Positions 1 through 64,000 of a stretch of 64,000 nucleotides of DNA are shown piece by piece. How positions within the stretch are numbered: the first letter of the stretch is position 1; every line of letters begins with the position of its first letter. Both the position numbers and the translations under genes were made by a program. The notes under the pieces are model-generated. The model saw nothing but the letters and a program-made list of their open reading frames with translations. It searched no databases and had not been told where the DNA came from. The stretch is taken from the IMG/VR virus record IMGVR_UViG_3300044632_001003, positions 62,001 through 126,000 of that record. One strand, written 5' to 3'.

Positions 1-15
1 CTTCGAACTGAGAGT

Positions 16-74
16 ATTGTAGCAGGTCAGCGGCGGGCAGCGGCTAGCAGCAGGTCCAGTAGGACAACTGCCAC
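16..74 (-). promoter_or_regulatory. early promoter cassette (degenerate palindrome + -10 TACAAT)
   Basis: GGTCCAGT-N6-ACTGCCAC at 53-74, 31 bp from -10 at 16-21. Confidence 0.55.
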
Positions 75-242
75 AACCGCCTTCCAAAAGCCCAGGGCGG
101 TGATTCCAAACCACCCCAGCACCAGCACCAGGAGCCACGCTTTCAGGGCAACGACGCCAGCGACGCCAACGATCAGGATACCTGCCAGAGCCACCATCTG
201 CGGGGTGCTGAGGTCCTCAATCCAGGGGTAACGCTTGCTCAT
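27..242 (-). CDS. small hydrophobic/membrane early protein
   Basis: 71-aa ORF with two hydrophobic stretches; promoter cassette directly upstream (264-322). Confidence 0.7.
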   Translation of the reverse strand: MSKRYPWIEDLSTPQMVALAGILIVGVAGVVALKAWLLVLVLGWFGITALGFWKAVVAVVLLDLLLAAARR

Positions 243-263
243 GGGTGCCTTGCGGTTGAGAGT

Positions 264-322
264 ATTGTAAGGGGTCAGCGGTGCCCTTTGGGGCAGGGAG
301 TGGACAGTGCCTCAGGTGTCCT
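264..322 (-). promoter_or_regulatory. early promoter cassette
   Basis: TGGACAGT-N6-GGTGTCCT 301-322; -10 TACAAT 264-269; 31-bp gap. Confidence 0.7.
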
Positions 323-470
323 CATCCTCCCCCAGAATGAACCCATCAACCCATCCTGCTGTGTATCCGTCATCTTTGGTGAACAGGCGGATCTTAAGAA
401 GTTTGGCGATTGCAAAGGGCAAACCGATCACCAGGGCTCCAGGGATGAGAATGGCAAGCAGTTCGGTCAT
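312..470 (-). CDS. 52-aa membrane-anchored early protein (MTELLAILIPG...), below ORF-track cutoff
   Basis: hand translation; promoter 493-551 upstream; stop codon lies inside the 301-322 palindrome. Confidence 0.65.
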   Translation of the reverse strand: MTELLAILIPGALVIGLPFAIAKLLKIRLFTKDDGYTAGWVDGFILGEDEDT

Positions 471-492
471 GGGGTTCCTTTGAACTGAGAGT

Positions 493-551
493 ATTGTAGC
501 GGGTCAGCGGGCGATCAGGTCGCCTGCAGTGTACAGTGCCTGAGCTGTCAC
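493..551 (-). promoter_or_regulatory. early promoter cassette
   Basis: TGTACAGT-N6-GCTGTCAC 530-551; -10 TACAAT 493-498; 31-bp gap. Confidence 0.7.
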
Positions 552-671
552 ATGGCGGACGGGGCGAATCGGTTCCCATAGTATCCAGAGCAGCAGAGCG
601 GCAACGGTCAGGCGAAGCATGGTAGCACGGTGGAACTCAGGGGAACGGGAACGGGTCAGGGAGCGGATCAT
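504..671 (-). CDS. small hypothetical protein (probable start MIRSLT)
   Basis: 3' part of track ORF 504..758; ATG at 671 overlaps the TGA of the upstream ORF. Confidence 0.55.
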   Translation of the reverse strand: MIRSLTRSRSPEFHRATMLRLTVAALLLWILWEPIRPVRHVTAQALYTAGDLIAR

Positions 672-811
672 GCGATGTGAGCAGGGGAACCACAGGAACG
701 GTAGAATTCTACCATACGTTCCGCCTCTGCCAGGGTGGGGAACCATTGCGACCGCCACTCACAGTGGTTGTAGGGGACCTGGTAGCGGACTTCGTAGCGG
801 GTCAGTGCCAT
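668..811 (-). CDS. 47-aa hypothetical protein (MALTRYEVRYQVPYNHCEWRSQWF...)
   Basis: hand translation; resembles small early ORFs I recall from cyanomyophages. Confidence 0.65.
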   Translation of the reverse strand: MALTRYEVRYQVPYNHCEWRSQWFPTLAEAERMVEFYRSCGSPAHIA

Positions 812-905
812 GGGTCAGTTGAAAGACTTTGGGGTGGCGGGTCCGTGACCTCCCGCCTACGGGGTCAAGGGGTCTGTGGGGTTGCCCCCGCCGTTCCTCC
901 CCTTG
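812..905 (-). ncRNA. candidate structured 5' leader RNA (GNRA hairpin + H-type pseudoknot)
   Basis: AAGGGG/CCCCTT stem enclosing GGGG-GCAA-CCCC; crossing stems TGACC/GGTCA and GGCGGG/CCCGCC. Confidence 0.35.
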
Positions 906-913
906 TTGAACAT

Positions 914-972
914 AGTATGGCACGGCAGAGGGGGCAGGTCTATGGGGTGTGTGCCACATTCTGAACTGTCAC
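914..972 (-). promoter_or_regulatory. early promoter cassette
   Basis: GTGCCACA-N6-ACTGTCAC 951-972; -35 TAGACC, 17 bp, -10 CATACT. Confidence 0.75.
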
Positions 973-1553
973 AGCACCTCTTTGCCGAACTTGCCACACA
1001 GGTAGAATGCCATTCCTTTATCTTTCAGGGTGCAACCTGCAAAGGTGAGAGGAACATAGGCGCCGTTAGTTTTAGATGCTTTGGTGCGAATTTGCAGCAG
1101 TCCGTTAGGACCAGTGATGGTGCTCAGTTGCTCACCAGCATTGAACTTAGCACGAATGGTATCACAAATGTGGTTGTAATCCTCCGCCAGTTCCTGATAG
1201 TGTTCGGGGTGAGTTTCAGGGTTCAGAACCTCAGTGCCCACATAATCGTTGGAGCGGGTGAAACCAACGTAGATGGTTTGAGAGAGTTTCTCACCGACTT
1301 TGCTGTCAGCGAAACTAACACTATCCTCCAGAATCTCAGAGAGGCAATGCTTCAGTTGGGTGACAGCGATAGACTCACCAACCGTGAAGGTCTTCAGTTC
1401 TCCATCCACCAGATCTTTCAGGTTGGAACTGTTAGGAATGCCCAGGGCAGTTTCAATCAGTTGCCCACGGGATCCTTTGTTCTTCCCAGGTTTGGCGAAC
1501 GCAGCGAAGTTAGTTACCTTCAGTTGGGCAGCGACTTGCAGGGTGTTGAGCAT
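969..1553 (-). CDS. mutH: MutH/Sau3AI-family endonuclease
   Basis: motifs NKGSRGQLIE..LG, D..DGELK, LQIRTKAS and AFYL parallel MutH (DKG..G..LE, D..ELK, LQIRPKAA, GFYL); start moved to ATG 1553 downstream of promoter 1576-1633. Confidence 0.7.
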   Translation of the reverse strand: MLNTLQVAAQLKVTNFAAFAKPGKNKGSRGQLIETALGIPNSSNLKDLVDGELKTFTVGESIAVTQLKHCLSEILEDSVSFADSKVGEKLSQTIYVGFTRSNDYVGTEVLNPETHPEHYQELAEDYNHICDTIRAKFNAGEQLSTITGPNGLLQIRTKASKTNGAYVPLTFAGCTLKDKGMAFYLCGKFGKEVL

Positions 1554-1575
1554 CGGGTGCGTTGCTGATGAGATT

Positions 1576-1633
1576 AGTATAGGGCACCAGGGGCACCCCA
1601 CAAGGGGGTCTGTGCCACTTCAACGATTGGCAC
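1576..1633 (-). promoter_or_regulatory. early promoter cassette
   Basis: GTGCCACT-N6-ATTGGCAC 1612-1633; -35 TTGTGG; -10 TATACT. Confidence 0.75.
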
Positions 1634-2519
1634 ACTGGAAGCGACCGCTGTTGAAGTTAGCGTTAGAAAAGACCTCACGATTCACCAGTTTGAACATACC
1701 AAACTGATTCACCAGAACGTAACCCTCAGCGTCGATTCTGTTACCGTACAGATAAGCAGCAGGACCATCATTGCGGCAGAGGAACAGGCAGTCATCTTTG
1801 ATAGACTTCACCAATGCCCACAGACGCAGCAGGTTAGCATCACAATCAAAGTCCTCAGGATTCACCTCTTCACCAGCACGAATGCAGGCATTGATCTGTT
1901 GTTTGATCTTTGCCGCTTCCTTCTCACTCACAAAGGTGGCAGTTTGTGCCATCTGACGGGCGAACTTGCACACCTCTTCAACATCAGCGAACGACTCCTG
2001 ATTGTGCAGGATGTATGCATTCGGTTTCACGAACTTCACCGTTTCGGTATCAGTCCAGATGCTACGGTCAGGGAATGCCTGGGCGTCACGAAGATCGCTC
2101 TCAGCATAATAGCAAGTGTGCGGGGCGATGATAATTTTCTGGGAAACTACCTCACCGAACTTATACGTGATGGTGTTAGGATTGTATTCGGTATCACCAC
2201 CGAACCCAATGAAATCACCCTGATAGATGGTTTCGAAACGCGGCAGATAATCGAAGCAAGCGTGAAGAATGTCTGCTACGTTGCCTTCGTAGTGTTGATC
2301 AATGTCCTCATGATTGTGAGCAATACGAATCTTCTTTTTGTTGAACACTGCCTTGGTTCCTACAAAGAACTCACCGCAAGCAGGGTCAATCCCCCACACG
2401 ATGGCAGGGGCACCGTCGATCTTGACGCTCAGGGCACCAGGGGTCACGAACCAGTCCAGGACGCTCAGGTCGCCCGTGAGGATGGTATCTTCGGGGTGCT
2501 CTTGGTGCTTGTTCTGCAT
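1620..2519 (-). CDS. ligase-like nucleotidyltransferase (KxDG), DUF6267-like
   Basis: SVKIDGAP (motif I), YQGDF (III), AEGYVLV (IV), MFKLVN (V). Confidence 0.6.
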   Translation of the reverse strand: MQNKHQEHPEDTILTGDLSVLDWFVTPGALSVKIDGAPAIVWGIDPACGEFFVGTKAVFNKKKIRIAHNHEDIDQHYEGNVADILHACFDYLPRFETIYQGDFIGFGGDTEYNPNTITYKFGEVVSQKIIIAPHTCYYAESDLRDAQAFPDRSIWTDTETVKFVKPNAYILHNQESFADVEEVCKFARQMAQTATFVSEKEAAKIKQQINACIRAGEEVNPEDFDCDANLLRLWALVKSIKDDCLFLCRNDGPAAYLYGNRIDAEGYVLVNQFGMFKLVNREVFSNANFNSGRFQCANR

Positions 2520-2540
2520 CGGTTCTCTGTTGATGGAATC

Positions 2541-2599
2541 AGTATGGCACGAACCAGGGGGGACCGCAACCCCCCCTGTGCCACTTGTTCAACTGTCAC
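2541..2599 (-). promoter_or_regulatory. early promoter cassette
   Basis: GTGCCACT-N6-ACTGTCAC 2578-2599; -35 TTGCGG inside a G6/C6 hairpin, 17 bp, -10 CATACT. Confidence 0.8.
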
Positions 2600-2792
2600 C
2601 CAGGAGGTCTGGATCCAGCAGGTCGGGATAGTAAGACTCAACCTCTGAAATCAGTTCCTCATCAGTATAACTGGTGAGATTTTCTTCCATCTGGTCACCA
2701 ACAATCTGCAGCAAATCTTTGGTGCTCATGTTATCAAGCAAACGGTCGATGTATGCTTCAACCAGTGCTTCACGATCGAAAGTGTCAGTCAT
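2589..2792 (-). CDS. small acidic hypothetical protein
   Basis: 67-aa track ORF, D/E-rich. Confidence 0.75.
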   Translation of the reverse strand: MTDTFDREALVEAYIDRLLDNMSTKDLLQIVGDQMEENLTSYTDEELISEVESYYPDLLDPDLLGDS

Positions 2793-2796
2793 GGTT

Positions 2797-2994
2797 TCAG
2801 TTCAGAACGTGACGATAATCAATGGATTTGATGCACCAACCAGATGCACAAGTGATCTCTTCAACTAAATCATCTTCATCATCTGCCTCCCAGATTTGAC
2901 CAATGTATTCTGCATTTAGAAGGTCTTTGTCATAAGCAGTCATCTCATCATCGTCATCAGTATCAAACTCAATGTAGAGGATTTGGAACTGCAT
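2797..2994 (-). CDS. small acidic hypothetical protein
   Basis: 65-aa track ORF with DTDDDDE and EADDEDD runs. Confidence 0.75.
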   Translation of the reverse strand: MQFQILYIEFDTDDDDEMTAYDKDLLNAEYIGQIWEADDEDDLVEEITCASGWCIKSIDYRHVLN

Positions 2995-3119
2995 CAGTAA
3001 TCGTAGTTAGAGTTCAGATACTCATTGACATCGAACTTTTCATCTTTGAGTTCAGGAATGTCAAGGTCAAAGATCTCACCAGGAGCATCTTGAATCTCAG
3101 ACCAGAGTTCATCAAACAT
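2994..3119 (-). CDS. 41-aa acidic micro-protein (MFDELWSEIQDAPGEIFDLDIPELKDEKFDVNEYLNSNYDY)
   Basis: hand translation; directly behind promoter 3144-3202. Confidence 0.7.
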   Translation of the reverse strand: MFDELWSEIQDAPGEIFDLDIPELKDEKFDVNEYLNSNYDY

Positions 3120-3143
3120 GGCGTGTCTCTCAGGGACGAATGT

Positions 3144-3202
3144 AATGTATCAGGGTCTGGGGGGCATTGCAACCCCCCTTGTGACACTTACTCAACTGTC
3201 AC
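3144..3202 (-). promoter_or_regulatory. early promoter cassette
   Basis: GTGACACT-N6-ACTGTCAC 3181-3202; -35 TTGCAA, 17 bp, -10 TACATT. Confidence 0.8.
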
Positions 3203-3346
3203 ACTCACCTCTTTGATGTTAAGACCCATCAACTGGTTTGTGACACGATTGCAGACAACTTCGGTGGGGTTCTTTACTCTGGACTTCTCATACCAGAAGG
3301 TAACGCAACCATCGTAAGTTTCGACCCGAACTTTAACTTCAGTCAC
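3188..3346 (-). CDS. 52-aa hypothetical protein (GTG start, MTEVKVRVETYDG...)
   Basis: hand translation; behind promoter 3370-3427; stop codon inside the next palindrome. Confidence 0.6.
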   Translation of the reverse strand: MTEVKVRVETYDGCVTFWYEKSRVKNPTEVVCNRVTNQLMGLNIKEVSVTVE

Positions 3347-3369
3347 GGTTGAATCTCAGGAACGAATGT

Positions 3370-3427
3370 ATAATAACCCACGTGGTGGGGTTATGGTAAA
3401 ACTGTGTGCCACTTCACGAACTGGCAC
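3370..3427 (-). promoter_or_regulatory. early promoter cassette
   Basis: GTGCCACT-N6-ACTGGCAC 3406-3427; 30 bp to -10 TATTAT. Confidence 0.75.
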
Positions 3428-3429
3428 AA

Positions 3430-3815
3430 TTGCTCTTGATATCTGCCCTCTGGGTCTTTAAAGTACTTATACCCTACGGACATCGATACCAAAGGTATCT
3501 ATAAGAATTCATATTTCTAGATATCATTCTCAATAAGAAAGGTCTTATTGAGAATTATAATAAAGCACATTTAGATGGTGTGGGAAGGGGTGAGTGGGGT
3601 GAAGCACATATTCTTGCACATAAGGCGGGCTATGTGTGCCGCGTGGGTATCTAGAACTCACCAGCCGCGATTCTCAATAAGAAACTAGTTATTGAGAATG
3701 AGATCTAGATGTGTATGTGTGTATCTAGATGATGTATGATGTGTGCGTCTCGACGAGATATAATGAATGCGTGTGCGATCTAGTCGAGACCACACACGCA
3801 CGTCTCGACGAGATT
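3430..3815. repeat. non-coding repeat/hairpin block A
   Basis: inverted repeats ATTCTCAATAA..TTATTGAGAAT at 3526-3555 and 3670-3699; CTCGWCGAG-type motifs at 3749, 3780, 3804; several TCTAGA; no credible ORF. Confidence 0.75.
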
Positions 3816-4289
3816 CTACCAGTTCTTATTGAACACGAACCCATCTTCGAAATCAAAATCATAACGAAGATTACAGTTCCAGGTAGCATCCCAATCAACT
3901 ACCACGAACGAAGGTGCATCAAACCCATAGATGTCAGTGGTAAATTCTTCGGCAAATGCTGCCTCAGAATCATAAGGACCCTGATAGGCATCTTCGAAAG
4001 ACTGAAGATCCGCCTCATCATAGAGTTCCAGGAATGCATTCACAGCACCCTTACCATAAGAACTACACAGAGTCTGATACAGTTCCTGATACTCTTCGGA
4101 GATCTCATCCTCCAGAGTATCATTGTTCAGGATACCCTTGACAGTCAGCAACTCAGTGTAGAATTCAGTGTATTTGAGTTTGCCATCACGCTCATACCCA
4201 CAGGCACGAACGATTTCAGACATCTTAGCAGGCGGGTTTTGTGCCTGCATTTCATTCACTTTGTTCAGCAGGGAAGAACCAGTCAGCAT
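3816..4289 (-). CDS. fusion of cyanobacterial AbrB-like N-terminal domain and ArdA-like acidic C-terminal domain
   Basis: N-terminus MLTG..LLNKV..SEIVRACGY....YTEFYTELLTVKG; C-terminus YQGPYDSEAAFAEE...VDWDATW...DFEDGFVF. Confidence 0.6.
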   Translation of the reverse strand: MLTGSSLLNKVNEMQAQNPPAKMSEIVRACGYERDGKLKYTEFYTELLTVKGILNNDTLEDEISEEYQELYQTLCSSYGKGAVNAFLELYDEADLQSFEDAYQGPYDSEAAFAEEFTTDIYGFDAPSFVVVDWDATWNCNLRYDFDFEDGFVFNKNW

Positions 4290-4313
4290 GGTCGGTGTCT
4301 CAGGAACGAATGT

Positions 4314-4372
4314 AATGTAGATCGGATTGGTCAGGAACGCAAGGGGGTGTGTGCCACTTATCAGACTGGCAC
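4314..4372 (-). promoter_or_regulatory. early promoter cassette
   Basis: GTGCCACT-N6-ACTGGCAC 4351-4372; -35 TTGCGT, 17 bp, -10 TACATT. Confidence 0.8.
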
Positions 4373-4558
4373 AAGCCCCATCTCATCAATCATAATATCC
4401 CGCACACTTTCACGGTCGAAACTATCACCACAGAAATCAGCACCTGAATGAATGTATTTAAACGTTGCCTCAATGATATCATCATCAGTGGCACCCATAT
4501 CATAAATGCCACCAGGACCATAGAAGGACTTTACGTAACGAATGAATTCCACCATCAC
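4361..4558 (-). CDS. small acidic hypothetical protein
   Basis: 65-aa track ORF with GDSFDRESVRD motif; ends inside the palindrome. Confidence 0.75.
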   Translation of the reverse strand: MMVEFIRYVKSFYGPGGIYDMGATDDDIIEATFKYIHSGADFCGDSFDRESVRDIMIDEMGLVPV

Positions 4559-4782
4559 TTCACCTCCGCCAGCAGCAGTTTGTGAATGCGGTCTGCTTCC
4601 TCTAAGATATCACCATCCAGACGGTCCCACTCTACCCAATCATAGGCAGAAAGTGCAGTCTCATAAGAACCATCAGGCAGCAGGTTAGCATACATCAGAA
4701 CCCGCTGATTGTTTGCATCCAAAGTGTAAGTGCAATTGTTGAGTTTGGAGATGGCGAAAACCATTGGATTTCTCAGCGACAA
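4555..4782 (-). CDS. hypothetical protein
   Basis: 75-aa track ORF; ATGA overlap with the next gene. Confidence 0.7.
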   Translation of the reverse strand: MSLRNPMVFAISKLNNCTYTLDANNQRVLMYANLLPDGSYETALSAYDWVEWDRLDGDILEEADRIHKLLLAEVK

Positions 4783-4786
4783 ATGA

Positions 4787-4860
4787 ATATTACCCCACCA
4801 GAGGACCCAGTGGCCAGAGGACCCAGTGGGGAATCAGTGTGCCACTACCTCAACTGTCAC
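4787..4860 (-). promoter_or_regulatory. early promoter cassette with a 16-bp tandem duplication in the spacer
   Basis: GTGCCACT-N6-ACTGTCAC 4839-4860; CCAGAGGACCCAGTGG x2 at 4798-4829. Confidence 0.65.
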
Positions 4861-4996
4861 ATGCAACGAACTCTTGGAGATAGTAATCCAATGGCAGCTC
4901 AAGTTCAGCCGCTTTCTGTTCCCAAGCATCCCATTCTTCCTGGGAAGCATCATTCAGAAAATCTTCGAAAGTATAATCAAAAACTGGACCACACAT
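4850..4996 (-). CDS. 48-aa acidic protein ending KAAELELPLDYYLQEFV (paralog of 11367..11573)
   Basis: start moved to MCGPVF, downstream of promoter 5021-5079. Confidence 0.7.
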   Translation of the reverse strand: MCGPVFDYTFEDFLNDASQEEWDAWEQKAAELELPLDYYLQEFVACDS

Positions 4997-5020
4997 TGGA
5001 TTAATTGCGACGACGAAGGT

Positions 5021-5079
5021 AGAATATCCCACCTGGTGGCAGATATCAAGGGGTCTTGTGCCAGTTCTCAAACTGTCAC
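5021..5079 (-). promoter_or_regulatory. early promoter cassette
   Basis: GTGCCAGT-N6-ACTGTCAC 5058-5079; -35 TTGATA, 17 bp, -10 TATTCT. Confidence 0.8.
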
Positions 5080-5080
5080 A

Positions 5081-5191
5081 TTACTCGAACGGGTCGAATT
5101 CTTTTACCCTACAATGAACATCTTCGTTAGGTTCGAGTTGCAATAACTCCCGCCAATCGATGTTATCCAGGTCCAGATCATCATAACACAT
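5081..5191 (-). CDS. 36-aa acidic micro-protein (MCYDDLDLDNIDWRELLQLEPNEDVHCRVKEFDPFE)
   Basis: hand translation. Confidence 0.55.
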   Translation of the reverse strand: MCYDDLDLDNIDWRELLQLEPNEDVHCRVKEFDPFE

Positions 5192-5265
5192 GATATCTAG
5201 TGTAACCTGTACGATACGCTTCTGTGCTAACATGAGGTCTAGATGTGTATGTGTACTAGATTATA

Positions 5266-5418
5266 TCATGCATAATGACGATATGCAAGCGATTCGTAAT
5301 CTTGCCCATCTCGTGCATAATCCTCGTCGAGATCTAGTGCATCCTGTGCATAATACTCGTCGAGATCTTGTCCGTAATCGTTGCTGAATGTATAGTCGAG
5401 ATCGTAGTCGTCGTACAT
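5266..5418 (-). CDS. 50-aa Asp/Tyr-rich micro-protein (MYDDYDLDYTFSNDYGQDLDEYYAQDALDLDEDYARDGQDYESLAYRHYA)
   Basis: hand translation; first ORF downstream of the consensus promoter at 5570-5598. Confidence 0.65.
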   Translation of the reverse strand: MYDDYDLDYTFSNDYGQDLDEYYAQDALDLDEDYARDGQDYESLAYRHYA

Positions 5419-5569
5419 AGCTCGTCGAGATTTGTTGAACGCTTATGAATTGTAGCATAAAACTCGACGAGATTGCAAGCCTTATGATGCACCGTCTCGT
5501 CGAGATTCATGCTAGTATATATGCACTCTCGTCGAGAAATGTTAAGATATGCTTATATTTCTCGACTAG
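5323..5569. repeat. phased array of CTCGWCGAG interrupted palindromes (block B)
   Basis: copies start at 5323, 5356, (5392), 5421, 5463, 5496, 5528, 5561. Confidence 0.8.
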
Positions 5570-5598
5570 ATTCTACCATACCCTTATAAGAATGTCAA
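5570..5598 (-). promoter_or_regulatory. consensus sigma70 promoter
   Basis: TTGACA-17-TAGAAT. Confidence 0.8.
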
Positions 5599-5647
5599 GG
5601 TCTGTGAGCCTTATGTGTGGGTCTGGGGATTTTCGGCGGGGCGTGGC

Positions 5648-5676
5648 TTGACAAACTGCGCGTCTTATGCTATACC
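5648..5676 (+). promoter_or_regulatory. divergent sigma70 promoter
   Basis: TTGACA-17-TATACC with extended TG. Confidence 0.6.
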
Positions 5677-5893
5677 TGCTTAGGTCACAAGACTTAGACC
5701 TATTCTCATCAATTAACTCAATTGATTCTCAATTATTCATTTTTATTGAGAATGTTACAAATCACTGACATATATTTAATTTAATATTAACCTTCCATAC
5801 CTCACCATAATACACAACACCAAATTCATTATACCGTGTTATTAATTATACATACACTGTTATAAATCCACAGTACACACCGTGTTATAAACA

Positions 5894-6727
5894 ATGGCAA
5901 GAGGCATCATTTATCTCATCATCAACAAGCAAACTGGTGAAAAATACGTCGGAAACACCACACTTGCAATGAATAAAGAATGGGCACACCAGATAGACCG
6001 TGCTAAAAGAATGTCCCGAGAACCCTTACACAAGGCATTCAGAGAACATGGTGTCCATAACTTTATGATTAGAGAGTTAGATGAATGCGATGAATTAGAG
6101 TTTAATGAGAAAACAAACTATTGGATAGAGCAATACAAACCTGAATACAATCCTGCCATTAGCGCCATAGAGATTGCTAAGAAGGCAATAGAAGAGTATA
6201 AACCTGCCGAAGGCAGGCCTGCCGAAGGCATAAGTGCCGAAGGCATAAGCGCAAGCGCCGCAAGCGCAGCACTACAAGAACTTGCTAAACCAAAACCAAA
6301 AGAAAAAAGAAAAGTTAATACCTCACACTTAATGCAATGGAATGAGAATACCCGTGGAGATGGTAAGAAGACAGGTCTTAAAATAAGATGCAAGAACTTA
6401 GAAACTGGTGTATGCACTGATTATGAATCAGCCAGAGAAGCAGCAACACAAGTGACAGGCAATCCGAATAACCGTGCAAACATTCTATCTGCTGCCAGGC
6501 ATTACCGCATTGCCTATGGTCATCGTTGGCAGATCTTAGAAGAAAAGGAAAAGAAAAAGGCGGTGTTTGGTGTCGATAAAAAAACGGAGATAATTGGTCC
6601 CCGTTGTGAAAGTATTAATGCTGCTGTTCATTTTTTTGAAGGCACCGATAAAAACGGAATTCTCAAGAGTCTGAAGAATCCAGGGCGTTATAGTTGGAAA
6701 GGTTATTACTGGTTCTATGTACGTTAA
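5894..6727 (+). CDS. GIY-YIG-fold protein with C-terminal NUMOD1-like DNA-binding modules; catalytic Arg and Glu appear replaced
   Basis: GIIY..KYVG N-terminus, NKEW instead of KRW, EKT instead of ERE, YN; two (K/R)xxTG...ES..(E/A)A modules. Confidence 0.7.
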   Translation: MARGIIYLIINKQTGEKYVGNTTLAMNKEWAHQIDRAKRMSREPLHKAFREHGVHNFMIRELDECDELEFNEKTNYWIEQYKPEYNPAISAIEIAKKAIEEYKPAEGRPAEGISAEGISASAASAALQELAKPKPKEKRKVNTSHLMQWNENTRGDGKKTGLKIRCKNLETGVCTDYESAREAATQVTGNPNNRANILSAARHYRIAYGHRWQILEEKEKKKAVFGVDKKTEIIGPRCESINAAVHFFEGTDKNGILKSLKNPGRYSWKGYYWFYVR

Positions 6728-6916
6728 TCAGAGTCCTTTATCTCTTTTCTCTTGATTCGCCGTCTGCTGCAAATGCATAGTCGTATGAAGACGTTGTAGA
6801 TTCGCATAGCGATTGTGCTGACGTGTTATGATTCCACTTTCCTTGGCTTTTGCAGCATCAACCTTTGCCTGTGGTGTTGTGAGAATCTGTTCCATGAACT
6901 GAAAGAACGTCTTCAT
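6728..6916 (-). CDS. small late protein with an MKTF..F..E N-terminus resembling the T4 capsid-targeting sequence
   Basis: MKTFFQFMEQ; late promoter ATAAATA at 6937-6943. Confidence 0.55.
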   Translation of the reverse strand: MKTFFQFMEQILTTPQAKVDAAKAKESGIITRQHNRYANLQRLHTTMHLQQTANQEKRDKGL

Positions 6917-6962
6917 TTATCCTCTGACTTTTTGAGTATTTATGGCGTCGCAAACCTCGATC

Positions 6963-7499
6963 TTAGAAACCATAGAATGATTGTGAGATAAAGAAATTAT
7001 AAGTCAATCGACCATCTGTAATATCATTACCATAAGGTGATGTAGGAGCATGAACATAATACCCAGGATAGGCAATCAATCGATTATACTTATGAGCATA
7101 CGATACTATCTCATTCTTCTCTCCATTGACAATTGATGTGCCACAGGATTCTGGTGCATCAGACAAATAGATGACCCCTGCATAAGGCACAGGATCAGCA
7201 TGATACTTGTAATGATGATAATCTTTGATTCTTGTGTTTCTATCGCTTTGGATATCCCAGTCGATAACCTCAGTGGGAAGAATATGAAAATAAGACTCAA
7301 TCAGATAATTCTGAATCTTGAAATGCTCCGATACAGTATGAAGAACATTCTCTTGTATTTCAGGACAATACAATGGACCCGTGCGGTATCCTTGCCATCC
7401 AGAATCAATATCCTTAGAGCAGTTATAATTCTGCTCCAAGGACATCTCTATGACTTCTTCTGGATTCTCAAAGAAGTCATCAATAACAAGTACGTTCAT
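6963..7499 (-). CDS. 2OG-Fe(II) oxygenase-like protein (DUF6445-like)
   Basis: VIDDFF N-terminus, HAD..YAGVIYL, NRLIAY...H, RLTYNFF. Confidence 0.75.
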   Translation of the reverse strand: MNVLVIDDFFENPEEVIEMSLEQNYNCSKDIDSGWQGYRTGPLYCPEIQENVLHTVSEHFKIQNYLIESYFHILPTEVIDWDIQSDRNTRIKDYHHYKYHADPVPYAGVIYLSDAPESCGTSIVNGEKNEIVSYAHKYNRLIAYPGYYVHAPTSPYGNDITDGRLTYNFFISQSFYGF

Positions 7500-7524
7500 T
7501 TCTTTGATTGTTGTGCTGATTTAA

Positions 7525-7869
7525 TCACTGAGGAGGTTCTGGAATATGATCGTCAGGACAACAATCTTTTCTTGACTCCATGAACTTATCAAACTCTCCA
7601 TTCATCCAATCTTCATCAGATTCTCTCCATTTACCCAATGGGCAGGCATCAAGAGCAAAACGAACTTTTGAATCCAAATAACAACCACATTCCTTACAAC
7701 GATTGGGAATTGGGTCGCGGCGATCACAGGCTTCACAAATTGCCTTTCTCTTTAATACAACTTCATTGGAACAAAACAAACTATCACTTGCTTGTGCGTA
7801 CTTGAGCACATCAAATGCAAACTTTGCAAGATTTTTTGCTTGCTGTGGTAACGATGGATAATCACTCAT
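7525..7869 (-). CDS. small Cys-rich protein (CxxC...CxxCGC...CPLGKW)
   Basis: 114-aa track ORF. Confidence 0.75.
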   Translation of the reverse strand: MSDYPSLPQQAKNLAKFAFDVLKYAQASDSLFCSNEVVLKRKAICEACDRRDPIPNRCKECGCYLDSKVRFALDACPLGKWRESDEDWMNGEFDKFMESRKDCCPDDHIPEPPQ

Positions 7870-9020
7870 TGGTACAATCCTTTAATGGTTTCAGAAGTTA
7901 ATTCACCTGTATATATGTAATTTCCTAGGGCAGGGGCAATGGCACGTCCTGCATTTCCTGCAATACCACCATTACCTACAAGTGTCGATGTTGGTGATGT
8001 TGTGGTTGCTGCTGACCCTGATCCAAATAGAGCACCTGATGAACCTGGCTCTCCAGGATTTCCACTGGGTTGTCCATATTGAGGACTTGCTCCACATCCA
8101 CCAGGCGCTCCTGCTCCACCAGCAACACCTGTAGTGCTTGGTTGATTGTATCCTTGACCGATTCCACCTGCACCACCATCACCACCAGGAGCAGCAGGCA
8201 CAGCATAATCAACTTGACAAAGATTATACCAACGTCCTACATTGCATCCACGGTTAAATTCACAGCAGTTGCCATCACCACCACCTTTACCACCTACTTT
8301 ATATCCACCAGGACAGTTATTGTTTGGACCACCACCACAATAACCACCAGTCCAATACTGATAGTTACAAGTTCCAGGATTGCCTGATGTACCTTGAGAA
8401 CCTCTGGCTCCACCTGATCCACCTGCATAAACCTGAGAACCTGCATCAATTACAACTTTAACAGCATATCCTGTTGAAGTTGAATAAATCGCAGATCCAC
8501 CTACAGCACCAGGCGTACTATAAACAGTTCCACCTGATCCACCTGCACCATGAATCTTTCCACCATTTTGAACAATCAAAGACAGATTGTAGGCCAATGA
8601 ATCAAACCTTGCCGCAGGTGAAGATGTGTTGATGGATCCAATCGTTCCCTGAACATAGAATCTCTTCTTGATGTTCTTGGGTAGATTACCAAACCAATTC
8701 TGTGCTCCAACATCAACACCAGGATTGCTAAAGTTGGCAGAGTTATCATCCGTTCCTGTCTGAACCAAATTATAATACTTCAGACTATTGCGAAACTGCG
8801 AACTCTTGAGATTCTTTGTCGTGCTGTTTGCAATCTGTGAGTTTTCAACAGCATCGGGTACAATTGGATCTGTTTCTGCAGAGGTTGTAACCGTTGTATT
8901 TCTCAGCAATTCAGATGCCTTAATTGGACCTGATGCAACTTCCTTAAAAGAGTTTCTTAGATCTCCAAACTTAATTGGACCTGATGAAAATAAAAACGTA
9001 TTACTTGTCGATATTGCCAT
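7866..9020 (-). CDS. glycine-rich virion/tail-associated protein with an internal Cys-rich loop
   Basis: GGxG repeats; late promoter CTAAATA at 9051-9057. Confidence 0.7.
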   Translation of the reverse strand: MAISTSNTFLFSSGPIKFGDLRNSFKEVASGPIKASELLRNTTVTTSAETDPIVPDAVENSQIANSTTKNLKSSQFRNSLKYYNLVQTGTDDNSANFSNPGVDVGAQNWFGNLPKNIKKRFYVQGTIGSINTSSPAARFDSLAYNLSLIVQNGGKIHGAGGSGGTVYSTPGAVGGSAIYSTSTGYAVKVVIDAGSQVYAGGSGGARGSQGTSGNPGTCNYQYWTGGYCGGGPNNNCPGGYKVGGKGGGDGNCCEFNRGCNVGRWYNLCQVDYAVPAAPGGDGGAGGIGQGYNQPSTTGVAGGAGAPGGCGASPQYGQPSGNPGEPGSSGALFGSGSAATTTSPTSTLVGNGGIAGNAGRAIAPALGNYIYTGELTSETIKGLYQ

Positions 9021-9049
9021 TAGACAACTAAGAATTCCTTAACGTACTG

Positions 9050-9334
9050 TTATTTAGTTTTGGAATCCACTTTTGCAGTTTCAGCAGTATAAGGCACTCG
9101 TCCTGTTTCTTGATACATCACCATATCATACTTGAACTTGCATTCCAGAGGTTTCTGATTGCACAGTTTCAGAGTTTGATTGATGGTTGATTCAGTGTAT
9201 GCATTTGACCCTAGAGCAAATCCAATCATACCTGTCAATACAAGGGCAGGATAATAGATAACCTTTCTCTTTACTGAAAAAGGGGTACGATTTCGCTGTT
9301 CAGGTAGCCCTGTTTCTGTACGTGTTGTTCCCAT
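9050..9334 (-). CDS. hypothetical membrane protein
   Basis: 94-aa ORF with one hydrophobic segment. Confidence 0.65.
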   Translation of the reverse strand: MGTTRTETGLPEQRNRTPFSVKRKVIYYPALVLTGMIGFALGSNAYTESTINQTLKLCNQKPLECKFKYDMVMYQETGRVPYTAETAKVDSKTK

Positions 9335-9352
9335 AATGTAGCATCCTCAATG

Positions 9353-9607
9353 TTAAAGAAAACTGCGGTTTGTTTGGTTGTTTTGTTCTTCTTCGATTTG
9401 TAATATACAACTTGGTATTTCATTGTCATTCCAATGTCTTACGACCCCTGCGATAATGAATAGATTAGTAATGAGATAAGTACCGAATATAACAGTCCGT
9501 ATATGAGCAATGTGGTCTGCTTCTCTGTCATTTTTCGTCGCTTTCTCCCCAAGTGCTTTCGCCCACCATCGCCAAAGTTTTGTCCTCTTCCTTTTCTTCA
9601 TTATCAT
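9353..9607 (-). CDS. hypothetical membrane protein (WRWWAKALGEK)
   Basis: 84-aa track ORF. Confidence 0.65.
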   Translation of the reverse strand: MIMKKRKRTKLWRWWAKALGEKATKNDREADHIAHIRTVIFGTYLITNLFIIAGVVRHWNDNEIPSCILQIEEEQNNQTNRSFL

Positions 9608-9833
9608 AAACAGATTGTCTTGACCTTACATAGGTGAGTTCTTTCCACTGATTATTATAGCACAGAACTAGCAATCGCTCATTGGAATGCAACTTACAGG
9701 CAGCATAGTTAGTCTTATCCTTGGGCTTGACATTGACTTCAATTGTGATGTACTCTACATCCTTGAAATACACCCAACCCTCAACACCTTTGGTCCAGGT
9801 GACATAATCATTGACTTCAGGAATGTAACTCAT
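9528..9833 (-). CDS. hypothetical protein
   Basis: 101-aa track ORF. Confidence 0.7.
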   Translation of the reverse strand: MSYIPEVNDYVTWTKGVEGWVYFKDVEYITIEVNVKPKDKTNYAACKLHSNERLLVLCYNNQWKELTYVRSRQSVYDNEEKEEDKTLAMVGESTWGESDEK

Positions 9834-10111
9834 ACAAATGCAGATTCAAGTGGTGTTTGCTTAGGAATCATCGCAGAATAAGGAGTTGTTTTCCTTATAT
9901 CCACCGACTGTCCAACACTTTTGGAGTTGATGGGGGAATAATATGTTCTTGTTTTGGTGTTGTAGAACCCCCAGATACAACGAACGGCATCACCCAGATT
10001 GTAATCAAACCTACGGTCGTAATGAATCCAGATAGCAACAACATTGCGTTTAAACTCTGTCTGCTCATAATACATTCCCTCTGGTGCATTGTGTGGAAAA
10101 TCAATGTTCAT
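9830..10111 (-). CDS. hypothetical protein
   Basis: 93-aa track ORF; ATGA overlap. Confidence 0.7.
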   Translation of the reverse strand: MNIDFPHNAPEGMYYEQTEFKRNVVAIWIHYDRRFDYNLGDAVRCIWGFYNTKTRTYYSPINSKSVGQSVDIRKTTPYSAMIPKQTPLESAFV

Positions 10112-10293
10112 CGTTATATCCCAATTCAGTCGTTATCAACAACGGCACGAATACGATTGGGATTGTATCCATCCTCAATCAGAGTTAGAATACATTGCAT
10201 TGCTTGTTCTCTGGTCAGTTTGTGATATTGGGGGTCAATATCTTCCCAACCTGTGGTTTCTAATTCAACAATTTTATACAGTTGGTCCATGAA

Positions 10294-10944
10294 TTACCTC
10301 AGTGAAAGTGGTGCAGTTCGTGTCGTAATATCTCCCAGAATCATTGCATTAAAACTGATTGTAATACGATTCTTACCCTTACCATAGGATGTATATGTTT
10401 GGGGAACACCATGGGGAAGATAAGATGGGAATATCAACAACGTACCCTCTTCAAATTTAGGAATGAATACACCTGAGTTCGTTGCATTTAATTCATTGTG
10501 ATTGGGTTCAAAGATTCGTGCTCCTGGGCGTGGATCGGAAAATGCAGTTCCTGAACAACTTGGAGGCATTGAAACGTGCAAAACACCACTCAGCAATGAA
10601 TTGGGGTGAATATGATTCTGATGCGAATATTCAGGGCGATAACCTACGTTTGCCCACATACTTGTAAGATAGGATTCATCACGAATGACCGTCATATAAT
10701 CCATGACGGATACTGCTTCCTGAAGAAAAAGGTCGGCAAGTTCTTCAAACTGAGGTAGATTATGCAGGTTGTGATTGCTATGCCAACCAACAGTTCCTGC
10801 TTTATTCCCCATAGTTTCATCTTTGGTCAGTTTCATGACATCAGATGCAACCTGGTTCAACAAACTTTTACTCTCAATCTTTGAGGAAAAGACCATTGAT
10901 GGGAATGTTGGCCAAATTGTGCGATCAATTAGTTTGATACTCAT
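10294..10944 (-). CDS. 2OG-Fe(II) oxygenase, TIGR02466-like
   Basis: WANV...HQNHIHPNSLLSGV, GTLLIFPSYLPHGV, RITISFN. Confidence 0.85.
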   Translation of the reverse strand: MSIKLIDRTIWPTFPSMVFSSKIESKSLLNQVASDVMKLTKDETMGNKAGTVGWHSNHNLHNLPQFEELADLFLQEAVSVMDYMTVIRDESYLTSMWANVGYRPEYSHQNHIHPNSLLSGVLHVSMPPSCSGTAFSDPRPGARIFEPNHNELNATNSGVFIPKFEEGTLLIFPSYLPHGVPQTYTSYGKGKNRITISFNAMILGDITTRTAPLSLR

Positions 10945-11174
10945 GTCGTGAATGAATCAACAATGCGGGAGTCTTCATCATTGGCAAGAGCAAATTTATG
11001 GGCATTAACAACACGTTCCATAATCCGAGAATCGTGTGCATTCTCATACTCATCACGCCAGTCCAGAAGAACATCATGGCACTCGTTATCATTTTCTGCG
11101 ATGACACTAACTACGCCACCATATTCAGAAGAAGGAAACGGAACCCAATAATCAACCAGATAAAGATACTTCAT
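10941..11174 (-). CDS. hypothetical protein (YLVDYWVPFPSSEYGG)
   Basis: 77-aa track ORF. Confidence 0.75.
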   Translation of the reverse strand: MKYLYLVDYWVPFPSSEYGGVVSVIAENDNECHDVLLDWRDEYENAHDSRIMERVVNAHKFALANDEDSRIVDSFTT

Positions 11175-11366
11175 TGTTGTGTGTAAATTACTCCTTAATT
11201 TTAGTGTATTTGTTGCTTCCTGTCAAGCAGTTCAATTGTCGCTCAATCTCAAACTTAATTGGAAGCAAATGCGAAGAAAAAAATCCAGCATATTGCCCAT
11301 CACTCAGAAGTTTATGAAGATTTTCAACCTGAATCTGTGCCAGAATCAATTTTGTTTTTTGATCCA

Positions 11367-11573
11367 TTACACAAACTCCTGAAGATAATAATCAACAGAA
11401 ACATTCAGTTCTGCTGCTTTTTTCTCAATGAAATTGAGACGATGATTGCCCCCTGTTACATAATTACGTGCTTCCTGCCATTTTTTGTGGGCATCAATTT
11501 CAGTTTCTGCGTGTTTCATAAAATCCTCAAATGCGGTCATAAACTGCCTAATGTCTTCGTCGTTCATAATCAT
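11367..11573 (-). CDS. small protein ending KAAELNVSVDYYLQEFV
   Basis: shares its C-terminal motif with 4850..4996. Confidence 0.7.
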   Translation of the reverse strand: MIMNDEDIRQFMTAFEDFMKHAETEIDAHKKWQEARNYVTGGNHRLNFIEKKAAELNVSVDYYLQEFV

Positions 11574-11887
11574 CCAATAATACGATAACAGACAGTTGCA
11601 TTACCTTTTTGAGGTGATGCAATATGGGCAAATGCAGCATAAGATAAATCTAAGTCTGCATGAGAGTAAGGTCCGCGATCATTGACGCGAACAATCACCT
11701 GCTTCATGTTATCTTGGTTTGTCACCCTGATCTTACTGCCCATAGGCAAATGAGGATGAGCTGCAGTCCAACGATAAGCATCAAACCGTTCACCATTGGC
11801 GGTTTTTTGTCCATGGAAACCATCGCCAACACCGTAATATGTAGCGATACCACACATCAAAGCGGCAATAATCATTCTATGTGACAA
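11570..11887 (-). CDS. rlpA: RlpA-like lytic transglycosylase (DPBB domain)
   Basis: ATYYG...FHGQKTANGERFD...TAAHPHLPMGS.IRVTN...VIVRVNDRGP...DLSYAAF. Confidence 0.9.
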   Translation of the reverse strand: MSHRMIIAALMCGIATYYGVGDGFHGQKTANGERFDAYRWTAAHPHLPMGSKIRVTNQDNMKQVIVRVNDRGPYSHADLDLSYAAFAHIASPQKGNATVCYRIIG

Positions 11888-12193
11888 TCAGGGTGAAAAG
11901 ATTTCATTTGTTCGCAGATTTGTGCTTGGCGATTCTTGTAACCTTCAAACATTTTGTTATCACGTTGGATTAGAAACAAATTCCAACCAAAGATAACGCC
12001 AACTGCGAGTAGAGCATAAAAATAGAGTTTCATCCGCAATCAAGGTCGTAGAGAATAGCAGCAGACATTTCAGAAAGAATCTTTCGGTTCAAGTTATGTA
12101 CATCATAACCAATCTTTTCCGAAAGATCAACCCAATCAGGATGTTTCATAAGAATGTTGAGCATCGCACTTAGTTCATCAGTTGTAAATGCCA

Positions 12194-12457
12194 TCAGCAA
12201 GCACCATGAAAAGGATTACCAAGTTGAGGCAGGTCGGAGTTGTCACCAGTTTCGACATAACCCAGTGCCAGACGCTCACGAATCGCAAGAGTCTTCTCAA
12301 CACGATTCAGAAACTTCTTGGAGATTTGATCCACACCTTTCCAAGACAGAACCTGCAGGCACCATTCCTGACTAATATCACCATAAGGCGTCTTGACAGG
12401 ATAGTAACCAACCAGCATCGTGCCGTCTGCAGACTGGAGAGTGGGGAAGGTGGTCAT
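12194..12457 (-). CDS. hypothetical early protein
   Basis: 87-aa ORF behind promoter 12482-12540. Confidence 0.75.
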   Translation of the reverse strand: MTTFPTLQSADGTMLVGYYPVKTPYGDISQEWCLQVLSWKGVDQISKKFLNRVEKTLAIRERLALGYVETGDNSDLPQLGNPFHGAC

Positions 12458-12481
12458 TGGGTGTCCCTCGATTACCTTAGT

Positions 12482-12540
12482 ATTATAGGGCAGAGTCAGG
12501 GCAGAGTCAGGGCAGAGTATGCCAGTTCATCAAGTGGACC
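12482..12540 (-). promoter_or_regulatory. early promoter cassette whose spacer is an 11-bp tandem repeat x3
   Basis: ATGCCAGT-N6-AGTGGACC 12519-12540; GGGCAGAGTCA x3; -10 TATAAT. Confidence 0.7.
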
Positions 12541-14152
12541 CTCTGTGAATGTTTTGTCTCAAATAGTCATACATTGACTGGCATTGTGATGCATAGGACT
12601 GATAGTGTTTTTGACAACCAGTAAAAACATCTGATAGGTAATCCAAATATGCATCACAATCTAATCCTTTTAACTTACCCATTGCCAAATGTAGATGTGC
12701 ATCCACAGGAGAATAATCCATACCTGCAGCAATACATTGAAATCCTGCCCCTGGTTGATATTCCCCAAACTTGTATCGGGCATTTGCAGTGAACATAAAC
12801 TCACTGGTTGCAACAATATCCCCAACCTTACTTTGCATGGATAAAGTATCTGCTATTGTTGAATTAACATCTGCAGAGATTCTACATCTCTCAGTAATAT
12901 CCATCCAATAGTCAGAGTCATGTCTTGGACTGATTGCATAATGCAATGCTACAAATTGTGCTAATTGATAGTAGGTCTGACTCATTGAAAAATTATAAGC
13001 ATCTCTATCCCACTGATTAACAATCCTATTTCTGCGGAGAGTATGGGCAAGAGGAAGAAGGAATTCATATGTTGTTAGCAATCCTGTGCTTTCCAGTGGT
13101 TCAATAAATCCAGCAGCAAGACCAATACCAATCACATTCTTTTTCCAAATCTGATTATGCAAACCCAACTTCATATCAATTGGTCTATATTCCAATTCTT
13201 CAGGATCAACACGATGAGTGTGCTTAATGTGATTCTTGAATTCTTTCAGAGCATCTTCTGAAGAAATGTACTTATCACTATAGACATATCCACCACCAAT
13301 GCGAGACCACAAAGGAATATTCCATACCCAACCATTTGTCAGAGCAGTGCAGTTTGTAAATGGCTCTAATTGTTTCTTTTTATCTTTATATGGAATATGT
13401 GTCGCCCATGCTTTATTGTTTGGAATGATGTGAGAAATCGAATTGAACTTCTCTTCAAGAGCGCCACCCAAGAGCATACTCTTAAATCCTGTACAATCAA
13501 TGAACAAGTCTGCGGTAATTGTTGATCCATCTTTGAGTTTAAGATAATCAACTCCGTTCTCATTTGTAACTACACCATCTACAGTTGAATGAATCAACTT
13601 GACTCCTCTAGGGAGACAAACTGCAGTCTTCAAGTATTGTCCAAATGCTGTTGCATCAAAATGATAAGCAGCATCAAAGTTAAAATTAAATCCTGGAGTC
13701 TTTCCAGTACCATCTGTTGATATTTTTCTTTGTTCAGCAACAGCAGTGATTGGATAAAAACAACGGGCATATGAGTTCTTATCCAGAACATCAGGTCTTA
13801 GTTGTTTAACTAAGTACCAATCATTTCTACTCAGTTGTTCATGAGGAACCGTAGACATCCCAAATGGATAGTGAAAGGAACCAGTCCCCTTTCCTTCAAA
13901 ATCAGTAAATTTAATGCTTAATTTGTATATTCCATCAGTTTTATGCAAGAAATCTCTATCATTCAATCCAAGCAAAGAAGTCCAGTGCTTAATACCACCC
14001 AAGGTGCTTTCACCCACACCAAGAATAGCAAAGTCTGGACTTTCGATGACAGTTAGATCAATTTCAGGAATTTGAGTTGCAATGGTGGCAGCAGACATCC
14101 ATCCTGCCGAACCACCACCGACAACCACAATCTTTTTTATTTCTTTACTCAT
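12530..14152 (-). CDS. flavin-dependent tryptophan halogenase family protein (PrnA/RebH-like)
   Basis: VVGGGSAGW, GVGEST, YKLSIKF (catalytic Lys), FIDCTGF, GWVWNIP, FIEPLESTG. Confidence 0.92.
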   Translation of the reverse strand: MSKEIKKIVVVGGGSAGWMSAATIATQIPEIDLTVIESPDFAILGVGESTLGGIKHWTSLLGLNDRDFLHKTDGIYKLSIKFTDFEGKGTGSFHYPFGMSTVPHEQLSRNDWYLVKQLRPDVLDKNSYARCFYPITAVAEQRKISTDGTGKTPGFNFNFDAAYHFDATAFGQYLKTAVCLPRGVKLIHSTVDGVVTNENGVDYLKLKDGSTITADLFIDCTGFKSMLLGGALEEKFNSISHIIPNNKAWATHIPYKDKKKQLEPFTNCTALTNGWVWNIPLWSRIGGGYVYSDKYISSEDALKEFKNHIKHTHRVDPEELEYRPIDMKLGLHNQIWKKNVIGIGLAAGFIEPLESTGLLTTYEFLLPLAHTLRRNRIVNQWDRDAYNFSMSQTYYQLAQFVALHYAISPRHDSDYWMDITERCRISADVNSTIADTLSMQSKVGDIVATSEFMFTANARYKFGEYQPGAGFQCIAAGMDYSPVDAHLHLAMGKLKGLDCDAYLDYLSDVFTGCQKHYQSYASQCQSMYDYLRQNIHRGST

Positions 14153-14183
14153 GTATATTTTTTAATCTTTAGTAATTATAGCA

Positions 14184-14444
14184 TCAAAAAGAGGGAACTA
14201 CATCATTCCTAAGCCCAGTCTCAGACCTATCCATCTGTTCCCAGTAGGAATAAAGTTTGTTATACAGTGCTGGAGCACTTCCATATTCTCTTGCAATTCT
14301 ATTTTCATCAGCATTCTCAAGATTTTGAAGTGCAGATAGAATCACACCAATTTCATGAACATTCAGTTGTACAGTTGCTTCAGTCATTGTTATCAGTCCC
14401 AAGATACGTTTTGAAGTAAGAAACCAGGCATCACCAGTGACCAA
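14184..14444 (-). CDS. hypothetical protein (probable start MTEATV)
   Basis: track ORF. Confidence 0.65.
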   Translation of the reverse strand: MVTGDAWFLTSKRILGLITMTEATVQLNVHEIGVILSALQNLENADENRIAREYGSAPALYNKLYSYWEQMDRSETGLRNDVVPSF

Positions 14445-14782
14445 GCACCCTGGTCACCAGTGCCACTAACTTTATATTCCCATTTATAGGCAAACTTGTT
14501 ATGACTGTCCCAAGTCATAAACCCCTTCTCCTTATCAAACCAAGACTTAATGGTCAGACCAAATCGATTAGAGTAAATATTGCGGGTTCGCAGTGCTCCG
14601 CCAGTTTCACGGGTTTCAACTACTTTACAGGTATCAAACTGAGCCTGAAGACCTACATCCAGAGCACAAGGAGTTTCATACACAAATGGACGATAAACTT
14701 TCGGTTTAGCGACAGTTGGTGCCGTCTGTGCAAATGCAGGAGAAGTCAGCAACAGAGTTACAAGTAGAAGTAGTTTTTTCAT
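14393..14782 (-). CDS. secreted hypothetical protein
   Basis: signal peptide MKKLLLLVTLLLTSPAFA. Confidence 0.75.
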   Translation of the reverse strand: MKKLLLLVTLLLTSPAFAQTAPTVAKPKVYRPFVYETPCALDVGLQAQFDTCKVVETRETGGALRTRNIYSNRFGLTIKSWFDKEKGFMTWDSHNKFAYKWEYKVSGTGDQGAWSLVMPGFLLQNVSWD

Positions 14783-15009
14783 TCAAACTCTCCATTACGG
14801 TTGTTTGGTTTAGAATTTTTCAATGAATACACTTCAACACTCAGTGATTGAATTGCAGAATACAAATTGCTATCCAACTGATTCACCTTATACTCAAGGT
14901 TTCCCATTTGACGATAGAGATTCAGGCATAGAAGAAGATTACCTGCGATGCCAACAACAATTGCCCACCCAATCACTTGCTCAAGTCGTTCTTCACTCAG
15001 TCTCATCAT
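14779..15009 (-). CDS. membrane-anchored coiled-coil protein
   Basis: 76-aa track ORF. Confidence 0.65.
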   Translation of the reverse strand: MMRLSEERLEQVIGWAIVVGIAGNLLLCLNLYRQMGNLEYKVNQLDSNLYSAIQSLSVEVYSLKNSKPNNRNGEFE

Positions 15010-15302
15010 CTTCTCCTACAACTTCCAGATAATTATAACCAATCACTTGGCGTCCTTGATGAGTTGCAGTATCAATCTTTACACCCTCACTTTCAAGTTT
15101 TTCCAGGCGACGATTTGTAGCAGTATTCAGTTTAGTAGTCCAATAGGTCATTAAATTTCTCCTTTCTTATTGTATTCTATCATAGAACGTCGTGCAGCGT
15201 AAGCCTCAAATTCTGATGGGAATGATGCAATGGTTCGACCATTATCTGCCCAGTGCAAATACCAACGGTTTGCAAATTGTTTAATAAGAATTGGTTTGTC
15301 CA

Positions 15303-15500
15303 TCATTCTTCGGGGTAGAGTTTCCAACCATCAGGGCGGATGCCCATTTCTTCACAACGAACCTCATAAACAATCCGCTTCAGAAGTTGAAGAGGCATTT
15401 CATTCTCAATCTTTTTCTGAATGGTGCGGCGCAGTTGGGCGTCCTGGGTGGTGTCGGTGACCATTGCGGTTCCCTTGATTACCTTGTAATTATAGGGCAC
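15303..15500 (-). CDS. hypothetical early protein (probable start MVTDTT)
   Basis: behind promoter 15489-15546. Confidence 0.65.
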   Translation of the reverse strand: MPYNYKVIKGTAMVTDTTQDAQLRRTIQKKIENEMPLQLLKRIVYEVRCEEMGIRPDGWKLYPEE

Positions 15501-15546
15501 TCATCAGGCGATTCGGGAAGAACTGTGCCACTTGATGATCTGTCCA
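15489..15546 (-). promoter_or_regulatory. early promoter cassette
   Basis: GTGCCACT-N6-TCTGTCCA 15525-15546; 30 bp to TATAAT. Confidence 0.65.
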
Positions 15547-15987
15547 TCCGTTCTTCTCAAACAGGTACTCCAGATATAGGGTTTCTTCTTGCTCCCGTGC
15601 CTCTATTTCGTGTGGTTGATGCCAATAGTCGTACTTTTCGACAGGTTCTTTAGAATAACACAATTTTCCGTATCGGAACCGCAGCGAACCGACTACCCAC
15701 TGTCGCAGATGGACCAGCTCATGCAAAAGAGTTTTTATATACAACTCCTCGGACATGTGGGTGTTAAGTTCAATCAGAAACTCACGTGGGCGACGTGATT
15801 CACCCACATAGTCACAATATCCATAAACCTGCTCACGACGCAGACCACGGTGAAGAATCTCCACCTCAATCTTATGACGGGGAAGAAACTTATTCAGAAA
15901 CCAAGTGGTAACGTCCTCACAGAGGAGTTTAGAATAACCGTATCCAGAATACGTGATGTAAGACATTGCCCCCAATGCAAAAACCAA
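15490..15987 (-). CDS. zincin (HExxH) metallopeptidase-like protein
   Basis: TLLHELVHLRQ and Y..QPHEIEA. Confidence 0.75.
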   Translation of the reverse strand: MVFALGAMSYITYSGYGYSKLLCEDVTTWFLNKFLPRHKIEVEILHRGLRREQVYGYCDYVGESRRPREFLIELNTHMSEELYIKTLLHELVHLRQWVVGSLRFRYGKLCYSKEPVEKYDYWHQPHEIEAREQEETLYLEYLFEKNGWTDHQVAQFFPNRLMSAL

Positions 15988-16027
15988 ATGAACGAAGAAA
16001 TGAAGATGAGTTTGTCTTTAGCAGTCA

Positions 16028-16405
16028 TCAGTTACATCCGAAAGCGGCACCTCCAAGAAACACTCCAAGTGGAACAGACCATTTATAACCATCTCCACGA
16101 CTCATGCTAGCAGCAATACCACCACCTAGAATACCACCTAAAGCAGTTTTTGTTGGATCACAATAAACACCTCTATTAGGACGATAATCGGAATTATACC
16201 GATTATACCTACCATATCCACCATTACATGGAACATTATAACGTTCGGTATTCACGTATCCCTGTTGATAGTTGCCATACCCATCATAATATCCTGGGAC
16301 ATAAACCTCACGAGTTCTGGTGCATTCCTGAAATTCAGTCACTTGCTGTGCCTGAACTGGAATGGAGAGAAAAGTAAGGGAGAGTAGTAGGAATAGTTGT
16401 TTCAT
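16028..16405 (-). CDS. secreted protein with glycine zipper
   Basis: signal peptide; GGILGGGIAA...GVFLGGA. Confidence 0.75.
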   Translation of the reverse strand: MKQLFLLLSLTFLSIPVQAQQVTEFQECTRTREVYVPGYYDGYGNYQQGYVNTERYNVPCNGGYGRYNRYNSDYRPNRGVYCDPTKTALGGILGGGIAASMSRGDGYKWSVPLGVFLGGAAFGCN

Positions 16406-16408
16406 TGC

Positions 16409-16840
16409 TCAGCGAAGATAGAGATAACCACCTGCCCAGTCGGCGTGTTGCAGCAACCACTCACGTTGCTCAATGATGCGAAGGTCGAAGCGAACACCTT
16501 TGGCAGGTGCTTTGAAACTGGCAGACTTATAGACTTCACCAGTCTTTTTATCTATAAAAGCATGAACTGAACGAGAACCAGCAGCGTTCATAATGATTTT
16601 GTGATACTTACGACCCGTTTCGGGGTAGAAGTCATAATCACAAGTACCTTCCTTCAGTTTAGCAATCTGTGCCTGATGATATTCCAGGTTATCATCACAA
16701 CGCTCATGCATACGGATGGAATAATCAATGTAGTTCTGACGCAGTGCCTCACAGAGGGCATAGGTGTGCCCCAGAACAGCAGCAGCGATGTCTTTCCGTG
16801 CCTCAGCAGCGGCGGCGTAGTCAGCGAAGGTGGTGGTCAT
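16409..16840 (-). CDS. conserved-type cyanophage early protein (GRKYHKI...HAFIDKKTGEVYKSASFKAPAKGVRF)
   Basis: start moved to MTTTFA, downstream of promoter 16862-16919. Confidence 0.8.
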   Translation of the reverse strand: MTTTFADYAAAAEARKDIAAAVLGHTYALCEALRQNYIDYSIRMHERCDDNLEYHQAQIAKLKEGTCDYDFYPETGRKYHKIIMNAAGSRSVHAFIDKKTGEVYKSASFKAPAKGVRFDLRIIEQREWLLQHADWAGGYLYLR

Positions 16841-16861
16841 TGCTTGGTTGCGTATGAACGT

Positions 16862-16919
16862 ATTATAGGGCATCCCAGAGGGGTCTGGGAGGTCAGTATG
16901 CCAGTTCTGAATCTGGCAC
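16862..16919 (-). promoter_or_regulatory. early promoter cassette
   Basis: ATGCCAGT-N6-TCTGGCAC 16898-16919; TCCCAGA/TCTGGGA hairpin in the spacer; TATAAT. Confidence 0.75.
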
Positions 16920-17058
16920 CCAGGGTTCGTCATCACCCAGGTATCCCATCCAATCTTGAGGGTCAGACTCATACATTGCGATTTCCCGCAGTTCGTCAAT
17001 CAGTTCAGACAGGTCCATAATGATCCTCAACTACTTGGGTATTATAACAGAAAGCGGA

Positions 17059-17460
17059 TCAAACCGCCAGTGCTGCAGAAGGAATCTCTACAACTTCAGG
17101 CAGTTTGCTGTCATCAAACTGGTGCATATTGTAGCAGACCCATTCGCCACCACGGAAGACATAAGCATACTCTTCACTGTTATCAGGAAGAAGATACTCG
17201 CACAGGTCAGCATCAAGGCGAGGAGGGCAATTCTCACCACGCTGAGAGTAGTATTCGGGGTGATATGCGTTCTCATAGTCATTCTTAGTCCAGCAGGAAG
17301 ACATATCACCACCGTCAATCAGTTCGGCAGCGAGTTCTTTGCTATTGTAATGCGTCTTCAGGATGCGACCCAACCATTCGGGATACGAGTCCCAATGATG
17401 ATAGCTGCTCAGAATGCTGCCATCAGAAAGTTCGATTCCGATTCTTCCGCGAGTTGCCAT
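17059..17460 (-). CDS. hypothetical early protein (MATRGRIG...YHHWDSYPEWLG)
   Basis: 133-aa track ORF. Confidence 0.8.
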   Translation of the reverse strand: MATRGRIGIELSDGSILSSYHHWDSYPEWLGRILKTHYNSKELAAELIDGGDMSSCWTKNDYENAYHPEYYSQRGENCPPRLDADLCEYLLPDNSEEYAYVFRGGEWVCYNMHQFDDSKLPEVVEIPSAALAV

Positions 17461-17483
17461 TGGGGCGTTTGTTGATTACCTTG

Positions 17484-18293
17484 TTAGTATAATGCCTCTA
17501 GCAGCGGATTCTGGGGTTCCTGTGCCACTTCCTCAACTGGCATAGCATCCTCTATGCGTTGCTTAGCAATCTCATAATATTCTTGTTCAAATTCCATCCC
17601 AATAAACTTTCGATTTAATTTAACTGCAGCAACACCAGTAGAACCAGAACCCATACAGTTATCAAGAACAATCTCACCTTCATTAGAATACGTTTTGATT
17701 AACCATTCCATTAGTGGAACAGGTTTCTGTGTGGGATGCACCTGTTGTTGAGCACTAAAGTCTCTGGAGATATTAAGAACAGACTTGGGATATCTTACAC
17801 CTTCATTACTGAAGGATTTACGTGGTTTCATACCATAACCATGGTCATTCTTGCGACCAACGTATCCCTCTGGATTCTTACTTGTTCTTGAGTACGGTTC
17901 TCCTTTTTCCATCTGTGGGTTGTACGTACCACCTGTTTCCCTGTAAAAAATTAGAACGTTCTCGTGAGTCTTCATTGGTCTGTACTTGGCAAGTCCAGGC
18001 GATCCACATTTGTTCTTGTTCCATACTAATTCGTACCTGAACCATTCTAGTTTTGAGCAGATAAGTTGTGCTGAAAAGGGTTGAGAACCAAATAGACATA
18101 TCACACCTTTAGGTTTGATGATACGCCCATATTGCTGCCACATTTGGTTAAAATCTAAAACTTCATCCCACTTGATGGAAGTAGTCCCATAAGGTGGGTC
18201 GCAGCAGATGAAATCAATAGAATTGTCTGGAATCTCTTTCATGAGTTCCAGACAGTCACCTAGTTGTAAGTCAAAGGGCATCATAACCTTCAT
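17484..18293 (-). CDS. beta-class N6A/N4C DNA methyltransferase
   Basis: CDPPYG near N-terminus; HPTQKPV; VLDNCMGSGSTG near C-terminus. Confidence 0.92.
   Translation of the reverse strand: MKVMMPFDLQLGDCLELMKEIPDNSIDFICCDPPYGTTSIKWDEVLDFNQMWQQYGRIIKPKGVICLFGSQPFSAQLICSKLEWFRYELVWNKNKCGSPGLAKYRPMKTHENVLIFYRETGGTYNPQMEKGEPYSRTSKNPEGYVGRKNDHGYGMKPRKSFSNEGVRYPKSVLNISRDFSAQQQVHPTQKPVPLMEWLIKTYSNEGEIVLDNCMGSGSTGVAAVKLNRKFIGMEFEQEYYEIAKQRIEDAMPVEEVAQEPQNPLLEALY
17486..17543 (-). promoter_or_regulatory. early promoter cassette embedded in the MTase 3' end
   Basis: GTGCCACT-TCCTCA-ACTGGCAT 17522-17543; 30 bp to TATACT. Confidence 0.75.
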
Positions 18294-18873
18294 GGGCAGT
18301 AATTTTTTTGAGAACAGATTCTTTGTAACATCCTACCAGAAAATCATACGCTTCAGCATGAGTACGCTGAACAGGAGTAGTATTAACCCGCCATTCAATC
18401 TGGAAAGGAAGATTGTTACCGTTAGAAGTGAGTTTGTTGAGAGTTTTAAGAGAAGTAAGATGAACCTCGTTAGTAACTTTATTCAATGAGATGATATAAT
18501 AATCACGATTATTATCTTTGCTGCTATGATTCTTTAAAAGTTCTTGAAACTTCTTCCAACGCTGAACATTAACTTTATCTTCGGGCAAGTCAGTCAGAGC
18601 ATACAGAATCGCTGCTTTCGAAGTAAAATTATCTGCAGCACTACCATACTTGGAAGATTTGATGTTGAGAGGATAACCAAACACCTTGACATCCCACCAG
18701 TTACGCTCTACAGGTTTCTCTACATTCTCACTACCATACTTATCAACCAACAGGTCAATGATAGTATCTTCATCATCAATGCTATTCACACGACCATCGC
18801 CATGCTTTTCACTGACAGAGATGACAATGCTGTTGAGAAACTCAACAACTTCAACAAGAATAGACGGAAACAT
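18271..18873 (-). CDS. putative type II restriction endonuclease (PD-(D/E)xK-like)
   Basis: WWDVK...NIKSS, RDYYIISLNK...NNLPFQ; coupled to the MTase; start MFPSIL downstream of promoter 18895-18952. Confidence 0.55.
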   Translation of the reverse strand: MFPSILVEVVEFLNSIVISVSEKHGDGRVNSIDDEDTIIDLLVDKYGSENVEKPVERNWWDVKVFGYPLNIKSSKYGSAADNFTSKAAILYALTDLPEDKVNVQRWKKFQELLKNHSSKDNNRDYYIISLNKVTNEVHLTSLKTLNKLTSNGNNLPFQIEWRVNTTPVQRTHAEAYDFLVGCYKESVLKKITAHEGYDAL

Positions 18874-18894
18874 CAAATTGATTAAACTATTAGT

Positions 18895-18952
18895 ATTATA
18901 CGTCTTTTTCTGTCTCTTGGATATCTTCTTGTACCACTTCCTCAACTGGCAC
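18895..18952 (-). promoter_or_regulatory. early promoter cassette embedded in the 3' end of 18896..19387
   Basis: GTACCACT-TCCTCA-ACTGGCAC 18931-18952; 30 bp to TATAAT. Confidence 0.75.
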
Positions 18953-19387
18953 ATCAACCTTGGAACTTCTCAAGGTTTTTGGCTTAGTGTATTCGACTGG
19001 AACAAAAGGTTGTTCAGGATCTTTTGTTGCTCTAATAGATGGACTAGAAGTAAATTTCTTGGTCTTTTTTGGTTGTTTTAAAAGTTTGTGGCGGAACAAT
19101 GTTTGACCAGGATTAAGCTCCTTAGGTGGTTCTGGATCTGGTTCAAATTGTTTTAAATATGTCTTTTTACTGAAGAGAAGATTCTTTTCAATTGCTTCTT
19201 CAGGAGTTGCAGGTAAATCTTCTTCTACAATTGATGATTGTTTCTGAATTTCTTCATAAACATCAACATGTGGAACATCTTCTGTCTTTTCTTCAACAGG
19301 AGCACATACAACTTCTGGTTCTGGTTGAACTACACTCTCTGGTTGTTTTTGAGATTCAGAAGAAACAAGATCAGAAAATCTTCCCAT
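18896..19387 (-). CDS. low-complexity E/P/K-rich hypothetical protein
   Basis: 163-aa track ORF. Confidence 0.7.
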   Translation of the reverse strand: MGRFSDLVSSESQKQPESVVQPEPEVVCAPVEEKTEDVPHVDVYEEIQKQSSIVEEDLPATPEEAIEKNLLFSKKTYLKQFEPDPEPPKELNPGQTLFRHKLLKQPKKTKKFTSSPSIRATKDPEQPFVPVEYTKPKTLRSSKVDVPVEEVVQEDIQETEKDV

Positions 19388-19402
19388 CGTCCTACTTTTT
19401 GA

Positions 19403-20230
19403 CTATTTATTATTCCAAACAGCAATTAGTTCATTTGCTTTCTTCCTACTAGAACCCTTGGCAGAAATGGTCCTAGTCACCTGAATTGGATAGATTTTAG
19501 CATTATTATAAAGTTCTCTTGCAACAGGAACATCGTGATTAGAAATAATGACGGTAATTCCTTTGTTTGCAAGTTGTTCTGCCAAATCTCTCAACTCAAC
19601 TTGCTGTGCATCAGTAAATCCATCCGTGGCATAATCTGTAAAGGATGCAGTTTCCGAAGCTGGAATGTATGGTGGGTCAAAATATACAGTATCACCTGCT
19701 TCTAAGTCCTCATAAAGTGACGGATCTTCAAAAGATAATGAAGTGAATCGTGTAAGTTTTTTAGTGAGGAAGAACATTCTAAAGTTCATCATCTCTTCCG
19801 ATGGGCAAGATGGTTTATCATACTTACCAAAGGGAACATTAAATTCACCTTTCTTATTATATCTCGACAGTCCATTGAAGCAGTGACGGTTCAGGTAAAT
19901 GAACAGTCGTGCCCTCTCTATAGTGTTTGTTGCCTGGTTAAAGTGCTTCCGCAACTCTAGATATGCTTCCTTAGTATTATTTTCTGGAATGAATAACTCT
20001 TCGCAATATTTGATGAAGTTATCATCCCCAGGATGAACCAAATTCTGGTAGATTGCCACCAAATCTTTATTCACATCATTCAAAATGTATTGCTCTGCTG
20101 GTGTGTTAAGGGCAACAGCAAGACTACCACCAAAGGGTTCGCAATAACGCTTTGGATATCCAATATGGGGAATAAGATGGGGCAGGACCCGTGTTTTGTT
20201 TCCTGCCCACTTCAAGAAAGTTTTGTTCAT
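19403..20230 (-). CDS. dam: Dam-family DNA adenine methyltransferase
   Basis: FLKWAGNK, YCEPFGGS, FNGLSRYNKKGEFNVPFG, VYFDPPY, ISNHD. Confidence 0.95.
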   Translation of the reverse strand: MNKTFLKWAGNKTRVLPHLIPHIGYPKRYCEPFGGSLAVALNTPAEQYILNDVNKDLVAIYQNLVHPGDDNFIKYCEELFIPENNTKEAYLELRKHFNQATNTIERARLFIYLNRHCFNGLSRYNKKGEFNVPFGKYDKPSCPSEEMMNFRMFFLTKKLTRFTSLSFEDPSLYEDLEAGDTVYFDPPYIPASETASFTDYATDGFTDAQQVELRDLAEQLANKGITVIISNHDVPVARELYNNAKIYPIQVTRTISAKGSSRKKANELIAVWNNK

Positions 20231-21150
20231 TTAATAGGGTCTTTCAATCCGTATTTTTCAAGAATGTCTTCAGAGATACACTGACTGTTTGCAGTTGTAG
20301 AAAGAGCATTATAACTCTTAATGATTCTTCTGGCAATCAAAACATCAGTATTTGGTCCAGAGATTCCTTCATACCAAACTTTTGGTTTGGACTTAGACAT
20401 TTCAAAGCAAACAAAATTCAGAACTTTTTCTCTCCTTCCGTTGATGACTTCACTTGCATTATCAAGAAATCTAATCAAGCAAGATAGTCCATACACGATA
20501 TCACCACGAACTTCACGTTTGCCTGAAACTTTATCAAAGTAGTCTTTTGCATAAGAAACTGCTCTCATAACGGTTACAAGTTCGTAATTCTTTACTGCTT
20601 GTCTCCACTGATATTCACCATTTAATTGATGTCCTTCAACATCACCAAGACTATCAACATAAACGCCACAGGCACTGAGATTGTCATTATATACAATTGC
20701 CTCTGGCAGACCAAACACATACCCTGCTCTCATTTTGTCAATGTGAGTGGGATTTTTACGTTTTGCATTTTGAGCGTGAAAGATTTCTGCTTCAATCTTT
20801 TCGCAGTCTTCATCACTTCTATTTTTGGTGTGTTCAAGCACCATACAAGGAACTTTATCAATACAACCACTCCACAGTGCCATAACTGCTTTGTGCTGCC
20901 CGTCAATCACGACGATTCTACCATCAGGACGAACGGCAACAATTAGTGGAACAAAATACCACTTGTTGAATTGACCATATGTATTAATATCACCACAAGA
21001 AAGGTCTCTTTGATAGCTTTCGGGAACTATTAACTTATAGACTTCTAGCTCTTTATACACTAGAAACTCGTTAATACTACCAGGACGAAACTTTTTTGCT
21101 TTCGATTTGAATTTATGTGCAAGCTGCACTAAAGGAACATAGTTCTTCAT
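20227..21150 (-). CDS. ParB/Srx-like (DGQH) domain protein, DUF6551-like
   Basis: YQR...PLIVAVRPDG..VVIDGQHK...EAEIF...N; coupled to dam. Confidence 0.65.
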   Translation of the reverse strand: MKNYVPLVQLAHKFKSKAKKFRPGSINEFLVYKELEVYKLIVPESYQRDLSCGDINTYGQFNKWYFVPLIVAVRPDGRIVVIDGQHKAVMALWSGCIDKVPCMVLEHTKNRSDEDCEKIEAEIFHAQNAKRKNPTHIDKMRAGYVFGLPEAIVYNDNLSACGVYVDSLGDVEGHQLNGEYQWRQAVKNYELVTVMRAVSYAKDYFDKVSGKREVRGDIVYGLSCLIRFLDNASEVINGRREKVLNFVCFEMSKSKPKVWYEGISGPNTDVLIARRIIKSYNALSTTANSQCISEDILEKYGLKDPIK

Positions 21151-21211
21151 TTAAAGACTCCATAAAGGAAGGGATTCGTAGTTTTACGACAAATTGCGGT
21201 CAGTGATATTT

Positions 21212-21246
21212 AGTATAACATAAAAAAAGAGGGTTGTCAACCCTCT
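21212..21246 (-). terminator. rho-independent terminator after cp12 overlapping a TTGACA-17-TATACT promoter for the parB-like/dam operon
   Basis: AGAGGG-TTGACAA-CCCTCT followed by a T run; the -35 lies in the loop. Confidence 0.7.
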
Positions 21247-21251
21247 AATAT

Positions 21252-21464
21252 TCAATCATCATAAACTCTACATTCCAATGCATCAGGATGTAGTTCGCAA
21301 TAGAGTTCCAATGCTGTAGGATCGTGTGAGTCTTCTGGATGATGTTCTTTATAAACTTTAAGTGCTTCTAATTCTTCTTCTGTGTGTCTTCTGGACTGCG
21401 GAGAAATTGTTGGGTCATTCAAAAGATCCACATCCTTTTGAATGTGTTGGTCGATGTTATCCAT
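21252..21464 (-). CDS. cp12: CP12 Calvin-cycle inhibitor
   Basis: DPTISPQSRRH..EEL and DPTALELYCELHPDALECRVYDD C-terminus. Confidence 0.92.
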   Translation of the reverse strand: MDNIDQHIQKDVDLLNDPTISPQSRRHTEEELEALKVYKEHHPEDSHDPTALELYCELHPDALECRVYDD

Positions 21465-21495
21465 AGTTTTGTAGCGTGATGATATATTTATTTTA

Positions 21496-21702
21496 TCATT
21501 CACTTAAAGTAGAACCTCTCCAATTCTTAGGAGCAGGAGGGTCACATTTTCCTTCAAGCGAACGAACCATAAGTTCGGTGAATTTTTCCATCTTTTCTGC
21601 AGAAACTGTTTGCGGAGCATAGGTAATTGCATCTTTTAGTGCAACAAGTTCGTCCCATTCTTCTTTTGTAAGAACTTCGGTTCCAGTTTTTGCGAGAGTC
21701 AT
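21496..21702 (-). CDS. small host-like protein upstream of cp12
   Basis: 68-aa track ORF. Confidence 0.75.
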   Translation of the reverse strand: MTLAKTGTEVLTKEEWDELVALKDAITYAPQTVSAEKMEKFTELMVRSLEGKCDPPAPKNWRGSTLSE

Positions 21703-21786
21703 AAGTTTCTTGCGATGTTACTCAATATTAGCATTTCAATACATTACTATCTAGAAACTTAATGTTTTCTTCGGGATCGGGTTACA

Positions 21787-22158
21787 TTACTTAATGAAAT
21801 CGTCAAGAGCGTCAAGGTCAGACTTGAGTTCTTTTTCTCTTTTTTGGTCGTGATAATAAGACCACAGAGCATTATGAACGTCCATAAGTTCAGACACCCA
21901 GAAACCAGCAGGATAAACACCCAGAGAATCTTGGAGACCACGATGACTAGTTCCTTCACTTTCTGCTTTACACATAATATAGCAGATAGCTTGGAGCATA
22001 TCAATCTTGTCAGACTCAGAAAGCATAAAATACTTTCCTACTGCACGTTGCTTTGCTTCTTCAGTTTCTTTCTGAAGTTTTTTGTAGGCGTCTGAATCCC
22101 ACCATTCTTGCATCCAATTTTTCTTTTCTTCAGTCATCTTTCCCAAAAATAGTTCCAA
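21787..22158 (-). CDS. hypothetical protein
   Basis: track ORF, probable start MTEEKK. Confidence 0.7.
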   Translation of the reverse strand: MELFLGKMTEEKKNWMQEWWDSDAYKKLQKETEEAKQRAVGKYFMLSESDKIDMLQAICYIMCKAESEGTSHRGLQDSLGVYPAGFWVSELMDVHNALWSYYHDQKREKELKSDLDALDDFIK

Positions 22159-22360
22159 AAAAACCAGAGTCTCCTGGTTTGCGGTTTTCTAGTTTATCTA
22201 GGAGACTATCAGTTGTTTGCAGTGACTCAATGCGAGAAATCATATCTGCAATTACAGTACAAACCATAGGACGTTCTTGACGTGCAGCGTATGCTAGAGC
22301 ATTACGCAGTGCTCCTTCTGCTTCCTTTAGGGATTCTTCAACTGATTGTGATAATGCCAT
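22130..22360 (-). CDS. hypothetical protein (MALSQSVEESLKEA)
   Basis: 76-aa track ORF. Confidence 0.75.
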   Translation of the reverse strand: MALSQSVEESLKEAEGALRNALAYAARQERPMVCTVIADMISRIESLQTTDSLLDKLENRKPGDSGFFGTIFGKDD

Positions 22361-22611
22361 TACTTAACCTCACTTTTAAATAAATTATGATAATAAAGAA
22401 TATCTGGATTCTCTAAATCTTTACAACGGGGATAATAGATGCCGTCTTTATAACAACCATCTTTTGGATCTTGTTTATCGTATTTTAACACATAATTGGG
22501 TGGTTGTCTAAAGTTACATAAGTCACCTTGTTTTTCCATAAAATTAGAAAAACACAATCCCCCTATAATCGGAGCAATTGCTTTTAGTTGCCATAACCAA
22601 AGTTCTGCCAT
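22360..22611 (-). CDS. hypothetical protein
   Basis: 83-aa track ORF. Confidence 0.65.
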   Translation of the reverse strand: MAELWLWQLKAIAPIIGGLCFSNFMEKQGDLCNFRQPPNYVLKYDKQDPKDGCYKDGIYYPRCKDLENPDILYYHNLFKSEVK

Positions 22612-23312
22612 TACTCCTTAATCCAGAAACCATCAGCAGTCATAGTCCATCCAGAAGCAACCATTTCATCATAAGTCATTGGTACTTTTTTAATAAGATA
22701 AGAACCATCACCTTGATCCACCCATTCTACTTGATCACCTTCTTTCAGATTTGCTGCTTCTAGCAAATCATCAGGAAATGATACGCAGTATATATATTCA
22801 TCAGTATCTTCATCTCTGACTTCTTCAACTGGAAGAACCCACTTTTTTACTTTATCTTCTTTTGCACCTGGAGTCCATTCATATCCACCTTCTTTACGAA
22901 TTTCCTCTATTTCTTTTTGAAGACTTGTATTTGATTTTTTATGTTCTTCTGGATAATAGTTCTCTTCCCAGAAATCATTCCAAGATTTTTGACACTCTGG
23001 TGATGGGTCATCTTTATCACAACTCAGAGGTTCTTTATTATTTACAATGGCATACTCTAGGTCACTATGACCCCAAGGACGCATACCATCATCCACACTT
23101 TCATCCTTCACTGGACGATGACCACTCAACAGTTCTAGAAGACCATAAGCACGACTAGCATGATCTTTGTAATAGTAATAATCTTCACGAACTGCTTCAC
23201 GAATCGCAGAATAAATTTCGTGAGGTGATGCTTCTCCAGAACTTAAAGCATCATGCACCCACTCTTGAAGTTTTTCAAGAGAATACTTTTTGTAATCAAG
23301 ATTGGAAGTCAT
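22611..23312 (-). CDS. modular protein with a C-terminal SpoVT/AbrB/MazE-like domain
   Basis: SFPDDLLEAANLKEGDQVEWVDQGDGSYLIKKV. Confidence 0.65.
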   Translation of the reverse strand: MTSNLDYKKYSLEKLQEWVHDALSSGEASPHEIYSAIREAVREDYYYYKDHASRAYGLLELLSGHRPVKDESVDDGMRPWGHSDLEYAIVNNKEPLSCDKDDPSPECQKSWNDFWEENYYPEEHKKSNTSLQKEIEEIRKEGGYEWTPGAKEDKVKKWVLPVEEVRDEDTDEYIYCVSFPDDLLEAANLKEGDQVEWVDQGDGSYLIKKVPMTYDEMVASGWTMTADGFWIKE

Positions 23313-23452
23313 TGAGGAAATCTTGGATCGCTTGCTCCATAATAACCTGAATTTCAGCAGAAGTCAAGCCATTCAACCACTTCCAATTTGGGTCTTCTTT
23401 GTCCCAATCCATTGAGAATGACCCATCTTCATTTTGTGTTATCTTAAGGCTA

Positions 23453-23665
23453 TCAGCACTCATCACAGTCAGTTTCCTTATGCTTTTTACGAATTTTTTT
23501 AAGTTGCTTAAGTTCTTCCTTAATCATTTTATATGCTTCTTCACTTCCAATTTTATCACCAATTTCAAGGGCAACAATAATATCTACTCGGGTTCCAAAG
23601 TGTGCGAGTGCTTTTTCAAAACAATCTAAATCATACATCGTAATTAATCCCACAACGTTCGGCAA
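23453..23665 (-). CDS. hypothetical protein
   Basis: track ORF. Confidence 0.65.
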   Translation of the reverse strand: MPNVVGLITMYDLDCFEKALAHFGTRVDIIVALEIGDKIGSEEAYKMIKEELKQLKKIRKKHKETDCDEC

Positions 23666-23876
23666 TAATATCTATACGGGCATCCAAGGAGTTTTCCATA
23701 CGATAAAGTTCGTTAGTTGTTTCTACATTTTCTTCCTCAAGACGTTTTACATCGAGAATCAGAGCATTATATTTCTCTTCCAACTCAACTAACCTATCAT
23801 AAAGGTCAAAATCCTCAAAAAATTCTTGTTTTACGGAAGGAGAAAAAAACCAATCAATAAATTTTCTAATTATCAT
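23631..23876 (-). CDS. coiled-coil hypothetical protein
   Basis: 81-aa track ORF. Confidence 0.7.
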   Translation of the reverse strand: MIIRKFIDWFFSPSVKQEFFEDFDLYDRLVELEEKYNALILDVKRLEEENVETTNELYRMENSLDARIDIIAERCGINYDV

Positions 23877-24023
23877 GATACACCTATAGATTTTAAATAA
23901 TTACTAAATGCTTTATATCTTTGCCAATGTGGCTGACCAGGAACTTTTAGTTGATGGCAGATTTCACAATAACAGAGCCAATCATACCAAGGAGTTGTAG
24001 GATCTAATACGTGATAAGGATAA

Positions 24024-24230
24024 TCAGAGTTTTCCACCTACTTCGCCTTCATAAGTTCTGGACGTAGAGAAACCTTCCTGCCGTCCTTTAAGAATAAAAC
24101 GGGTCGCTGATATACATTGGTCTTCAGTAAGAGATGTGACCAATCCTTTACCATCTTTGTCGGTAGAATCCCAGAGTCCATATCGTTTTTGTTCAATGTA
24201 GAAGGCATCATCAATTAGTTTCTTTTCCAT
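24024..24230 (-). CDS. hypothetical protein
   Basis: 68-aa track ORF ending YEGEVGGKL. Confidence 0.7.
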   Translation of the reverse strand: MEKKLIDDAFYIEQKRYGLWDSTDKDGKGLVTSLTEDQCISATRFILKGRQEGFSTSRTYEGEVGGKL

Positions 24231-24362
24231 TCTTCAACTCAGGATGGGGGGCATAAAGAGGACCATCATAGTCCTTATGAACTTCTTTAAGTGCTTGAAT
24301 CACTTCTGGAGTTTCTTCCCAACTCCATTCGTTTCCATTTTTGTCAGTGAAAGTGCGTGTTG

Positions 24363-25397
24363 TCATAGTGTAATCCAACGTTGGTTTTTAAGAGTCCATT
24401 GAGTTACCTCTGCAATTCTTTCTTTTACAGATTTTGCAGGAACCCATCCAAGATTTTTCATTTTATCACCATCCAAAGCATAACGCAAGTCATGCCCAGG
24501 GCGTGAAGAATGGAAGTCAATTAATTCGTAGTTTAATTCTTTTCCTTGGGCTTCGGCAATGATTTGTGCCAACTCCAGGTTGTTGAGTTCTTCCGCTCCA
24601 ACAATGTTAAACTTAGGGCATTTAGCACCACCCCAAGTAGGTTCGAACTTACCCTCATAATTTAAAAGAAATAGAATTGCAGAGGAGACATCTTCTGCAT
24701 GTATGTAGTGACGAGACCCAGGAATTGTGCAGGTTTTGTCACTATGAATTGTTACTGTTTCTCCATCCCTAATCTTCTTAATGCACATTGGAATGTATTT
24801 CTCTGGGTGCTGACGCTCACCAAACACATTCATTGTGTGAGTAATGTAAATGGGAAGACCATAGGTGTTCTCATATGCTACGGCAAGTTCTTCGCCACCT
24901 GCTTTTGATGCACTATAAGGATTGGTTGAATTGTATCGGTCATTCTCTTTATATTTGATTCCATCTGGAGCAGGACCAAATACTTCATCTGTGCTGAAAT
25001 ACACAAACCTTTCAAGGTTACCCTTTTGTGCTCGCGCAAACTCTAGAATGTTACAAGTTCCAACTACATTATCAAGGACAAACTCCATAGGATACTCGAT
25101 ACTACGATCGACATGAGACCCAGCAGCAAGATGGAGAATGTAATCAACAGAGCCAATTTCACTACGAACAAGAGGATTAAGTTCTGCCTTCAAATCATGA
25201 TGAACAACTTTCACACGTGTGCGAGTTTCAGCGTCAAAAGAAAGCATCAAGTCATGAAGACGATTTAAGTTTCCACTATAATCCAGTCTATCAAGGGTGA
25301 CAACTTCCCAATTAGTTTCTCTAAGAATTTGCCCAATCATATGATGGGCAATGAACCCTGCACCACCAGTAATAAGAACTCTTTTAGTCATAATCAC
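24363..25397 (-). CDS. rfbB: dTDP-glucose 4,6-dehydratase-like NAD-dependent SDR
   Basis: LITGGAGFIA, HLAAGSHVDRSI, STDEVFG, YSASK, NVFGERQHPEKYIP, RPGHDLRYALD. Confidence 0.88.
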   Translation of the reverse strand: MIMTKRVLITGGAGFIAHHMIGQILRETNWEVVTLDRLDYSGNLNRLHDLMLSFDAETRTRVKVVHHDLKAELNPLVRSEIGSVDYILHLAAGSHVDRSIEYPMEFVLDNVVGTCNILEFARAQKGNLERFVYFSTDEVFGPAPDGIKYKENDRYNSTNPYSASKAGGEELAVAYENTYGLPIYITHTMNVFGERQHPEKYIPMCIKKIRDGETVTIHSDKTCTIPGSRHYIHAEDVSSAILFLLNYEGKFEPTWGGAKCPKFNIVGAEELNNLELAQIIAEAQGKELNYELIDFHSSRPGHDLRYALDGDKMKNLGWVPAKSVKERIAEVTQWTLKNQRWITL

Positions 25398-25567
25398 TCT
25401 TCAAATTTGTAACTTAATTTAATGTCTTTCTTTTTCAGTTTGTAGCGATCAATGTGCTTTTGTCGATGACTCTCAGACTCAAAATAGCACTTGCGAGTTT
25501 CATTCCCGTCTTTATACACCAACTTCCAAGGAAATTGATCAAAAGGAAATTCTTCAGCGTAATCCAT
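25394..25567 (-). CDS. 57-aa hypothetical protein (MDYAEEFPFDQFPWKL...)
   Basis: hand translation. Confidence 0.6.
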   Translation of the reverse strand: MDYAEEFPFDQFPWKLVYKDGNETRKCYFESESHRQKHIDRYKLKKKDIKLSYKFEE

Positions 25568-25622
25568 CAGGTAGGTTGCTCAACATAATCAGTATAAGGC
25601 AGACTTCACTAGAAGTCAAGAG

Positions 25623-26096
25623 TCATTCACCAAGTGTATGAATGACTGGTTTTTCGTGGGCAAGAATGTGATAAAGGTCGGGGTTCTTTGCTGCTGATAC
25701 AGGAACAAATTCGGTCTCAGGGTGAAACTCGTCATCACGGATTGCTTGGTTGATGACGATAGACCCATCAGCACCTGAATATGAACGATGGAAGGTCATC
25801 TTAGGAATCACAAGAGCACCAGAAGAACGATTGAGATGAACGATATGGTATGGATATCTCCACTCAGGATTCACCAGTTCAAATGTGCGAAGACCAGACA
25901 GAACACGATTGTGATCTATCTGATGATAGTGAATATAAAATTGTTTTGCTCCCACAATATCATCGGGTGGAGAGATTGCAGGCCCAGTGTGACACACAAG
26001 GTCTTGTGCGTTAGAACCATCTACAGAGATATCGTAGAAGACAACTGCTTCAGTCTCACGGAATACTCTGTGTTTCTTAAAAGTTACTTCGCTCAT
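25623..26096 (-). CDS. RmlC-like cupin protein
   Basis: FYIHYHQIDHNRVLSG...ALVIP..TFHRS. Confidence 0.65.
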   Translation of the reverse strand: MSEVTFKKHRVFRETEAVVFYDISVDGSNAQDLVCHTGPAISPPDDIVGAKQFYIHYHQIDHNRVLSGLRTFELVNPEWRYPYHIVHLNRSSGALVIPKMTFHRSYSGADGSIVINQAIRDDEFHPETEFVPVSAAKNPDLYHILAHEKPVIHTLGE

Positions 26097-27068
26097 TAGT
26101 CGTAGGTGTTTTGCTCCTGATTCAATCTATCTATGTGATGATAAATGGTTGCTTGTGAATATTGAAATTCCTTAAACCTTTGTGGTTTATTCTTTTGCAT
26201 CTTAGTAAGCATGTTGATCCATTGATAGCGATTATCAACCACCCAACCATAACGACGCTCATCGTGCATCAAATCAAAAATAGAAATCATTTGAACCCCT
26301 TGCTTTTCTTTTTATCTAATACTTCAATGTGACTTAAAAAGTTTCCACCACGTTGAAACCAGAAGACTTGAACGTCTTCATAGTTATCAAACACAGACTC
26401 TTTACCATCTTCAAACACTAACTTATAATCGTGACGAATGTAAGGTTCATCCGATGTTTGTTTGAATACTTTAAGTTCGGTCATTTTTCATAATAATCAA
26501 TTTACCAGCAAGCATTCCATAAAACAATTCACACATCTTGTCTTCACAAGACTTCATCTTTTCTTTGGAGAGAACAATGAGAGCGTTGAGTTCTTCTTCG
26601 TTTAAGTTCCAATCGGTTAGGTTGTGTTCGGTGACTTTCATTTTACAATAAATTAGGGCATTTAGTAGCAACAATAGATAAAGCGGTAACTTCAATCATA
26701 GAAGATTGATTAATAACTCTTCGCACATTTGACCCACCAAACTTATCATTTGCTTTGGAATATGAAAGTAAAACGGAACGTAGTGAATCTATGCCTTTCA
26801 TACGATAAGTACAAAAGTCAGCGGCAACAAAGTTTAGAAGTCCTATTAAAGTCAGTTCAGCCATAGCATAAAGATTTGGTTATTCTGAGTCAAATTTATT
26901 CCACTTTGCTATTCTAAGGCACATCAGCAAAGTTTGATGTTCGCGGTCATACAATTCCCAATCTTGTTTGAGTTTTGCAGCATATCGACGACGATATGCA
27001 CAGCACCAGACATTATAGAATATCCTATCTTTTTCAGTTAAAGACATATCTGTTCCCCATACACCCAA
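26096..27068 (-). other. run of five small coupled hypothetical ORFs (26096..26290, 26287..26484, 26471..26695, 26643..26864, 26880..27068)
   Basis: track ORFs with overlapping start/stop codons. Confidence 0.65.
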
Positions 27069-27325
27069 CCAGCATCGGTTTTAATAAGTTCCCAATAAGA
27101 ATCCCCATCAAGTCTCCTAAAGAGATAACGTGTTCCATCCTCACGCTCACACATAAAGTCACACTTGTGCGGAGAATACAAACGAACCTCAAGTACTTTG
27201 TCGTTTTTGTTGAGCATAGGTAATTACATACTTTTTGTGTTCGGTATGAAGGTCGGAACAAATATAGTGTTCCAACTTTCCACCAAGTTCTTCTGCGATT
27301 TTTTCTAATTGCTTTTCAATTTCAG

Positions 27326-27694
27326 TCATTGTTCATCATCCCATGGTGCTTTACGATTCATAAGTTCTTTAATTCTTTCCACCACAGCAGGATCTTGTGG
27401 TTCATTGATTCGTCGCACAAGTTCATCATATGCTTCTGCGGATACAATAATCCTTTCTGGTTCTTGTCCCAATCTCAACCTACGTTCTGGACTGATGGTT
27501 ATATTGTAAGGGTCATCATAAGGATAGATGTATTCCTGAAACCAACCAATACTCAAACTCTCCCAGAACTCACCATATCCCCATTCATCACCGTCATCAT
27601 AACAGTCAAGAATATACAGGACATTACGAAATCCATCAAGGAAGATTTCCCATTTTGTTGGGTTTTCAAATCTCACGGCGTTTCGTCGCTCCAA
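27326..27694 (-). CDS. hypothetical protein
   Basis: 122-aa track ORF. Confidence 0.7.
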   Translation of the reverse strand: MERRNAVRFENPTKWEIFLDGFRNVLYILDCYDDGDEWGYGEFWESLSIGWFQEYIYPYDDPYNITISPERRLRLGQEPERIIVSAEAYDELVRRINEPQDPAVVERIKELMNRKAPWDDEQ

Positions 27695-27867
27695 TAATAA
27701 CGTAGTTTATCACCATCTGCGTGAATATTCAAGTGGTAAATCTTCTTGTCTTGTGTGTAAATGCCCACCCATAGACTCCGTTCGTTCATACTTTCCAGGT
27801 GAAACATTTCCACCTCTTCCAGTACAATTTCGTCTGGGTTTTCTTCCCACCTTACTAGTTTAGTCAT
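27673..27867 (-). CDS. hypothetical protein
   Basis: 64-aa track ORF. Confidence 0.7.
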   Translation of the reverse strand: MTKLVRWEENPDEIVLEEVEMFHLESMNERSLWVGIYTQDKKIYHLNIHADGDKLRYYWSDETP

Positions 27868-28036
27868 AAGTCTCTAATGTATCCATAGTTCAGATAGTCC
27901 CAAAACATATTGTGATAATCTTCAAAGTCCCATTCAAGGTCAGTTCCATCATAACTCACAAGGTCCGTCCAAGTTTGATATGCCCACCTCCACATCAATC
28001 TTCTCAACCAGAATTGTTTGATATTGTATGTAAGGT

Positions 28037-28525
28037 TCATTCTCTCAAACTATCCAACACTTGAAGAATAAAAGCAATCGAGTTAGCATACTCTCGTCCA
28101 TCTTGCCCACCCATTACAATATAAGCAATCTCTTTTTCGGCAAGTTCAATTCTCTCATTTCTGGTGAGTTCTTTGAGTTCAGGACGATACCAATTACCAT
28201 CAGCATCTTGTTTGAAACCAGCATTCAGTTTTTCACGACGCTCTGCTTCTTCAAACATTTCATCGGGGTATGGTTCGCAATCCATTGTTTTTTCTATTTC
28301 AAGTTTAATTTCAGGTGCTTTGGTTCCAAGAGTAAGAGTTTCAAGGGTTGGAGAAGGCATACGGGATGTTTCTTTACCGTTTGTATAGAAGATTAAGTCC
28401 TTGTTCATAAGTTTCCTCAGTTTCTCTTTGCCGTATTCAGTGAGTTCGTGTTTTTTGTTGCGGAGTTCTTCTACTTCTTCTTGGGTGAGATTGACCCAAG
28501 GCATATCATTGTTCATTGTTCCCAA
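28037..28525 (-). CDS. modular hypothetical protein (MNNDMPWVNLT...)
   Basis: 162-aa track ORF. Confidence 0.7.
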   Translation of the reverse strand: MGTMNNDMPWVNLTQEEVEELRNKKHELTEYGKEKLRKLMNKDLIFYTNGKETSRMPSPTLETLTLGTKAPEIKLEIEKTMDCEPYPDEMFEEAERREKLNAGFKQDADGNWYRPELKELTRNERIELAEKEIAYIVMGGQDGREYANSIAFILQVLDSLRE

Positions 28526-28695
28526 GCATAAGATTTCAGAAGTTCGTTGTCCTTCTCCAGTTGCTCTATTCTATCACACAACTCGGTGATAATACAAATC
28601 AAAGAAGGATAGCAAATAGTTTCAGTATCATTCCCATCCTCCATATCAATATAGCGGTGATGGCAAAGTTCTTTGGCAAAGTTGCGTTCAGTCAT
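28513..28695 (-). CDS. hypothetical protein
   Basis: 60-aa track ORF. Confidence 0.65.
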   Translation of the reverse strand: MTERNFAKELCHHRYIDMEDGNDTETICYPSLICIITELCDRIEQLEKDNELLKSYAWEQ

Positions 28696-29291
28696 CGTAG
28701 CATCCCCTTGATTTTACGCAAACAATCATTAAATCCATCAACAAGCAATTCAGTATCTACATTTTGACTTCCTGCTGCTGATTGTTCTTTCGGCAACCAA
28801 CTCTCCACCAAATCTACAATATCATTACAGGCATCAAAATCATAACCAAGTTCATCCACCAATCTATTAAAAAGCTTTTGTGCTTGGTATTTTTTAATTA
28901 ACCTATTCACAACCTCATCCATCGGTTTTGGATTATCTTTCTCATCCCAATATGCTCTCACATTCCTATAAGGTTCATCAACTACATCATCATACTTCCC
29001 CTTCTTTACATCGTTGAACCATACACCTTCAAGAAGACGATGAGTTTCACCATCACTAATATTAACCATCAGCATACCATCAACAGTATGCTTTCTCTTA
29101 TACCAAGTATGACTCTTATCATTAAATTCATAACGATAATAATTCTCACCATTATAAGAGACAATCTCAAACTTTCCACCAAGTTCAAAGTTCATTCTTG
29201 GTTGAGATTTATGGTTCTCAATCTCTTTGAGGAGTTCAAGTTTCTTTTGAAGCACTTTGATTTCTGCTTTTACTTTTTCAATTTCAGTCAT
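28692..29291 (-). CDS. modular hypothetical protein
   Basis: 199-aa track ORF; C-terminal domain paralogous to 29956..30120. Confidence 0.7.
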   Translation of the reverse strand: MTEIEKVKAEIKVLQKKLELLKEIENHKSQPRMNFELGGKFEIVSYNGENYYRYEFNDKSHTWYKRKHTVDGMLMVNISDGETHRLLEGVWFNDVKKGKYDDVVDEPYRNVRAYWDEKDNPKPMDEVVNRLIKKYQAQKLFNRLVDELGYDFDACNDIVDLVESWLPKEQSAAGSQNVDTELLVDGFNDCLRKIKGMLR

Positions 29292-29417
29292 TTTTCTTAT
29301 AAAACTCTATTTTGAGTTGAGTAATGAGTAAATCAACTTTATCTTCAATACGAGTAAGTCGTTCCTCAATCGTATCTATACGATACTCATCAATTGCTTC
29401 TTTTTTTATTTCGTAAA

Positions 29418-29876
29418 TCATAGTTTTATAAAGTGAAATTCACCATCTTGTTTTGTTTTACCCCAGAGAAATTCATTTGAATCTATATCATATCCAGCAT
29501 CTCTGGAATAGTAATTAATACCATCAAACTTCAAAAATGTGGAGACATAAGCATTTCTCTTGGGTATGATACAATTATCATTTATACCAATCCAAGAGTT
29601 ATTTACATACTCAAAAACAATCTCACAAGATTTGGTATTTGTAAGATTATTATAAGGTGTCATAATAACATTCTCACCAGACACGGATAATTCCAATGTT
29701 GTTGCCCGATAAGGTTTTTCTTCCCCATCAATATCATACCAACTCTTTGAGTATAACATTCCGTCAGGAAGTTCTTCAAATTTAATATGAATATGTGCCC
29801 AAAGTGATGGACTGTTAAATGCTTGCTGTTGGTTAGAATAATTACCAATCAATTTTACTTTGAAATCTTCAATCAT
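29418..29876 (-). CDS. cpeT: CpcT/CpeT-family phycobilin lyase
   Basis: GNYSNQQQAFNSPSLWAHIHI, PYR, C.I, S....DG..Y.SRDAGYD.....WG....F.F. Confidence 0.85.
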   Translation of the reverse strand: MIEDFKVKLIGNYSNQQQAFNSPSLWAHIHIKFEELPDGMLYSKSWYDIDGEEKPYRATTLELSVSGENVIMTPYNNLTNTKSCEIVFEYVNNSWIGINDNCIIPKRNAYVSTFLKFDGINYYSRDAGYDIDSNEFLWGKTKQDGEFHFIKL

Positions 29877-29959
29877 AAGGCATCCTCCTCCACAGGAAAT
29901 AGGTTAGCATACTCTTCATCAGTCAGTGTGAGATTGACCCACGGCATATCATCGTTCAT
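29873..29959 (-). CDS. 28-aa chimeric micro-ORF (MNDDMPWVNLTLTDEEYANLFPVEEDAL)
   Basis: hand translation; ATGA overlaps at both ends. Confidence 0.5.
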   Translation of the reverse strand: MNDDMPWVNLTLTDEEYANLFPVEEDAL

Positions 29960-30120
29960 CGTAGTTTCTCCCGCATAAGTTTCAGACACTCGTTCCATTT
30001 ATAAGAGTTAGTATCGTGTTCTTTCGGCAACCAACCTTCTACGGCATCCACAATCTCATCGGTGCAGTCAATACTATACCCCAAGTCATCCCGTATAATG
30101 TCCCAGAGTTTTCTAGTCAT
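29956..30120 (-). CDS. 54-aa hypothetical protein (MTRKLWDIIRDDLGY...VEGWLPKE...)
   Basis: hand translation; paralog of the C-terminus of 28692..29291. Confidence 0.65.
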   Translation of the reverse strand: MTRKLWDIIRDDLGYSIDCTDEIVDAVEGWLPKEHDTNSYKWNECLKLMREKLR

Positions 30121-31175
30121 TGGTCTTGGAGCATCTCCCAGTATTATAACCCGTCATATATGCGGAATGCAACCACTTGGTCATCAAATCCTTACGAGTA
30201 TTCACATCTTCTACTTCGCAATCACCGAAAAAATATTCACTACGAAGTGAAAAACCACCATAAAGGTCGTGAAACCATTTCTGAAATGCGACTTCGGCAG
30301 TATCTTCCCATTCCCATTCTGATGTAGGATGTTCAGTCATTTCAGTTCCTCTTCATCTTGCTCAATCTGAAAGATAGCATTTAGAAACTCCAGACCATAC
30401 TTACCCACGACCCAGGCATCTTTATCCTCAAAGAACCGATCACCAATAGTCCACATATCATAATACTCTTTACCTTTATTGAAGAAGGCAATCACATAAC
30501 AATACTCTTTGCCTTCACATTTATGCCACCTAACGAGTTCATACTTGTTGTTGACTTCGCACCAACGGAACTCTATGTTACGAAACCTCATTCTTCTTCC
30601 TCTTCATAAGGGAACATTTCATCATACTCTTCATCAGTCAGAGTAAGATACTGAACATCAGCATTTTTGTGTTCTTCGGCATACACCAACTGATAGTGAG
30701 CAAAACTGCTTTCAGAAGTGCTGGCGTATTCTAAAAGACCATCAACAAAGCATAGGTAGTTCATTAGAGCACCTCCCAATCACATTCCCAGAAGTCGTTG
30801 ATATTCACCCAGAAGAAGTATTTCTGGTTCTCTGATGCGAGAAACAGCATACCATCACCCTTATCCTGCTCCACAATACAGATAGGGTTGTTGTCCATCA
30901 TATTCGCAAGGCGGTTCTTAGCCTTCTTGCTTTTGGGTCTGACTGTTACTCTTCTCATTTTGAATCTCCAGTTTCAGTTTGCGAATACCAGTAATAAAGT
31001 AAGCAAAGTCACGGGATTCAGTCACCCGTTTTTCTTCACCACATACACCACACTTACCATTCCAGACAGATGAACAACCGACTGAATAGACACCATACTT
31101 TTGCCCACAATCCATACAGGTTGTGCCTGTCTGCTCAAGGCGTTTGAGTAGTGCCTTCTTCTCTTTGAGGGTCAT
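30113..31175 (-). other. run of small coupled hypothetical ORFs (30113..30340, 30337..30591, 30588..30779, 30764..30958, 30918..31175)
   Basis: track ORFs with overlapping start/stop codons. Confidence 0.7.
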
Positions 31176-31196
31176 AGGGGCGTTTCAGATATGAAT

Positions 31197-31254
31197 ATTA
31201 TAAAGCATCAGGAGGCGTCTTCAACGTCCTCTGTGCCAGTTTCGGAAGTGTCCT
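31197..31254 (-). promoter_or_regulatory. early promoter cassette
   Basis: GTGCCAGT-N6-AGTGTCCT 31233-31254; 30 bp to TATAAT. Confidence 0.7.
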
Positions 31255-31651
31255 CGTCAGGCAACTCCTCATCTAAATCCACACCGTCCAATACTTCATC
31301 TGACCATTCTTTTACTCTTTCCAACACTTCATCCATAGAATATGTTTCTACTTTACCAAGCTCAACGTCTTCTACCATTTGTAAAAGATATTCCAGAAAC
31401 TCTTTGGGATAACATTCATCTTCACCAAGAGAAGACCAGAACCAATCTCTACATTCTTCTTCTGGATCTTCTACTGTTCTGGGGAGAGCATAGTTATCAT
31501 AGTTGGAAGTCATCAGGTCAGCCCAGATGCGAAATGTGATTCGCATACTCTGCCATCCAGTCATCCAACAATGACCAATCCAATACTCCCACCAGTTCAA
31601 GGTGGTTTTCTTTTTATCAGTTCCTTTAAGTGCTTTACTAAACATCAGCAC
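31208..31651 (-). CDS. hypothetical protein
   Basis: 147-aa track ORF with an acidic tail that encodes the operator. Confidence 0.75.
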   Translation of the reverse strand: MLMFSKALKGTDKKKTTLNWWEYWIGHCWMTGWQSMRITFRIWADLMTSNYDNYALPRTVEDPEEECRDWFWSSLGEDECYPKEFLEYLLQMVEDVELGKVETYSMDEVLERVKEWSDEVLDGVDLDEELPDEDTSETGTEDVEDAS

Positions 31652-33035
31652 TCATCCATTCCAAGATATTCAGTTTCCTTTTCATCCACTTCTTTCATAT
31701 AGTCCCAGTTCCAAGTCCTAGAAAGAACATCAATATCAAATCCAAACTTATATGCCCAGAACAGAATACCTAAAAGACCATTGCTTCCCATTGTAATTTG
31801 AAGATAAGGTGAAGATGGGTAGTCATTCCAACTTACAGAAAACTGAAACAGAGACCACTGATACTTTTTGGGTCTGATGTTCAGGATCTGGACATATACT
31901 TCGTGTCCAAAGTCATAGCGATGCTTGAATTGAATTAGGTTCATTGTGTGAGTTCCTCTGCGAGTTGTAGCATGTCATTAACATCCAAAACTGTTAGTCC
32001 CATTTGGGCATTATAAGCCTTTACAGACTGTGTTGCAAGAGAAAGAATTGCTGCAACTAATTTTTCTTCAGTATCAGCACCAGAGTTTCGTGCTTCCCAT
32101 ATTGCATTCATAAATGCTTGTGCTCGATCCGTCATTTATAATCATCTCCGTATTCAATATTAGAGTCTGCGTTCATAAGTTCTACAGTAGTTTGATATCC
32201 CTGTGCTACTGTAACTTCGTGTTGAATCGCAATATCACGAAGTGCTTCTACATCATATTCATGAGCAGTAATCCAACTAAATCCTTTACCAAAAGTATTA
32301 TCAGGATTCACGATGTACCAGTGACAGGCAGTGTCGGGAACAAACACGGAACATTTAGTCCAGTCATTGTCCCACTGAGGAACCTGAACAAAAGAGAGTG
32401 CCGCAAAGATGAAACCAAGAAAACTAAAAATCATTGTTCCTTAACAACACAAGATGTAGTGCATTTAAGGTCACCAGAAGAACCAGAGACCGTAGATGTA
32501 TGGTGTGGGGTCTTTTCTGGTGTAAGATTATAAGACACCAATAGACCTACAGCAAATCCAATAACGGGCAAACAAACGTGAAGTAAAAAAGAATTACGAG
32601 TCCGCATTAGTATCCTCAAAGTCAAACCATTCATAAAGAGAGTTCATCGCACCATCCACCACACAATCAACCACAGCATCTTCGTGTGGATTCTCTACGT
32701 GTTTATGAGCACGGTTGTATCCATAACGGACACCTTCTTCCAATGCCATTTCCAATACCTTACGGAAGTTGGGTTTCATATCAATAAGGAAGAGATTTCA
32801 GACCATCCAGAACTTCCTGAAAGCGTTCAGCACGACTCTTGTGGTGCTCCACATTCTCCTCAAGCACACTCACAATATCGTCCAGGACAACATCCAGAGA
32901 CGCATCGGTATCAAAGTATTGTTGGATTGCTTCGGCAAGATACCGCCGCCGACTCCATTCCATACTATAAGGTTTGTAGTCCATAATAATGGGTGTATAT
33001 GGGTGTATTATAGGGTATTTACTACGGGTTGTCAA
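31645..33035 (-). other. run of small hypothetical ORFs (31645..31944, 31941..32135, 32132..32434, 32431..32634, 32594..32779, 32781..33035)
   Basis: track ORFs; TTGACA-17-TATAAT promoter at 33007-33035. Confidence 0.7.
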
Positions 33036-33039
33036 GACT

Positions 33040-33062
33040 AAAACGGGGGGATTTCTCCCCCC
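33040..33062 (-). terminator. rho-independent terminator
   Basis: G6/C6 hairpin followed by GTTTT on the minus strand. Confidence 0.65.
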
Positions 33063-33068
33063 AATAAC

Positions 33069-33266
33069 TCAATGTGAATGATCTAACAAACTTCTACATA
33101 TCCTTTTACACACTTGTTTTTCATCATCACATTCAATCAGACAATTAAAATAATCATTAACTAAATCCAATTCATCATTGCATCGATCTACAGTTTCTTC
33201 AAAATGGTTCCATTCAGCCAGTTGATTGTAAGAAATTAAGTTGTGCATAATAACCTCCATGCACAA
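33069..33266 (-). CDS. small host-like Cys-containing protein (MHNLISYNQL...DYFNCLIECDD..CKRICR)
   Basis: track ORF; GGAGG SD before MHNL. Confidence 0.7.
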   Translation of the reverse strand: MCMEVIMHNLISYNQLAEWNHFEETVDRCNDELDLVNDYFNCLIECDDEKQVCKRICRSLLDHSH

Positions 33267-33390
33267 AGAACATCATAATAATGGAGTTTTCGCTCATTTG
33301 TATCACCTCTCATATTGTAACACTATCTAGACAAATTATGTTCAGATAATAACATTTCCGCAACAAAAATTTATGCCTACGAGTTTATAC

Positions 33391-34223
33391 TTACTCTTCT
33401 TCAAGTTCTGCCAGATAATCAATCCACCACTGAGGATCTTTTTGCATCTTCCAGTTGGGAACCTCTTTACCGTGCTCAAAATACCATTTCCAGATTGCTT
33501 CGTCAATCACTTCAGCAATCTCAATCCTCTTCATTCTCACCATCAACGTCTCCATATGGGTTTTCCACATAGGGTCCGTGCTCTCGTTTGGAATCTTCTC
33601 GGACATAATTGACTTCTGATACGCTAGAGGACAACCAGACAGACACTTTCATTATAAGATATATAACCGCCAGTGGAAGAAAACAAAGTGAAAGTATTAC
33701 AGCGTGTTTCATTCTTCTATCTCAAAACACTTTTCAAACTTATCCCTCAACTCATTAAGTTTCGTTTGCTCTTGAAACTCCATAATATGTGCATTGATTT
33801 CTTTTTCTGCTTCAGTGAATTCCATACGATACTTTTGTTTAATATCAATCAAGCGCACCATATCCATATAGTGCTCTGGACTTTTATTAACAAACTCTTC
33901 GTAAGTCAATCCCGAGTCCTCCAATCGGTTTCGTCTTCATCACGTTTAAACCAATCATGCAGTTCATCTGGGCTGTCAAAACCTCTTCTACCAAATCTTT
34001 CGTGCCCTAAACCACCAATATCCATTGAGTTTAGAAAATCATCCATTTCGTCCATATTAGGATTTTCTGCTTTACGTCTTGCCTGACGGAGCATTGTACC
34101 AGCAGAGCGATTTGCTTTCGCAAGTTTCTCTGCCCAAATCATATCTTCAAGACTCACTTCTTCGTGAAGGACAATCTTTTCACAGATTGCTTCTAACCGA
34201 AGACGATATTGTGTAGATAACAT
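33391..34223 (-). other. four small hypothetical ORFs (33391..33606, 33521..33712, 33709..33924, 33906..34223)
   Basis: track ORFs. Confidence 0.65.
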
Positions 34224-34243
34224 ATCTTTCTCCAGATATAGGG

Positions 34244-34804
34244 TTATTTAGATTCTGCTTGAATCAGATTGAATGCCAGGGCAACTCGCCTAACATCCGA
34301 TCTATTTGGAAGGGTATGGTGGAGTAATGCTGATGGAAAAAATAGAATGGAGCCCTCAGTTACATTTTCTGGATTATATTCAACCATGCTACCATCAAAT
34401 AAATCTGTAAAGGGAGCTATGAATCGAACTGGTGTATGTAGTTCTGGATTATATTCCAAATAACATACAGCAGCAAATCCTGAGTAATGATTATGTACAG
34501 GATGTGACATGTATTTTTCTTGGATTTGAAACCAAGACGAAGAAATTTTACACATTTCAACCTTAAAAGTTTCCATGAAATAATATATCTCTTCGTTCAA
34601 AATTTCATGAACAGAGCGATTCAAGTTATTCATTTCATCGGAATTTTCATCCCGAATAGAACTATAAAAAGTGGTATGTAAATGAATTTGATTTTCAAAA
34701 TTACTGGATTGTGTTTCCATCAAATCGAGTAATTTTTTCTTTTTACTTTCCCAATCATGTACCTTTAGATGAAGCAAAGGTACGTTAAACATACTAATTA
34801 GCAT
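34244..34804 (-). CDS. 2OG-Fe(II) oxygenase, TIGR02466-like
   Basis: SSWFQ...HPVHNH...AVCYL, GSILFFPSALLHHT, RVALAFN. Confidence 0.85.
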   Translation of the reverse strand: MLISMFNVPLLHLKVHDWESKKKKLLDLMETQSSNFENQIHLHTTFYSSIRDENSDEMNNLNRSVHEILNEEIYYFMETFKVEMCKISSSWFQIQEKYMSHPVHNHYSGFAAVCYLEYNPELHTPVRFIAPFTDLFDGSMVEYNPENVTEGSILFFPSALLHHTLPNRSDVRRVALAFNLIQAESK

Positions 34805-35042
34805 CTGGATTATTTTTATTGCTGTATTCTTGTTGCAACTCTTTTGCTAGTTTCATAGCACGACGCCACATTAGATATTTTACCACAGGATTACGTGGAT
34901 TATTCAATAACCACCATTTTTGTTTCTCAAAGTTAGATTTTGCTAACTTTGTAATGTAATAAAAAGCAGCAGCGACACTATCATCGGTTGCGATGAAGTA
35001 TGCCACTACTGCAAATACGATAAACCAAGCGTAATAAGTCAT
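34794..35042 (-). CDS. hypothetical membrane protein
   Basis: 82-aa track ORF. Confidence 0.7.
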   Translation of the reverse strand: MTYYAWFIVFAVVAYFIATDDSVAAAFYYITKLAKSNFEKQKWWLLNNPRNPVVKYLMWRRAMKLAKELQQEYSNKNNPDAN

Positions 35043-35241
35043 CGTCTTAAATTTTTTAAATATTCTAGCACTTGCTCACGCACTGCCATTAATTCATTAT
35101 AGCACTTTTGTTCGTGTGCATCTTGTCTGAGTTCGTGATCTGGTTTATGGACGCTCTCAATAAACAAATCCAACCCTTTATTCCATTTAATTTCAGGAGT
35201 CTCTTCCATAATCAGTATCGTAGTTATACTATTTAACGGGT

Positions 35242-35490
35242 TTAAAGAAACTTGTCTAAACTGGAAACCGATGCGCCTTTTGCGGACTTTTGAATGTAGG
35301 TTTTTGCGGACTTGTAATTGTTTGCCACATGAATTTGTTGCCCATTGTGAATGATGACAAACTTTTTAGAATTTACCATCGGAACAGCAGCCCACATACC
35401 ATCTTTCGTCACATAACCTTGAGGGTCTCCTGGAGTTGGGTCAAGAATACCAGGACGATCGATAAAAGATTTTTGAAAAGATTCACTCAT
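35242..35490 (-). CDS. hypothetical protein (YVTKDGMWAAVP)
   Basis: 82-aa track ORF. Confidence 0.75.
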   Translation of the reverse strand: MSESFQKSFIDRPGILDPTPGDPQGYVTKDGMWAAVPMVNSKKFVIIHNGQQIHVANNYKSAKTYIQKSAKGASVSSLDKFL

Positions 35491-35630
35491 CCGAATACCG
35501 CAGTGACTCCCATGACCTTAGCATTAGGATTACGGGCGAGGGCAACCTGACGTGCTTCTTGGTAGTCACGTGCCTCAACAATCTCATCAAAGACCTTGCC
35601 AGCGACATAGAGTTGGACTTTGCAGCGCAT
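35487..35630 (-). CDS. 47-aa hypothetical protein (MRCKVQLYVAGKVFDEIVEARDY...)
   Basis: hand translation; AGGAGG SD; ATGA overlap. Confidence 0.7.
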   Translation of the reverse strand: MRCKVQLYVAGKVFDEIVEARDYQEARQVALARNPNAKVMGVTAVFG

Positions 35631-35672
35631 TGGGGGGATTCCTCCTGATGTGTAGGTAGTTTAGCAGAAAAC

Positions 35673-36908
35673 TCAGCGTTTGACAACGCTGATGGCAGGC
35701 AAACCCTGCTGGAACACGGTATCGACCACCGCTTGCACCTTCTTAGCGGTGCTGATGCCCACAGAAGAATAGACAGGGATGCAGACCAACCCAAAGGACT
35801 TGGTGTAGTCCTGAAGGGCACCAGGGGCGATCCTGCCGCTGCTGAGACCCTCTGCATCGTCCTTGTGCAGGCGAATCACCCGTCCGATGGTCTGGGAGAT
35901 GCCGATGTAATCCATAGAGCGCATAAACAGCACTGCCTCCAGACCAGACACGTTGATACCCTCGCTCAGGATGCTGTGATGAAGAACCACAAACTTCTTA
36001 GAGTCATCCTTGCCCCAGGCACTCAGAGTGTCGAAAAACACCTCACGATTGACCTTCTGACCATCAATCACAGCACCAGTCTTGGAAGTGATATACATCC
36101 AAGAGAACCCACGGTCTTCCAGTTGCTTACAGAAGTCAGTCTGAGAAACCAGAGAAACAATCTGCTTGGTTGCCTTAGAGCAGATGAGAACCTTGCCCAC
36201 TTCCTGAGCATCGATGGTCTGAATCAGATTCTCACAATCTACATCAGCAACAATCTGACCCTTGCTAAGAAGTTCAAACTGCTGAACAACAACCTTAGGG
36301 GGAACAATGAAACCACCCTCAACCAGTTCTGGGGCAGGCACATTGCAGATGACATTGCCATAAACGGCAGCGTCATTCATGCCAGGTTTTGCAATAGTGG
36401 CAGAATGCTTAGGAGTAGCAGTGAAGAAATAGCAGCGGTCAGCAGCAGAAGCGAAATGCTCGGTGGCAGGGAAGAAATGACGTTGGACAGAGTTGTGCGC
36501 TTCATCAAAGTAAATGGTATCAACGTGAATATCTGCCTGTTGCAGACGCTGCAGGGAGTTGTAGGTGGTGAAAATCAGTTGATGCTTATATGCACGACGA
36601 GACCAGTTATAAATCTCAGAAGGTTTGGTCGTGCTCTGGTGATGCGTCTCACCACTATGAACGTGAAGAACAGCAGCAGTCGTGATAAACTCAAGGAACT
36701 CGCTGGACAATTGCTCTGCCAGGATGATTCTCGGGCAGCACACTACAATGGTCTTCGGAGCATCAGACTGAAACTCACGCAGAGCATCAAAGATGGCAAT
36801 ATTGGTCTTGCCGCCGCCAGTCGGAATGATCACCTGACCCTTACGATACTGCAGCAAGGCATCCAGAGCACGGTGCTGGTGAGGTCGGAGTTGAATCACA
36901 GGTCTCAT
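35673..36908 (-). CDS. superfamily II (DEAD/DEAH-like) helicase, ResIII-type
   Basis: PTGGGKT, FDEAH, FTATP, ILSEGINV, QTIGRVIR. Confidence 0.9.
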   Translation of the reverse strand: MRPVIQLRPHQHRALDALLQYRKGQVIIPTGGGKTNIAIFDALREFQSDAPKTIVVCCPRIILAEQLSSEFLEFITTAAVLHVHSGETHHQSTTKPSEIYNWSRRAYKHQLIFTTYNSLQRLQQADIHVDTIYFDEAHNSVQRHFFPATEHFASAADRCYFFTATPKHSATIAKPGMNDAAVYGNVICNVPAPELVEGGFIVPPKVVVQQFELLSKGQIVADVDCENLIQTIDAQEVGKVLICSKATKQIVSLVSQTDFCKQLEDRGFSWMYITSKTGAVIDGQKVNREVFFDTLSAWGKDDSKKFVVLHHSILSEGINVSGLEAVLFMRSMDYIGISQTIGRVIRLHKDDAEGLSSGRIAPGALQDYTKSFGLVCIPVYSSVGISTAKKVQAVVDTVFQQGLPAISVVKR

Positions 36909-36921
36909 CGCGTATAGGACT

Positions 36922-36977
36922 ATTATAGCAGAAAACCGCCCCTGGTGCGACCCATGGGACAGTTCTCAAAGTGTCCT
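36922..36977 (-). promoter_or_regulatory. early promoter cassette for the helicase
   Basis: GGGACAGT-N6-AGTGTCCT 36956-36977; TATAAT 36922-36927; a further TTGACA-17-TAGACT at 37007-37035. Confidence 0.7.
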
Positions 36978-37038
36978 AGTATTTCATCTTCAACCTAGAC
37001 AAAGGTAGTCTAGTGGTATTAAAGATGATTGTCAAGTC

Positions 37039-39639
37039 TTATGCCCAAGATCCAGAAACATTTGCTGCTGATGCAGATCCAGCTGCGTATAGTTCAAAGA
37101 AAGTATTTGTAGATACGGTTGGAGCAACCACACTTCCTGCTACAGACTGTGCAAAATCAGGTCTAAATGTTCCACCAGTAGTTGCATTAGATACAAACCA
37201 TCCTTCAAGTTCAATTACATAGTTTTCTGCTGCAGTTCCAGTTGGAGTTACAGTTGTTGCAGTTACTACTGTTGCATAACCTGAAGTTTGAGATGTAGAA
37301 GAACTTTGAGTAAATGATTTATACTTGTATCCAATACTTTGTTGTGCATTACTAAATGTAAATCCAACTTGAAGTCCAGCTGCTGAACCAGATGCAGTTT
37401 TGGTCATTACATAAACCGCTCTAAACTTGTAGAGAGTATTTGCTAATAAAGTTGCAGTATCATTTGCGGCAGGGAAAACCGCTTCAAGTGTATTATTATT
37501 AGTTGCCTTTGTTCTATCAGATGCAATTCTTACAACTTCTGGTGATAGTAGTCCAACCCAAGCAGTTCCACTGTATCCCTGGAATTGTCCAATAGTGTTA
37601 TTGAACAGAAGACCACCAGCAATTCTATTGATTGTTGCAATGTTTGTTGTTGGGTTTGGCTCATTTGGTAGAATTGCATATGGATTGGTAACCGATGTCC
37701 CAACTCTTGCAACTCCTAAGTCAAGAACTGCTCTTGGGGAGAACGTTCCATATCCAACTCCACTATCACCATGCATAGTGACAATGTTATCAAAGAATGC
37801 AGAACCGCCTCTATGAACTTGGAAAGATGGTATGTAAGCACCTGGTGGGAAATACATTCCAGTAGTTCCAATTCCTACACCTGTACATCCAATCGTCCCT
37901 ACTGCAAACAATGAATGATCAAAAAGTTCATTATAATCTGTACCAATACCAACACCAGACGTTAATACACGTCCCCCATATCTTGCATCAATTGCTACGA
38001 TTGGATTGTCTGTTCCAATACCAATCGAAGTAACACCAATTCTGTAGAATGTTGAAACACCAACACTATTGTTTAATTGAATTCCATTTAGAACATTTGG
38101 TAGTTGTATTTGCTGTGATGCTGAAGTAACAATACCAGCAACGATCAAATTACCACCAATATATGTGTCTCCAGTGATGGTCGATGTACCAACAACATGT
38201 AGTTTATATCCTGGATTTGTAATTCCCAGACCAAGATTTCCTTGGTATGTTAGGGACATTAATTCTTGATTGCCTTGCCCATAAACCCAGTTAAACCTAC
38301 CAGTATTAATTCCTGCGCCACCAGCATGAATATAATGATTTACGTTTCCAGTGTCATTGTGTCTAATTTCAAATATTTTAGATGAATAACGAAGAACTGT
38401 AGAACTGTTACCAGCACCGATAGAACTACCAAGAGATAGTCTTGTTGCACCATCTTGGCTAATAATTTCAAATAATGATTCTGTTGGTTTAATAAACTGA
38501 TATTCTGATGATGGAATTGCAGTTCCAATACCAAAGCGACCATTATTTGCTAAGGTAAATAAAGTTCCACCAGTACCAACGTGGAGATATTCTGTAACTG
38601 TAGAAATTCCAGTTGTTGAAATAGATGATTTTAATTCAGTAACAGTTGTGACACCTGATACTAATACATTTCCTAATACACTAACTTTTGATGTTGGATT
38701 TGTCGTGCCTAATCCAATATTAGAAGATGCTGAAGGAATTAACGAAATATGATTTCTAGTTCCGTTTGTTTCTACTTTTAGCGGTCTATCATATGAATAA
38801 ATGTTTTGATATCCATTATCAGATGGCCCTTCACCAATCAACATACCATCAGTTGCTGTATTTCCAGTTATTGTGGAAATAAATCTTGCGTATGAATTAA
38901 AGAAGGTTAATCCATCAATTAAGGAGGAATCTCCTGTTGTTCCAATAAAAGCTCTTCCAGCACCATCGATTGCAAATGGGCTACTATCTGGAGAACCAGA
39001 GTCTTCAACCAGTAATGAAAGTCCCGATCCAAGTTGAGTAATTCTTACAAGAGGTTGTGTTGTGTTTGCAAAGATTGAAGTAACACCAGTGATTCCTGCA
39101 TCAACACCAACGAATTGCAATTGTCTAGTTGTTACAATTCCAGTTGCTTTTATATTACCTGTTGAATTAATTCCAACCCCTTGCTGAGAACCATCTGGAT
39201 TTCCACCAATTTGCAAGGAAAAATTAGGATAAGTTGTAGCGATTCCAACATTACCAGATGCATAGATGCTTGTATATCCAAATCCAGGATCAACATCAAC
39301 CCATTGTGATGTTGGTAGATTTAATAATTTTCCACCATCTCCATAATATGTTATAATACCAGAAGTGGTTGTAGCAGTAATAATACCAGTGCTGCTAAAC
39401 GAAGATATACCTACTCTTAAATTTCCAATAGAAGTCGTTAATCCTGAAACGTATATATTTTCTACCCAAATATTCTTAATCGTTGCTAATCCAACAACTT
39501 TTGCAGTTCCTCTAACATCTAAAAATTCAGTCGGCACCGAAGTTCCGATGCCGACCAATCCATTTGGATTTACAACGAAATTATCATCATCAACCTGAAC
39601 ACCATTTTTAAAATTAAAAGACTTCCTGTAATTTGCCAT
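37039..39639 (-). CDS. tail fibre/virion structural protein
   Basis: repeated VGIGTxxP motifs; late promoter ATAAATA 39657-39663. Confidence 0.8.
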   Translation of the reverse strand: MANYRKSFNFKNGVQVDDDNFVVNPNGLVGIGTSVPTEFLDVRGTAKVVGLATIKNIWVENIYVSGLTTSIGNLRVGISSFSSTGIITATTTSGIITYYGDGGKLLNLPTSQWVDVDPGFGYTSIYASGNVGIATTYPNFSLQIGGNPDGSQQGVGINSTGNIKATGIVTTRQLQFVGVDAGITGVTSIFANTTQPLVRITQLGSGLSLLVEDSGSPDSSPFAIDGAGRAFIGTTGDSSLIDGLTFFNSYARFISTITGNTATDGMLIGEGPSDNGYQNIYSYDRPLKVETNGTRNHISLIPSASSNIGLGTTNPTSKVSVLGNVLVSGVTTVTELKSSISTTGISTVTEYLHVGTGGTLFTLANNGRFGIGTAIPSSEYQFIKPTESLFEIISQDGATRLSLGSSIGAGNSSTVLRYSSKIFEIRHNDTGNVNHYIHAGGAGINTGRFNWVYGQGNQELMSLTYQGNLGLGITNPGYKLHVVGTSTITGDTYIGGNLIVAGIVTSASQQIQLPNVLNGIQLNNSVGVSTFYRIGVTSIGIGTDNPIVAIDARYGGRVLTSGVGIGTDYNELFDHSLFAVGTIGCTGVGIGTTGMYFPPGAYIPSFQVHRGGSAFFDNIVTMHGDSGVGYGTFSPRAVLDLGVARVGTSVTNPYAILPNEPNPTTNIATINRIAGGLLFNNTIGQFQGYSGTAWVGLLSPEVVRIASDRTKATNNNTLEAVFPAANDTATLLANTLYKFRAVYVMTKTASGSAAGLQVGFTFSNAQQSIGYKYKSFTQSSSTSQTSGYATVVTATTVTPTGTAAENYVIELEGWFVSNATTGGTFRPDFAQSVAGSVVAPTVSTNTFFELYAAGSASAANVSGSWA

Positions 39640-39655
39640 CTTATATGGTTTTTAG

Positions 39656-42600
39656 TTATTTATCTGATAATTTTTGCTCAAGATCACCGACTCTTGCAGA
39701 AAGTTCTTTAACTGCTTCAACTAGAAGTGGAATAATCTTTTCATATCTAACAGCGAGATAACCATTGTCTCTTGTAGTTACTGCTTCAGGTAGAACCTCT
39801 AAGATTTCTTGTGCGATAACACCAACATCATTACCTTCTTTACCTGATTTCTCATTCCAAGTGTAAGTATTACCACTAATTGAAAGAACCTTAGCAAGAG
39901 GATCATCAATTGGGGTTATGTTATCTTTCAGTCTTTGGTCAGAAGTATAGAATGCAGTAATATCACCAGTTACATTTAGTTCTCCACTGATTGTAGTGTT
40001 GGTGCTGATTGAAACGCTGCTTCCAATCGAAGCATTGATAACTAGGTTTCCACCTCTTGTATCGATTGTTGTTGTTCCTGCAACACCAATTCTAATACCA
40101 TCAATGTAAGCCTCTTCAAATGCTCCACCAACAGTACCAATATAAGCACCCTTATCAACATCAGGAATAATACCAGTGTTAATTGTAACAATATCATCGA
40201 GAGTTGATTTTCCATCAACTCCAAGACCACCGCTTACAACTAATGCACCAGTTGTCTTACTTGTAGATTCAGTAACATTGGTAATTTTAACAATTCCAGT
40301 AATTGAAGCACTGTTTCTAATTCTGACTTCTTTATTAAAGGTTACAGGTCCATCAAACTGTGATAGAACAGTTCCAGACTTGCCACCCTCAACTCTTAGA
40401 CGCTCCTTAATTAGAACTTCATCAAAGATAACACTCAAACGACCACTTTCTTGTCCAGTGACAGTTGGTACTGGAACGTCAAAGGTAATTTCTTGCCCTG
40501 TTGCGGAACTAGATTTCTTATTACCAATATAGAAATCACCATCACTATTCATTCCAGTATATACAACAACACCAGCAGATCTCTTCTGAGATTGTGCTAA
40601 GAATGATTCTTTTTCTGTTAGTGATCTAACTTGTACTTGTGGGAGACCAGTTGAATAGTTACCAGGACCAAATCCAAGATATTCAAATGTATGACCAGAT
40701 GCACGAATGATTGAAGGTCTTCTCAGTTCGATTGCTAGTGGTCTAATCTTTCTAGCGATCGATCCTGTATTATGAGTTTCTTTACTCGTTCCAAATACAC
40801 CACGAATAACTACTAATTGATTATTTGAAGATCCAGTGAATTCTGATCCACTGATTCTCATGATTTCATTATCAACTTGAATATAAGAACCAAGTGGGAA
40901 TCTAGTCAGAGTTGAAAGACCACAAATAGTAGATCCAGAAACTGTTATGCTTGACCCAGACTCAATCGTTGCACCCAAGAAGAATTTCTCATTATCATAG
41001 AAGAATGTTCCTCTAGATGCTATATTTTCAGTGGTAGAATCTGAAACAGCATCATTTGAAGACAGTCCATGCTTGAGAATATATTTTGCAGAACTTAATG
41101 TAGTTGAAGTTGCGACAGTAAATGTATTAACACCTACTTTTTCATTAACAATATAATCACCAAGATTATTATTATTACTATCAATAAACTTAAATTTGGA
41201 ACCAGCTGTTAAATTATGTGCAAATGATGATGTAAATGTCGTAATTCCCAACACTGGACCAGCAACAGTTGTAACTGGAACTGATGGTCCAAGATTAATT
41301 ATATAATGACCAGTATGAATTTGTGGGTCTGCAGCAGTAATCGCTACAGAAATCTGAGTTTTTGAAGGAATAGATGCAATTCTGTAATACCCATCACCTG
41401 TTGTTCCAATACCAGTAACTTGAACAACATCTCCAAGGTTAGTCGAAATACCAGTTGAAGCGATTGTCAATCCAGCACCTACACCTACACCAATTACAGA
41501 TGTATCAAAATCTAGTTCTTCACCATCAGTATATCCAGATCCTCTGGAAAGAATCTTAACATCGGTGATTGTTCCACCACTGGATACAATAACCTTAGCA
41601 GTTGCTCCATCCCAAGTAGAAGTACCATTGTTAAAGAGTTTTACGTTATAATGTGTTCCAGCATTGTAACCACTACCACCAGAGAATGAACTATAAGTCG
41701 TAACACCTGCAAATCCATGCTCACGTCCAAGTGTAATCGTTGCAGTACCAGAATTTACGGAAGCAAAAGAAGTGGAAACTGCAACAATTGGTAGTCCAAT
41801 TCCAAAATCTTGTGTAAATAAATCTAGAGATTCTTTAGTAATACTCTTTTTAAGGTCATCAGTTACAACATCACCAATTGGACTTCTCTTTGCGTAAGTA
41901 TTTGCAGCAAAAGGATTGTCATCTACATTATCTTTATCAAGTTGTGGATATAAATCTGTTACATTTTGTGCATATTTTAAATTTGTAAATTCTTCAGGTA
42001 CGCTATTATTTGCGTTTAAGAGGTATGCATGATAGATACCATCTTGTACGTCCTTAATGTATGGACGAATGATTTCTGAACGATATACAAAATAATTTTT
42101 ATTTACATCACTTCTTTCGAATCTGGGTAGATTTGTATTTCTGGTTGCAGTATTACTTGTAAATGTACCTGGACTGTGAGTTACTCCAGTAACATCAACT
42201 GTCGAATATCTAAATGTATGGTCATCAACGATACCAGTAATTGCAAACTTACCATTATATCCCTCATTTGATAGTCCGCCAGTATTCGTGCTACTTCTAA
42301 CACTCTTAATATTAACTAGGTTTCCAACTTGTAAGTTATGTGGTAATTCAGTTGTTACAGTTACGATTCCTGTAGTACCAGTAATACATGTACTAATAAA
42401 TCTTGGATTTCTATGATAATCATAGTCAGTTGCACCAATACTTACTCTACCAGGATCTCCATCATTTCTATATCCAGTAGAACTTGATTCTTGAACAATA
42501 AATGTTTCTGCAGGTGCCTTAGCATTCTCTGCGTCTTTAGGTACAACAATTCTTATCTTATAGAGTTTCTCATCTAGACTTCTGGAATCATCAAATCTTT

Positions 42601-44938
42601 TTACGAAAGTGTTATCAGTTTTCTCACCCAGAATTCCAATACCATAAGTTGCAAATGCATTGTAAATTGGGTTGTTATGCGTACTGTGGATATACCAGTT
42701 TGAGCGGAAAGAGTCCCACTGTACTGGATGTCCTACATCTCCAGATGCTTTGTCAGAAACTCTACTCTGAATCTTGAGTTTTGATCCACCATATACTGTA
42801 ACTTCTACATTATTATCAGCATTTGCTTTTGATGAAGCTACTTTAATTGTTGTGCTGGACGAACGAATCGCATAATAAACTCTATGCGAAACAATATTTT
42901 CTGGGAGATCTCCATCATCACTTGTAATGTAAATACTTTCACCAGTTAAGATGTCATGTGCTCCGATAGTGAAAACATTACTAGTAGGACCTGAGGTTAC
43001 TCTATATTCCTTATAAGCTACGTTTGTTCCTAAAGCAGTGGTTCCAATGCCAATAACATTATTAACCATGCAGATATTAGCACCAAATGTGCCAATACCA
43101 CTTCCTAAATTAACATAAAGTTTGTCATCTCTTCTAGCACCAACTCGATATCCTTGAGTAAGAATAGGTGGGGAATCATCTTGGTTATTAAATCCATAAA
43201 GATAAAGATGACTTGAGATTCCAACAGAAGTTGTAAGTCCAACGTCTAGGGATTGCCAATCAATGTCTGCCTCATCAGATTTAACTGCTCTTGGACCAAC
43301 AATTGCAGAAATATAAGCCTTATTATCCTTGTCAAATGCTTCTGCTCTAAATCCATCAGAAGTTAGAGAGAATTGACCAAAGTTTGAGTTTGAGTTGGTA
43401 ATCGATGCGTCACCACCAGACTCGGTATTAAAATGGTTAGTAAATCCAATAGCAAACACAGATACAATCTGAATGATTGAATCATTCGACATTTTAATAT
43501 GATTGGTTTCCCAACCTGTTCTATAGACTGCGCTTGAATCTAAGTGATAGACTTTATCCTTATCTAAAGAAGAAGCACCTGCCGATAATTCTGCTCCCGT
43601 CTTTTTAGTAATAGTTATTGATTCGTAGTTTCTATCTACTTCATCATATTTTACAAATGCCCTATCATCTTTTTGTAGAGAAACACCTGTAAATTGTGCA
43701 ACAACCATTGAACGGAAACCTGATGCTTTGCTACCATCAGCGTACATTCCATTCATGCCATAAACTGATCTTAGCGAACAGTTGAAGACATAAGGAGAAG
43801 CACCAGAAACAGTATCCGTTTCAATCGTAACTGTTGCACCACTAACATCTGGAAGTGTTAGTAGATTTGGTTGAACATATGGGAGAACATATGTAAAGGT
43901 ATTTGCATTAATTACACTTTGTACCTTTGTAGAAATATTGTAATCATTTACTCCATCAGCAAGACCAACACCCTTAATCTTAATTGGTGTTCCTTCATTG
44001 AACTTATGTTCTAAAACAGTAGTTACTGTAATGATAGGACCAGCAGTTCCACCACTACCAGATTCAATTCTTGCAATCGTTAATGTATCAGCAGCGAACG
44101 CACCAACAATCTCCCATTCTGCTCTTTGCTTAGCGAATCCGCCTGCGTCATCTGGATATTTTTCTGGAATATCTCTTACCGAATTGAATGCATTTGACAA
44201 TTTGCTATAATACATGTCAAGATCGGTTAAATCATAACCGACCACTTCATTTACACCATCAGCATACTCAAAGCAAGTTAGTTTATGGTGAGAAAATGTT
44301 GGGACTGAACGATTATTTTCAGAAAAATCTATATTATCGGTATAAACAGTTCCAGTCTCACTACCATCAAAAATTGTAAATTGCCAAAGATAACAAGTAC
44401 CAGTTAGCCTAAAAATAGCAGATCGAGGAACATTTGAATCTGTGGGATTTGGTACATACTTTGGTCTTATTTTTGTTTTTCTTAGGTCTAAACCAACTAA
44501 TGATGTACCTCTTGGTATAATAACTCCACCATTAACGCTGTTAAATTTGTAGAGAATATTTCCAACTTGGTTAAGGTCAAAGTTAGAATCTAAATTGAGT
44601 GCAATCTGTTCGGATGGAGTTGAGATTGTACCCGAAGGTGACTTAACTTTTACACCAAGTGCGGGGTCATTATAAATCGCAAATCCTGGTCTATTATCAA
44701 TTAAATGCTCACCTGGAAAAAGTAAAATTGTAGTTTTTTCAATCGCATCATTATTATTACCTTTTAAGTATGAGAATCTTGCAGACTCTAGTAACGCCCT
44801 TTGTATTGTTTTAAATGGCTTAGCAAGAGAATTTCCTTGATTCTCGATGCTATCCGTTGCTTCAAGATCGTTTGGATTTACATATAGAATACGACCTTCA
44901 GTATTTTTAATAAAATTATCTAATTTATTAAGAGGCAT
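39656..44938 (-). CDS. large virion/tail fibre protein with an N-terminal beta-helix-type start and a C-terminal intramolecular chaperone (peptidase S74)
   Basis: YVNPND...PFKTIQRAL; C-terminal SDQRLKDNI...GVIAQEI...VRYEKIIPLLVEAVKEL; late promoter 44971-44977. Confidence 0.85.
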   Translation of the reverse strand: MPLNKLDNFIKNTEGRILYVNPNDLEATDSIENQGNSLAKPFKTIQRALLESARFSYLKGNNNDAIEKTTILLFPGEHLIDNRPGFAIYNDPALGVKVKSPSGTISTPSEQIALNLDSNFDLNQVGNILYKFNSVNGGVIIPRGTSLVGLDLRKTKIRPKYVPNPTDSNVPRSAIFRLTGTCYLWQFTIFDGSETGTVYTDNIDFSENNRSVPTFSHHKLTCFEYADGVNEVVGYDLTDLDMYYSKLSNAFNSVRDIPEKYPDDAGGFAKQRAEWEIVGAFAADTLTIARIESGSGGTAGPIITVTTVLEHKFNEGTPIKIKGVGLADGVNDYNISTKVQSVINANTFTYVLPYVQPNLLTLPDVSGATVTIETDTVSGASPYVFNCSLRSVYGMNGMYADGSKASGFRSMVVAQFTGVSLQKDDRAFVKYDEVDRNYESITITKKTGAELSAGASSLDKDKVYHLDSSAVYRTGWETNHIKMSNDSIIQIVSVFAIGFTNHFNTESGGDASITNSNSNFGQFSLTSDGFRAEAFDKDNKAYISAIVGPRAVKSDEADIDWQSLDVGLTTSVGISSHLYLYGFNNQDDSPPILTQGYRVGARRDDKLYVNLGSGIGTFGANICMVNNVIGIGTTALGTNVAYKEYRVTSGPTSNVFTIGAHDILTGESIYITSDDGDLPENIVSHRVYYAIRSSSTTIKVASSKANADNNVEVTVYGGSKLKIQSRVSDKASGDVGHPVQWDSFRSNWYIHSTHNNPIYNAFATYGIGILGEKTDNTFVKRFDDSRSLDEKLYKIRIVVPKDAENAKAPAETFIVQESSSTGYRNDGDPGRVSIGATDYDYHRNPRFISTCITGTTGIVTVTTELPHNLQVGNLVNIKSVRSSTNTGGLSNEGYNGKFAITGIVDDHTFRYSTVDVTGVTHSPGTFTSNTATRNTNLPRFERSDVNKNYFVYRSEIIRPYIKDVQDGIYHAYLLNANNSVPEEFTNLKYAQNVTDLYPQLDKDNVDDNPFAANTYAKRSPIGDVVTDDLKKSITKESLDLFTQDFGIGLPIVAVSTSFASVNSGTATITLGREHGFAGVTTYSSFSGGSGYNAGTHYNVKLFNNGTSTWDGATAKVIVSSGGTITDVKILSRGSGYTDGEELDFDTSVIGVGVGAGLTIASTGISTNLGDVVQVTGIGTTGDGYYRIASIPSKTQISVAITAADPQIHTGHYIINLGPSVPVTTVAGPVLGITTFTSSFAHNLTAGSKFKFIDSNNNNLGDYIVNEKVGVNTFTVATSTTLSSAKYILKHGLSSNDAVSDSTTENIASRGTFFYDNEKFFLGATIESGSSITVSGSTICGLSTLTRFPLGSYIQVDNEIMRISGSEFTGSSNNQLVVIRGVFGTSKETHNTGSIARKIRPLAIELRRPSIIRASGHTFEYLGFGPGNYSTGLPQVQVRSLTEKESFLAQSQKRSAGVVVYTGMNSDGDFYIGNKKSSSATGQEITFDVPVPTVTGQESGRLSVIFDEVLIKERLRVEGGKSGTVLSQFDGPVTFNKEVRIRNSASITGIVKITNVTESTSKTTGALVVSGGLGVDGKSTLDDIVTINTGIIPDVDKGAYIGTVGGAFEEAYIDGIRIGVAGTTTIDTRGGNLVINASIGSSVSISTNTTISGELNVTGDITAFYTSDQRLKDNITPIDDPLAKVLSISGNTYTWNEKSGKEGNDVGVIAQEILEVLPEAVTTRDNGYLAVRYEKIIPLLVEAVKELSARVGDLEQKLSDK

Positions 44939-44973
44939 TGGATTATTACGACCAGAATATTTCTATGTTCTAT

Positions 44974-45279
44974 TTAGCTGGTCAAATCCTCCTCATCATG
45001 TTCATATTCTAAATCATCTGGTAAGTCTTCTGGGTTTTCTAAATCCACTGCGAAGAAGCAAGGATGTACCTCTTCATCAATTAGATAGAAAGAGTTCCTG
45101 TACAAGTCTTCTGGCTCAAAAGACCTTTCTTTATCTGCTAATCTACAAAGATCTTGGTCATATAAATGTCCGTCTGGAAGTTCGTCGAATGTAAATGGAA
45201 CGTGATTAATAAAGTACATCTTCACGATCATACTGCCATTATTGTACCAGCAGTATGCGTGATCGATACGATAAGACAT
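44974..45279 (-). CDS. hypothetical protein
   Basis: 101-aa track ORF. Confidence 0.75.
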   Translation of the reverse strand: MSYRIDHAYCWYNNGSMIVKMYFINHVPFTFDELPDGHLYDQDLCRLADKERSFEPEDLYRNSFYLIDEEVHPCFFAVDLENPEDLPDDLEYEHDEEDLTS

Positions 45280-45310
45280 TGGGTTTTCCCATATCTTATA
45301 TTTATTTTTA

Positions 45311-45383
45311 TACCCGTGAGTGGATTCGAACCACCGCTTGGAACATTTTAAGTGTTCTGCCTCTTCCGCTGGGCTACACGGGC
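45311..45383 (-). tRNA. trnL: tRNA-Leu(UAA) with a short (5-nt) variable loop, no intron, no encoded CCA
   Basis: GCCCGTG/CACGGGT acceptor, GAACA-CTTAAAA-TGTTC anticodon arm, GGTGG-TTCGAAT-CCACT T arm. Confidence 0.85.
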
Positions 45384-45482
45384 GTGTATTTTTTGTTTGA
45401 TGCCGTGTGTTTGTGAGACTAAATCAAAACCGTTTGATAGATGCCCCACTGGATTCTATCATAAGTTTTGAACCACGACAAG

Positions 45483-45555
45483 TGCAGGTTGCGAGGATTG
45501 AACTCGCCTTCGCCGCTTTATGAGAACGGTCCATTCACCAGATTGGTAAACCTGC
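45483..45555 (-). tRNA. tRNA with CAU anticodon (Met or Ile2)
   Basis: GCAGGTT/AACCTGC acceptor, CCGTT-CTCATAA-AGCGG, GCGAG-TTCAATC-CTCGC. Confidence 0.85.
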
Positions 45556-45559
45556 ACGA

Positions 45560-45647
45560 TACGAGTGCCTGGATTCGAACCAGGTCAAAGCCGCTAATCT
45601 GGCGGAAAGAGTTTATAAGACTCCTCTGACTACCAAGTCTCACTCGC
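45560..45647 (-). tRNA. trnI: atypical tRNA with UAU anticodon (Ile), minimal D-arm and long variable arm
   Basis: GCGAGTG/CACTCGT acceptor, GACT-TGGT-AGTC, GGAGT-CTTATAA-ACTCT, CCGC/GCGG variable stem, CCTGG-TTCGAAT-CCAGG. Confidence 0.75.
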
Positions 45648-45655
45648 TTCTGCGT

Positions 45656-45829
45656 TTATGATGCCTCGTTGTTTAACTCAGTGTGTATTCGTATGAGGTC
45701 ATCATCCACAGGTATCATAACCGCTGCTTGCCCATTCTCGTTAATTATACCTAAATGCTCTCCATTTTCAACTCGTTCCATCAGTTCATCAAACCTCTCT
45801 TGAAACTCTTCCACAGTGAAAACTTCCAT
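45656..45829 (-). CDS. 57-aa Phd/YefM antitoxin-like protein
   Basis: hand translation MEVFTVEEFQERFDELMERVENGEHLGIINENGQAAVMIP... Confidence 0.6.
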   Translation of the reverse strand: MEVFTVEEFQERFDELMERVENGEHLGIINENGQAAVMIPVDDDLIRIHTELNNEAS

Positions 45830-45843
45830 TTTTGTGTTTTTAT

Positions 45844-46053
45844 TTAGTTGTTATCCTGACCATAAATTGCCAGGTCAGCATACTCAATCTGCTCAGGGTC
45901 AAGTTGAGCGGTGACAACTTCCAACACGTTCATAAACTCTTGAACAGTCTCACACTCCACCAGACGCTCACTACCCTGGTCGCTGAGAAGAAGGAAGGTG
46001 CGGGTGCAGACATCAATCACAATGCCTTGAACGGTCTCTTGTGCAATGCTCAT
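45844..46053 (-). CDS. hypothetical early protein
   Basis: 69-aa track ORF behind promoter 46079-46131. Confidence 0.75.
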   Translation of the reverse strand: MSIAQETVQGIVIDVCTRTFLLLSDQGSERLVECETVQEFMNVLEVVTAQLDPEQIEYADLAIYGQDNN

Positions 46054-46078
46054 TTGGTGTTCCGTTGATTACCCCCAT

Positions 46079-46131
46079 ATTATAGGGCAGATGGGGGCGG
46101 GTGTCAAGTGTGCCAGTTTAAAAAGTGGTTA
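46079..46131 (-). promoter_or_regulatory. TTGACA-17-TATAAT promoter with an adjacent palindrome
   Basis: GTGCCAGT-N6-AGTGGTTA 46110-46131. Confidence 0.75.
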
Positions 46132-46674
46132 CAGATCTAAAAGAACTCTTAAATCTTCTACAGTCAGACCAAGATTTCTCAGTTTTTCTTGAGGAGTAAC
46201 TGGATTTGCTTCAACAACAGACCAACCAGACTCAGAACTTTCTGATGCTGCAGAAATAGTATCTCCAGTTTCAGCATTCCAAACTAAAGTATAATTTTCT
46301 GTATGAAATGGTGGTGGAGTTCTAGTTGCATTTTCTGGAGCAACTACTGGATTTGGATTGGCGATAACTGTTCCCAGAGTATCTGGATTTGTTGAATAAT
46401 ACATTCCACTCAGGTCATCAACCTGATTCCAGACTTGATTTTCTTCATCAAAAACTCGAACTTTACCCAATTCTGGTTCAGGAGCTTCAATACATGTGGA
46501 ATGTGCTGGAGCAAGATACATATTATGCTCTAGTGGGTCCTTTTTAGCTTCAGTTTTTGATATGAAAAATTTAAAATCAGCATCATAATTATAAATTGGG
46601 CAACTGTTTGCATAGGGCAAATCAAAAATATGCTCAACACCATCTGCGGTTCTACATGTGACAGTATAAGACAT
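46129..46674 (-). CDS. tail fibre assembly chaperone-like protein
   Basis: follows the tail-collar fibre; APE..GK..VFDEE..VW..V.D motif; late promoter 46703-46709. Confidence 0.6.
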   Translation of the reverse strand: MSYTVTCRTADGVEHIFDLPYANSCPIYNYDADFKFFISKTEAKKDPLEHNMYLAPAHSTCIEAPEPELGKVRVFDEENQVWNQVDDLSGMYYSTNPDTLGTVIANPNPVVAPENATRTPPPFHTENYTLVWNAETGDTISAASESSESGWSVVEANPVTPQEKLRNLGLTVEDLRVLLDL

Positions 46675-46705
46675 CTTTAATATAAAATAGTATCTTTACG
46701 ATTAT

Positions 46706-49321
46706 TTATGTCTTTATACAGGGTAGTAACGCATAGTTTCTTGGTCTTGTTTCATTACCAAAGTTACCGCCATTTGTAGCATTGGGAGATCCACTCTCAA
46801 TATTTGTTAGTGTTCCTGTCAATGTCGCAGTTCTTGGAATAGCATTAGTTCCACTATTGCTATACGTTGGAATATTATGAGTGTGAGTTTGATATTGGTG
46901 ATCTTGGAAACTAGCAAAAGTACGACCAGTATCAACAGATGAAGTATTTGCCCAACCTCTGATGAAATTTCCTCTTAAATCTGGAATATTAAAAGTGCTC
47001 ACTCCGTTTCCCGCACCCCAGGTTGTTCCAATAGCAGTAAAGAGAACATTATAAAGTCCTCTAGAAACAGCAGATCCGTCACACTCCAAATATCCACTTG
47101 GAGCAGTGTTTTTTGCAAACCAAAGAACAACTCCAGCGGCGACTGTTCCAGACCCAGCTTCTGTACCTTGAATACCTTGAATGCCCTGGATACCTTGAAT
47201 ACCTTGACCACCAACGAATCCACTAATTCCCTGGTTTCCTTGCAAACCCTGAACACCCTGAGGTCCAATATTACCCTGAATACCTTGGTTTCCAGTTCCA
47301 TTAATACCCTGGATGCCTTGCTCACCCTGGATACCTTGAATTCCCTGGATACCTTGAGAACCTAGGTCACCTCTAATTCCTTGGACACCTTGACGACCTT
47401 GAATACCCTGAGTTCCCTGAGATCCTACACCATTGTCACCTTGAATACCTTGGCGACCTTGAATACCTTGCTCACCTTGAAGTCCTTGAGCCCCTTGATT
47501 TCCATTATTACCTTGGATACCCTGACGACCTTGAATACCTTGAATACCTTGGAGACCCTGAACACCCTGAACACCCTGGAGACCTTGTTCCCCCTGGACT
47601 CCCTGAAGACCCTGGTTACCTTGTGGTCCAAAGTCTCCCTGAATACCCTGCAAACCTTGCCCACCAGTTCCACCAGTAGCACCTCCAGTTCCCTGGAAAC
47701 CTTGAATACCTTGTCTTCCTTGGTTACCCTGCGCTCCAGTTTCACCTTGAACACCTTGGCGTCCTTGAATACCTTGCTCACCCTGGATACCTTGAACACC
47801 CTGGATTCCCTGACGACCCTGAACACCTTGATATCCCTGAATACCTTGAATACCCTGGATACCTTGAATACCTTGATTACCAGCACCACCTATCTGTCCG
47901 CTGATGCCTTGAATACCTTGAGCGCCTTGAGCACCGTCATTACCCTGAATACCTTGACGACCTTGAATACCTTGGTTACCTTGGTTACCTTGGAAACCTT
48001 GAAGACCTTGGTTTCCTTGAGGTCCTTGAGCACCTTGAGTTCCTGGACCACCACCAATACCTTGAAGACCTTGGAATCCTTGGAATCCTTGGAATCCTTG
48101 TGGTCCCGCTGTTCCCTGAGTTCCTTGACGACCCTGAGAACCCTGAACACCTTGGTTTCCTTGAATACCTTGGACACCCTGGAAAGATGCATCATTAATA
48201 CTGATTTTCTTTACATCATCCGCAGAAAAATCATAAACTAGTAATAAATCTTGAAGTCCATCAGCACCAGTAATGAGTTGTTGCTCAGTAATTGCTTTTT
48301 TACTTACTCTTCCATCAAACAAAGTCGCCGTAATAATTCCAGAAGAAAATGTGTTTCCATAGATGGAAAAGTCTGCTCCAACTCCTAAGGTTGAAGTTCC
48401 AATACCAACTTTGCGGAAGGTTGAAATTCCAAGGAATGTAGAAACACCTGTTACTAACAATTCTTTGATTGTAACTGGTCCAGCAAATCCAGAACTACCT
48501 ACAACGTCAAAAACAAATCTTGGAGTTGTTGAACCTAGACCAACTCTTTGATTTGTATAATCATACCAAAAATTAGTTGCACCATCTACTAATCCAGCAG
48601 TTCCATGAAACTGAATTTGTCCGATTGTACCACCAGCACCAGATAGTGTTGCAGATTGAGATTGCCATTCAATACCAGTGATTGTCCTAATTAAAACCTC
48701 TCCTGGATTTCCTGGGTCATTGGTTGAGTCATAAATTGTTCCAGAAACTCTTACATCACCTTGAACGTGCAACTCCTGTGATGGGCTGGGAGTATTAATT
48801 CCAACATATCCCTCGGCAGTTGTCTTAATGATTGTTCCACCAATACCAACATGGAAGTAATGCCCGATGGTCATTATTCCAGTTACATTGTCAAAAAGCA
48901 AATATGGAGAAGCAGCAAAGGATCCATCATTATTAAAGATTATCTCATTATCATTCCCTGGAGGACTAATTGTAATTGTAGAAATTGTCCCGAAGTTATT
49001 TGCAGTTACATTGACAATATTTCCGACAAAATTTAACTTATTAATACTATTTCCTGTACCAACAATCGATCCTTCTTCAAAAACTGAAATACCTGTAACA
49101 ATTCCAGCAGGAGGAACTTGCCAATATCTATCATATTGACCGCCATTTTCAAAAGTTACAAGATTATAATAGTAATCCTTTACAGGCAAAGCCCTCTCAC
49201 CTGGATATCCAAGATTGGGTTCTGCCTCTTCTGGACTAAGAAATACGTGTCTATCTGTACTTAATCCAGAGAAGGGTGTTAATTTTTGCTTCCCGCTTAA
49301 ATATCTTTGCTTATTCCCCAT
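46706..49321 (-). CDS. collagen-like tail fibre with a C-terminal phage tail collar domain
   Basis: about 110 G-X-Y triplets (mostly G-x-Q); GVVLWFA..TAPSGYLECDGSAVSR...FNIPDLRGNFIRG. Confidence 0.88.
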   Translation of the reverse strand: MGNKQRYLSGKQKLTPFSGLSTDRHVFLSPEEAEPNLGYPGERALPVKDYYYNLVTFENGGQYDRYWQVPPAGIVTGISVFEEGSIVGTGNSINKLNFVGNIVNVTANNFGTISTITISPPGNDNEIIFNNDGSFAASPYLLFDNVTGIMTIGHYFHVGIGGTIIKTTAEGYVGINTPSPSQELHVQGDVRVSGTIYDSTNDPGNPGEVLIRTITGIEWQSQSATLSGAGGTIGQIQFHGTAGLVDGATNFWYDYTNQRVGLGSTTPRFVFDVVGSSGFAGPVTIKELLVTGVSTFLGISTFRKVGIGTSTLGVGADFSIYGNTFSSGIITATLFDGRVSKKAITEQQLITGADGLQDLLLVYDFSADDVKKISINDASFQGVQGIQGNQGVQGSQGRQGTQGTAGPQGFQGFQGFQGLQGIGGGPGTQGAQGPQGNQGLQGFQGNQGNQGIQGRQGIQGNDGAQGAQGIQGISGQIGGAGNQGIQGIQGIQGIQGYQGVQGRQGIQGVQGIQGEQGIQGRQGVQGETGAQGNQGRQGIQGFQGTGGATGGTGGQGLQGIQGDFGPQGNQGLQGVQGEQGLQGVQGVQGLQGIQGIQGRQGIQGNNGNQGAQGLQGEQGIQGRQGIQGDNGVGSQGTQGIQGRQGVQGIRGDLGSQGIQGIQGIQGEQGIQGINGTGNQGIQGNIGPQGVQGLQGNQGISGFVGGQGIQGIQGIQGIQGTEAGSGTVAAGVVLWFAKNTAPSGYLECDGSAVSRGLYNVLFTAIGTTWGAGNGVSTFNIPDLRGNFIRGWANTSSVDTGRTFASFQDHQYQTHTHNIPTYSNSGTNAIPRTATLTGTLTNIESGSPNATNGGNFGNETRPRNYALLPCIKT
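47160..48185 (-). repeat. 9-bp-period coding repeat of the collagen domain
   Basis: GAATACCTT/CCCTG repeats on the plus strand. Confidence 0.85.
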
Positions 49322-49323
49322 AA

Positions 49324-49986
49324 TTATGATGTACTATTCTCTAGGATACTTGCAATAAATTCCATTTGAAGTGGGGCAACCAATCCACCACTAACATATG
49401 TATGTACGATTCCATTAGCACTTCCTACTGTAGTGGTAAATGTTCTAGAAGTACCAACACTATTCACAATACTATCAACGACAAATGATGATTGGGGGGA
49501 TGGGAAAATTGTTGTAGTGATTCCAGACCCTGAAGGGCATGTCATAGCAATACCTGACATGGTAATTGGGTCATTTGGAGAGAACCCATGAGGAGTTAGT
49601 GTAGTAACCGTTGCAACTCCTGTAGGTTCGTAGTACTGAACATTTGTAATTGTTACAATTCCAGTTTGAACTGCATTAATGTAAAGTGAATCTAGTTTAA
49701 TTGCGTCTTTTTCTAAAACTAGACGACCATCAACCAAAACAACTGCATCATTTGGAGGAATTTGAATATCTTTAATGATACGAATATCTCTCGTGTTACC
49801 TGTGCTTCTTGATTCTCGACGATGCCAGAAAGTTACGGTTGGATATGTTGCACCAATACCAACATTCGAAACTTGAGCAAACAAAAGAATGGAAGAAACT
49901 CCAGTTGGAACTTCATATAACTTTTGAGTCCCTGGAGCAACAGGAACTGCAACTGTTAAAAACTTATTGACTGGTGCGACTGCCAT
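49324..49986 (-). CDS. virion structural protein
   Basis: coupled to the fibre genes. Confidence 0.7.
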   Translation of the reverse strand: MAVAPVNKFLTVAVPVAPGTQKLYEVPTGVSSILLFAQVSNVGIGATYPTVTFWHRRESRSTGNTRDIRIIKDIQIPPNDAVVLVDGRLVLEKDAIKLDSLYINAVQTGIVTITNVQYYEPTGVATVTTLTPHGFSPNDPITMSGIAMTCPSGSGITTTIFPSPQSSFVVDSIVNSVGTSRTFTTTVGSANGIVHTYVSGGLVAPLQMEFIASILENSTS

Positions 49987-49987
49987 A

Positions 49988-52900
49988 TTATCTTAACGCT
50001 AGAATGAGTGGGGTAACTTCTGCTTGAATTGCTCTACTAAAATCTCGACCTCTAATTGTTGATGTTGTTTGGTCAATTGTGATTCCTTCACCAATTTTAA
50101 AGTTTCCTGCCTGGTCAGTACTCGTAAATGGTATTCTTGCACCATTAATAGCTACGATTTCATTCTCAGGTATTGGAATTCCACCTTGGAATGGGTTCGC
50201 TCTATTTATGTTAACACCTGTACCAATATATTCAAATGAGTGAGTACTTGTTAAAATTCTGCTAATTCTAAAAGTTTCAATTGAAGTGCCAGCACCAATA
50301 CTGTAGGGAACAAACTGACTCAAAGTAATTGTTGTAATCCCACTAACTGGTATTGGTTCTGTTGCTTCGGCAACATCATAGAAAATTGGTTCACTAATTG
50401 CAGTTGCAATTGCTCCTCCTCCACCACCAATTGTAATTACAATTTCTTGATTTGGTAGATAATTTCTACCACTGTTTGTAACATCAATTGAAGTTATTGT
50501 ACCTGCAGCACTTACGTTTGCACTACCTTCAGCAGTAATTCCTTCTGGACCAAGAGGCGAAGAAATCGTAATAGCTGGTGGAGAAGCTGGAGTGTATCCA
50601 CTTCCTCCATTGAGAATACCAATTCGAGAAAGTGTTCTTAATGGCGCAGTAATAATTCCAGTTGCAGGGGTATCGTTATAATCATCAAGATTAATCTTGA
50701 AGAAAATTGCTTGTCCATTATATGGTCTTCTAGTATTTCCTAAGGTATCAGCAATACCAGCGACTACAAATTGGTCAGTATCTCCACCAATTGTTGATAC
50801 TGTTGTAACTCCAACGAAATCTAATGAACCGACACCATCCGCATAAAGTCCGTATATACCAAATGATGAGTTAGAGTTTGTAAGGTCACATGCACCGCCA
50901 CTTGCTGCATAAATTGCAATCTTACAGTTAATTGTAAAGATGGAAACCAACTGTGCATATCCATTATTAGTGATTGAAACTCCAATACCATTTTCATTAT
51001 ATTGCGTAAAGGAGTCACAAACCATACACTTGAGGTCTTGTCCTGGATTATTGACTCCAGTAAATGCTGCACCAACATGCTTCCCATCAATCTTCATGCC
51101 AATACTATCGGTCATGAAGTTAGTGCAGTTACGGATATATGGGGACCTCCATCTTCCGCTTGGACCTTCGTTACATGGTCCTGGATCTAAGAATCCAGAC
51201 CTTGCACTTGCAATACCTGCTGGTGGTGGGAATGCTACAGCAGCACCTCTAATTGTCAATGGAGCATTATCATCAAAAGGATCTGGAGCATAAGCAAAGT
51301 TGATGTTCTCAATTAAACATCCTCTTCTTACATAGAAAACATCATCATCATGTTGTGGATAGATGGTAACAAGACGTAAATCCTGCCCACTAACACTTAC
51401 ATCTGTTCTAAGACCAATAGGATTGTTCTCAGCATAAACTCCAGAACGAATATAAATTGTATCTCCTGGGTTTGCTACTGCTGCTGCAGCACCAATGGTT
51501 AGTTTGGCATCACCCTCGGTTCTTCCGCTATTTTCATCATTACCATACTTCGAAACATATACAATATTCTTCGAATCTGCACCTCTAGGAGCCCAAAAGA
51601 CTCTACCATTTGGATAAGTAACTTTTGGAGAAGCAGCAGGACCAACACCAATAATTGTTGTAACGATTCCAGCACAAACATTAATTGCAGAAACAACGTT
51701 TGCACACCCATCAGGATCACTATTACTACCTCTTTGAGAATCTGGTAGAAGAGAGAAGTCCCTGATTTGTGGAAAAGGTATTGTATAAGAAAGGGTTCTT
51801 GTTGCTGGTAGTTGAGTATTTCCAATACCAGTTGTAACTATTCCAATAAATGATGTAATAGCAGATGCCTGACTTGCACAAGTTGGTGATATTGGATCTG
51901 GTAATACGGAACCATCAATATACTGAGTAAATGTATTTCTTATGCCAGATATTTTGGTAACAACTTGATTTCTCATTACCTGAATAGCAACATCTCTTGC
52001 TTGTTGATAAGCATAGATTGATTGCTCTTGCTCACCTGCTAATAATCCTGCATTATCAATATAGTATTTGGTTGCGTCATAAACTCTTTCATTACCACCA
52101 TATGACAAGTTATATGCAATAGCATCTAAAATTAACTTGATATCATCAATGCAACTTTGATTACTATTTGGTATGCTAAACAGAGGATAATTATTTAAAA
52201 CTCTATCAACTGCTTCTGCCGCAATAAAATCTTTGTTTAAGAAAATCAAACGAGAAGCATCGGCATATGTTCCATTGATGGGCTCCATCTGATAAGATAG
52301 AGGATACAAGGAATTATTAATGACATATCTAGAAATTTCCGCTGCTTTTTGAATTGCAGTAATAGATGCTTCTTTAATTGAATATCCATTCACATCAGTC
52401 CCAGTGATATGAATTAATGTATTGCCATTATAATATGATAATCCAGCACCAACCGATCTAGAATTACCACCTCTAGTAATGTCAAAACAAATGGACCTTA
52501 GAATATCTTTGATGTCATCTCGACAAGAACTATAATTAGAAGTTGATAGTGAAAATGGGGGGTCTTTGTATGAAGTGCTTGTTATGAATCCAACTGCTTC
52601 TCCAGCAAGATACTCTAGATTCAAGCGAATCATATTCGCAGCATCAAAGAATCTAGCAGGAATAACTTGCCCTGTAGTTCCAACACCAACTTGTGTTAAT
52701 ACACTTCTGAAGACTCTGTATTCATCAGTTGTATTTTCAGATGTGAATCCTACTTGATTATTTGCATCATATATTGCACCTTGATTGAAGTATATGTCTT
52801 TTCTAAAAAGATCGACATCGCGTGATGGATCTGCAGTTCCTATACCAATTGAACCGATTCCAGTTGTTGTAAATACTGTTCCACCAGCACCAACACCTAA

Positions 52901-54211
52901 CGTTGTCTGTAAAGTTGTTGCATCATCTACATTTAGTGTTGAATCAAACTGAACTGCATCAACAACATCTAAAGTAGATTGCAGATCTGTTGCACCTGTT
53001 ACATCTAATGTGTCTAATAAATTAGTTGCACCAGTTACTTCTAAGGTATCAAACAATTCAACAGACTGAAGCACGTCCAATGTGCTGAGTAAAGTTGCTG
53101 CTGCACCAACTTGTAAAGTTCCAAATAAAGTTGTACCAGCACCAACAAATAAGAATTTTTGTATGGATACTCCAGCTCCAACAAAAACATTATTTTGGAA
53201 CGTCGAGACTCCAATAACTCTAAAACTACCTGCCATCGTGGCAGCAGCACCAACGTATAATTGATTATCAATTTCTAAGTTTTCTTCTACAAGAACATTT
53301 TTTTCAAAAGTTACATCATCTTTAAATGTAACAATTTGTTCAAATGTTGCTACTCCAACTACACTTAATGGACTTAAGATAGTAGATCCAGAACCTATAA
53401 CATCAAATCCATCATAAAATACACTTCTTTCAAAGAAAGTAGAAACTCCAGATACAGTTAATCTACCATTTAATTTAGTATCACCAGTTACTTCTAATTG
53501 ATTTTGTGGGTTGGTAAGACCTATGCCAACATATGCTGAAGTATTAAGTCCAGCAGGTCTCTTTTCCCAAAAATCTTTAATAACAATATCAGCAATATTG
53601 GGGTTATCTACATTAACTTTACCCTCTACCAATTCAAAAAGACTTCCACCAGAATTAGTGATAAAGTTTAATCCACGGAATGATGATGGTCCAACTAGAA
53701 CGCCTTCATTATAAACAAAGATACCTTCAGTAAAAGATGGTTCAAATTCTACCCATTTAATTCCTTCAGCATCTTTTGATAAGAATCCACCAATAACACC
53801 AGGACTATTAGAAGCATCATAAAGATTTCCATCAATTCTAGCATTACCAATAATATCTAGATTTTGAGTTGGGGCTGTTGTGCCTATTCCAACCCAACCA
53901 GCATAGGGTCCATAAGTTACAACATTAAAAACATTATCTCCTGGATTATTTCCAATATAAAATTCTTCAGTAACTGTTAGAATTCCAACTTGAAGTTGTT
54001 CTAGTTCTTGTTGAATATCAACAGGACCAGCAAAAGTTGTTATGCCAGAGAAAAATGCATTTCCAGTAATTGAAATGTCACCGAAAGTTTCTGTTGCTCC
54101 TGCTTCAAAATCATAATAAATTTTGCCATAGACGTATAAGTCCTTATACATCTTGACATCTTCATTAAAGATAGATGGTTTTCCAATAATTGAAAAATCT
54201 TCTCCTTCCAT
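49988..54211 (-). CDS. large virion structural protein with beta-solenoid repeats and a pectin-lyase-like beta-helix
   Basis: LxSTLxV repeats; two A..LI.LN..FIA.EAV...CxDDI repeats; YVSKYGND..SG...PGDTIYIRSGVY. Confidence 0.8.
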   Translation of the reverse strand: MEGEDFSIIGKPSIFNEDVKMYKDLYVYGKIYYDFEAGATETFGDISITGNAFFSGITTFAGPVDIQQELEQLQVGILTVTEEFYIGNNPGDNVFNVVTYGPYAGWVGIGTTAPTQNLDIIGNARIDGNLYDASNSPGVIGGFLSKDAEGIKWVEFEPSFTEGIFVYNEGVLVGPSSFRGLNFITNSGGSLFELVEGKVNVDNPNIADIVIKDFWEKRPAGLNTSAYVGIGLTNPQNQLEVTGDTKLNGRLTVSGVSTFFERSVFYDGFDVIGSGSTILSPLSVVGVATFEQIVTFKDDVTFEKNVLVEENLEIDNQLYVGAAATMAGSFRVIGVSTFQNNVFVGAGVSIQKFLFVGAGTTLFGTLQVGAAATLLSTLDVLQSVELFDTLEVTGATNLLDTLDVTGATDLQSTLDVVDAVQFDSTLNVDDATTLQTTLGVGAGGTVFTTTGIGSIGIGTADPSRDVDLFRKDIYFNQGAIYDANNQVGFTSENTTDEYRVFRSVLTQVGVGTTGQVIPARFFDAANMIRLNLEYLAGEAVGFITSTSYKDPPFSLSTSNYSSCRDDIKDILRSICFDITRGGNSRSVGAGLSYYNGNTLIHITGTDVNGYSIKEASITAIQKAAEISRYVINNSLYPLSYQMEPINGTYADASRLIFLNKDFIAAEAVDRVLNNYPLFSIPNSNQSCIDDIKLILDAIAYNLSYGGNERVYDATKYYIDNAGLLAGEQEQSIYAYQQARDVAIQVMRNQVVTKISGIRNTFTQYIDGSVLPDPISPTCASQASAITSFIGIVTTGIGNTQLPATRTLSYTIPFPQIRDFSLLPDSQRGSNSDPDGCANVVSAINVCAGIVTTIIGVGPAASPKVTYPNGRVFWAPRGADSKNIVYVSKYGNDENSGRTEGDAKLTIGAAAAVANPGDTIYIRSGVYAENNPIGLRTDVSVSGQDLRLVTIYPQHDDDVFYVRRGCLIENINFAYAPDPFDDNAPLTIRGAAVAFPPPAGIASARSGFLDPGPCNEGPSGRWRSPYIRNCTNFMTDSIGMKIDGKHVGAAFTGVNNPGQDLKCMVCDSFTQYNENGIGVSITNNGYAQLVSIFTINCKIAIYAASGGACDLTNSNSSFGIYGLYADGVGSLDFVGVTTVSTIGGDTDQFVVAGIADTLGNTRRPYNGQAIFFKINLDDYNDTPATGIITAPLRTLSRIGILNGGSGYTPASPPAITISSPLGPEGITAEGSANVSAAGTITSIDVTNSGRNYLPNQEIVITIGGGGGAIATAISEPIFYDVAEATEPIPVSGITTITLSQFVPYSIGAGTSIETFRISRILTSTHSFEYIGTGVNINRANPFQGGIPIPENEIVAINGARIPFTSTDQAGNFKIGEGITIDQTTSTIRGRDFSRAIQAEVTPLILALR

Positions 54212-54221
54212 CTACTTTACC

Positions 54222-54818
54222 TCAATTTCCATTGAAAGAGTCTTTTGCAGCATTAAAAAGAAATACTGCTGCCCCACCAAGAATTCCTGCTAAAACATCT
54301 GCCCCAACGAAACTACCAGCGAAGACTTGATTACAAAAATCAATTTTCAATCCTTCAGCAAGATTTCCCTGTTTTGCATTCAGATTAACTTCATTACCAT
54401 CAAGCAGTGTTTGACCACCAACTGATTTTAGTGTTAGGTTTCTTCCCGCTTTAATGTCAATATCTTCGGTTGCTTCAAGAGTTATATTTGTTGCTTTAAT
54501 TCTTACCGCACCATTTCCATCTGCTTGAATTACAACTTCACCAGTTTTAGATGCAATTAAAACGTCTTGACCTTTAGAACTTTCATTACCATCTCCACCA
54601 ACTATTTCAATCGTTCTATCATTATAAATTGAAAACGTGCCATCCTGTGCAAGGGAAATAGAAGACTTATCTTTATTATCTGTTGTAGAGTAAATTAGAT
54701 AACTTAAATTTCCCTTATTTCCCATTCTAGGATTGTTTGCGTCAATCCTAAACTTTGGTCCAAGACTAATGTGTCTTCTTGCTTCCCAGTTACACTTTTG
54801 GGCGGGTCTTTCTGCCAT
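54222..54818 (-). CDS. baseplate spike-associated beta-rich protein (gp5 C-terminal-like)
   Basis: position downstream of gp5; I.I.A repeats. Confidence 0.5.
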   Translation of the reverse strand: MAERPAQKCNWEARRHISLGPKFRIDANNPRMGNKGNLSYLIYSTTDNKDKSSISLAQDGTFSIYNDRTIEIVGGDGNESSKGQDVLIASKTGEVVIQADGNGAVRIKATNITLEATEDIDIKAGRNLTLKSVGGQTLLDGNEVNLNAKQGNLAEGLKIDFCNQVFAGSFVGADVLAGILGGAAVFLFNAAKDSFNGN

Positions 54819-54819
54819 G

Positions 54820-56799
54820 TTATTTCGTAATACAATCTATTTGCTGTTTAACTTCATCTTGATATTCAGGAATGCCCAGGATTGGTCGTATTAATGCTCC
54901 CGATCCTGTATCACTAATAACTCTTATAATTGGTAAGTCGGTAGTTATATTGGTATTTATCGGAGTAGCCTGAACAATTCCTCCCTTATCAATTACTAGA
55001 TCATATTCTGTGCCGAAATTATCAGTTGCTATATCACCAACTCGATATCCAGTTCCAGGATTATCAATAACTGTATTAGTTACTGCATAATTTGCAATAT
55101 CACCAACAGGATAATTTTCACCCTCAGATACAAGATAAATGGCACTCACTTCTCCAGCATCATTAATTAATGCTCTAGCAACTGCACCATATCCCTGATT
55201 ACAATTATCTTGAATGGTAACAAATGGTGGGAATTGATATCCCGATCCAGGATTAGTGATTTGCACTCCAATGCAACTTCCAGTTGCTTCTGCGCCAAGT
55301 CCAACAATTGTTCCCATAAGTGGCGTAGCTGCTGCGCCAGTCCCACCACCACCAAAAATATTGATAGTAGGAGCACCACAAACTAATGGCGGTCCAGTAT
55401 AACAACCACCCAAAGCACTCAATGGATTACTTACAGCGTCAATAACTTGACCTGTAGTTGATTTAAAGATATCATAAGCATCTGTGAAACTACCTGTCAT
55501 ATCTTGCAAGGTAGAATTGGCAGTGTTCATAATATTAGAAATCTGAGTAAATGGATCTGCCCCAGACATCATTGGACCACCACCAATCACATATGTTGTT
55601 GCAAGATTTGTACATTTGTCTTTATTTTGATTACATCCAAAAATAGAACCAATACCTTTAATTGCATCAATTGAACTTCGAATTAAATTGGCAATATTAA
55701 GACCTGCAGTTAAAATCTTAGCAACTCCACCAATGGCAGCACTTAGTGCATCAGCAATGCCATCAACAATATTATTCAAAAGTGCTCCAACAAATTGATT
55801 AGCAGCACAAGAAACAAAGTTTTTAATATTATCTACTGCAGAATTAACCATCTGCTCAATAACACCCTTCAATCCTTCAATTACTTTTCCAACAACACAC
55901 CCTAGTGCTTTTTGGAATGCTTTCACTGGTTTTACCATTGCAGTCTGAGCTGCAACCCCACCCAAGTGAGCTGCTACGGGGTTGCCAGTTATCGCTAAAA
56001 TTTTTCCAAATACATCTTTATATAAAAAGTCTAAACCAGCCTTCATCAATTTGACCATCTCATCACCCAACCATTTGACCGCATTGCCAATCATTTCGTT
56101 GCAGTCTTTTAGAATTCCATTAATTGCCTCTTTGATTTTTGCTTTTTTCTTCTGTATATTATTCTGTAACTTTCTAATCTTTTTAAGTAGGTTTTCAATT
56201 CTGGCAGTTATTTTATCCACTGTAGTATTCTTACAGGGATTTGCCATAACAATTTTGTCACCAATAACAGAACTTACTGAAACATCTCCAGTTGAAGAAG
56301 ATGTATCATCTGTTCTAGCAACAGGAGAAACTTGAGATTTAGGATTGCCAGATTCATTTGATTCATTCGGAACAAGAGTTCCATCTGGTTTAGGAATATT
56401 CTCAGTATATCCCGTGAATGGTTGAAATGGTCCTTTATAATCTTTGCTTACTACGTCCGATGTTTTACCAAATGTTGCTAATATGACGGGGATTTGTGCA
56501 TTATCACCATCCATAAAGAACCCGAAAACCACATCACTAGGTTGAAGTGCAACATCTGTAGATTGATTTGCTGCGCCACTTCCAGACGTGGTTGGTATCA
56601 GAACTTGAGCCCATGGAAGGTCTTCATTTTTTAATTCAGATTCATAGAATGGATGATACCCCATAATACGAACACGGTATCTATTACCCCAACCTTCAGC
56701 ACCTTGTCTATGATAAGGAGCAGGGGGAATCTGACCAATCCACCAACGGAATCCGTCTCTACCTAGAAAATTACTTTTAAGTAATGATTCATCTATCAT
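54820..56799 (-). CDS. gp5: baseplate hub / spike gp5-like protein (OB-fold N-terminus)
   Basis: FRWWIGQ...RYRVRIMGYH...DLPWAQV...VFGFFMDGDNAQIPVI. Confidence 0.8.
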   Translation of the reverse strand: MIDESLLKSNFLGRDGFRWWIGQIPPAPYHRQGAEGWGNRYRVRIMGYHPFYESELKNEDLPWAQVLIPTTSGSGAANQSTDVALQPSDVVFGFFMDGDNAQIPVILATFGKTSDVVSKDYKGPFQPFTGYTENIPKPDGTLVPNESNESGNPKSQVSPVARTDDTSSSTGDVSVSSVIGDKIVMANPCKNTTVDKITARIENLLKKIRKLQNNIQKKKAKIKEAINGILKDCNEMIGNAVKWLGDEMVKLMKAGLDFLYKDVFGKILAITGNPVAAHLGGVAAQTAMVKPVKAFQKALGCVVGKVIEGLKGVIEQMVNSAVDNIKNFVSCAANQFVGALLNNIVDGIADALSAAIGGVAKILTAGLNIANLIRSSIDAIKGIGSIFGCNQNKDKCTNLATTYVIGGGPMMSGADPFTQISNIMNTANSTLQDMTGSFTDAYDIFKSTTGQVIDAVSNPLSALGGCYTGPPLVCGAPTINIFGGGGTGAAATPLMGTIVGLGAEATGSCIGVQITNPGSGYQFPPFVTIQDNCNQGYGAVARALINDAGEVSAIYLVSEGENYPVGDIANYAVTNTVIDNPGTGYRVGDIATDNFGTEYDLVIDKGGIVQATPINTNITTDLPIIRVISDTGSGALIRPILGIPEYQDEVKQQIDCITK

Positions 56800-58166
56800 G
56801 ACTTATTAGCCTCTGGATTTATACCAAATGTATCTCTAACTAATTTCATAGAAGTATAAGATGATTCTGTATCAAAGTGATGACACAGTTCTTTAATCAT
56901 ATATAGACCGCTTGTTTCCTCGTCCAATTCGTTTCCATCTTGAGAAGATATCTTTGGAAAATTGCATTTAATGACATCCCCTGCACTTAGATTTGTATTC
57001 AGAGGAACAACCATACTTAAAGTTTGAGTGAAAAGTATATTATACCTCATAATAGACTGAGATTGATACTTTTCTGGACTTGCATTCACTTCTTTAGATG
57101 GTTCTTTATTCAGAGTACCAACATCAAGACACATTGTGAAGATTCTAGTTGGAGTTTCACCAAGATCTTTTGAACTACCAGAAGTTATTTTAGGAAGTTT
57201 TATTTTTTCGCCAAGATTACTTGTCTTATTAACATAGTCATTTAACTTAAATAATCCCTTTTGGGGATTTGTAAATTCAAACGTTAATGGATTAAAAAAT
57301 ATTCTGTAACTTGAATATGTGCCTAACTTAAGTTTCTCAATTAAGTTTTGATTCTTCTCTGTAGTATATTTCAAGATTTTAAAGTCGTTCTTTACAGCGT
57401 CACCCTTTTCATCATATGTTTCAATGCTTTGACTATAAAGATAAACTGCTTTTGGTTTTTGTTTAATCAAATTATCAATTGACCTGAAATTAAAACCATC
57501 CTTGGTTTGATAGAATACAAATCCAGCGGTAGCATCACCTGAAGTAGCAGGAACACCTTTTGATGCTAGCCAGATTAAGACAGTAAATGGCTTACGCATA
57601 TTACCAATAAATCCATACTTATTTGTTGTCCTCTCTATTGAATCATTAGTAAATTTGTCAGTCTTAAGGATATTTTTAAGAATTTGTTTTACAGAAGTAT
57701 CAATACTATTGTCTGGGGCAAACTTTTTTCCTACTCTTACTGTTTCATTTGTGATTGCTTCTCTTGAAGTAAGATGTAAAGTAAAAGCTTCTCTTTGAGA
57801 TTCTGCAATCACATCAGTAATACTTGAGACATACAAGTAATCTTTTGATGACTTGGAAAAATCAATGGCAATATTAGACTCGGTGTTAGGAGAAATTTTC
57901 AATCTAAGTCTCTCCCCACCCCTAAGAGGAAGACCATTATAAACAGACTGGGGATTCTTATCTGTGCTCCCATCAGGGTTAGCAGAAGGTATGCTATCAC
58001 CAGTATTAATCATCTTCAAAGTCGCAGTGATTGTTGGCGAAAAGATATCTTCATAATAGTCAAAAGAAACTATTGAAGGCGTGATATCAACTGTTCTTTG
58101 CTGATCATTTGATTCTAGAATTGCTTCTTCAAACTTGGATGGGGATTGTGCTACTACTTGTGCCAT
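56796..58166 (-). CDS. baseplate hub protein (gp27-like position)
   Basis: DYYEDIFSP...LPLRGGE; C-terminal G.Y.I..L.H.F; upstream of gp5. Confidence 0.55.
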   Translation of the reverse strand: MAQVVAQSPSKFEEAILESNDQQRTVDITPSIVSFDYYEDIFSPTITATLKMINTGDSIPSANPDGSTDKNPQSVYNGLPLRGGERLRLKISPNTESNIAIDFSKSSKDYLYVSSITDVIAESQREAFTLHLTSREAITNETVRVGKKFAPDNSIDTSVKQILKNILKTDKFTNDSIERTTNKYGFIGNMRKPFTVLIWLASKGVPATSGDATAGFVFYQTKDGFNFRSIDNLIKQKPKAVYLYSQSIETYDEKGDAVKNDFKILKYTTEKNQNLIEKLKLGTYSSYRIFFNPLTFEFTNPQKGLFKLNDYVNKTSNLGEKIKLPKITSGSSKDLGETPTRIFTMCLDVGTLNKEPSKEVNASPEKYQSQSIMRYNILFTQTLSMVVPLNTNLSAGDVIKCNFPKISSQDGNELDEETSGLYMIKELCHHFDTESSYTSMKLVRDTFGINPEANKS

Positions 58167-60046
58167 TATAGATACGCTAAATCAGTTAAGAACTTTTGTT
58201 TGATAAAATTATTTAACACACTTGATGGTGGGCTTTGTGTGGTTTGTGATTCTTGTTCAAGAGAACGAGATCCAAACGATGCAGCGGCAGAATTCAATAA
58301 TTGTGCTAATCCACTCAAATCCATTTGTGGTCGTGTATCAACCACGCTTACAACATCTGGAGACATACTTGGTGTAATTCCAGATGCAACATCCATTGAT
58401 GGAACACCAGATACAGAACTTGCTGTTGAACCTGCTGCACCATGAGAAACAGTAACTCCCCCCGTTCCAATAATTTCTGCTTCTCTACCATATCCACCAC
58501 GATAATACACTGCACCAACTGCAAAAGGAAACTTAGTTGCCGATCCTACTTGAGATGGGAATGTTTGTTTTACTTTAGAATTGATTTCTTGCATATCAAC
58601 AGCGGCACTACTTCTTCCACCATGGGCTCTCTGCTCTGCAGCAATTAATCTTCTGATATTATCATCACTACCAGATGCATATTGTTTTATATTTCCATAA
58701 AATACAGTTGAACCTCTTGCAAGCATTGCTTTTGTTGCATGGAAAGCAACTTCACGAATACTTGCAAGTTGCTCTGCCGTTGGATTTGCTCCTTTATAAT
58801 CTAAGTGGAAGTGAGTCGCATAACTAGCCTCCCCTCTACCAGATCCACCCTGAATAAATCCCCCTGGTCCAACTTGTGGTATTAAACTCATTGTTCCAGT
58901 TGATACTGCAGGTGCTTGTTGTAGATTTGCAGATTGCTGCCCAGATGCATATGCTGCTGGAGATACATTTGCTGCTTTTTGTGCTTCTGGTAAAAATGAC
59001 CTATATTTTCCAGACTTATAAACACTCCAAGGATTAAAATTAGAACCACCAGACAGAATGAATGCTGCCCTTGCATTAGTTAGAGGGTCTTTTAATTGCT
59101 CATAGGATGTTATTCCAAATTTTTTCAATCTTTCTGGGCCAAGGGACCCAATCATATTAATTTGCCATAAACCATAAGATAAGTCACGAGTCCTTGGATT
59201 GTCATTTACTACACCAGATCTTCCACCAGACTCTGCTTTTGCAACTGCTGCTGCAGTAACTGCATTTTGTTGACTAAATCCAGCTTGTTTTGCAACAGCA
59301 ACTAATTGTTCAGTGGATAATGTTTCTCCAGCTCCTGGAAATTGAGATTCGCGTTCTGAGAATTGAGATTCTCCCTGAGTGCCCAATGGTGGTGCATTTT
59401 GACCACTTGCAATCCCTTCATTGAGAGATGTTGTCATCAATCTCAATGCGTCATCGATTGATGATGACATATCAGATAGATTTTGATTGAGTTGTCCAAA
59501 TGTATCTTTTACTCTATTCGATGTGTCAAAGAAATCAAATGACATAATGTTTTGGGCAACGGCACCAAGAAGATTGAACATATTACCAACAAATCCAATT
59601 GCACCCATAAAAAACTGTTTAATAATTGCCACTCCCTTATAAATTCTGGCAACAAATTCTTTTGCCATTCCAATCCAAGTTGGTAAGTTTCTTAGTAACC
59701 ATCCCACTCCCAAATATGCAATCGCAGATAAAATCCTTCCCAAAAATCCTTTACCACTGTTGAGGATAGATTTCTCAGTAGCAAATCCTGGAGAAAGGAT
59801 AGAACCTAGACTTGATGCTTCAAGTTGATCTTCTGCTTCTTTCTTTCTTAAATTATCCTGTCTTTTTTGAAAGAGACCTTTACTTCTGAATACTGCTTCA
59901 CTTTTTATCTTAGTTCTATTTAAAATAACTCTTTTAGTATCACTAATTACTGTTCTTGTATTAGAAAGACTTCTTCTCATGTTTATAAACGTGGAAGAAA
60001 TCTTATTGATTGAACTAGTTCCAGCAGATAAACTTAAAACTGCCAT
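58166..60046 (-). CDS. tail/baseplate protein with a lytic transglycosylase-like domain
   Basis: AVAKAESGG...SYGLWQINM...DP.TNARAA..L......PWS.Y. Confidence 0.75.
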   Translation of the reverse strand: MAVLSLSAGTSSINKISSTFINMRRSLSNTRTVISDTKRVILNRTKIKSEAVFRSKGLFQKRQDNLRKKEAEDQLEASSLGSILSPGFATEKSILNSGKGFLGRILSAIAYLGVGWLLRNLPTWIGMAKEFVARIYKGVAIIKQFFMGAIGFVGNMFNLLGAVAQNIMSFDFFDTSNRVKDTFGQLNQNLSDMSSSIDDALRLMTTSLNEGIASGQNAPPLGTQGESQFSERESQFPGAGETLSTEQLVAVAKQAGFSQQNAVTAAAVAKAESGGRSGVVNDNPRTRDLSYGLWQINMIGSLGPERLKKFGITSYEQLKDPLTNARAAFILSGGSNFNPWSVYKSGKYRSFLPEAQKAANVSPAAYASGQQSANLQQAPAVSTGTMSLIPQVGPGGFIQGGSGRGEASYATHFHLDYKGANPTAEQLASIREVAFHATKAMLARGSTVFYGNIKQYASGSDDNIRRLIAAEQRAHGGRSSAAVDMQEINSKVKQTFPSQVGSATKFPFAVGAVYYRGGYGREAEIIGTGGVTVSHGAAGSTASSVSGVPSMDVASGITPSMSPDVVSVVDTRPQMDLSGLAQLLNSAAASFGSRSLEQESQTTQSPPSSVLNNFIKQKFLTDLAYL

Positions 60047-60047
60047 C

Positions 60048-61658
60048 TTACATCACCACATTATAACTTAATTGAGAGTACATAGTGTAAAAATTATTAG
60101 GATTACTCGAAGATATATGGGGAACATTGTTAGAAGAATTTCCTTTTCTTAATGATGGTGCTGGTGGTTTTTGCTTCATCTCTGGTTGTGTCAAAATAAC
60201 CTGAGGAGCTGGTTTAGTTAAAGGTCCTAATGGTGCATTTTCTGTTTGCTTTTGTGATATTTTTGCTTCTGGAGACACTGGAGTAACAGAAAGAGCTCTT
60301 TCTTCAGCAGTTTCTCCTGGAAGTAAAGGTCTCATTGTTGGTATATTTTTATATAAGTCTAAGTATCCTTTTTCTTCTTCTGTTGGAGTTACTTCTGGTG
60401 CAGCGGTTCCAACATTCATATTAAGATCTCCATTTACCCCTGGAGTCATTGGAAGCATAGGTGTTGCTGCTGGAGCTTCTGGTGTTTGTGAAGTTGAACC
60501 TGGTGGTGGAATATTTGGTTTATTTGGCTTTAATTGTTGCTGTGGAGTTGAAGAAGTTGGAGTTTGTTTTTGTTCTTGTCCCCCACCTGCCATTCTAGAT
60601 AATTCAAGTCCAACTCTTCCAGCGGCTGCAAATCCTCCGATTACTGGAAACATAGATAACGCACTAAGAGCTGCTCCTGGCAAATCTCCTTGACTCAAAT
60701 CATAACCTGTCGAGACTGCACCAAGAGCAGTTCCAAGACCAGGGGTAAAACCACCAGCAACTCTCCCACCTCCAGCTGCTGCAGCACCGCCACCTTTCAT
60801 AAAATTAAAGAACTTAGTCATTAAGTTCGTGCTACCTGTTACAGTAGGTCTTGCACCTCTGGCAGCGGCATTGGCAGCGGCAGGTGCTCCTCTACTGAAT
60901 AATCCAGCAACACCTCTACCTAAAGCACCCAGACCTCTGAATGGCAGTAAAATCAGTTTAGCAATTAAACCACCAACTTTAAAAACTACACCATTGAGTA
61001 ATCTTAGGAAAACAGCAAATCCAACATTAATCGCTAATAAACCAGCACCAGCATAAAGTAAGTTCTTGAGGATACTATTCTTAATCTCATCAAAAACTTT
61101 AAAATTTTTATCCTTGTATGCCCTTAATAATTCTATTCCTTGAAGTGTGAACCACCCACCAAGAAGAGTGAATATTGCGCTCTTAATCCTATCAAATATA
61201 CCCTCAGTCTGCTCAATAACTTTTTTTACTGGACTGATAAGAGCATTTTGTATTTTCTTTTCTAATTCGTTTTCACGACCTCTTTTTATATCTCTATCAA
61301 CTATCTTTTGCTCATTATCTTGTTCTGTTTGAATTCTTTTTTGCTCAGCAATAGTTTCTCCTCTGAGAAGTCTAGCAATATCTCTAACACCATTGGTTAA
61401 ATTTAAAACTTCTACACGAACAAATTCAATCTGCTTTGAAATTGTTCCAAGAGAAGATTGATTTGCCTTTACAATTGCTAAACTTTGAGTGCTTGCTAAA
61501 TCATTTCCATCTTGCCTAACTAAAGCACCACCACGACCACGAAACACAGAACTGGAAACAGTTGCTCTACGGAATAGTGCTTTTCTGGCTTCAGCAGACA
61601 GGTAAGATCCTGTTCTAGGATCTACACCTGTTTGTGCTATGGTTATTGCATCAGCCAT
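60048..61658 (-). CDS. tape-measure/gp29-like baseplate protein
   Basis: helical N-terminus, G/A-rich middle; position between gp51 and the hub genes. Confidence 0.55.
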   Translation of the reverse strand: MADAITIAQTGVDPRTGSYLSAEARKALFRRATVSSSVFRGRGGALVRQDGNDLASTQSLAIVKANQSSLGTISKQIEFVRVEVLNLTNGVRDIARLLRGETIAEQKRIQTEQDNEQKIVDRDIKRGRENELEKKIQNALISPVKKVIEQTEGIFDRIKSAIFTLLGGWFTLQGIELLRAYKDKNFKVFDEIKNSILKNLLYAGAGLLAINVGFAVFLRLLNGVVFKVGGLIAKLILLPFRGLGALGRGVAGLFSRGAPAAANAAARGARPTVTGSTNLMTKFFNFMKGGGAAAAGGGRVAGGFTPGLGTALGAVSTGYDLSQGDLPGAALSALSMFPVIGGFAAAGRVGLELSRMAGGGQEQKQTPTSSTPQQQLKPNKPNIPPPGSTSQTPEAPAATPMLPMTPGVNGDLNMNVGTAAPEVTPTEEEKGYLDLYKNIPTMRPLLPGETAEERALSVTPVSPEAKISQKQTENAPLGPLTKPAPQVILTQPEMKQKPPAPSLRKGNSSNNVPHISSSNPNNFYTMYSQLSYNVVM

Positions 61659-61827
61659 TCGTTATGCCGTTTTTAAGATTTTCTTCTTCTATAAACTGCT
61701 GAAGAAGAGAGATATAAATTTCTCTCTCCCAAGGTATCATATTTTCTAACTCTGTCAATGAATATTTATGATGCTGTATGAGGGCAAAATTTGTTTTGTA
61801 GTATGACTCAAGGGAATCATGAGCCAT
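61651..61827 (-). CDS. gp51: baseplate hub assembly catalyst gp51
   Basis: hand translation MAHDSLESYYKTNFALIQHHKYSLTELENMIPWEREIYISLL... Confidence 0.85.
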   Translation of the reverse strand: MAHDSLESYYKTNFALIQHHKYSLTELENMIPWEREIYISLLQQFIEEENLKNGITNG

Positions 61828-61829
61828 CC

Positions 61830-62546
61830 CTACGCGAAAAAACTTGTTAGACCCTCCAAAACAACTTCACTTTCAACTTTTGTTTCTGGATTTTTGATTT
61901 TGATTGTATGAGAAAGTTTGGGCATTGTTTCAAAGAAAGTCTCAATCTCTTTGAATTGTTTCGAACTCAATTGATCAACAAATTCAAATAATTCTTTCTT
62001 AGTACAATCAGAAGCAGACCAAGATTCTTCTTCAGAATAGACTTGCTCAATACATCCACTAATCAACTCAAAAGTATCATCAACCGTTACATCAGTAATA
62101 TTAAAGTTGTTTTTAATAAACTGACTCAATGAAGGATATCTCATCCTCATTGTTAGATTATCATCTAACTTAATATCTCTGGTATGATTTGGATTGGTTT
62201 GAACTTGGATTTCGTCCAAGTTAATTGACACTGGAACTTGAGTAACTTCATCATCAGGGCAGGTGATTAGAACATCTACTGTCTCACCTACTGACTTTCC
62301 TCTGATGTTAAGGAACAGATACTCAATATCAAAAGTAGCCAGGTCTTCTACTTTTACACCTTTTGTCAAAATGCAATTTGAGATAACTGTTTTAATTGCA
62401 TTTGTGATTTGCTTATCATCTTGACTTTCCATTGCGATGATAAGAATTTTTTCTTCTTTAACAAGAAATGGTCTATATTTAATTGTTTTTTTAGAAGATG
62501 GTAATGTCAACTCATAAGTCGGAGTTGCAATTGTTGGTAAAGGCAT
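61830..62546 (-). CDS. gp26: baseplate hub subunit gp26
   Basis: MPLP.IATPTYEL.LPS..K.IKYRPFLVKEEKIL...FDIEYLFLNIRGKSVGE; late promoter 62573-62579. Confidence 0.92.
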   Translation of the reverse strand: MPLPTIATPTYELTLPSSKKTIKYRPFLVKEEKILIIAMESQDDKQITNAIKTVISNCILTKGVKVEDLATFDIEYLFLNIRGKSVGETVDVLITCPDDEVTQVPVSINLDEIQVQTNPNHTRDIKLDDNLTMRMRYPSLSQFIKNNFNITDVTVDDTFELISGCIEQVYSEEESWSASDCTKKELFEFVDQLSSKQFKEIETFFETMPKLSHTIKIKNPETKVESEVVLEGLTSFFA

Positions 62547-62575
62547 AATAACCTATAATATTGTCAGTAATTTAT

Positions 62576-63445
62576 TTATGAACCAAATCCTGGTGGATAT
62601 TGTCCAATTTCTCCAGCAACAAAGTCAGGTTTTTGATTCCAATCAATACTACTCCCAGTAGTTGCCGCACCCTCTCCTCCATAAATTGGATAAGATTGTG
62701 ATAATCTAATAGCGTTCGCTTCATCCGCACTCAGTGGTGCGACTTTACCAGATGCATACAGTAAAGATGATTCTCCAGTTTTATTATTATCAACTCCTCT
62801 TTTTTGGTCAATGGCAGAAATTGGCCCACAAACATAGCGAGTGAATTCAAAAGTTGCAGATGCAGTCAAAGTTCTAGAGCTATCATATGAAACATTAATA
62901 TTACCAACATTAGAGGGGAACATTCCAAAAAATGTGTATTCAATATTTTTACGATAGTCTCTATCAAACTTAACGATTTTTGTCGATTCCATCTTATAGT
63001 ATTCGGGGTATTGCATTCTGATAAAATAATTCTTTCTTCCTTGACTGACAGCATCAGCATTTGTTCCAACTGGATTATGAGATCCGCTTGCAATAAATTC
63101 TGCCCAGTGCTCTAGAAATTTCAATACTTTATAATCACTATCAATATAGAACCCTAAATTAACTTGCCCATAAATTCTACTATGGGCAATCTTTTCTTGA
63201 ATGCCCATGTAGTTTCCTGCAATATTTGCAGTTGCCAAACTTCCATATGGAAGTTCTGCAGAGTAACATAACAATCCAACATCACCGCTTATAAATCTAG
63301 AATCAACACCTCTGTTAGCCAAATAAGATGATAACGCACCATCTTTTGGTGGTGCTCCAAACTTGACTTCATAATGTGAGGTTTGAGCTAGATTTGTTAA
63401 TACTCTTTTAAATTCTGATATTTTTCTTGGTCTAGGTGCTGGCAC
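62576..63445 (-). CDS. tail tube initiator / baseplate protein (gp54/gp48-like)
   Basis: LAQTSHYEV...LCYSAELP...Y...V.L.FY; between gp4 and gp26. Confidence 0.6.
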   Translation of the reverse strand: MPAPRPRKISEFKRVLTNLAQTSHYEVKFGAPPKDGALSSYLANRGVDSRFISGDVGLLCYSAELPYGSLATANIAGNYMGIQEKIAHSRIYGQVNLGFYIDSDYKVLKFLEHWAEFIASGSHNPVGTNADAVSQGRKNYFIRMQYPEYYKMESTKIVKFDRDYRKNIEYTFFGMFPSNVGNINVSYDSSRTLTASATFEFTRYVCGPISAIDQKRGVDNNKTGESSLLYASGKVAPLSADEANAIRLSQSYPIYGGEGAATTGSSIDWNQKPDFVAGEIGQYPPGFGS

Positions 63446-63446
63446 T

Positions 63447-63482
63447 CTAAATACCTATATTATGAGTCTTTTAGTTATTTAG
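63447..63482. promoter_or_regulatory. overlapping divergent late promoters
   Basis: CTAAATA on + at 63447-63453 and on - at 63476-63482. Confidence 0.65.
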
Positions 63483-63920
63483 ATGTCTTATAAGGGAAAA
63501 TATCAACCATCTTATCCTGAAAAATACAAAGGAGATCCAACAAATATCATTTATCGTTCCCTCTGGGAAAGAAAATTTATGAAATACTGCGATCTCAATG
63601 AAAATATTTTAGAGTGGGGAAGTGAAGAAATTGCCCTTCCATATCGTTCCCCAATTGACCGCCGCATTCATAGATATTTTCCAGATTTTTATATTAAAGT
63701 AAAAGAATCAAATAATGTTATTAAAAAATATTTGATTGAAATAAAACCCAAAAGACAGACTATTCCCCCACAAAATCCAGGCAGACAAACTAAAACATAC
63801 ATCCGTGAAGCATATGAGTATGCAAAAAATCAATCAAAGTGGGCTGCTGCAAAAGAATTCTGTGCTGACCGTGGGTGGAGTTTTAAAATTATAACAGAAG
63901 ATGAGTTAGGTATTAAATAA
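63483..63920 (+). CDS. gp4: head completion protein gp4 (TnsA-like nuclease fold)
   Basis: YKGKY.P..P.KYKGDPTNIIYRSLWERKFM..CD...RYFPDF...EIKP...N..KW.AA. Confidence 0.92.
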   Translation: MSYKGKYQPSYPEKYKGDPTNIIYRSLWERKFMKYCDLNENILEWGSEEIALPYRSPIDRRIHRYFPDFYIKVKESNNVIKKYLIEIKPKRQTIPPQNPGRQTKTYIREAYEYAKNQSKWAAAKEFCADRGWSFKIITEDELGIK

Positions 63921-64000
63921 TGCCGAGAAAAACTCTTAAAGACAAACAAGAGAAGCAACAAAAACTTCAACAAAATAAAGCAGTCAAAAATAGGGTTTTG
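63920..64000 (+). CDS. 5' fragment of the next gene (gp2-like DNA end protector by position)
   Basis: ATG overlaps the gp4 stop; runs off the window. Confidence 0.4.
   Translation, partial: MPRKTLKDKQEKQQKLQQNKAVKNRVL

Follow-up and report, generated by a model that had tools for sequence, protein, structure and literature searches.

A palindromic operator upstream of putative early promoters in a T4-like cyanophage, with the host regulator PlmA as its likely binder

In the 64,000-nucleotide stretch analyzed here (hereafter designated the window; positions 62,001 to 126,000 of IMG/VR record IMGVR_UViG_3300044632_001003), nineteen copies of a 22-base inverted repeat are located upstream of host-type promoters, all of which point at minus-strand genes (Table 1). 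The window belongs to the 205-kb genome of a T4-like cyanomyovirus, as judged from its tail, baseplate, and fibre PHROGs, the presence of psbA and psbD, and its nearest relatives S-SRM01, S-SKS1, and P-SSM2. The -10 box (TAnnnT type) lies 30 or 31 nt from the palindrome at 16 of the 19 sites, an ATG follows 21–25 nt after the box at 16 of 17 sites measured, and a TTG-type -35 box lies about 8 nt after the palindrome in many sites. Of the 17 sites in the window with a downstream ORF, the start codon lies 21–25 nt after the -10 box at 16 and 13 nt after it at 36956, and site 18931 has only a TTG at 18 nt.

Table 1 Operators, -10 boxes, and downstream genes in the window (window coordinates; spacer, distance in nt from palindrome to -10 hexamer).
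Operator	Strand	Features of the operator	-10 box	Spacer	Downstream gene
53..74	-	degenerate	TACAAT, 16-21	31	gene starts left of the window
301..322	-	degenerate; 6 mismatches to the N4 consensus	TACAAT, 264-269	31	ORF 27-242 (71 aa)
530..551	-	degenerate; 5 mismatches to the N4 consensus	TACAAT, 493-498	31	ORF 312-470 (52 aa)
951..972	-		CATACT, 914-919	31	unclear
1612..1633	-		TATACT, 1576-1581	30	ORF 969-1553 (194 aa, phrog_15364)
2578..2599	-	0 mismatches	CATACT, 2541-2546	31	ORF 1620-2519 (DUF6267)
3181..3202	-	0 mismatches	TACATT, 3144-3149	31	ORF 2994-3119 (41 aa)
3406..3427	-	0 mismatches	TATTAT, 3370-3375	30	ORF 3188-3346 (52 aa)
4351..4372	-		TACATT, 4314-4319	31	ORF 3816-4289 (anti-restriction PHROG, ArdA-like)
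4839..4860	-	spacer of 46 nt caused by a 16-bp tandem duplication	TAATAT, 4787-4792	46	ORF 4555-4764
5058..5079	-	0 mismatches, fully symmetric	TATTCT, 5021-5026	31	ORF 4850-4996
12519..12540	-	spacer nearly identical to that of the Syn9 site at 44775	TATAAT, 12482-12487	31	ORF 12194-12457
15525..15546	-		TATAAT, 15489-15494	30	ORF 15303-15464
16898..16919	-		TATAAT, 16862-16867	30	ORF 16409-16840 (DUF7717)
17522..17543	-		TATACT, 17486-17491	30	ORF 17059-17460 (phrog_1987)
18931..18952	-		TATAAT, 18895-18900	30	endonuclease 18271-18876, then DNA methylase 17484-18293
31233..31254	-		TATAAT, 31197-31202	30	ORF 30918-31175
36956..36977	-	weaker	TATAAT, 36922-36927	28	helicase 35673-36908
46110..46131	-	only the promoter-proximal half-site conserved; perfect TTGACA-17-TATAAT promoter; a twin of this variant at genome 188412	TATAAT, 46079-46084	25	ORF 45844-46053 (DUF7294)

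The first-pass annotation had reported these nineteen palindromes and their distance from the -10 boxes, and this observation was confirmed. A search of the window with its consensus (two half-sites separated by N6), allowing up to 3 mismatches, gave 18 matches against 1.71 ± 1.44 expected, and none of 100 shuffled sequences reached 18. Seventeen of the 19 listed positions were recovered in this way; sites 301 and 530 are more degenerate but have the same geometry, whereas an extra hit at 54060 has no convincing promoter and is probably due to chance. A scan of the whole genome added sites just left of the window (genome 60129, 61039, 61295, and 61540) and at genome 1934, 163971, 188412, and 202350. 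The spacer, however, needed correction. Positions 9 and 14 are conserved (T and A), so that the element consists of two 9-bp half-sites separated by N4, with a conserved T before and a conserved A after, that is, T-GTGMCAGTT-N4-AASTGKCAC-A.

The comparison with CRP/FNR sites, which had been drawn from the N6 spacing although the half-site was seen to match neither TGTGA nor the GTA of NtcA, does not hold; the consensus of 108 oriented sites fits neither TGTGA-N6-TCACA nor GTA-N8-TAC. A role of the palindrome in RNA or as a DNA hairpin, serving as a terminator or processing site for the upstream gene, was also considered, because it lies at or just after the end of the preceding ORF and several copies can fold (down to -11.6 kcal/mol). 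However, no U-run follows it, the folding energies range from -1.3 to -11.6, and the paired positions do not co-vary, position 4/19 being non-complementary in 51 of the 108 sites and position 7/16 being mostly G with G or C with C. What is conserved is the sequence and the distance to the -10 box, and we rejected this reading as very unlikely.

The same architecture is present in Syn9, S-SRM01, S-SKS1, P-SSM2, and more than 100 IMG/VR contigs. Among 192 exact sites in 120 IMG/VR loci, TAnnnT falls at offset 30 (107 times) or 31 (79 times), against about 7 at other offsets. With up to 2 mismatches, 15 sites were found in S-SRM01, 10 in S-SKS1, and 12 in P-SSM2, in contrast to none in T4 and 1, at chance level, in the pelagiphage HTVC008M of the same family, indicating that the motif tracks the host phylum and not the phage lineage. 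In Syn9, the palindrome precedes gp68, gp78, and gp79, bearing out the statement in the first-pass annotation that a palindromic element in early promoters was reported for this phage. It is therefore the general cyanomyovirus promoter element, presumably the one that Doron et al. (2016) reportedly described for Syn9 early genes; the papers citing that study gave no description of the motif.

The same promoter type is used by bacteria. In Nostocales, a Microcystaceae MAG, and a Synechococcales MAG, the palindrome lies 30 nt before a -10 box and about 40 nt before Rfam Cyano-1 (Yfr2-type) RNAs, and each such genome has 1–8 sites and none in the reversed-pattern control. In marine picocyanobacteria, the operator of yfr2 is CGRE1. 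Two forms of CGRE1 deduced from its published description in words (GTTG-N3-GTGNCAC-N3-CAAC and a variant) gave only background, and its form was instead read from the promoters of Cyano-1 hits. The true Cyanobiaceae yfr2 promoters carry AACTGNCAC-N-GTGNCAGTT, which fits the published description and lies 54–56 nt before the Yfr2 5' motif. These are the 9-bp half-sites of the phage operator in swapped order, and the GTGNCAGTT half ends 43–44 nt before the -10 box, the same distance as that of the distal half-site of the phage operator (4+9+30/31), in agreement with the published position of the proximal end of CGRE1, about 55–57 nt before the transcription start.

CGRE1 is bound by the GntR-family activator PlmA (PMM1637 in Prochlorococcus), as shown experimentally (Lambrecht et al. 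2018, PMC6191309). PMM1637 was pulled down on the yfr2 promoter, shifts CGRE1 promoters, loses binding with the R50A change, and raises reporter output, although its activation in the E. coli reporter is reported only as higher than that of the R50A mutant. The DNA-reading helix of PlmA is identical in picocyanobacteria and Nostocales; searches of NCBIfam and the PDB returned no PlmA model and no PlmA structure, respectively. Moreover, full-length PlmA-like proteins were found in Acidobacteriota, where such a gene is adjacent in 13 of 120 motif loci, about 10 of these having the site 10–60 nt after the end of the gene. Among 81 sampled genomes, the 4 with the exact motif are all among the 7 with the gene (hypergeometric probability about 2e-5). 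Rfam found nothing at the acidobacterial sites, and their target proteins are mostly unannotated.

The inverted form was essentially not found in 61 Cyanobiaceae genomes, and PlmA of the likely hosts is therefore only known to bind the other arrangement. The absence of hits in several small genomes classed as cyanobacterial and first taken as picocyanobacteria carries no weight, because they lacked psbA (G008, G012, and G029 are listed among the genomes without a match), and an absence of hits in small genomes in a separate scan says little for the same reason. The family of another genome, G058, comprised only 4 genomes. Conversely, the phage has no everted, CGRE1-type site with up to 2 mismatches. 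A rigid dimer could not read both the everted half-sites with N1 and the inverted ones with N4, and the anti-correlation of positions 7 and 16 is not explained by a simple symmetric dimer. In addition, yfr2 induction is stress-linked, whereas early phage promoters should fire at once.

These results leave two further candidates for the binder, both of which we regard as unlikely. First, a phage protein, carried in the virion or made early, may bind the palindrome and either activate these promoters or shut them off at the early-to-middle switch, as many phages regulate their early promoters themselves and the inverted N4 arrangement is common in cyanomyoviruses but nearly absent from Cyanobiaceae genomes. 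No GntR-domain ORF was found in the phage, in a search restricted to that family among DNA-binding folds. However, the identical motif and spacing occur in promoters of phage-free bacterial genomes of two phyla, where they track a host GntR gene, and the near absence from the pelagiphage indicates that the motif follows the host. Second, the element may be read by RNA polymerase itself, as an UP-element-like contact, or by a different host regulator sharing the site with PlmA, since its position (-64 to -43) is where alpha-subunit C-terminal domains and many class I activators sit, and PlmA is not known to bind this arrangement directly. However, the sequence is G+C-rich and palindromic, unlike UP elements, its half-site equals that of a site for which PlmA was the protein recovered, it is linked by both adjacency and co-occurrence to PlmA-like genes in Acidobacteriota, and the half-site and spacing do not fit CRP or NtcA.

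Collectively, the most probable explanation, held with moderate confidence, is that each site is the upstream operator of a host-RNA-polymerase promoter with a weak TTG-type -35 box, a TAnnnT -10 box, and a short leader, and that these promoters mimic a host PlmA-activated promoter, in effect copying that of the yfr2 sRNA. If transcription starts about 7 nt after the -10 box, the operator is centred near -53.5 or -54.5. In this view, the half-site GTGMCAGTT is the recognition unit of PlmA, and PlmA already present in the cell would bind the injected phage DNA and help the host polymerase start as an upstream (class-I-like) activator, so that the phage would express anti-restriction, restriction-modification, helicase, and many small genes at once without any factor of its own. 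The motif, its spacing, its conservation in cyanomyoviruses, its presence in host-type promoters, the identity of its half-site with that of CGRE1, and the link to PlmA-like genes were established here by sequence analysis, whereas the binding of PlmA to this arrangement, its activating effect, and the early expression are inferred, the last from gene content and from what is reported for Syn9. The interpretation in the first-pass annotation is supported, with the corrections given above, as regards a protein operator at a fixed position upstream of host-sigma-type promoters; the same layout occurs in bacterial promoters, one class of which is experimentally activator-dependent. Its statement that no binder had been identified can now be narrowed to a strong candidate, host PlmA. 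Of the genes that it placed in the regulon, the ArdA-like, restriction endonuclease (here followed by a methylase), and helicase genes were examined and do lie behind such promoters.

Cyanomyovirus early genes reportedly use a novel regulatory element rather than the T4 scheme, and we found no paper that names its binder. Tying the element to PlmA makes this question directly testable at the bench, and would link the first minutes of infection of Synechococcus and Prochlorococcus to host nutrient and light sensing. PlmA is reported to associate with PII-PipX complexes and to be reduced by thioredoxin. It is about as likely as not that T4-like cyanophages start their infection program through PlmA, in which case early phage transcription would be gated by the nitrogen/carbon, energy, and redox (light) state of the host, and that PlmA is not a cyanobacteria-only family, the acidobacterial homologues with the same operator controlling leaderless genes for small secreted proteins. 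The link would also give PlmA, whose regulon was called unknown in 2020, a defined operator outside the marine lineages and extend the family to Acidobacteriota.

Among known systems, the closest is the early-gene regulatory element of T4-like cyanophages reported for Syn9 and P-TIM40 (Doron et al. 2016, ISME J). Syn9 itself carries the same palindrome, the same 30–31-nt spacing to a -10 box, and the same short leader before small genes in its 44–53 kb region, and the phage analyzed here is a new one, with only 51–61% protein identity to the nearest isolates. CGRE1 shares the 9-bp half-site, the distance of one half-site from the -10 box, and a location upstream of -35, and has a demonstrated activator role, but is everted with a 1-bp centre (a 21–22-nt element), the two dyads being about 11.5 bp apart. 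The yfr2 (Rfam Cyano-1) promoters of Nostocales and other non-marine cyanobacteria are identical in palindrome arrangement and spacing to the -10 box, but drive an sRNA rather than protein genes, and we found no regulator assigned to them experimentally. Class I CRP-type activation likewise involves a dimer site upstream of a weak -35 box at a fixed helical phase, but differs in half-site and spacing (TGTGA-N6-TCACA against 9-N4-9) and in its centre, which lies at -61.5 and not near -53.5. Finally, the PeSL cassettes (early promoter plus stem-loop) reported for T4-type coliphages (Arbiol et al. 2010) are likewise repeated promoter modules between small, variable early genes, and near-identical promoter spacers are shared between distant phages (window 12519 against Syn9 44775); the stem-loop there is reportedly a terminator, whereas the palindrome here has no U-run and shows conservation of sequence rather than of structure.

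The window (bases 62001-126000) lies on a single-contig IMG/VR virus record of 205,009 bp, rated 96% complete, whose tail, baseplate and fibre proteins hit T4-type PHROGs. Its nearest isolates are Synechococcus phages S-SRM01 and S-SKS1 and Prochlorococcus phage P-SSM2, at 51-61% identity for one tail protein, and it also carries psbA and psbD; it is therefore a T4-like cyanomyovirus with no close sequenced relative. When the window was searched with the consensus of the first-pass annotation, allowing up to 3 mismatches, we found 18 matches against 1.7 expected, and none of 100 shuffles reached 18, so that the repeated palindrome noted there is real. Read on the minus strand, every site shows the same order, namely the palindrome, in many sites a G- or C-run followed by a TTG-type -35 box about 8 nt further on, a TAnnnT or CATACT -10 box, and a start codon, which lies 21-25 nt after the -10 box at 16 of the 17 sites with a measured ORF. 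The spacer between the palindrome and the -10 box is 30 or 31 nt in 16 of 19 sites, and the three exceptions have simple explanations: a 28-nt spacer at 36956, a perfect -35/-10 promoter with only the proximal half-site at 46110, and, at 4839, a 16-bp direct duplication (ccactgggtcctctgg, twice) that moves the operator to 46 nt from the -10 box and makes this promoter a natural spacing mutant.

The sites continue to the left of the window and form a dense cluster, the densest run of operators coinciding with an unusually G+C-rich island (0.49-0.55, against about 0.38 for the genome) made of very small ORFs. Genes behind these promoters include an anti-restriction (ArdA-like) protein, an endonuclease followed by a DNA methylase, a helicase, several DUF proteins and many ORFs of 40-90 codons. 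The endonuclease (phrog_3978, with a weak ThaI-like hit) and the N6/N4 DNA methylase form an apparent restriction-modification pair under one operator-promoter, and the pair is 76% identical in DNA to a methylase/endonuclease pair of phage ACG-2014a. Outside the window, a weaker operator with a -10 box 29 nt away lies about 200 bp upstream of the phage psbA start.

Coordinates of operator-promoter features and associated loci (L001, the Syn9 sequence; L270 and L328, extracted loci)
Sequence	Position	Feature
Window	4793-4838	spacer with the 16-bp duplication, promoter at 4839
Window	12457-12540	operator at 12519 and its promoter spacer
Window	1-6000 (genome 60-67 kb)	dense operator cluster in the G+C-rich island
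Window	951, 3406, 5058, 15525, 17522	operators with TAnnnT at 30/31 nt on both sides
Window	17484-18876	endonuclease and DNA methylase pair
Phage genome, outside the window (L270)	163971-163992	weaker operator upstream of psbA
Syn9 (L001)	44775, 47205, 48559, 51001, 51212, 52997	operators with the same architecture
Syn9 (L001)	44775-44860	operator and spacer resembling window 12519
Syn9 (L001)	44804, 48608	annotated start codons of gp61 and gp73
Cyanobiaceae genome (L328, G336:C1:113800-114500)	243-264	inverted-type site

The motif was refined with 108 oriented exact sites from other phage contigs, which gave the consensus T-GTGMCAGTT-N4-AASTGKCAC-A. Positions 9 and 14 are conserved, and hence the spacer is N4, not the N6 proposed in the first-pass annotation. 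An RNA or cruciform signal was also considered, but positions that would pair in a hairpin do not co-vary: position 4/19 is non-complementary in 51 of 108 sites, and position 7/16 is G,G (56), C,C (36), G,C (15) and C,G (1). Moreover, no U-run is present, and folding energies vary from -1.3 to -11.6 kcal/mol. What is conserved is sequence at a fixed distance from a promoter, a pattern that points to a protein site rather than to an RNA or cruciform signal; the earlier interpretation of the element as an operator is thus supported, apart from its spacer. The anti-correlation of positions 7 and 16 (G,G or C,C in 92 of 108 sites, the symmetric G,C in only 15) was accompanied by a preference for C at the fourth position of the proximal half, whereas the distal half takes A or C, so that the site is systematically asymmetric and occurs in both orientations relative to the promoter. 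In addition, 35 of 180 exact sites have a TAnnnT at 30/31 nt on both sides, more than our rough chance estimate of about 9, as do five sites in the window, and divergent or antisense promoters are possible.

Syn9 has the same architecture at six sites, where the predicted start codons coincide with the annotated gp68, gp78 and gp79. The annotated start codons of gp61 and gp73, in contrast, fall inside the predicted promoter, and in-frame ATGs 21-24 nt after the -10 box look like the real starts. An exact-pattern scan of IMG/VR returned at least 120 loci, with 192 sites, in which TAnnnT falls at offset 30 (107 times) or 31 (79 times), against about 7 at other offsets, and 104 of these 120 loci share ORFs with this phage or with Syn9. 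With up to 2 mismatches, 15 sites were counted in S-SRM01, 10 in S-SKS1 and 12 in P-SSM2, in clusters, whereas T4 has none and the pelagiphage HTVC008M, classified in the same family, has one weak hit; the reversed control was zero everywhere. The element is thus general to cyanobacteria-infecting T4-like phages and follows the host phylum. The spacer between operator and -10 box at window 12519 is almost the same as that of the Syn9 site at 44775, although the phages are distant, and leaders also fall into families, one starting aaggtaatca and one starting acattcgttcctgaga.

We next scanned one genome per prokaryote species for the 24-bp form, obtaining at least 120 loci, dominated by Acidobacteriota and including about 15 cyanobacterial loci. 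In these loci TAnnnT again peaks 29-31 nt after the 24-mer (81 occurrences, against about 3 at other offsets). In Anabaena, Nodularia, Umezakia, a Microcystaceae MAG and a Synechococcales MAG, the transcript that follows is Rfam Cyano-1, the Yfr2 sRNA family. Genomes with the motif have 1-8 sites and none in the control. Of 301 Cyanobacteriota in a partial sample, 74 have a site, although this denominator is misleading because only about a third of that phylum sample is photosynthetic. Two short MAG contigs, one from a Nanopelagicaceae bin (3.3 kb; L230) and one from a Pirellulales bin (2.5 kb; L234), carry two phage-type operator-promoter units each, with the cyanophage spacer style, and look like cyanophage fragments binned into unrelated genomes.

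Lambrecht et al. 2018 (PMC6191309) showed that the yfr2 promoters of Prochlorococcus and marine Synechococcus carry a palindrome, CGRE1, 21-22 nt long and starting 55-57 nt upstream of the transcription start; that the GntR-family protein PMM1637, the PlmA orthologue, is pulled down on it; that PMM1637 shifts promoters containing it and loses binding with the R50A change; and that PMM1637 raises reporter output in E. coli. We located true Cyanobiaceae through the phage PsbA (94% identity) and found their Cyano-1 genes, the promoters of which carry AACTGNCAC-N-GTGNCAGTT. This form is exact in about 10 of 61 genomes and always lies 54-56 nt before the Yfr2 5' motif; with its flanks it fits the published description, and one copy sits only 13 nt before the RNA, matching the exception reported in that paper for MIT9313. 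The inverted phage form is practically not found in the 61 Cyanobiaceae genomes, which are a partial sample, and the everted form is not found in the phage or in Syn9. The only inverted-type site detected in those 61 genomes precedes a 12-codon ORF with a phage-like leader (aaaggtaatggagag) and is followed by no Rfam RNA; it may be a promoter cassette of phage origin.

Independent support came from Acidobacteriota. The roughly 330-aa GntR proteins of cyanobacteria match only the N-terminal GntR domain of known families, and one genome has this as its only GntR protein. Full-length homologues were found in Terracidiphilus and Pyrinomonadaceae, at 24-31% identity over 240-307 residues, with E-values from small local BLAST databases that are only indicative. 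In 13 of the 120 motif loci such a gene is adjacent; in about 10 of these the palindrome begins 10-60 nt after the stop codon of the gene, and in one it lies just before the start. In an even, though partial, sample of 81 Acidobacteriota, the exact motif occurs in 4 genomes and the PlmA-like gene in 7, and all 4 motif genomes are among the 7 (probability of about 2e-5); in one of them the site lies 28 nt after the gene. The reading helix is identical between picocyanobacterial and Nostocales PlmA, and an H-x-N-T-(I/V)-S signature is kept in the acidobacterial proteins. In the Acidobacteriota loci (among L123-L242, for example L154, L160, L188 and L228), the palindrome drives genes whose ATG is 5-7 nt after the -10 box, and which are therefore leaderless; they encode small proteins with signal-peptide-like N-termini, plus Lcl_C and FG-GAP proteins, constituting an undescribed small regulon tied to a PlmA-like regulator. 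The phage itself encodes no GntR domain.

Most likely, host PlmA present before infection binds the operator at about -64 to -43 of the injected DNA and helps the host RNA polymerase holoenzyme at promoters whose -35 box is weak, which would give immediate expression of counter-defence and take-over genes. Our analysis establishes the motif with its geometry and conservation, its use in bacterial promoters, its half-site and positional identity with an experimentally defined PlmA operator, and the genomic linkage of the motif to PlmA-like genes. Binding of PlmA to the inverted N4 arrangement, activation and early timing, on the other hand, are inferred from sequence alone. The main difficulty is the swapped order of the half-sites, which requires either flexible DNA-binding heads or a different oligomeric mode, and the anti-symmetric preference at positions 7 and 16 is also unexplained. 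In the library searched, we found no paper connecting the phage element to PlmA, CGRE1 or yfr2; only two papers mention CGRE1, and none of relevance pairs PlmA with cyanophage. A 2020 review calls the PlmA regulon unknown and the family cyanobacteria-specific. The hypothesis on the binder and the acidobacterial homologues are the parts worth following up.

As a cyanophage promoter motif, the element is, we believe, already known, and this window adds another phage that carries it. Doron et al. 2016 reportedly described a 'novel regulatory element' that controls early genes of Syn9 and P-TIM40 and is conserved in T4-like cyanophages; its identity with the present motif is inferred from the Syn9 sequence. 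The sharing of a spacer between distant phages and the families of leaders suggest that promoter cassettes move or recombine, as PeSLs do in T4-type coliphages. CGRE1 is built from the same two 9-bp half-sites as the phage element, in swapped order. In both, the GTGNCAGTT half ends 43-44 nt before the -10 box, and the two dyads are about 11.5 bp apart, roughly one helical turn.

What the first reader, a model, noticed from the sequence alone, without database searches (positions are those of the whole stretch)
969..1553. Stand-alone MutH-like endonuclease expressed early in a phage that also carries Dam
Seen: the MutH catalytic and GATC-contact motifs appear retained (K..G..E, D..ELK, LQIRxKA, FYL including the Tyr equivalent of the methyl-sensing Y212), and a Dam gene lies at 19403..20230. 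Established: MutH nicks the unmethylated strand at GATC, cyanobacteria use MutS/MutL without MutH, and many methylate GATC. Inference: either a phage-added methyl-directed repair arm, a nicker of hemimethylated host replication forks, or a weapon against unmethylated co-infecting DNA.
Basis: partly seen in the sequence, partly recalled or inferred. Interest (0 to 1): 0.65.

Follow-up and report, generated by a model that had tools for sequence, protein, structure and literature searches.

The report
Phage GATC nuclease paired with Dam
A freshwater cyanophage carries a small MutH-shaped DNA-cutting enzyme that always travels with the phage's own GATC methylase, and it most likely serves to cut unmethylated (host or rival) DNA, because the host group has neither the methylase nor the MutL partner that mismatch repair would need.

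Summary
The ORF is real: window 969-1553, minus strand, 194 aa. It is a single-domain MutH/Sau3AI-fold nuclease (VIA Z 12.2 to E. coli MutH, 11.4 to the Sau3AI N-domain). The MutH catalytic residues and the Tyr212 equivalent align. It is not a MutH equivalog: it scores 35 bits against a cut-off of 243, and the residues of the MutL-released latch are replaced.

Comparative genomics points away from repair:
- MutL was found in 0 of 201 genomes of the host family, and neither MutL nor MutS in the phage.
- Dam-class methylases were found in 0 of 5 candidate hosts and are rare in the family.
- All 25 isolate cyanophage records with this gene also carry the Dam ortholog, usually directly upstream, and once read through as a fusion.
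- The other 39 Dam-carrying cyanophage records hold a different PD-(D/E)XK nuclease in the same slot, so by the counts no Dam lacks a nuclease (25 + 39 = 64).
- Bacterial relatives usually sit beside adenine methylases, in restriction-modification layout.

Best reading: the nuclease half of a phage-borne, restriction-modification-like GATC module, aimed at unmethylated host or rival-phage DNA. No activity was tested. Early expression is unverified.

The parts
969..1553 (-). 194-aa single-domain MutH/Sau3AI-fold PD-(D/E)XK nuclease. Proposed active site: E34, D47, E52, K54, K89. Proposed GATC and methyl-reading positions: R156, K158, Y184.
1576..1603 (-). Promoter-like boxes in the 66-nt spacer upstream of the ORF: TTGTGG (1603-1598), a 16-nt spacer, then TATACT (1581-1576), ending 22 nt before the ATG. 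It matches 8 of 12 consensus positions, below the scan's threshold. A -10-like box stands at the same distance in most relatives.
   Evidence: sequence reading; not shown to be functional
19403..20230 (-). Dam-family (D12 class) N6-adenine DNA methyltransferase, the proposed protective partner of the nuclease. It lies 18 kb away here and is adjacent in many related phages.
17484..18293 (-). Second adenine/N4 methyltransferase (Pfam N6_N4_Mtase), 1.1 kb from Dam. It may be a second methylase of the module, as in the two-methylase bacterial cassettes L184-L189. Its specificity is unknown.
   Evidence: its membership in the module is an inference

Best explanation
The ORF encodes a small, MutL-independent endonuclease of the MutH/Sau3AI fold. 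It most likely recognises GATC and is blocked by N6-methyladenine at that site. It works as the nuclease half of a restriction-modification-like pair whose methylase half is the phage's Dam.

Phage DNA has 496 GATC sites and is depleted to 0.54 of expectation. It would be kept methylated and so spared. DNA without Dam methylation would be nicked or cut in the infected cell. The obvious substrates are the host chromosome (no Dam; about 10 GATC per kb in WH7803) and any co-infecting phage without Dam. The outcome would be host shut-off, nucleotide salvage or exclusion of rivals.

Shown here: the fold, the conserved residues, the gene linkage, and the failure to find MutL, or in most genomes Dam, in the searched hosts.
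Inferred: GATC specificity, methyl sensitivity, independence from an activator, and the biological target.
For: Fold and residues:
- The AF2 model has pLDDT 76 and pTM 0.75.
- Its top PDB matches are MutH (Z 12.2, 177 aa, 24% identity) and the Sau3AI N-domain (Z 11.4).
- Positions E56, D70, E77, K79, K116, R184, K186 and Y212 of E. coli MutH are conserved by alignment and across the family.

Activation:
- The MutH residues of the MutL-released latch (K66, E68, H112, H115; bioRxiv 10.64898/2026.04.21.719898) are N44, K46, K85 and E88 here.
- MutL was found in 0 of 5 candidate hosts and 0 of 201 genomes of their family, with controls positive.
- The phage has no MutL or MutS.

Host methylation:
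- D12 methylase was found in 0 of 5 candidate hosts. Only about 13 of 201 family genomes have a strong full-length hit.

Linkage with Dam:
- All 25 isolate records with the gene also have the Dam ortholog.
- So do the window's own genome and 5 of 5 large IMG/VR contigs.
- Dam lies directly upstream in S-RIM8, S-IOM18, WH25-B, S-RS29, S-H25, QB2, S-M1 and KBS-M-1A (coordinates).
- Dam lies directly downstream in L037, L060, L062 and L063.
- In S-8S29 the Dam stop codon is lost and the two genes read as one 492-aa ORF.

Nuclease swap:
- The 39 Dam-carrying cyanophage records without this gene (S-RIM50, S-RIM12, ACG-2014b, ACG-2014g) hold a 144-aa PDDEXK_11 nuclease in the same slot between Dam and the helicase gene.
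- 25 + 39 = 64, which is all the cyanophage Dam records.

Bacterial relatives:
- 11 of 15 sampled loci have an adjacent adenine methylase.
- Seven of these are cassettes where a D12 methylase lies directly next to the nuclease (a 15-nt gap, convergent, in L185). Six of the seven also carry an N6_N4 methylase.
Against: - No biochemical test was possible. Specificity and methyl sensitivity rest on aligned residues at 26% identity.
- In this phage the two genes are 18 kb apart (32 kb in S-CAM7), so the adjacency expected of an R-M operon is not met here.
- MutH proper is a weak, latent nickase that prefers hemimethylated sites. If this enzyme kept that preference it would nick newly made phage DNA.
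- The homodimer prediction gave no verdict.
- Two metatranscriptomes have contigs over neighbouring genes but none over this ORF.
- Some bacterial relatives have no methylase nearby (L088, L183).
- The hosts of this freshwater phage are not identified. Other methylase classes acting on GATC were not excluded.
Confidence: 0.55

Rival explanations
1. Phage-added methyl-directed mismatch repair. The protein would nick the unmethylated nascent strand at hemimethylated GATC in phage DNA, on a signal from host MutS, and so raise replication fidelity.
For: The MutH fold and the Tyr212 equivalent are retained. Dam is present in the same genome. Candidate hosts have MutS (5 of 5). Some databases already name homologues 'MutH'.
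Against: MutL, the obligatory coupler and activator, was not found in 0 of 201 host-family genomes or in the phage. The latch residues that MutL releases are not conserved. The protein is far below the MutH equivalog cut-off (35 against 243 bits). A different nuclease (PDDEXK_11) fills the same slot in sister phages. Bacterial relatives sit in R-M layouts.
Confidence: 0.06
2. A nickase acting on hemimethylated GATC at replication forks. It would either stall host replication or create 3' ends in phage DNA that prime recombination-dependent replication, as T4-like phages use.
For: MutH prefers hemimethylated sites and nicks one strand (PMC3848065). The protein is single-domain and gave no dimer signal (no verdict). 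Newly replicated phage DNA would be transiently hemimethylated (inference).
Against: The hosts lack Dam, so host forks are unmethylated rather than hemimethylated. Nothing in the data points to a replication role. The strict dependence on Dam and the interchange with another nuclease fit protection from self-cutting better.
Confidence: 0.12
3. A selfish element. The Dam-nuclease pair would persist as an addictive or homing-like cassette that spreads in mixed infections by cutting genomes that lack it, with no benefit to phage growth in single infection.
For: The gene has a patchy distribution and a variable position (adjacent, or 1 to 32 kb away). Here the nuclease ORF has atypical GC (49.6% against 38% for the genome) and lies at the edge of a GC-rich island. 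Nucleases are swapped in one slot. R-M systems are known selfish elements (general knowledge).
Against: This overlaps the best explanation mechanistically, since both cut unmethylated GATC, so it is a rival only about who benefits. The protein is strongly conserved (74 to 100% identity over 80 viral loci; 790 homologues), which argues for sustained selection.
Confidence: 0.15
4. A PD-(D/E)XK nuclease with another specificity, or no sequence specificity, unrelated to GATC methylation. The Dam association would be only synteny in a variable early region.
For: Identity to MutH is only about 26%. Pfam's MutH model does not hit it. Specificity cannot be read reliably from an alignment.
Against: R184, K186 and Y212 equivalents and the LQIRxKA and AFY motifs are conserved. 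The 25 + 39 = 64 partition with Dam, the read-through fusion and the Dam-adjacent bacterial cassettes are hard to explain by chance synteny.
Confidence: 0.1

Closest known systems
E. coli / H. influenzae MutH (methyl-directed mismatch repair endonuclease; PDB 2azo, 2aor)
   Same: It has the same fold over nearly the whole length (Z 12.2, 177 aa). The catalytic E/D/E-x-K plus K116 positions, LQIRxKA and the Tyr212 position are conserved.
   Different: It is 35 aa shorter, lacking N-terminal segments and the last 7 residues. It scores 35 bits against the 243-bit equivalog cut-off. The MutL-latch residues are replaced. No MutL was found in the host family or the phage. It is genetically tied to a methylase and not to a repair system. 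In a quick tree it lies far from E. coli MutH (low certainty).
Sau3AI (type II GATC restriction enzyme; PDB 4pxg)
   Same: The catalytic N-domain has the same fold (Z 11.4, 164 aa). It belongs to an R-M system that targets GATC.
   Different: Sau3AI has two MutH-like domains (about 490 aa) and is activated in cis by the second domain. This protein has one domain. It has no NCBIfam Sau3AI hit itself; 9 of 78 relatives hit weakly. It keeps the MutH-type tyrosine.
DpnII-type GATC cassette (two methylases plus one nuclease)
   Same: The bacterial relatives in L184-L189 have an N6_N4 methylase, a D12 Dam-family methylase and a nuclease in one cassette. The window also has both methylase classes 1.1 kb apart. 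The phage Dam hits DpnM (2dpm) at E 5e-48.
   Different: Here the nuclease has a MutH fold. Whether R.DpnII belongs to another family is my own knowledge and was not tested. In the window the nuclease is 18 kb from the methylases.
Virus-encoded GATC R-M systems of giant viruses (PBCV-1 CviAI; melbournevirus mel_015/mel_016; PMC7253447)
   Same: A lytic virus carries both a GATC adenine methylase and a GATC nuclease, and its own genome is protected by methylation.
   Different: Those are eukaryotic viruses. No similarity to CviAI was detected: the BFVD fold search returned only the S-CAM7 homologue and one 503-aa viral protein. In melbournevirus the host DNA was not degraded.
T4 strategy of modified phage DNA plus nucleases that attack unmodified host DNA
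   Same: The logic is the same: the phage marks its own DNA and attacks unmarked DNA. PMC7824862 states this principle for phages in general.
   Different: The mark here would be GATC methylation, not hydroxymethylcytosine. The T4 details are my own knowledge and were not tested here.

Membership tests
MutH (NCBIfam NF003458 / TIGR02248 equivalog) | Whole-protein score above the curated cut-off | tested here: not met
   It scores 35.3 bits against 243, and 22.1 against 229.9. None of 78 relatives reaches the cut-off; the best E-value is 1e-17. Pfam PF02976 does not hit P0001.
MutH (NCBIfam NF003458 / TIGR02248 equivalog) | MutH-type PD-(D/E)XK fold | tested here: met
   Foldseek E 3e-6 and probability 1.00. 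VIA Z 12.2, rmsd 3.8, 177 aa.
MutH (NCBIfam NF003458 / TIGR02248 equivalog) | Catalytic residues E56, D70, E77, K79 and K116 | tested here: met
   They align to E34, D47, E52, K54 and K89. D47, K54 and K89 are invariant, E34 is nearly invariant, and E52 is E or D in relatives.
MutH (NCBIfam NF003458 / TIGR02248 equivalog) | Methyl-sensing Tyr212 | tested here: met
   Y184 aligns with Y212. AFY is nearly invariant in the 18 closest relatives. The role of Tyr212 is taken from PMC3848065. The function itself was not tested.
MutH (NCBIfam NF003458 / TIGR02248 equivalog) | Latency released by MutL (inhibitory loop K66/E68 held by H112/H115; a MutL partner present) | tested here: not met
   The residues are N44, K46, K85 and E88. 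MutL domains were found in 0 of 5 and 0 of 201 host-family genomes and not in the phage.
MutH (NCBIfam NF003458 / TIGR02248 equivalog) | Works on a Dam-methylated cellular chromosome | tested here: not met
   D12 methylase was found in 0 of 5 candidate hosts and about 13 of 201 in the family. PMC4390886 agrees.
Sau3AI family type II restriction endonuclease | Two tandem MutH-like domains (catalytic plus effector), about 490 aa | tested here: not met
   The protein has 194 aa and one domain.
Sau3AI family type II restriction endonuclease | Fold of the catalytic N-domain | tested here: met
   4pxg_A gives Z 11.4 over 164 aa at 15% identity.
Type II restriction-modification module | A cognate methylase always present with the nuclease | tested here: met
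   All 25 isolate records, the window's own genome and 5 of 5 large viral contigs have it.
Type II restriction-modification module | R and M genes adjacent | tested here: inconclusive
   They are 18 kb apart in the window. They are adjacent in S-RIM8, S-IOM18, WH25-B and others, in L037 and L060-L063, and in bacterial loci L184-L190, L092 and L093. They are fused in S-8S29.
Type II restriction-modification module | The nuclease cuts the unmethylated site and is blocked by the cognate methylation | not testable with these tools
   This needs cleavage assays on unmethylated, hemimethylated and fully methylated GATC.
Free-standing homing endonuclease | Sporadic gene next to its own target site, absent from sister genomes | tested here: inconclusive
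   The distribution is patchy and the position varies. No target site was identified, and the tie to Dam is not a homing feature.

The most novel reading that the evidence does not exclude
In T4-like cyanophages the Dam methylase would never be a solitary anti-restriction device. It would be one half of an offensive restriction-modification pair whose nuclease half is interchangeable, either the MutH-like protein or a PDDEXK_11 protein. GATC methylation would be the self-mark that lets these phages, which have no modified bases of the T4 kind, destroy the Dam-free picocyanobacterial chromosome and rival phages while sparing their own DNA.
Probability: 0.35. Interest if true: 0.8.

Novelty: new variant of a known kind. 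Interest (0 to 1): 0.62.

Why it matters
Cyanomyoviruses are among the most abundant viruses of the main aquatic primary producers. They are thought to recycle host nucleotides. In the papers searched here I found no account of how a phage with ordinary bases tells its own DNA from host DNA.

A Dam-plus-nuclease pair gives a concrete and easily tested answer for the Dam-carrying lineages. It recasts 'orphan' phage Dam genes as partners of nucleases. It also defines a large, mostly unnamed family of about 200-aa single-domain MutH-fold nucleases: 267 cluster representatives, most of those sampled lying next to adenine methylases. Such enzymes could be useful as small methyl-sensitive GATC nickases or cutters.

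The result also corrects automatic 'mismatch repair protein MutH' labels now spreading in phage and metagenome records.

Tried and rejected
- Sequence searches of the PDB, with the single protein and with a 25-sequence profile, found nothing relevant. The link to MutH needed NCBIfam, hhalign and fold comparison.
- Megablast of 6 kb of the window against isolate phages found no match.
- The pattern scan of 185,579 species genomes for close relatives found none. Alignments A2 and A3 were too divergent for that tool.
- PADLOC found no defence-system model for this protein or four relatives.
- The homodimer prediction (complex prediction, 2 copies) gave no verdict, with a score of 0.00. It is not evidence either way.
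- Two metatranscriptome runs hold contigs over neighbouring genes (window 1609-3350), mostly from relatives at 90 to 95% identity. They hold nothing over 1073-1608. Contigs cannot show absence, so this gives no evidence on expression or timing.
- The sigma-70 scan did not list a promoter before the ORF. The boxes I report match 8 of 12 positions and were found by eye and by comparison.
- Paper searches found no description of a cyanophage MutH-like gene or of a Dam-nuclease pairing. The library is partial.
- The ORF downstream of Dam in the window (18896-19387) is not related to the PDDEXK_11 protein. PF20472 was not found in the window's genome, but that search had no positive control.
- The careful ML tree did not finish, so only a quick tree is reported.
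- I used the large profile search once, because the family scans left the protein open at 35 bits against a 243-bit cut-off.

Full report
**1. What is there**

Window 969-1553 (minus strand) is an intact ORF of 194 aa.
- Its stop codon is followed by a 59% GC stretch.
- Its start is preceded by a 66-nt spacer after a DUF6267 gene at 1620-2519.
- The window lies at 62,001-126,000 of a 205,009-bp virus record that is 96% complete by CheckV and has 38% GC.
- DNA runs holding the stretch are freshwater and lake metagenomes.
- The nearest isolate is Synechococcus phage S-CAM7 (Kyanoviridae), at 68% protein identity.

**2. Is it MutH-like?**

Yes in fold and motifs.
- Pfam's MutH model misses it; only MvaI_BcnI appears, at E 0.08.
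- PHROG 15364 is 'unknown function'.
- NCBIfam's MutH equivalog aligns end to end (residues 20-194 against 37-217 of 223) at E 6e-9.
- hhalign to E. coli MutH gives E 3e-6.
- An AlphaFold2 model from 25 homologues (pLDDT 76, pTM 0.75) has MutH as its best PDB match: Foldseek E 3e-6 and TM 0.56-0.59, VIA Z 12.2 over 177 residues at 24% identity.
- Next come the catalytic N-domain of Sau3AI (Z 11.4) and, far behind, MvaI at Z 5.7.

The aligned residues are as follows.
- K26/G27/G30/E34 correspond to K48/G49/G52/E56.
- D47, E52 and K54 correspond to D70, E77 and K79.
- K89 corresponds to K116.
- R156 and K158 correspond to R184 and K186, within LQIRxKA.
- Y184 corresponds to Y212, the residue reported to read the methylation state (PMC3848065).
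- These positions are invariant or nearly so in 78 relatives down to about 25% identity.

**3. Is it a MutH?**

No.
- It scores 35 bits where the curated cut-off is 243.
- An exhaustive profile search found 267 cluster representatives. They are mostly 190-240 aa, and none of the 78 full-length ones scanned reaches the MutH cut-off.
- In a quick tree the cyanophage clade is nested in this radiation, and E. coli MutH sits on a long branch elsewhere (low certainty).
- A 2026 cryo-EM preprint describes how MutL wakes MutH. An inhibitory loop (K66, E68) is held by H112 and H115 and is released when MutL binds helix 147-167. The phage protein has N44, K46, K85 and E88 at those four positions.
- From this I infer, without proof, that it is not latent in the MutL-dependent way.

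**4. The cellular context removes the repair reading**

I obtained host-type genomes through the phage's psbA gene. They are Synechococcus WH7803, RCC307, MIT S9507, a Chesapeake Bay MAG and a Cyanobium MAG.

| Search | Result |
|---|---|
| MutL domains PF01119 and PF08676, five candidate hosts | 0 of 5 |
| MutL domain PF01119, genomes of their family | 0 of 201 |
| MutS, five candidate hosts | 5 of 5 |
| MutL and MutS in the phage | not found |
| D12 (Dam-class) methylase, five candidate hosts | 0 of 5 |
| D12 methylase, strong full-length hits in the family | about 13 of 201, several in MAGs with many copies |
| MutH-like family, family genomes | 0 of 201 |

- In the MutL searches the controls, including Synechococcus elongatus and E. 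coli, were positive.
- PMC5101192 reports mutH absent from 76 cyanobacteria.
- A 400-kb sample of WH7803 has 9.9 GATC per kb (observed/expected 1.01), or about 23,000 sites per chromosome. The phage has 2.4 per kb, at 0.54 of expectation.

**5. The gene is tied to Dam**

The ORF at 19403-20230 is a Dam-family methylase.
- TIGR00571 scores above its cut-off.
- E. coli Dam gives E 4e-67, DpnM 5e-48 and T4 Dam 6e-21. All three are GATC enzymes.

Among isolate phages:
- The MutH-like gene occurs in 25 records, all Synechococcus myoviruses. Every one has the Dam ortholog.
- In S-RIM8, S-IOM18, WH25-B, S-RS29, S-H25, QB2, S-M1 and KBS-M-1A, Dam ends 70-90 nt before the nuclease gene.
- In S-8S29 the Dam stop TGA is TCG, and the 69-nt spacer reads in frame, giving one 492-aa ORF.
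- In S-CAM7 the genes are 32 kb apart, and in the window 18 kb apart.

Among IMG/VR loci:
- The order nuclease-then-Dam occurs with gaps of 33-92 nt in L037, L060, L062 and L063. Other loci have the pair 1-4 kb apart.
- All 5 large contigs with the nuclease also have a D12 methylase.

**6. A second nuclease fills the same slot**

- The Dam ortholog is found in 64 cyanophage records: 48 named 'Synechococcus phage' and 16 named 'Cyanophage'.
- The 39 without the MutH-like gene are S-RIM50, S-RIM12, ACG-2014b and ACG-2014g.
- They carry a 144-aa protein that matches Pfam PDDEXK_11 above its cut-off (E 1e-11). In the two regions read (S-RIM50, ACG-2014b) it sits directly after Dam and upstream of the same helicase gene; the tblastn coordinates place it just after Dam in the others.
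- The counts close exactly: 25 + 39 = 64, with 25 + 23 'Synechococcus' and 16 'Cyanophage'.
- So by the counts, in this collection no cyanophage Dam of this type is without a PD-(D/E)XK nuclease, and no nuclease is without Dam.
- This dependence, together with a swappable nuclease, is what one expects of a methylase that protects against its partner nuclease.

**7. Bacterial relatives are in R-M layouts**

- A profile search of 401 Cyanobacteriota-phylum genomes found 13 with family members.
- In seven loci the roughly 205-aa ORF lies directly next to a Dam-family methylase (a 15-nt gap, convergent, in L185). Six of these also have an N6_N4 methylase upstream. This two-methylase cassette recalls DpnII.
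- Of 15 bacterial and metagenomic loci sampled, 11 have an adjacent adenine methylase.
- Two others lie beside type I HsdR-like or DndB-like genes.
- The window also has an N6_N4 methylase (17484-18293) 1.1 kb from Dam.

**8. Mechanism proposed**

The protein would be a GATC endonuclease blocked by adenine methylation, working without MutL and protected against by phage Dam. In an infected Dam-free cell it would cut or nick the host chromosome about every 100 bp, and any unmethylated co-infecting genome.

Precedents are the GATC R-M pairs of chloroviruses and marseilleviruses (PMC7253447) and the general phage strategy of modifying its own DNA in order to attack host DNA (PMC7824862).

- Shown: fold, residues, linkage, and the failure to find MutL (and, in most genomes, a Dam-class methylase) in the searched host genomes.
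- Inferred: specificity, methyl sensitivity, lack of latency, and the target.
- Open: whether it nicks or cuts, since a dimer prediction gave no verdict; how hemimethylated, newly replicated phage DNA escapes; and when the gene is expressed.

**9. 'Early' expression**

- The spacer holds TTGTGG-N16-TATACT ending 22 nt before the ATG. This matches 8 of 12 positions, below the scan's threshold.
- Many relatives have a clearer TTGACC/TTGACG -35 box and a -10-like box at the same distance.
- This fits a host-sigma-factor promoter but proves nothing.
- Metatranscriptome contigs cover the neighbours but not this ORF.

**10. Novelty**

- The 'MutH' label already exists as automatic annotation, in JGI names and in the GenBank record of WH25-B. 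The resemblance itself is therefore not new.
- What I did not find in the papers searched is the dependence on Dam, the interchangeable nuclease slot, the R-M context of the wider family, and the absence of MutL and Dam in the hosts.
- I rate it a new variant of a known kind: a virus-borne R-M-like module with a single-domain MutH-fold nuclease.

Noticed in passing
whole phage genome (G000), including the window: CCGG does not occur once in 205,009 bp, where about 142 are expected. GGCC is at 0.29, AGCT at 0.43 and GCGC at 0.50 of expectation. A 400-kb sample of Synechococcus WH7803 shows no CCGG depletion, at 0.95. This suggests strong selection by CCGG-cutting host restriction.
   Followed up: partly
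window 1-1000 (genome 59,001-63,000): This is a 4-kb island of 56-62% GC in a 38% GC genome whose upstream flank is 27-33% GC. It is packed with small ORFs on the minus strand, some of them hydrophobic. It has six copies of TACAATACTCTCA, a -10-like box, three of them within GCTGACC..TACAAT. The MutH-like ORF (49.6% GC) and the DUF6267 ORF (49.9%) lie at its edge, while Dam is 38.8% GC. It looks like a recent acquisition from a GC-rich source.
   Followed up: partly
window 1620-2519 (-): The 299-aa DUF6267 protein (E 4e-78) lies directly upstream of the nuclease gene. Read by eye, it contains 'VKIDGAP', which resembles the KxDG motif I of ligases and nucleotidyltransferases. A PDB sequence search found nothing.
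   Followed up: partly
L086:3388-3822 (S-RIM50) and L087:3397-3831 (ACG-2014b): A 144-aa PDDEXK_11 nuclease occupies the slot after Dam in all 39 Dam-carrying cyanophage records that lack the MutH-like gene.
   Followed up: yes
L002:3107-4585 (Synechococcus phage S-8S29): Dam and the MutH-like gene form one 492-aa ORF, because the Dam stop TGA reads TCG and the 69-nt spacer is in frame. This is a single record, so a sequencing error is not excluded.
   Followed up: partly
genomes G001-G005 and 201 genomes of their family: Picocyanobacteria of the WH7803 family have MutS (two hits each in 5 of 5 genomes), but no MutL domain was found in 0 of 201, with positive controls. How MutS works there without MutL is an open question in its own right.
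   Followed up: partly
window 12530-14152 (-): A 540-aa tryptophan-halogenase-family flavoenzyme (Pfam E 9e-103) is encoded by the phage.
   Followed up: no
window 10294-10944 (-) and 6963-7499 (-): These ORFs encode a 2OG-Fe(II) oxygenase domain protein and a DUF6445 protein. They are ordinary cyanophage accessory genes.
   Followed up: no
P0133 (400 aa) and P0251 (412 aa): These family members carry about 200-aa C-terminal extensions of unknown nature. A 503-aa viral protein in BFVD (A0A8F8X6W8) also matches the fold at 26% identity.
   Followed up: no

What the first reader, a model, noticed from the sequence alone, without database searches (positions are those of the whole stretch)
3430..6727. 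Candidate control locus: helically phased CTCGWCGAG array, divergent promoters and an adjacent nuclease-dead GIY-YIG DNA-binding protein
Seen: the interrupted palindrome CTCG-W-CGAG (usually flanked by T/AT) starts at 5323, 5356, (5392), 5421, 5463, 5496, 5528 and 5561. Most spacings are 32-33 bp, one is 42 bp (about 3 and 4 helical turns). It also occurs at 3749, 3780 and 3804. The two blocks share TCTAGATGTGTATGTGT (near 3705 and 5238) and TCTCGAC(G/T)AGATTCTACC (near 3803 and 5560). The array sits right at the transcription strand switch, under back-to-back TTGACA promoters (5570-5598 minus, 5648-5676 plus). The only plus-strand accessory gene follows it and looks like a domesticated homing-endonuclease DNA binder. 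Inference: an iteron-like protein-binding platform (replication origin, packaging/pac site, partition-like site or master switch for early genes) with its cognate binder next door. I know of no description of such a module in cyanomyophages.
Basis: partly seen in the sequence, partly recalled or inferred. Interest (0 to 1): 0.8.

Follow-up and report, generated by a model that had tools for sequence, protein, structure and literature searches.

The report
Phased binding-site array, cyanophage early promoters
A 13-bp near-palindrome repeated about every three DNA turns lies over two strong early promoters and runs into the first small gene; it marks a conserved control region, for which I found no description, shared by hundreds of T4-like cyanophage contigs, but the protein that reads it is unknown, as is whether it shuts off early genes or helps start replication.

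Summary
CTCGWCGAG occurs 8 times exactly (10 with one-base variants) in 64 kb. All copies lie in two blocks, 3749-3812 and 5323-5569; chance predicts 0.05.

There they encode (D)LDE with nearly fixed rare codons. The other five copies sit on two tandem sigma-70-type minus-strand promoters: one in the spacer, one in the 5' UTR next to the ATG, the rest upstream and in helical phase.

The module (array, acidic ORF, 50-aa neighbour, divergent conserved promoter, AT-rich trough) recurs in S-SRM01, S-T4 and over 120 IMG/VR contigs. Fourteen of 86 loci carry tandem cyanobacterial DnaA boxes in the AT-rich part.

The GIY-YIG gene is a homing-endonuclease relative. It lacks the I-TevI R27 and E75 equivalents yet is under purifying selection. 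It is not the array's partner: arrays occur without it, and it occurs without arrays.

Best reading: operator/iteron-type sites for an unidentified protein that controls an early operon of small acidic proteins, one with a weak antirestriction match. A T4 oriE/oriF-like origin is the main rival. No paper describing the module was found.

The parts
5421..5429 (.). Site O1. It ends 2 nt upstream of the ATG of the acidic ORF, at about +10..+22 of promoter P1 (in the 5' UTR).
   Evidence: The same offset (+3..+7 from the ATG) is seen in nearly all oriented loci.
5463..5471 (.). Site O2. It lies inside the -35/-10 spacer of promoter P1, and its centre base is the opposite of the other sites.
   Evidence: A site in a TTGnnn...TAnnnT spacer is found in 56 of 77 unique loci. 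Logo.
5496..5504 (.). Site O3, centred about -59 from the inferred P1 start.
5528..5536 (.). Site O4, centred about -91 from the inferred P1 start.
5561..5569 (.). Site O5, the CTCGACTAG variant. It abuts the -10 hexamer of promoter P2.
5323..5400 (.). Three in-ORF copies (5323, 5356 and the degenerate 5392). They encode DLDE, DLDE and DLDY in the acidic ORF.
   Evidence: The LDE codons are almost fixed as CTC GAC GAG.
5266..5418 (-). Conserved 50-aa acidic ORF (MYDDYDLDY...LAYRHYA), the first gene of the leftward early operon. It is not annotated in the S-SRM01 or S-T4 records.
   Evidence: 100 loci; 35 of 35.
5449..5478 (-). Promoter P1: TTGCAA-18-TACAAT with a TG extension.
5570..5598 (-). 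Promoter P2: TTGACA-17-TAGAAT with a TG extension, 11 of 12 matches.
5600..5676 (+). G-rich stretch followed by the conserved plus-strand promoter (TTGACA 5648-5653, 17-nt conserved spacer, TATACC 5671-5676).
   Evidence: 68 loci; the spacer and the first transcribed bases are also conserved.
5700..5893 (+). AT-rich leader (GC 20 % at 5720-5800) with the inverted repeat ATTCTCAAT/ATTGAGAAT at 5725-5753. This is the slot that holds tandem DnaA boxes in 14 related loci.
5894..6727 (+). Gene for a 277-aa GIY-YIG homing-endonuclease relative. It has E29 and T74 at the I-TevI R27 and E75 positions and two C-terminal DNA-binding-type repeats.
5081..5233 (-). Second operon gene, a 50-aa acidic protein (phrog_12516). 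It is always found next to the acidic ORF.
3816..5071 (-). Rest of the operon: small acidic ORFs 4850-5071, 4555-4782 and 4361-4558, and a 157-aa protein (3816-4289) with weak antirestriction/ArdA matches.
3749..3821 (.). Block 1: sites at 3749, 3780 (variant) and 3804. On the minus strand an extended -10 (TGGTAGAAT, 3813-3821) overlaps the stop codon of the 157-aa gene.
   Evidence: The same kind of block follows this gene in other loci.
3516..3731 (.). Block 1 companions: two ATTCTCAAT...ATTGAGAAT inverted repeats (3526-3555, 3670-3699), a G-rich stretch, and the TCTAGA-flanked element that is also found at 5232-5258.
   Evidence: D9, D15, I2.
3394..5080 (-). Four stem-loop-plus-promoter cassettes (3394-3428, 4339-4373, 4827-4861, 5046-5080), one ahead of each small minus-strand ORF. 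They resemble PeSL cassettes.
   Evidence: D1, D7. PeSL is described in PMC4122927.

Best explanation
The CTCGWCGAG copies are DNA binding sites of the operator/iteron type for a sequence-specific protein that has not been identified. The fuller form of the site on the sense strand is AATCTCG-W-C(G/T)AGA. The sites lie on one face of the helix from about +16 to -124 of two tandem, strong, host-type (sigma-70) promoters. These promoters drive a leftward early operon of small acidic proteins; one of those proteins has weak antirestriction matches. One site fills the -35/-10 spacer of P1, one lies in the 5' UTR against the start codon, one abuts the -10 of P2, and further copies continue into the first ORF.

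Occupancy of these positions would exclude or block RNA polymerase. The most likely role is therefore cooperative shut-off, or dosing, of these very early promoters. Smaller site blocks do the same upstream of other small early genes.

What is shown: the sites, their phasing, their positions relative to promoter-like hexamers, their conservation, and nucleotide-level constraint inside the ORF. What is inferred: that a protein binds them, that binding represses, and that the operon is early.
For: Clustering far beyond chance: 10 of 10 sites in the window fall in two blocks. In S-SRM01, all 13 sites found in the 50 kb examined (60-110 kb) lie in three blocks within 5.5 kb.

Conservation across genera, and in a sample chosen without using the motif: of 35 unique loci found through the neighbouring 50-aa protein, 35 have the acidic ORF and 34 have at least 4 non-coding sites at the same offsets.

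Positions relative to promoters: P1 has a site in its spacer in 56 of 77 loci, and its -10 ends 28-33 nt before the ATG, which places O1 in the 5' UTR.

Helical phasing: spacings cluster at 22-24, 31-33 and 40-43 bp. The resultant length is 0.49 at a period of 10-10.6 bp, with mean phase near 0.

Selection on the nucleotides inside the ORF: 58 of 62 LDE triplets (unbiased set) and 122 of 151 (motif-selected set) are CTC GAC GAG. The window's codon usage predicts about 0.7 %, and other conserved residues of the same ORF use the common codons with 15-25 % synonymous variation.

A hairpin is not required: single-arm variants (194) far outnumber double variants (36), and the flanks of paired sites show no covariation.

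The same sites recur upstream of other conserved small genes, and the last site is usually 2-8 nt from the ATG.
Against: No binder was identified. A wHTH ORF next to an S-SRM01 block occurs in only 6 of the sequences examined and not in the window. An AbrB-like 57-aa protein found in 34 loci is acidic and absent from the window.

The site is not a clean palindrome. The 5' AAT flank follows the sense strand of the downstream gene whatever the centre base is. That polarity would also fit an RNA-level, promoter-element or iteron role.

Sites next to start codons have no obvious reason under a pure DNA-operator model.

The promoters are consensus matches only.

The phasing statistics rest on related sequences, so the number of independent events is small.
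Confidence: 0.45

Rival explanations
1. Replication origin of the T4 oriE/oriF kind. The phased direct repeats are iterons for an initiator. The conserved divergent promoter fires into the AT-rich stretch and forms a priming R-loop. In some lineages host DnaA is recruited through tandem DnaA boxes. Binding at the iterons would also autoregulate the adjacent promoters, so this reading overlaps with the best explanation.
For: The plus-strand promoter is conserved in 68 loci, including its spacer. A GC trough of 25-29 % follows it, against a 41 % locus mean, at +280..+460 from the ATG; the window has 20 % GC at 5720-5800.

The sequence TTTTCCACA is the DnaA box used for cyanobacterial oriC (PMC4674748). 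Of 47 TTWTCCACA occurrences in 830 kb, 31 fall in this 200-bp slot. They occur in 14 of 86 loci, as 2-3 tandem copies in one orientation, and are followed by a conserved AT-rich segment that the window shares.

T4 oriF and oriG consist of a promoter plus an AT-rich unwinding element. T4 oriE has evenly spaced direct repeats and an early promoter (PMC3016281).

T4 oriE also has 45-50-aa ORFs downstream of it, a GIY-YIG gene (segC) 0.8 kb away and gene 6 1.7 kb away. Here, gp6 homologues lie within the fetched flanks of arrays in 25 loci and in S-SRM01.

The sites are mostly direct repeats with polarity.
Against: There are two or three site blocks per genome, and most lack their own promoter-plus-AT-rich unit.

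The array is about 150 bp from the AT-rich stretch, with promoters in between, and its sites overlap the leftward promoters rather than the unwinding region.

DnaA boxes are present in only 16 % of loci and not in the window. No initiator gene was found, and there are no RepEA/RepEB homologues.

The T4 'iterons' are the coding repeats of the gp5 beta-helix and their role is unproven. GC skew in the window follows gene orientation and is uninformative.
Confidence: 0.25
2. An RNA-level element. In the long leader transcribed from P2 the self-complementary copies pair with one another (O4 with O1, O3 with O2). This hides the start-codon region or creates a double-strand RNase site. Transcripts from P1 carry only O1 and stay open. 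Alternatively, the copy next to each ATG is read by a translational repressor or an endoribonuclease.
For: The last site lies 2-8 nt before the ATG of at least three different gene families. Site polarity follows the sense strand. The 148-nt P2 leader folds into nested O4:O1 and O3:O2 stems at -44 kcal/mol, z = -4.3.
Against: The fold follows trivially from the palindromic cores. Flank complementarity within a locus is no better than between loci (4.47 against 4.81). Single-arm variants are common. Spacing quantised at about 10.5 bp has no RNA rationale. O2 and the more upstream sites lie upstream of the P1 start. No Rfam family matches.
Confidence: 0.1
3. Repeated regulatory cassettes spread by duplication and recombination in a hyperplastic region, like PeSL cassettes, with no dedicated binder. 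The motif would be a passenger of cassette copying, and the phasing a by-product of the unit length.
For: The two blocks share flanks. The blocks sit between variable small ORFs next to stem-loop-plus-promoter cassettes. PeSL cassettes are known to mediate shuffling in T4-like phages (PMC2839356, PMC4122927). One contig carries tandem 24-bp units.
Against: The 9-13-bp core is almost invariant while the sequence between copies diverges completely across genera. The rare codons are held inside the ORF at synonymous saturation. The offsets to P1 and to the ATG are fixed.
Confidence: 0.08
4. The adjacent nuclease-dead GIY-YIG protein is the cognate binder of the array.
For: In 29 of 61 loci a GIY-YIG-type gene sits in the same place and orientation. 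The protein has DNA-binding-type repeats. I-TevI is known, from my own knowledge, to repress its own promoter.
Against: Arrays occur without the gene in about half of the loci and in S-SRM01. The gene and the conserved promoter occur with no site and no acidic ORF in ACG-2014f. Catalytically intact-looking versions occupy the same slot, as expected for a free-standing homing endonuclease gene.
Confidence: 0.04
5. A partition (parS-like) or packaging (pac) site, read by the ParB-like protein at 20230-21150.
For: There is a weak PHROG ParB-like match (E = 3.7e-6, residues 39-113). Phased arrays of inverted repeats occur in plasmid centromeres (my own knowledge).
Against: No Pfam match. The gene lies among two DNA methyltransferases and an endonuclease. 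From my own knowledge, T4-like phages package by headful without a pac site and do not need partition. The sites overlap promoters.
Confidence: 0.03

Closest known systems
T4 oriE (iteron cluster plus early promoter, repEA/repEB)
   Same: Both have evenly spaced short direct repeats that partly lie in coding sequence, an early-type promoter, 45-50-aa ORFs just downstream, a GIY-YIG homing endonuclease gene within about 1 kb, and baseplate wedge genes nearby.
   Different: The T4 repeats have a 24-nt period and are the coding repeats of the gp5 beta-helix. They are not palindromic and their function is unproven. Here the repeats are mostly non-coding, near-palindromic, spaced 21/32/42 bp, and overlap promoters. 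There is no sequence homology to RepEA or RepEB.
T4 oriF/oriG (promoter plus downstream AT-rich unwinding element, R-loop priming)
   Same: A conserved promoter fires into an AT-rich trough 40-200 bp downstream.
   Different: The T4 promoters are MotA-dependent middle promoters; here the promoter is of the sigma-70 early type. R-loop formation was not tested. DnaA boxes, seen here in some loci, are not part of the T4 origins.
Iteron/operator arrays that autoregulate an adjacent promoter (lambda ori inside gene O, P1 incC, KorB operators of RK2, Aca-controlled anti-CRISPR promoters); comparison from my own knowledge
   Same: Short, repeated, often palindromic sites in helical phase overlap -35/-10 and +1 of strong promoters. 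In lambda they lie inside a coding sequence. In Aca systems they control early anti-defence operons.
   Different: No cognate protein has been identified here. The site has a sense-strand polarity. Copies sit against start codons. The system is in a strictly lytic T4-like phage.
PeSL cassettes of T4-like phages (promoter-early stem-loops)
   Same: Repeated promoter-plus-stem-loop units lie before small ORFs in a variable region and share flanks between copies.
   Different: PeSL descriptions contain no phased 13-bp site array and were not made for cyanophages. Here the GTGCCA...TGGCAC stem-loop family is the PeSL-like part, and the CTCGWCGAG sites are an added layer.
I-TevI and free-standing GIY-YIG homing endonucleases (seg genes)
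   Same: The N-terminal domain matches the I-TevI catalytic domain by sequence (E = 3.5e-9) and by fold (TM 0.72). The linker-plus-DNA-binding-module layout is the same. The gene is present or absent at a fixed intergenic slot.
   Different: The residues equivalent to R27 and E75 are E and T/L in a 12-member clade that evolves at dN/dS of about 0.13-0.17. The clade is therefore probably not a nuclease but is kept for another role.

Membership tests
Iteron-type replication origin | Several direct repeats of one short sequence at helically phased spacing | tested here: met
   There are 5 or more non-coding copies, mostly in one orientation, with spacing modes at 22-24, 31-33 and 40-43 bp.
Iteron-type replication origin | An adjacent AT-rich unwinding region, often with host DnaA boxes | tested here: inconclusive
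   An AT-rich trough is present in all loci. DnaA boxes are present in 14 of 86 loci and not in the window. The trough is about 150 bp from the nearest site.
Iteron-type replication origin | A cognate initiator protein that binds the repeats, and replication that starts there | not testable with these tools
   No initiator gene was recognised.
Transcriptional operator array | Sites overlap the core promoter elements or the start of the controlled promoters | tested here: met
   O2 lies in the P1 spacer in 56 of 77 loci, O1 lies in the 5' UTR, and O5 abuts the P2 -10. The promoters themselves are consensus predictions.
Transcriptional operator array | Dyad symmetry matching a dimeric regulator | tested here: inconclusive
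   The core CTCG-W-CGAG is symmetric, but the flanks and the variant frequencies are asymmetric and follow the sense strand.
Transcriptional operator array | An identified regulator whose binding changes transcription | not testable with these tools
   The candidates (wHTH, AbrB-like, 62-aa basic protein) do not co-occur consistently with the array.
PeSL cassette | An early sigma-70-like promoter joined to a stem-loop, repeated in hyperplastic regions | tested here: met
   Met for the GTGCCA...TGGCAC family at 3394, 4339, 4827 and 5046. The CTCGWCGAG sites themselves are not part of that definition.
GIY-YIG homing endonuclease (for the 5894-6727 product) | GIY-YIG alpha/beta fold with the GIY and YIG motifs | tested here: met
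   The family profile matches the I-TevI domain at E = 3.5e-9. Foldseek gives TM 0.72-0.73 to 1mk0/1ln0. The IIY and YVG motifs are present.
GIY-YIG homing endonuclease (for the 5894-6727 product) | Catalytic Arg (I-TevI R27) and Glu (I-TevI E75) | tested here: not met
   The window protein has E29 and T74. All 12 clade members have E and T/L at these positions. Other proteins in the same slot keep R and E.
ParB/parS partition module | A ParB protein with an HTH that binds clustered palindromes, usually with a ParA partner | tested here: not met
   There is only a weak PHROG match to the ParB N-terminal part, no Pfam match, no ParA was recognised among the neighbouring genes, and the gene lies in a DNA-modification cluster 15 kb away.
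Structured RNA family | A conserved secondary structure supported by covariation | tested here: not met
   No Rfam match. There is no within-locus excess of flank pairing. Single-arm variants are common.

The most novel reading that the evidence does not exclude
The locus is the principal early replication origin of a large clade of cyanomyophages. It would be a compound origin in which phased iterons (partly overprinted on a 50-aa gene), a conserved early promoter that primes an R-loop in an AT-rich element, and in some lineages host DnaA boxes work together. The same iterons would time the shut-off of a first-wave anti-defence operon. The domesticated, nuclease-dead GIY-YIG protein would serve as an accessory origin- or promoter-binding factor in the lineages that keep it.
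Probability: 0.2. Interest if true: 0.8.

Novelty: new variant of a known kind. Interest (0 to 1): 0.6.

Why it matters
Cyanomyophages lack the T4 MotA/AsiA switch (my own knowledge). How they time early genes and where they start replication are both poorly known. This locus gives a concrete and widespread cis element to test: at least 480 IMG/VR stretches carry the linked 50-aa gene. Two cultured phages, S-SRM01 and S-T4, carry the module.

The element consists of a defined 13-bp site, two predicted early promoters, a divergent conserved promoter and an AT-rich/DnaA-box segment. It also shows regulatory sites being maintained inside a tiny protein-coding gene through fixed rare codons. In addition, it offers a clade of homing-endonuclease relatives that lost their catalytic residues yet stay under strong purifying selection. 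Finally, the first operon encodes small acidic proteins that are candidates for anti-defence functions.

Tried and rejected
- Near-identity search of phage records: no match. A distant search found only S-SRM01, S-T4 and one single-cell virus contig.
- tblastn with the 50-aa acidic protein against phage records found only S-SRM01; the query is short and low in complexity.
- Rfam at gathering and at permissive thresholds: nothing in the region.
- Literature searches for the motif string, cyanophage early-promoter motifs, PeSL in cyanophages, and cyanophage DnaA boxes: no description of this module. The one paper pairing the string with 'cyanophage' was a chance match inside a terminator list.
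- Host-factor idea: a two-site pattern scan of 185,579 species genomes returned only single pairs in genomes with GC of at least 50 %, and no cyanobacterium among the 120 kept.
- Binder hunt by co-occurrence: clustering 7,003 ORFs around the arrays gave mostly small acidic proteins. The basic or DNA-binding-looking candidates (62-aa type A protein, wHTH, AbrB-like, 62-aa ORF at 6728-6916) were inconsistent or uninformative.
- The hairpin/cruciform model was rejected on variant counts and on the lack of flank covariation.
- The idea that every site is a -35 or -10 element was rejected. Only 16 % of sites have a TAnnAT hexamer abutting them, and the -35-like spacing is inconsistent.
- GC skew in the window follows gene orientation and says nothing about an origin.
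- The full genomes of S-SRM01 and S-T4 were not fetched. Genome-wide site counts therefore rest on the 64-kb window, 50 kb of S-SRM01 and the fetched loci.

Full report
**Identity of the window.** The window is part of a T4-like cyanophage (Kyanoviridae). The DUF6267 protein at 1620-2519 is 67 % identical to that of Synechococcus phage S-SRM01 and 45-58 % identical to many other cyanomyophages. There is no near-identical record. Almost all genes from about 6.7 kb onward are on the minus strand.

**The observation.** CTCGWCGAG occurs 8 times exactly, against 0.05 expected. The one-base variants CTAGTCGAG (3780) and CTCGACTAG (5561) bring the total to 10, all within 3749-3812 and 5323-5569. A further degenerate copy lies at 5392. 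The minus-strand promoter at 5598-5570 scores 11 of 12 with a TG extension. The plus-strand TTGACA at 5648 has a weak -10 in this phage but is conserved in relatives.

- A distant DNA search matched window 5132-5525 to S-SRM01 (76 %) and to S-T4 (70 %).
- Reading those loci showed a conserved ORF of about 46-50 aa, at 5266-5418 (minus strand) in the window. It runs MYDDYDLDY...DLDE...DLDEDYARDGQDY.SLAYRHYA, differs between phages by in-frame indels, and is unannotated in both records.
- Copies 5323, 5356 and 5392 are its DLDE/DLDY codons.
- The other five copies lie upstream of its ATG in the sense of the minus strand.

**Breadth.**
- The acidic ORF and the next gene, a 50-aa acidic protein (5081-5233), are each present in 92 of 123 sequences by tblastn, and in 100 and 95 loci by ORF clustering.
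- To remove ascertainment by the motif, I searched with the neighbouring protein instead. 480 IMG/VR stretches encode a relative of it. Among the 35 unique loci with at least 750 nt upstream, 35 have the acidic ORF and 34 have 4-7 non-coding sites.
- These are the closest 80 relatives of the window, so the full 480 were not examined.

**Anatomy, oriented on the acidic ORF**.
- Reading upstream from the ATG, site O1 ends 2-6 nt before the ATG.
- Next comes a promoter of the form TTGCA(A/T)-17/18-TA(C/T)AAT with a TG extension, which holds site O2 in its spacer. This arrangement is found in 56 of 77 loci, and the -10 ends 28-33 nt before the ATG.
- Sites O3, O4 and often more follow at steps of about 32 bp.
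- In 15 of 77 loci there is a second strong promoter whose -10 hexamer abuts a site; in the window this is P2 with O5.
- Further upstream lie a conserved GACCCACACA-type box and a G-rich stretch.
- Then comes a divergent promoter that is conserved even in its spacer and first transcribed bases (68 loci).
- Beyond it are lineage-specific short tandem repeats and an AT-rich trough (GC 25-29 % against 41 %).
- Relative to the inferred P1 start, the window's site centres fall at about +16, -26, -59, -91 and -124.

**Phasing.** Adjacent non-coding sites are spaced 22-24, 31-33 or 40-43 bp. The Rayleigh resultant is 0.49 at a period of 10-10.6 bp, with mean phase near 0. Because the loci are related, this reflects a few spacing classes rather than 236 independent events. 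Even so, the classes fall on two, three and four helical turns.

**The in-ORF copies are constrained as nucleic acid.** LDE is encoded by CTC GAC GAG in 122 of 151 cases (motif-selected set) and in 58 of 62 cases (unbiased set). The window's codon usage (CTC 10.5 %, GAC 23 %, GAG 29 %) predicts about 0.7 %. Other conserved residues of the same ORF use the common codons (GAT, TAT, CTT) with 15-25 % synonymous variation.

**Nature of the site.** On the sense strand of the downstream gene the consensus is (A)AATCTCG-W-C(G/T)AGA.
- The 5' AAT is over 88 % conserved. The mirror-image 3' T is only 35-49 % conserved.
- This asymmetry follows gene orientation, not the centre base.
- Variants in one arm are common: CTCGACTAG 154 and CTAGACGAG 40, against 36 double variants and 329 canonical sites. 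Base pairing between the arms is therefore not required.
- The long leader from P2 would fold into nested O4:O1 and O3:O2 stems (z = -4.3). This follows from the palindromic cores alone, and flank pairing within loci is no better than between loci.
- Rfam finds nothing.

**Other blocks.**
- S-SRM01 has three blocks within 5.5 kb and none elsewhere in the 50 kb examined.
- Across loci, secondary blocks of 2-5 sites lie upstream of a conserved 62-aa basic protein, upstream of a 47-aa protein, and just after the stop codon of the 157-aa protein with weak antirestriction matches. The last of these is the window's block 1.
- The window's homologues of the first two genes (30764-30958 and 668-811) have no sites.
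- Block 1 also carries two ATTCTCAAT...ATTGAGAAT inverted repeats, a G-rich stretch and a TCTAGA-flanked element, all of which recur near block 2. The operon at 5418-3816 is therefore bracketed by related control sequences.

**The GIY-YIG gene.**
- Pfam finds nothing. PHROGs assigns it to homing-endonuclease families.
- A profile of 11 homologues matches the I-TevI catalytic domain at E = 3.5e-9. An AlphaFold model (pLDDT 70) superposes on that domain at TM 0.72.
- The two C-terminal repeats of the model resemble a Paulinella DNA-binding protein and the I-HmuI DNA-binding region.
- The window protein has E29 and T74 where I-TevI has R27 and E75. The two matching PDB entries are the R27A and E75A mutants.
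- Twelve clade members share E and T/L at these positions. They have diverged to synonymous saturation (dS about 1.07) with dN/dS of 0.13 (N-domain) and 0.17 (C-domain).
- Other occupants of the same slot keep R and E.
- In 29 of 61 loci a GIY-YIG-type gene sits 300-670 nt from the acidic ORF's ATG, always downstream of the conserved plus promoter.
- S-SRM01 and about half of the loci lack it. Conversely, phage ACG-2014f has a dead-looking relative behind a similar promoter with no site and no acidic ORF.
- The gene is therefore linked to the promoter/AT-rich unit, as a homing-endonuclease insertion that was domesticated in one clade. It is not linked to the array.

**Origin-like features.**
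- TTWTCCACA occurs 47 times in 830 kb of loci, and 31 of these fall at +300..+500 from the ATG. They are found in 14 of 86 loci, as 2-3 tandem copies in one orientation.
- A conserved AT-rich segment follows them, and the window shares it. The window has the ATTCTCAAT inverted repeat in that slot instead of DnaA boxes.
- TTTTCCACA is the box used for cyanobacterial oriC (PMC4674748).
- The T4 review PMC3016281 describes oriF/oriG as a promoter plus an AT-rich unwinding element with R-loop priming. [quoted passage not shown]
- In the T4 record, oriE lies inside gene 5, with repEA (50 aa) and repEB (45 aa) on the opposite strand, segC (GIY-YIG) 0.8 kb away and gene 6 1.7 kb away. The repeats are the 24-nt coding repeats of the gp5 beta-helix.
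- T4 gp6 homologues lie within the fetched flanks of arrays in 25 loci and in S-SRM01. No gp5, RepEA or RepEB homologues do.

**Weighing the readings.**
- That the copies are functional sites is well supported by clustering, an invariant core amid divergent spacers, fixed offsets and fixed rare codons.
- A DNA-level role is favoured by the roughly 10.5-bp quantisation and by the lack of any pairing requirement.
- Their overlap with the spacer, start region and 5' UTR of the leftward promoters, and their recurrence before other early genes, make promoter control the most economical role (0.45).
- The neighbouring promoter, AT-rich unit and DnaA boxes keep an oriE/oriF-like origin alive (0.25). 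The two roles can coexist, as they do in iteron replicons.
- RNA-level action (0.10), passive cassette copying (0.08), the GIY-YIG protein as binder (0.04) and a partition or pac site (0.03) are less likely.
- The binder is unknown. A scan of cellular genomes gave no cyanobacterial arrays, and none of the phage candidates co-occurs consistently.

**Limits.** All promoters are consensus predictions. 'Early' is inferred from promoter type and gene content. The antirestriction label rests on a PHROG match (E = 2.6e-13) and a sub-threshold Pfam ArdA match.

Noticed in passing
window 3394-3428, 4339-4373, 4827-4861, 5046-5080: A GTGCCA-N10-TGGCAC stem-loop followed by a sigma-70-like promoter recurs ahead of each small minus-strand ORF. 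The same family is present in S-SRM01, S-T4 and ACG-2014f. It looks like the PeSL cassettes described for T4-like coliphages and vibriophages. The PeSL papers I read did not describe them for cyanophages.
   Followed up: partly
L123 30334-30636 (S-SRM01 record 90334-90636): An unannotated 100-aa ORF with a winged-helix look (weak MarR match, E = 0.015) lies in a 0.9-kb 'empty' stretch just upstream of S-SRM01's third site block. Homologues exist in five IMG/VR loci and none in the window. It is a possible array binder for some lineages.
   Followed up: partly
L001 about 3630-3771 (minus strand) and L002 about 2615-2757 (minus strand): The conserved acidic 45-48-aa ORF is not annotated in the S-SRM01 or S-T4 GenBank records. 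S-T4 also has about 1 kb (record 2606-3619) without any annotated gene.
   Followed up: yes
window 1-2000: GC is 54 % here against about 38 % for the rest of the window, with long overlapping ORFs on both strands (942-1568 plus, 969-1601 minus). The 210-aa minus-strand ORF has no Pfam match. This may be a recently acquired segment.
   Followed up: no
window 17484-21150: A DNA-modification cluster: an N6/N4 methylase (17484-18293), an endonuclease-like protein (18271-18954), a D12-class (Dam-type) adenine methylase (19403-20230) and a protein with a weak ParB-N-like match (20227-21150).
   Followed up: partly
L300 (RGAJ01000223.1, 3.9-kb contig of a Rhodobacteraceae MAG): This contig carries seven sites, mostly at 24-bp spacing, in cyanophage-like sequence (GC 50 %). 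It is probably a phage contig mis-binned into a bacterial MAG.
   Followed up: no
L326 3000-3700 (ACG-2014f_Syn7803C8): The GIY-YIG relative here appears to start upstream of the annotated CDS, which is labelled 'HNH endonuclease' and begins at 3675; it possibly starts at a GTG. It also lacks the R27 and E75 equivalents. Two short annotated ORFs on the opposite strand overlap its N-terminal part.
   Followed up: partly
window 5600-5700 and related loci: An 8-bp inverted repeat (GTCTTGTG ... CACAAGAC) brackets the conserved plus promoter. The downstream copy starts lineage-specific tandem units of 20-40 nt (for example CACAAG..CAGAGG..TTTATAAGG) whose role is unknown.
   Followed up: no
window 45311-45647: Three tRNA genes (Leu-TAA, Met-CAT, Ile-TAT) on the minus strand. 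Rfam lists only two of them.
   Followed up: no
L123 24722-25303 and 31021-31458 (S-SRM01): Homing-endonuclease-like genes flank two of the three S-SRM01 site blocks. One is an AP2-type protein next to the AT-rich unit. The other is an HNH endonuclease on the opposite strand next to block 3. The control regions therefore seem to be preferred landing sites for such genes.
   Followed up: no
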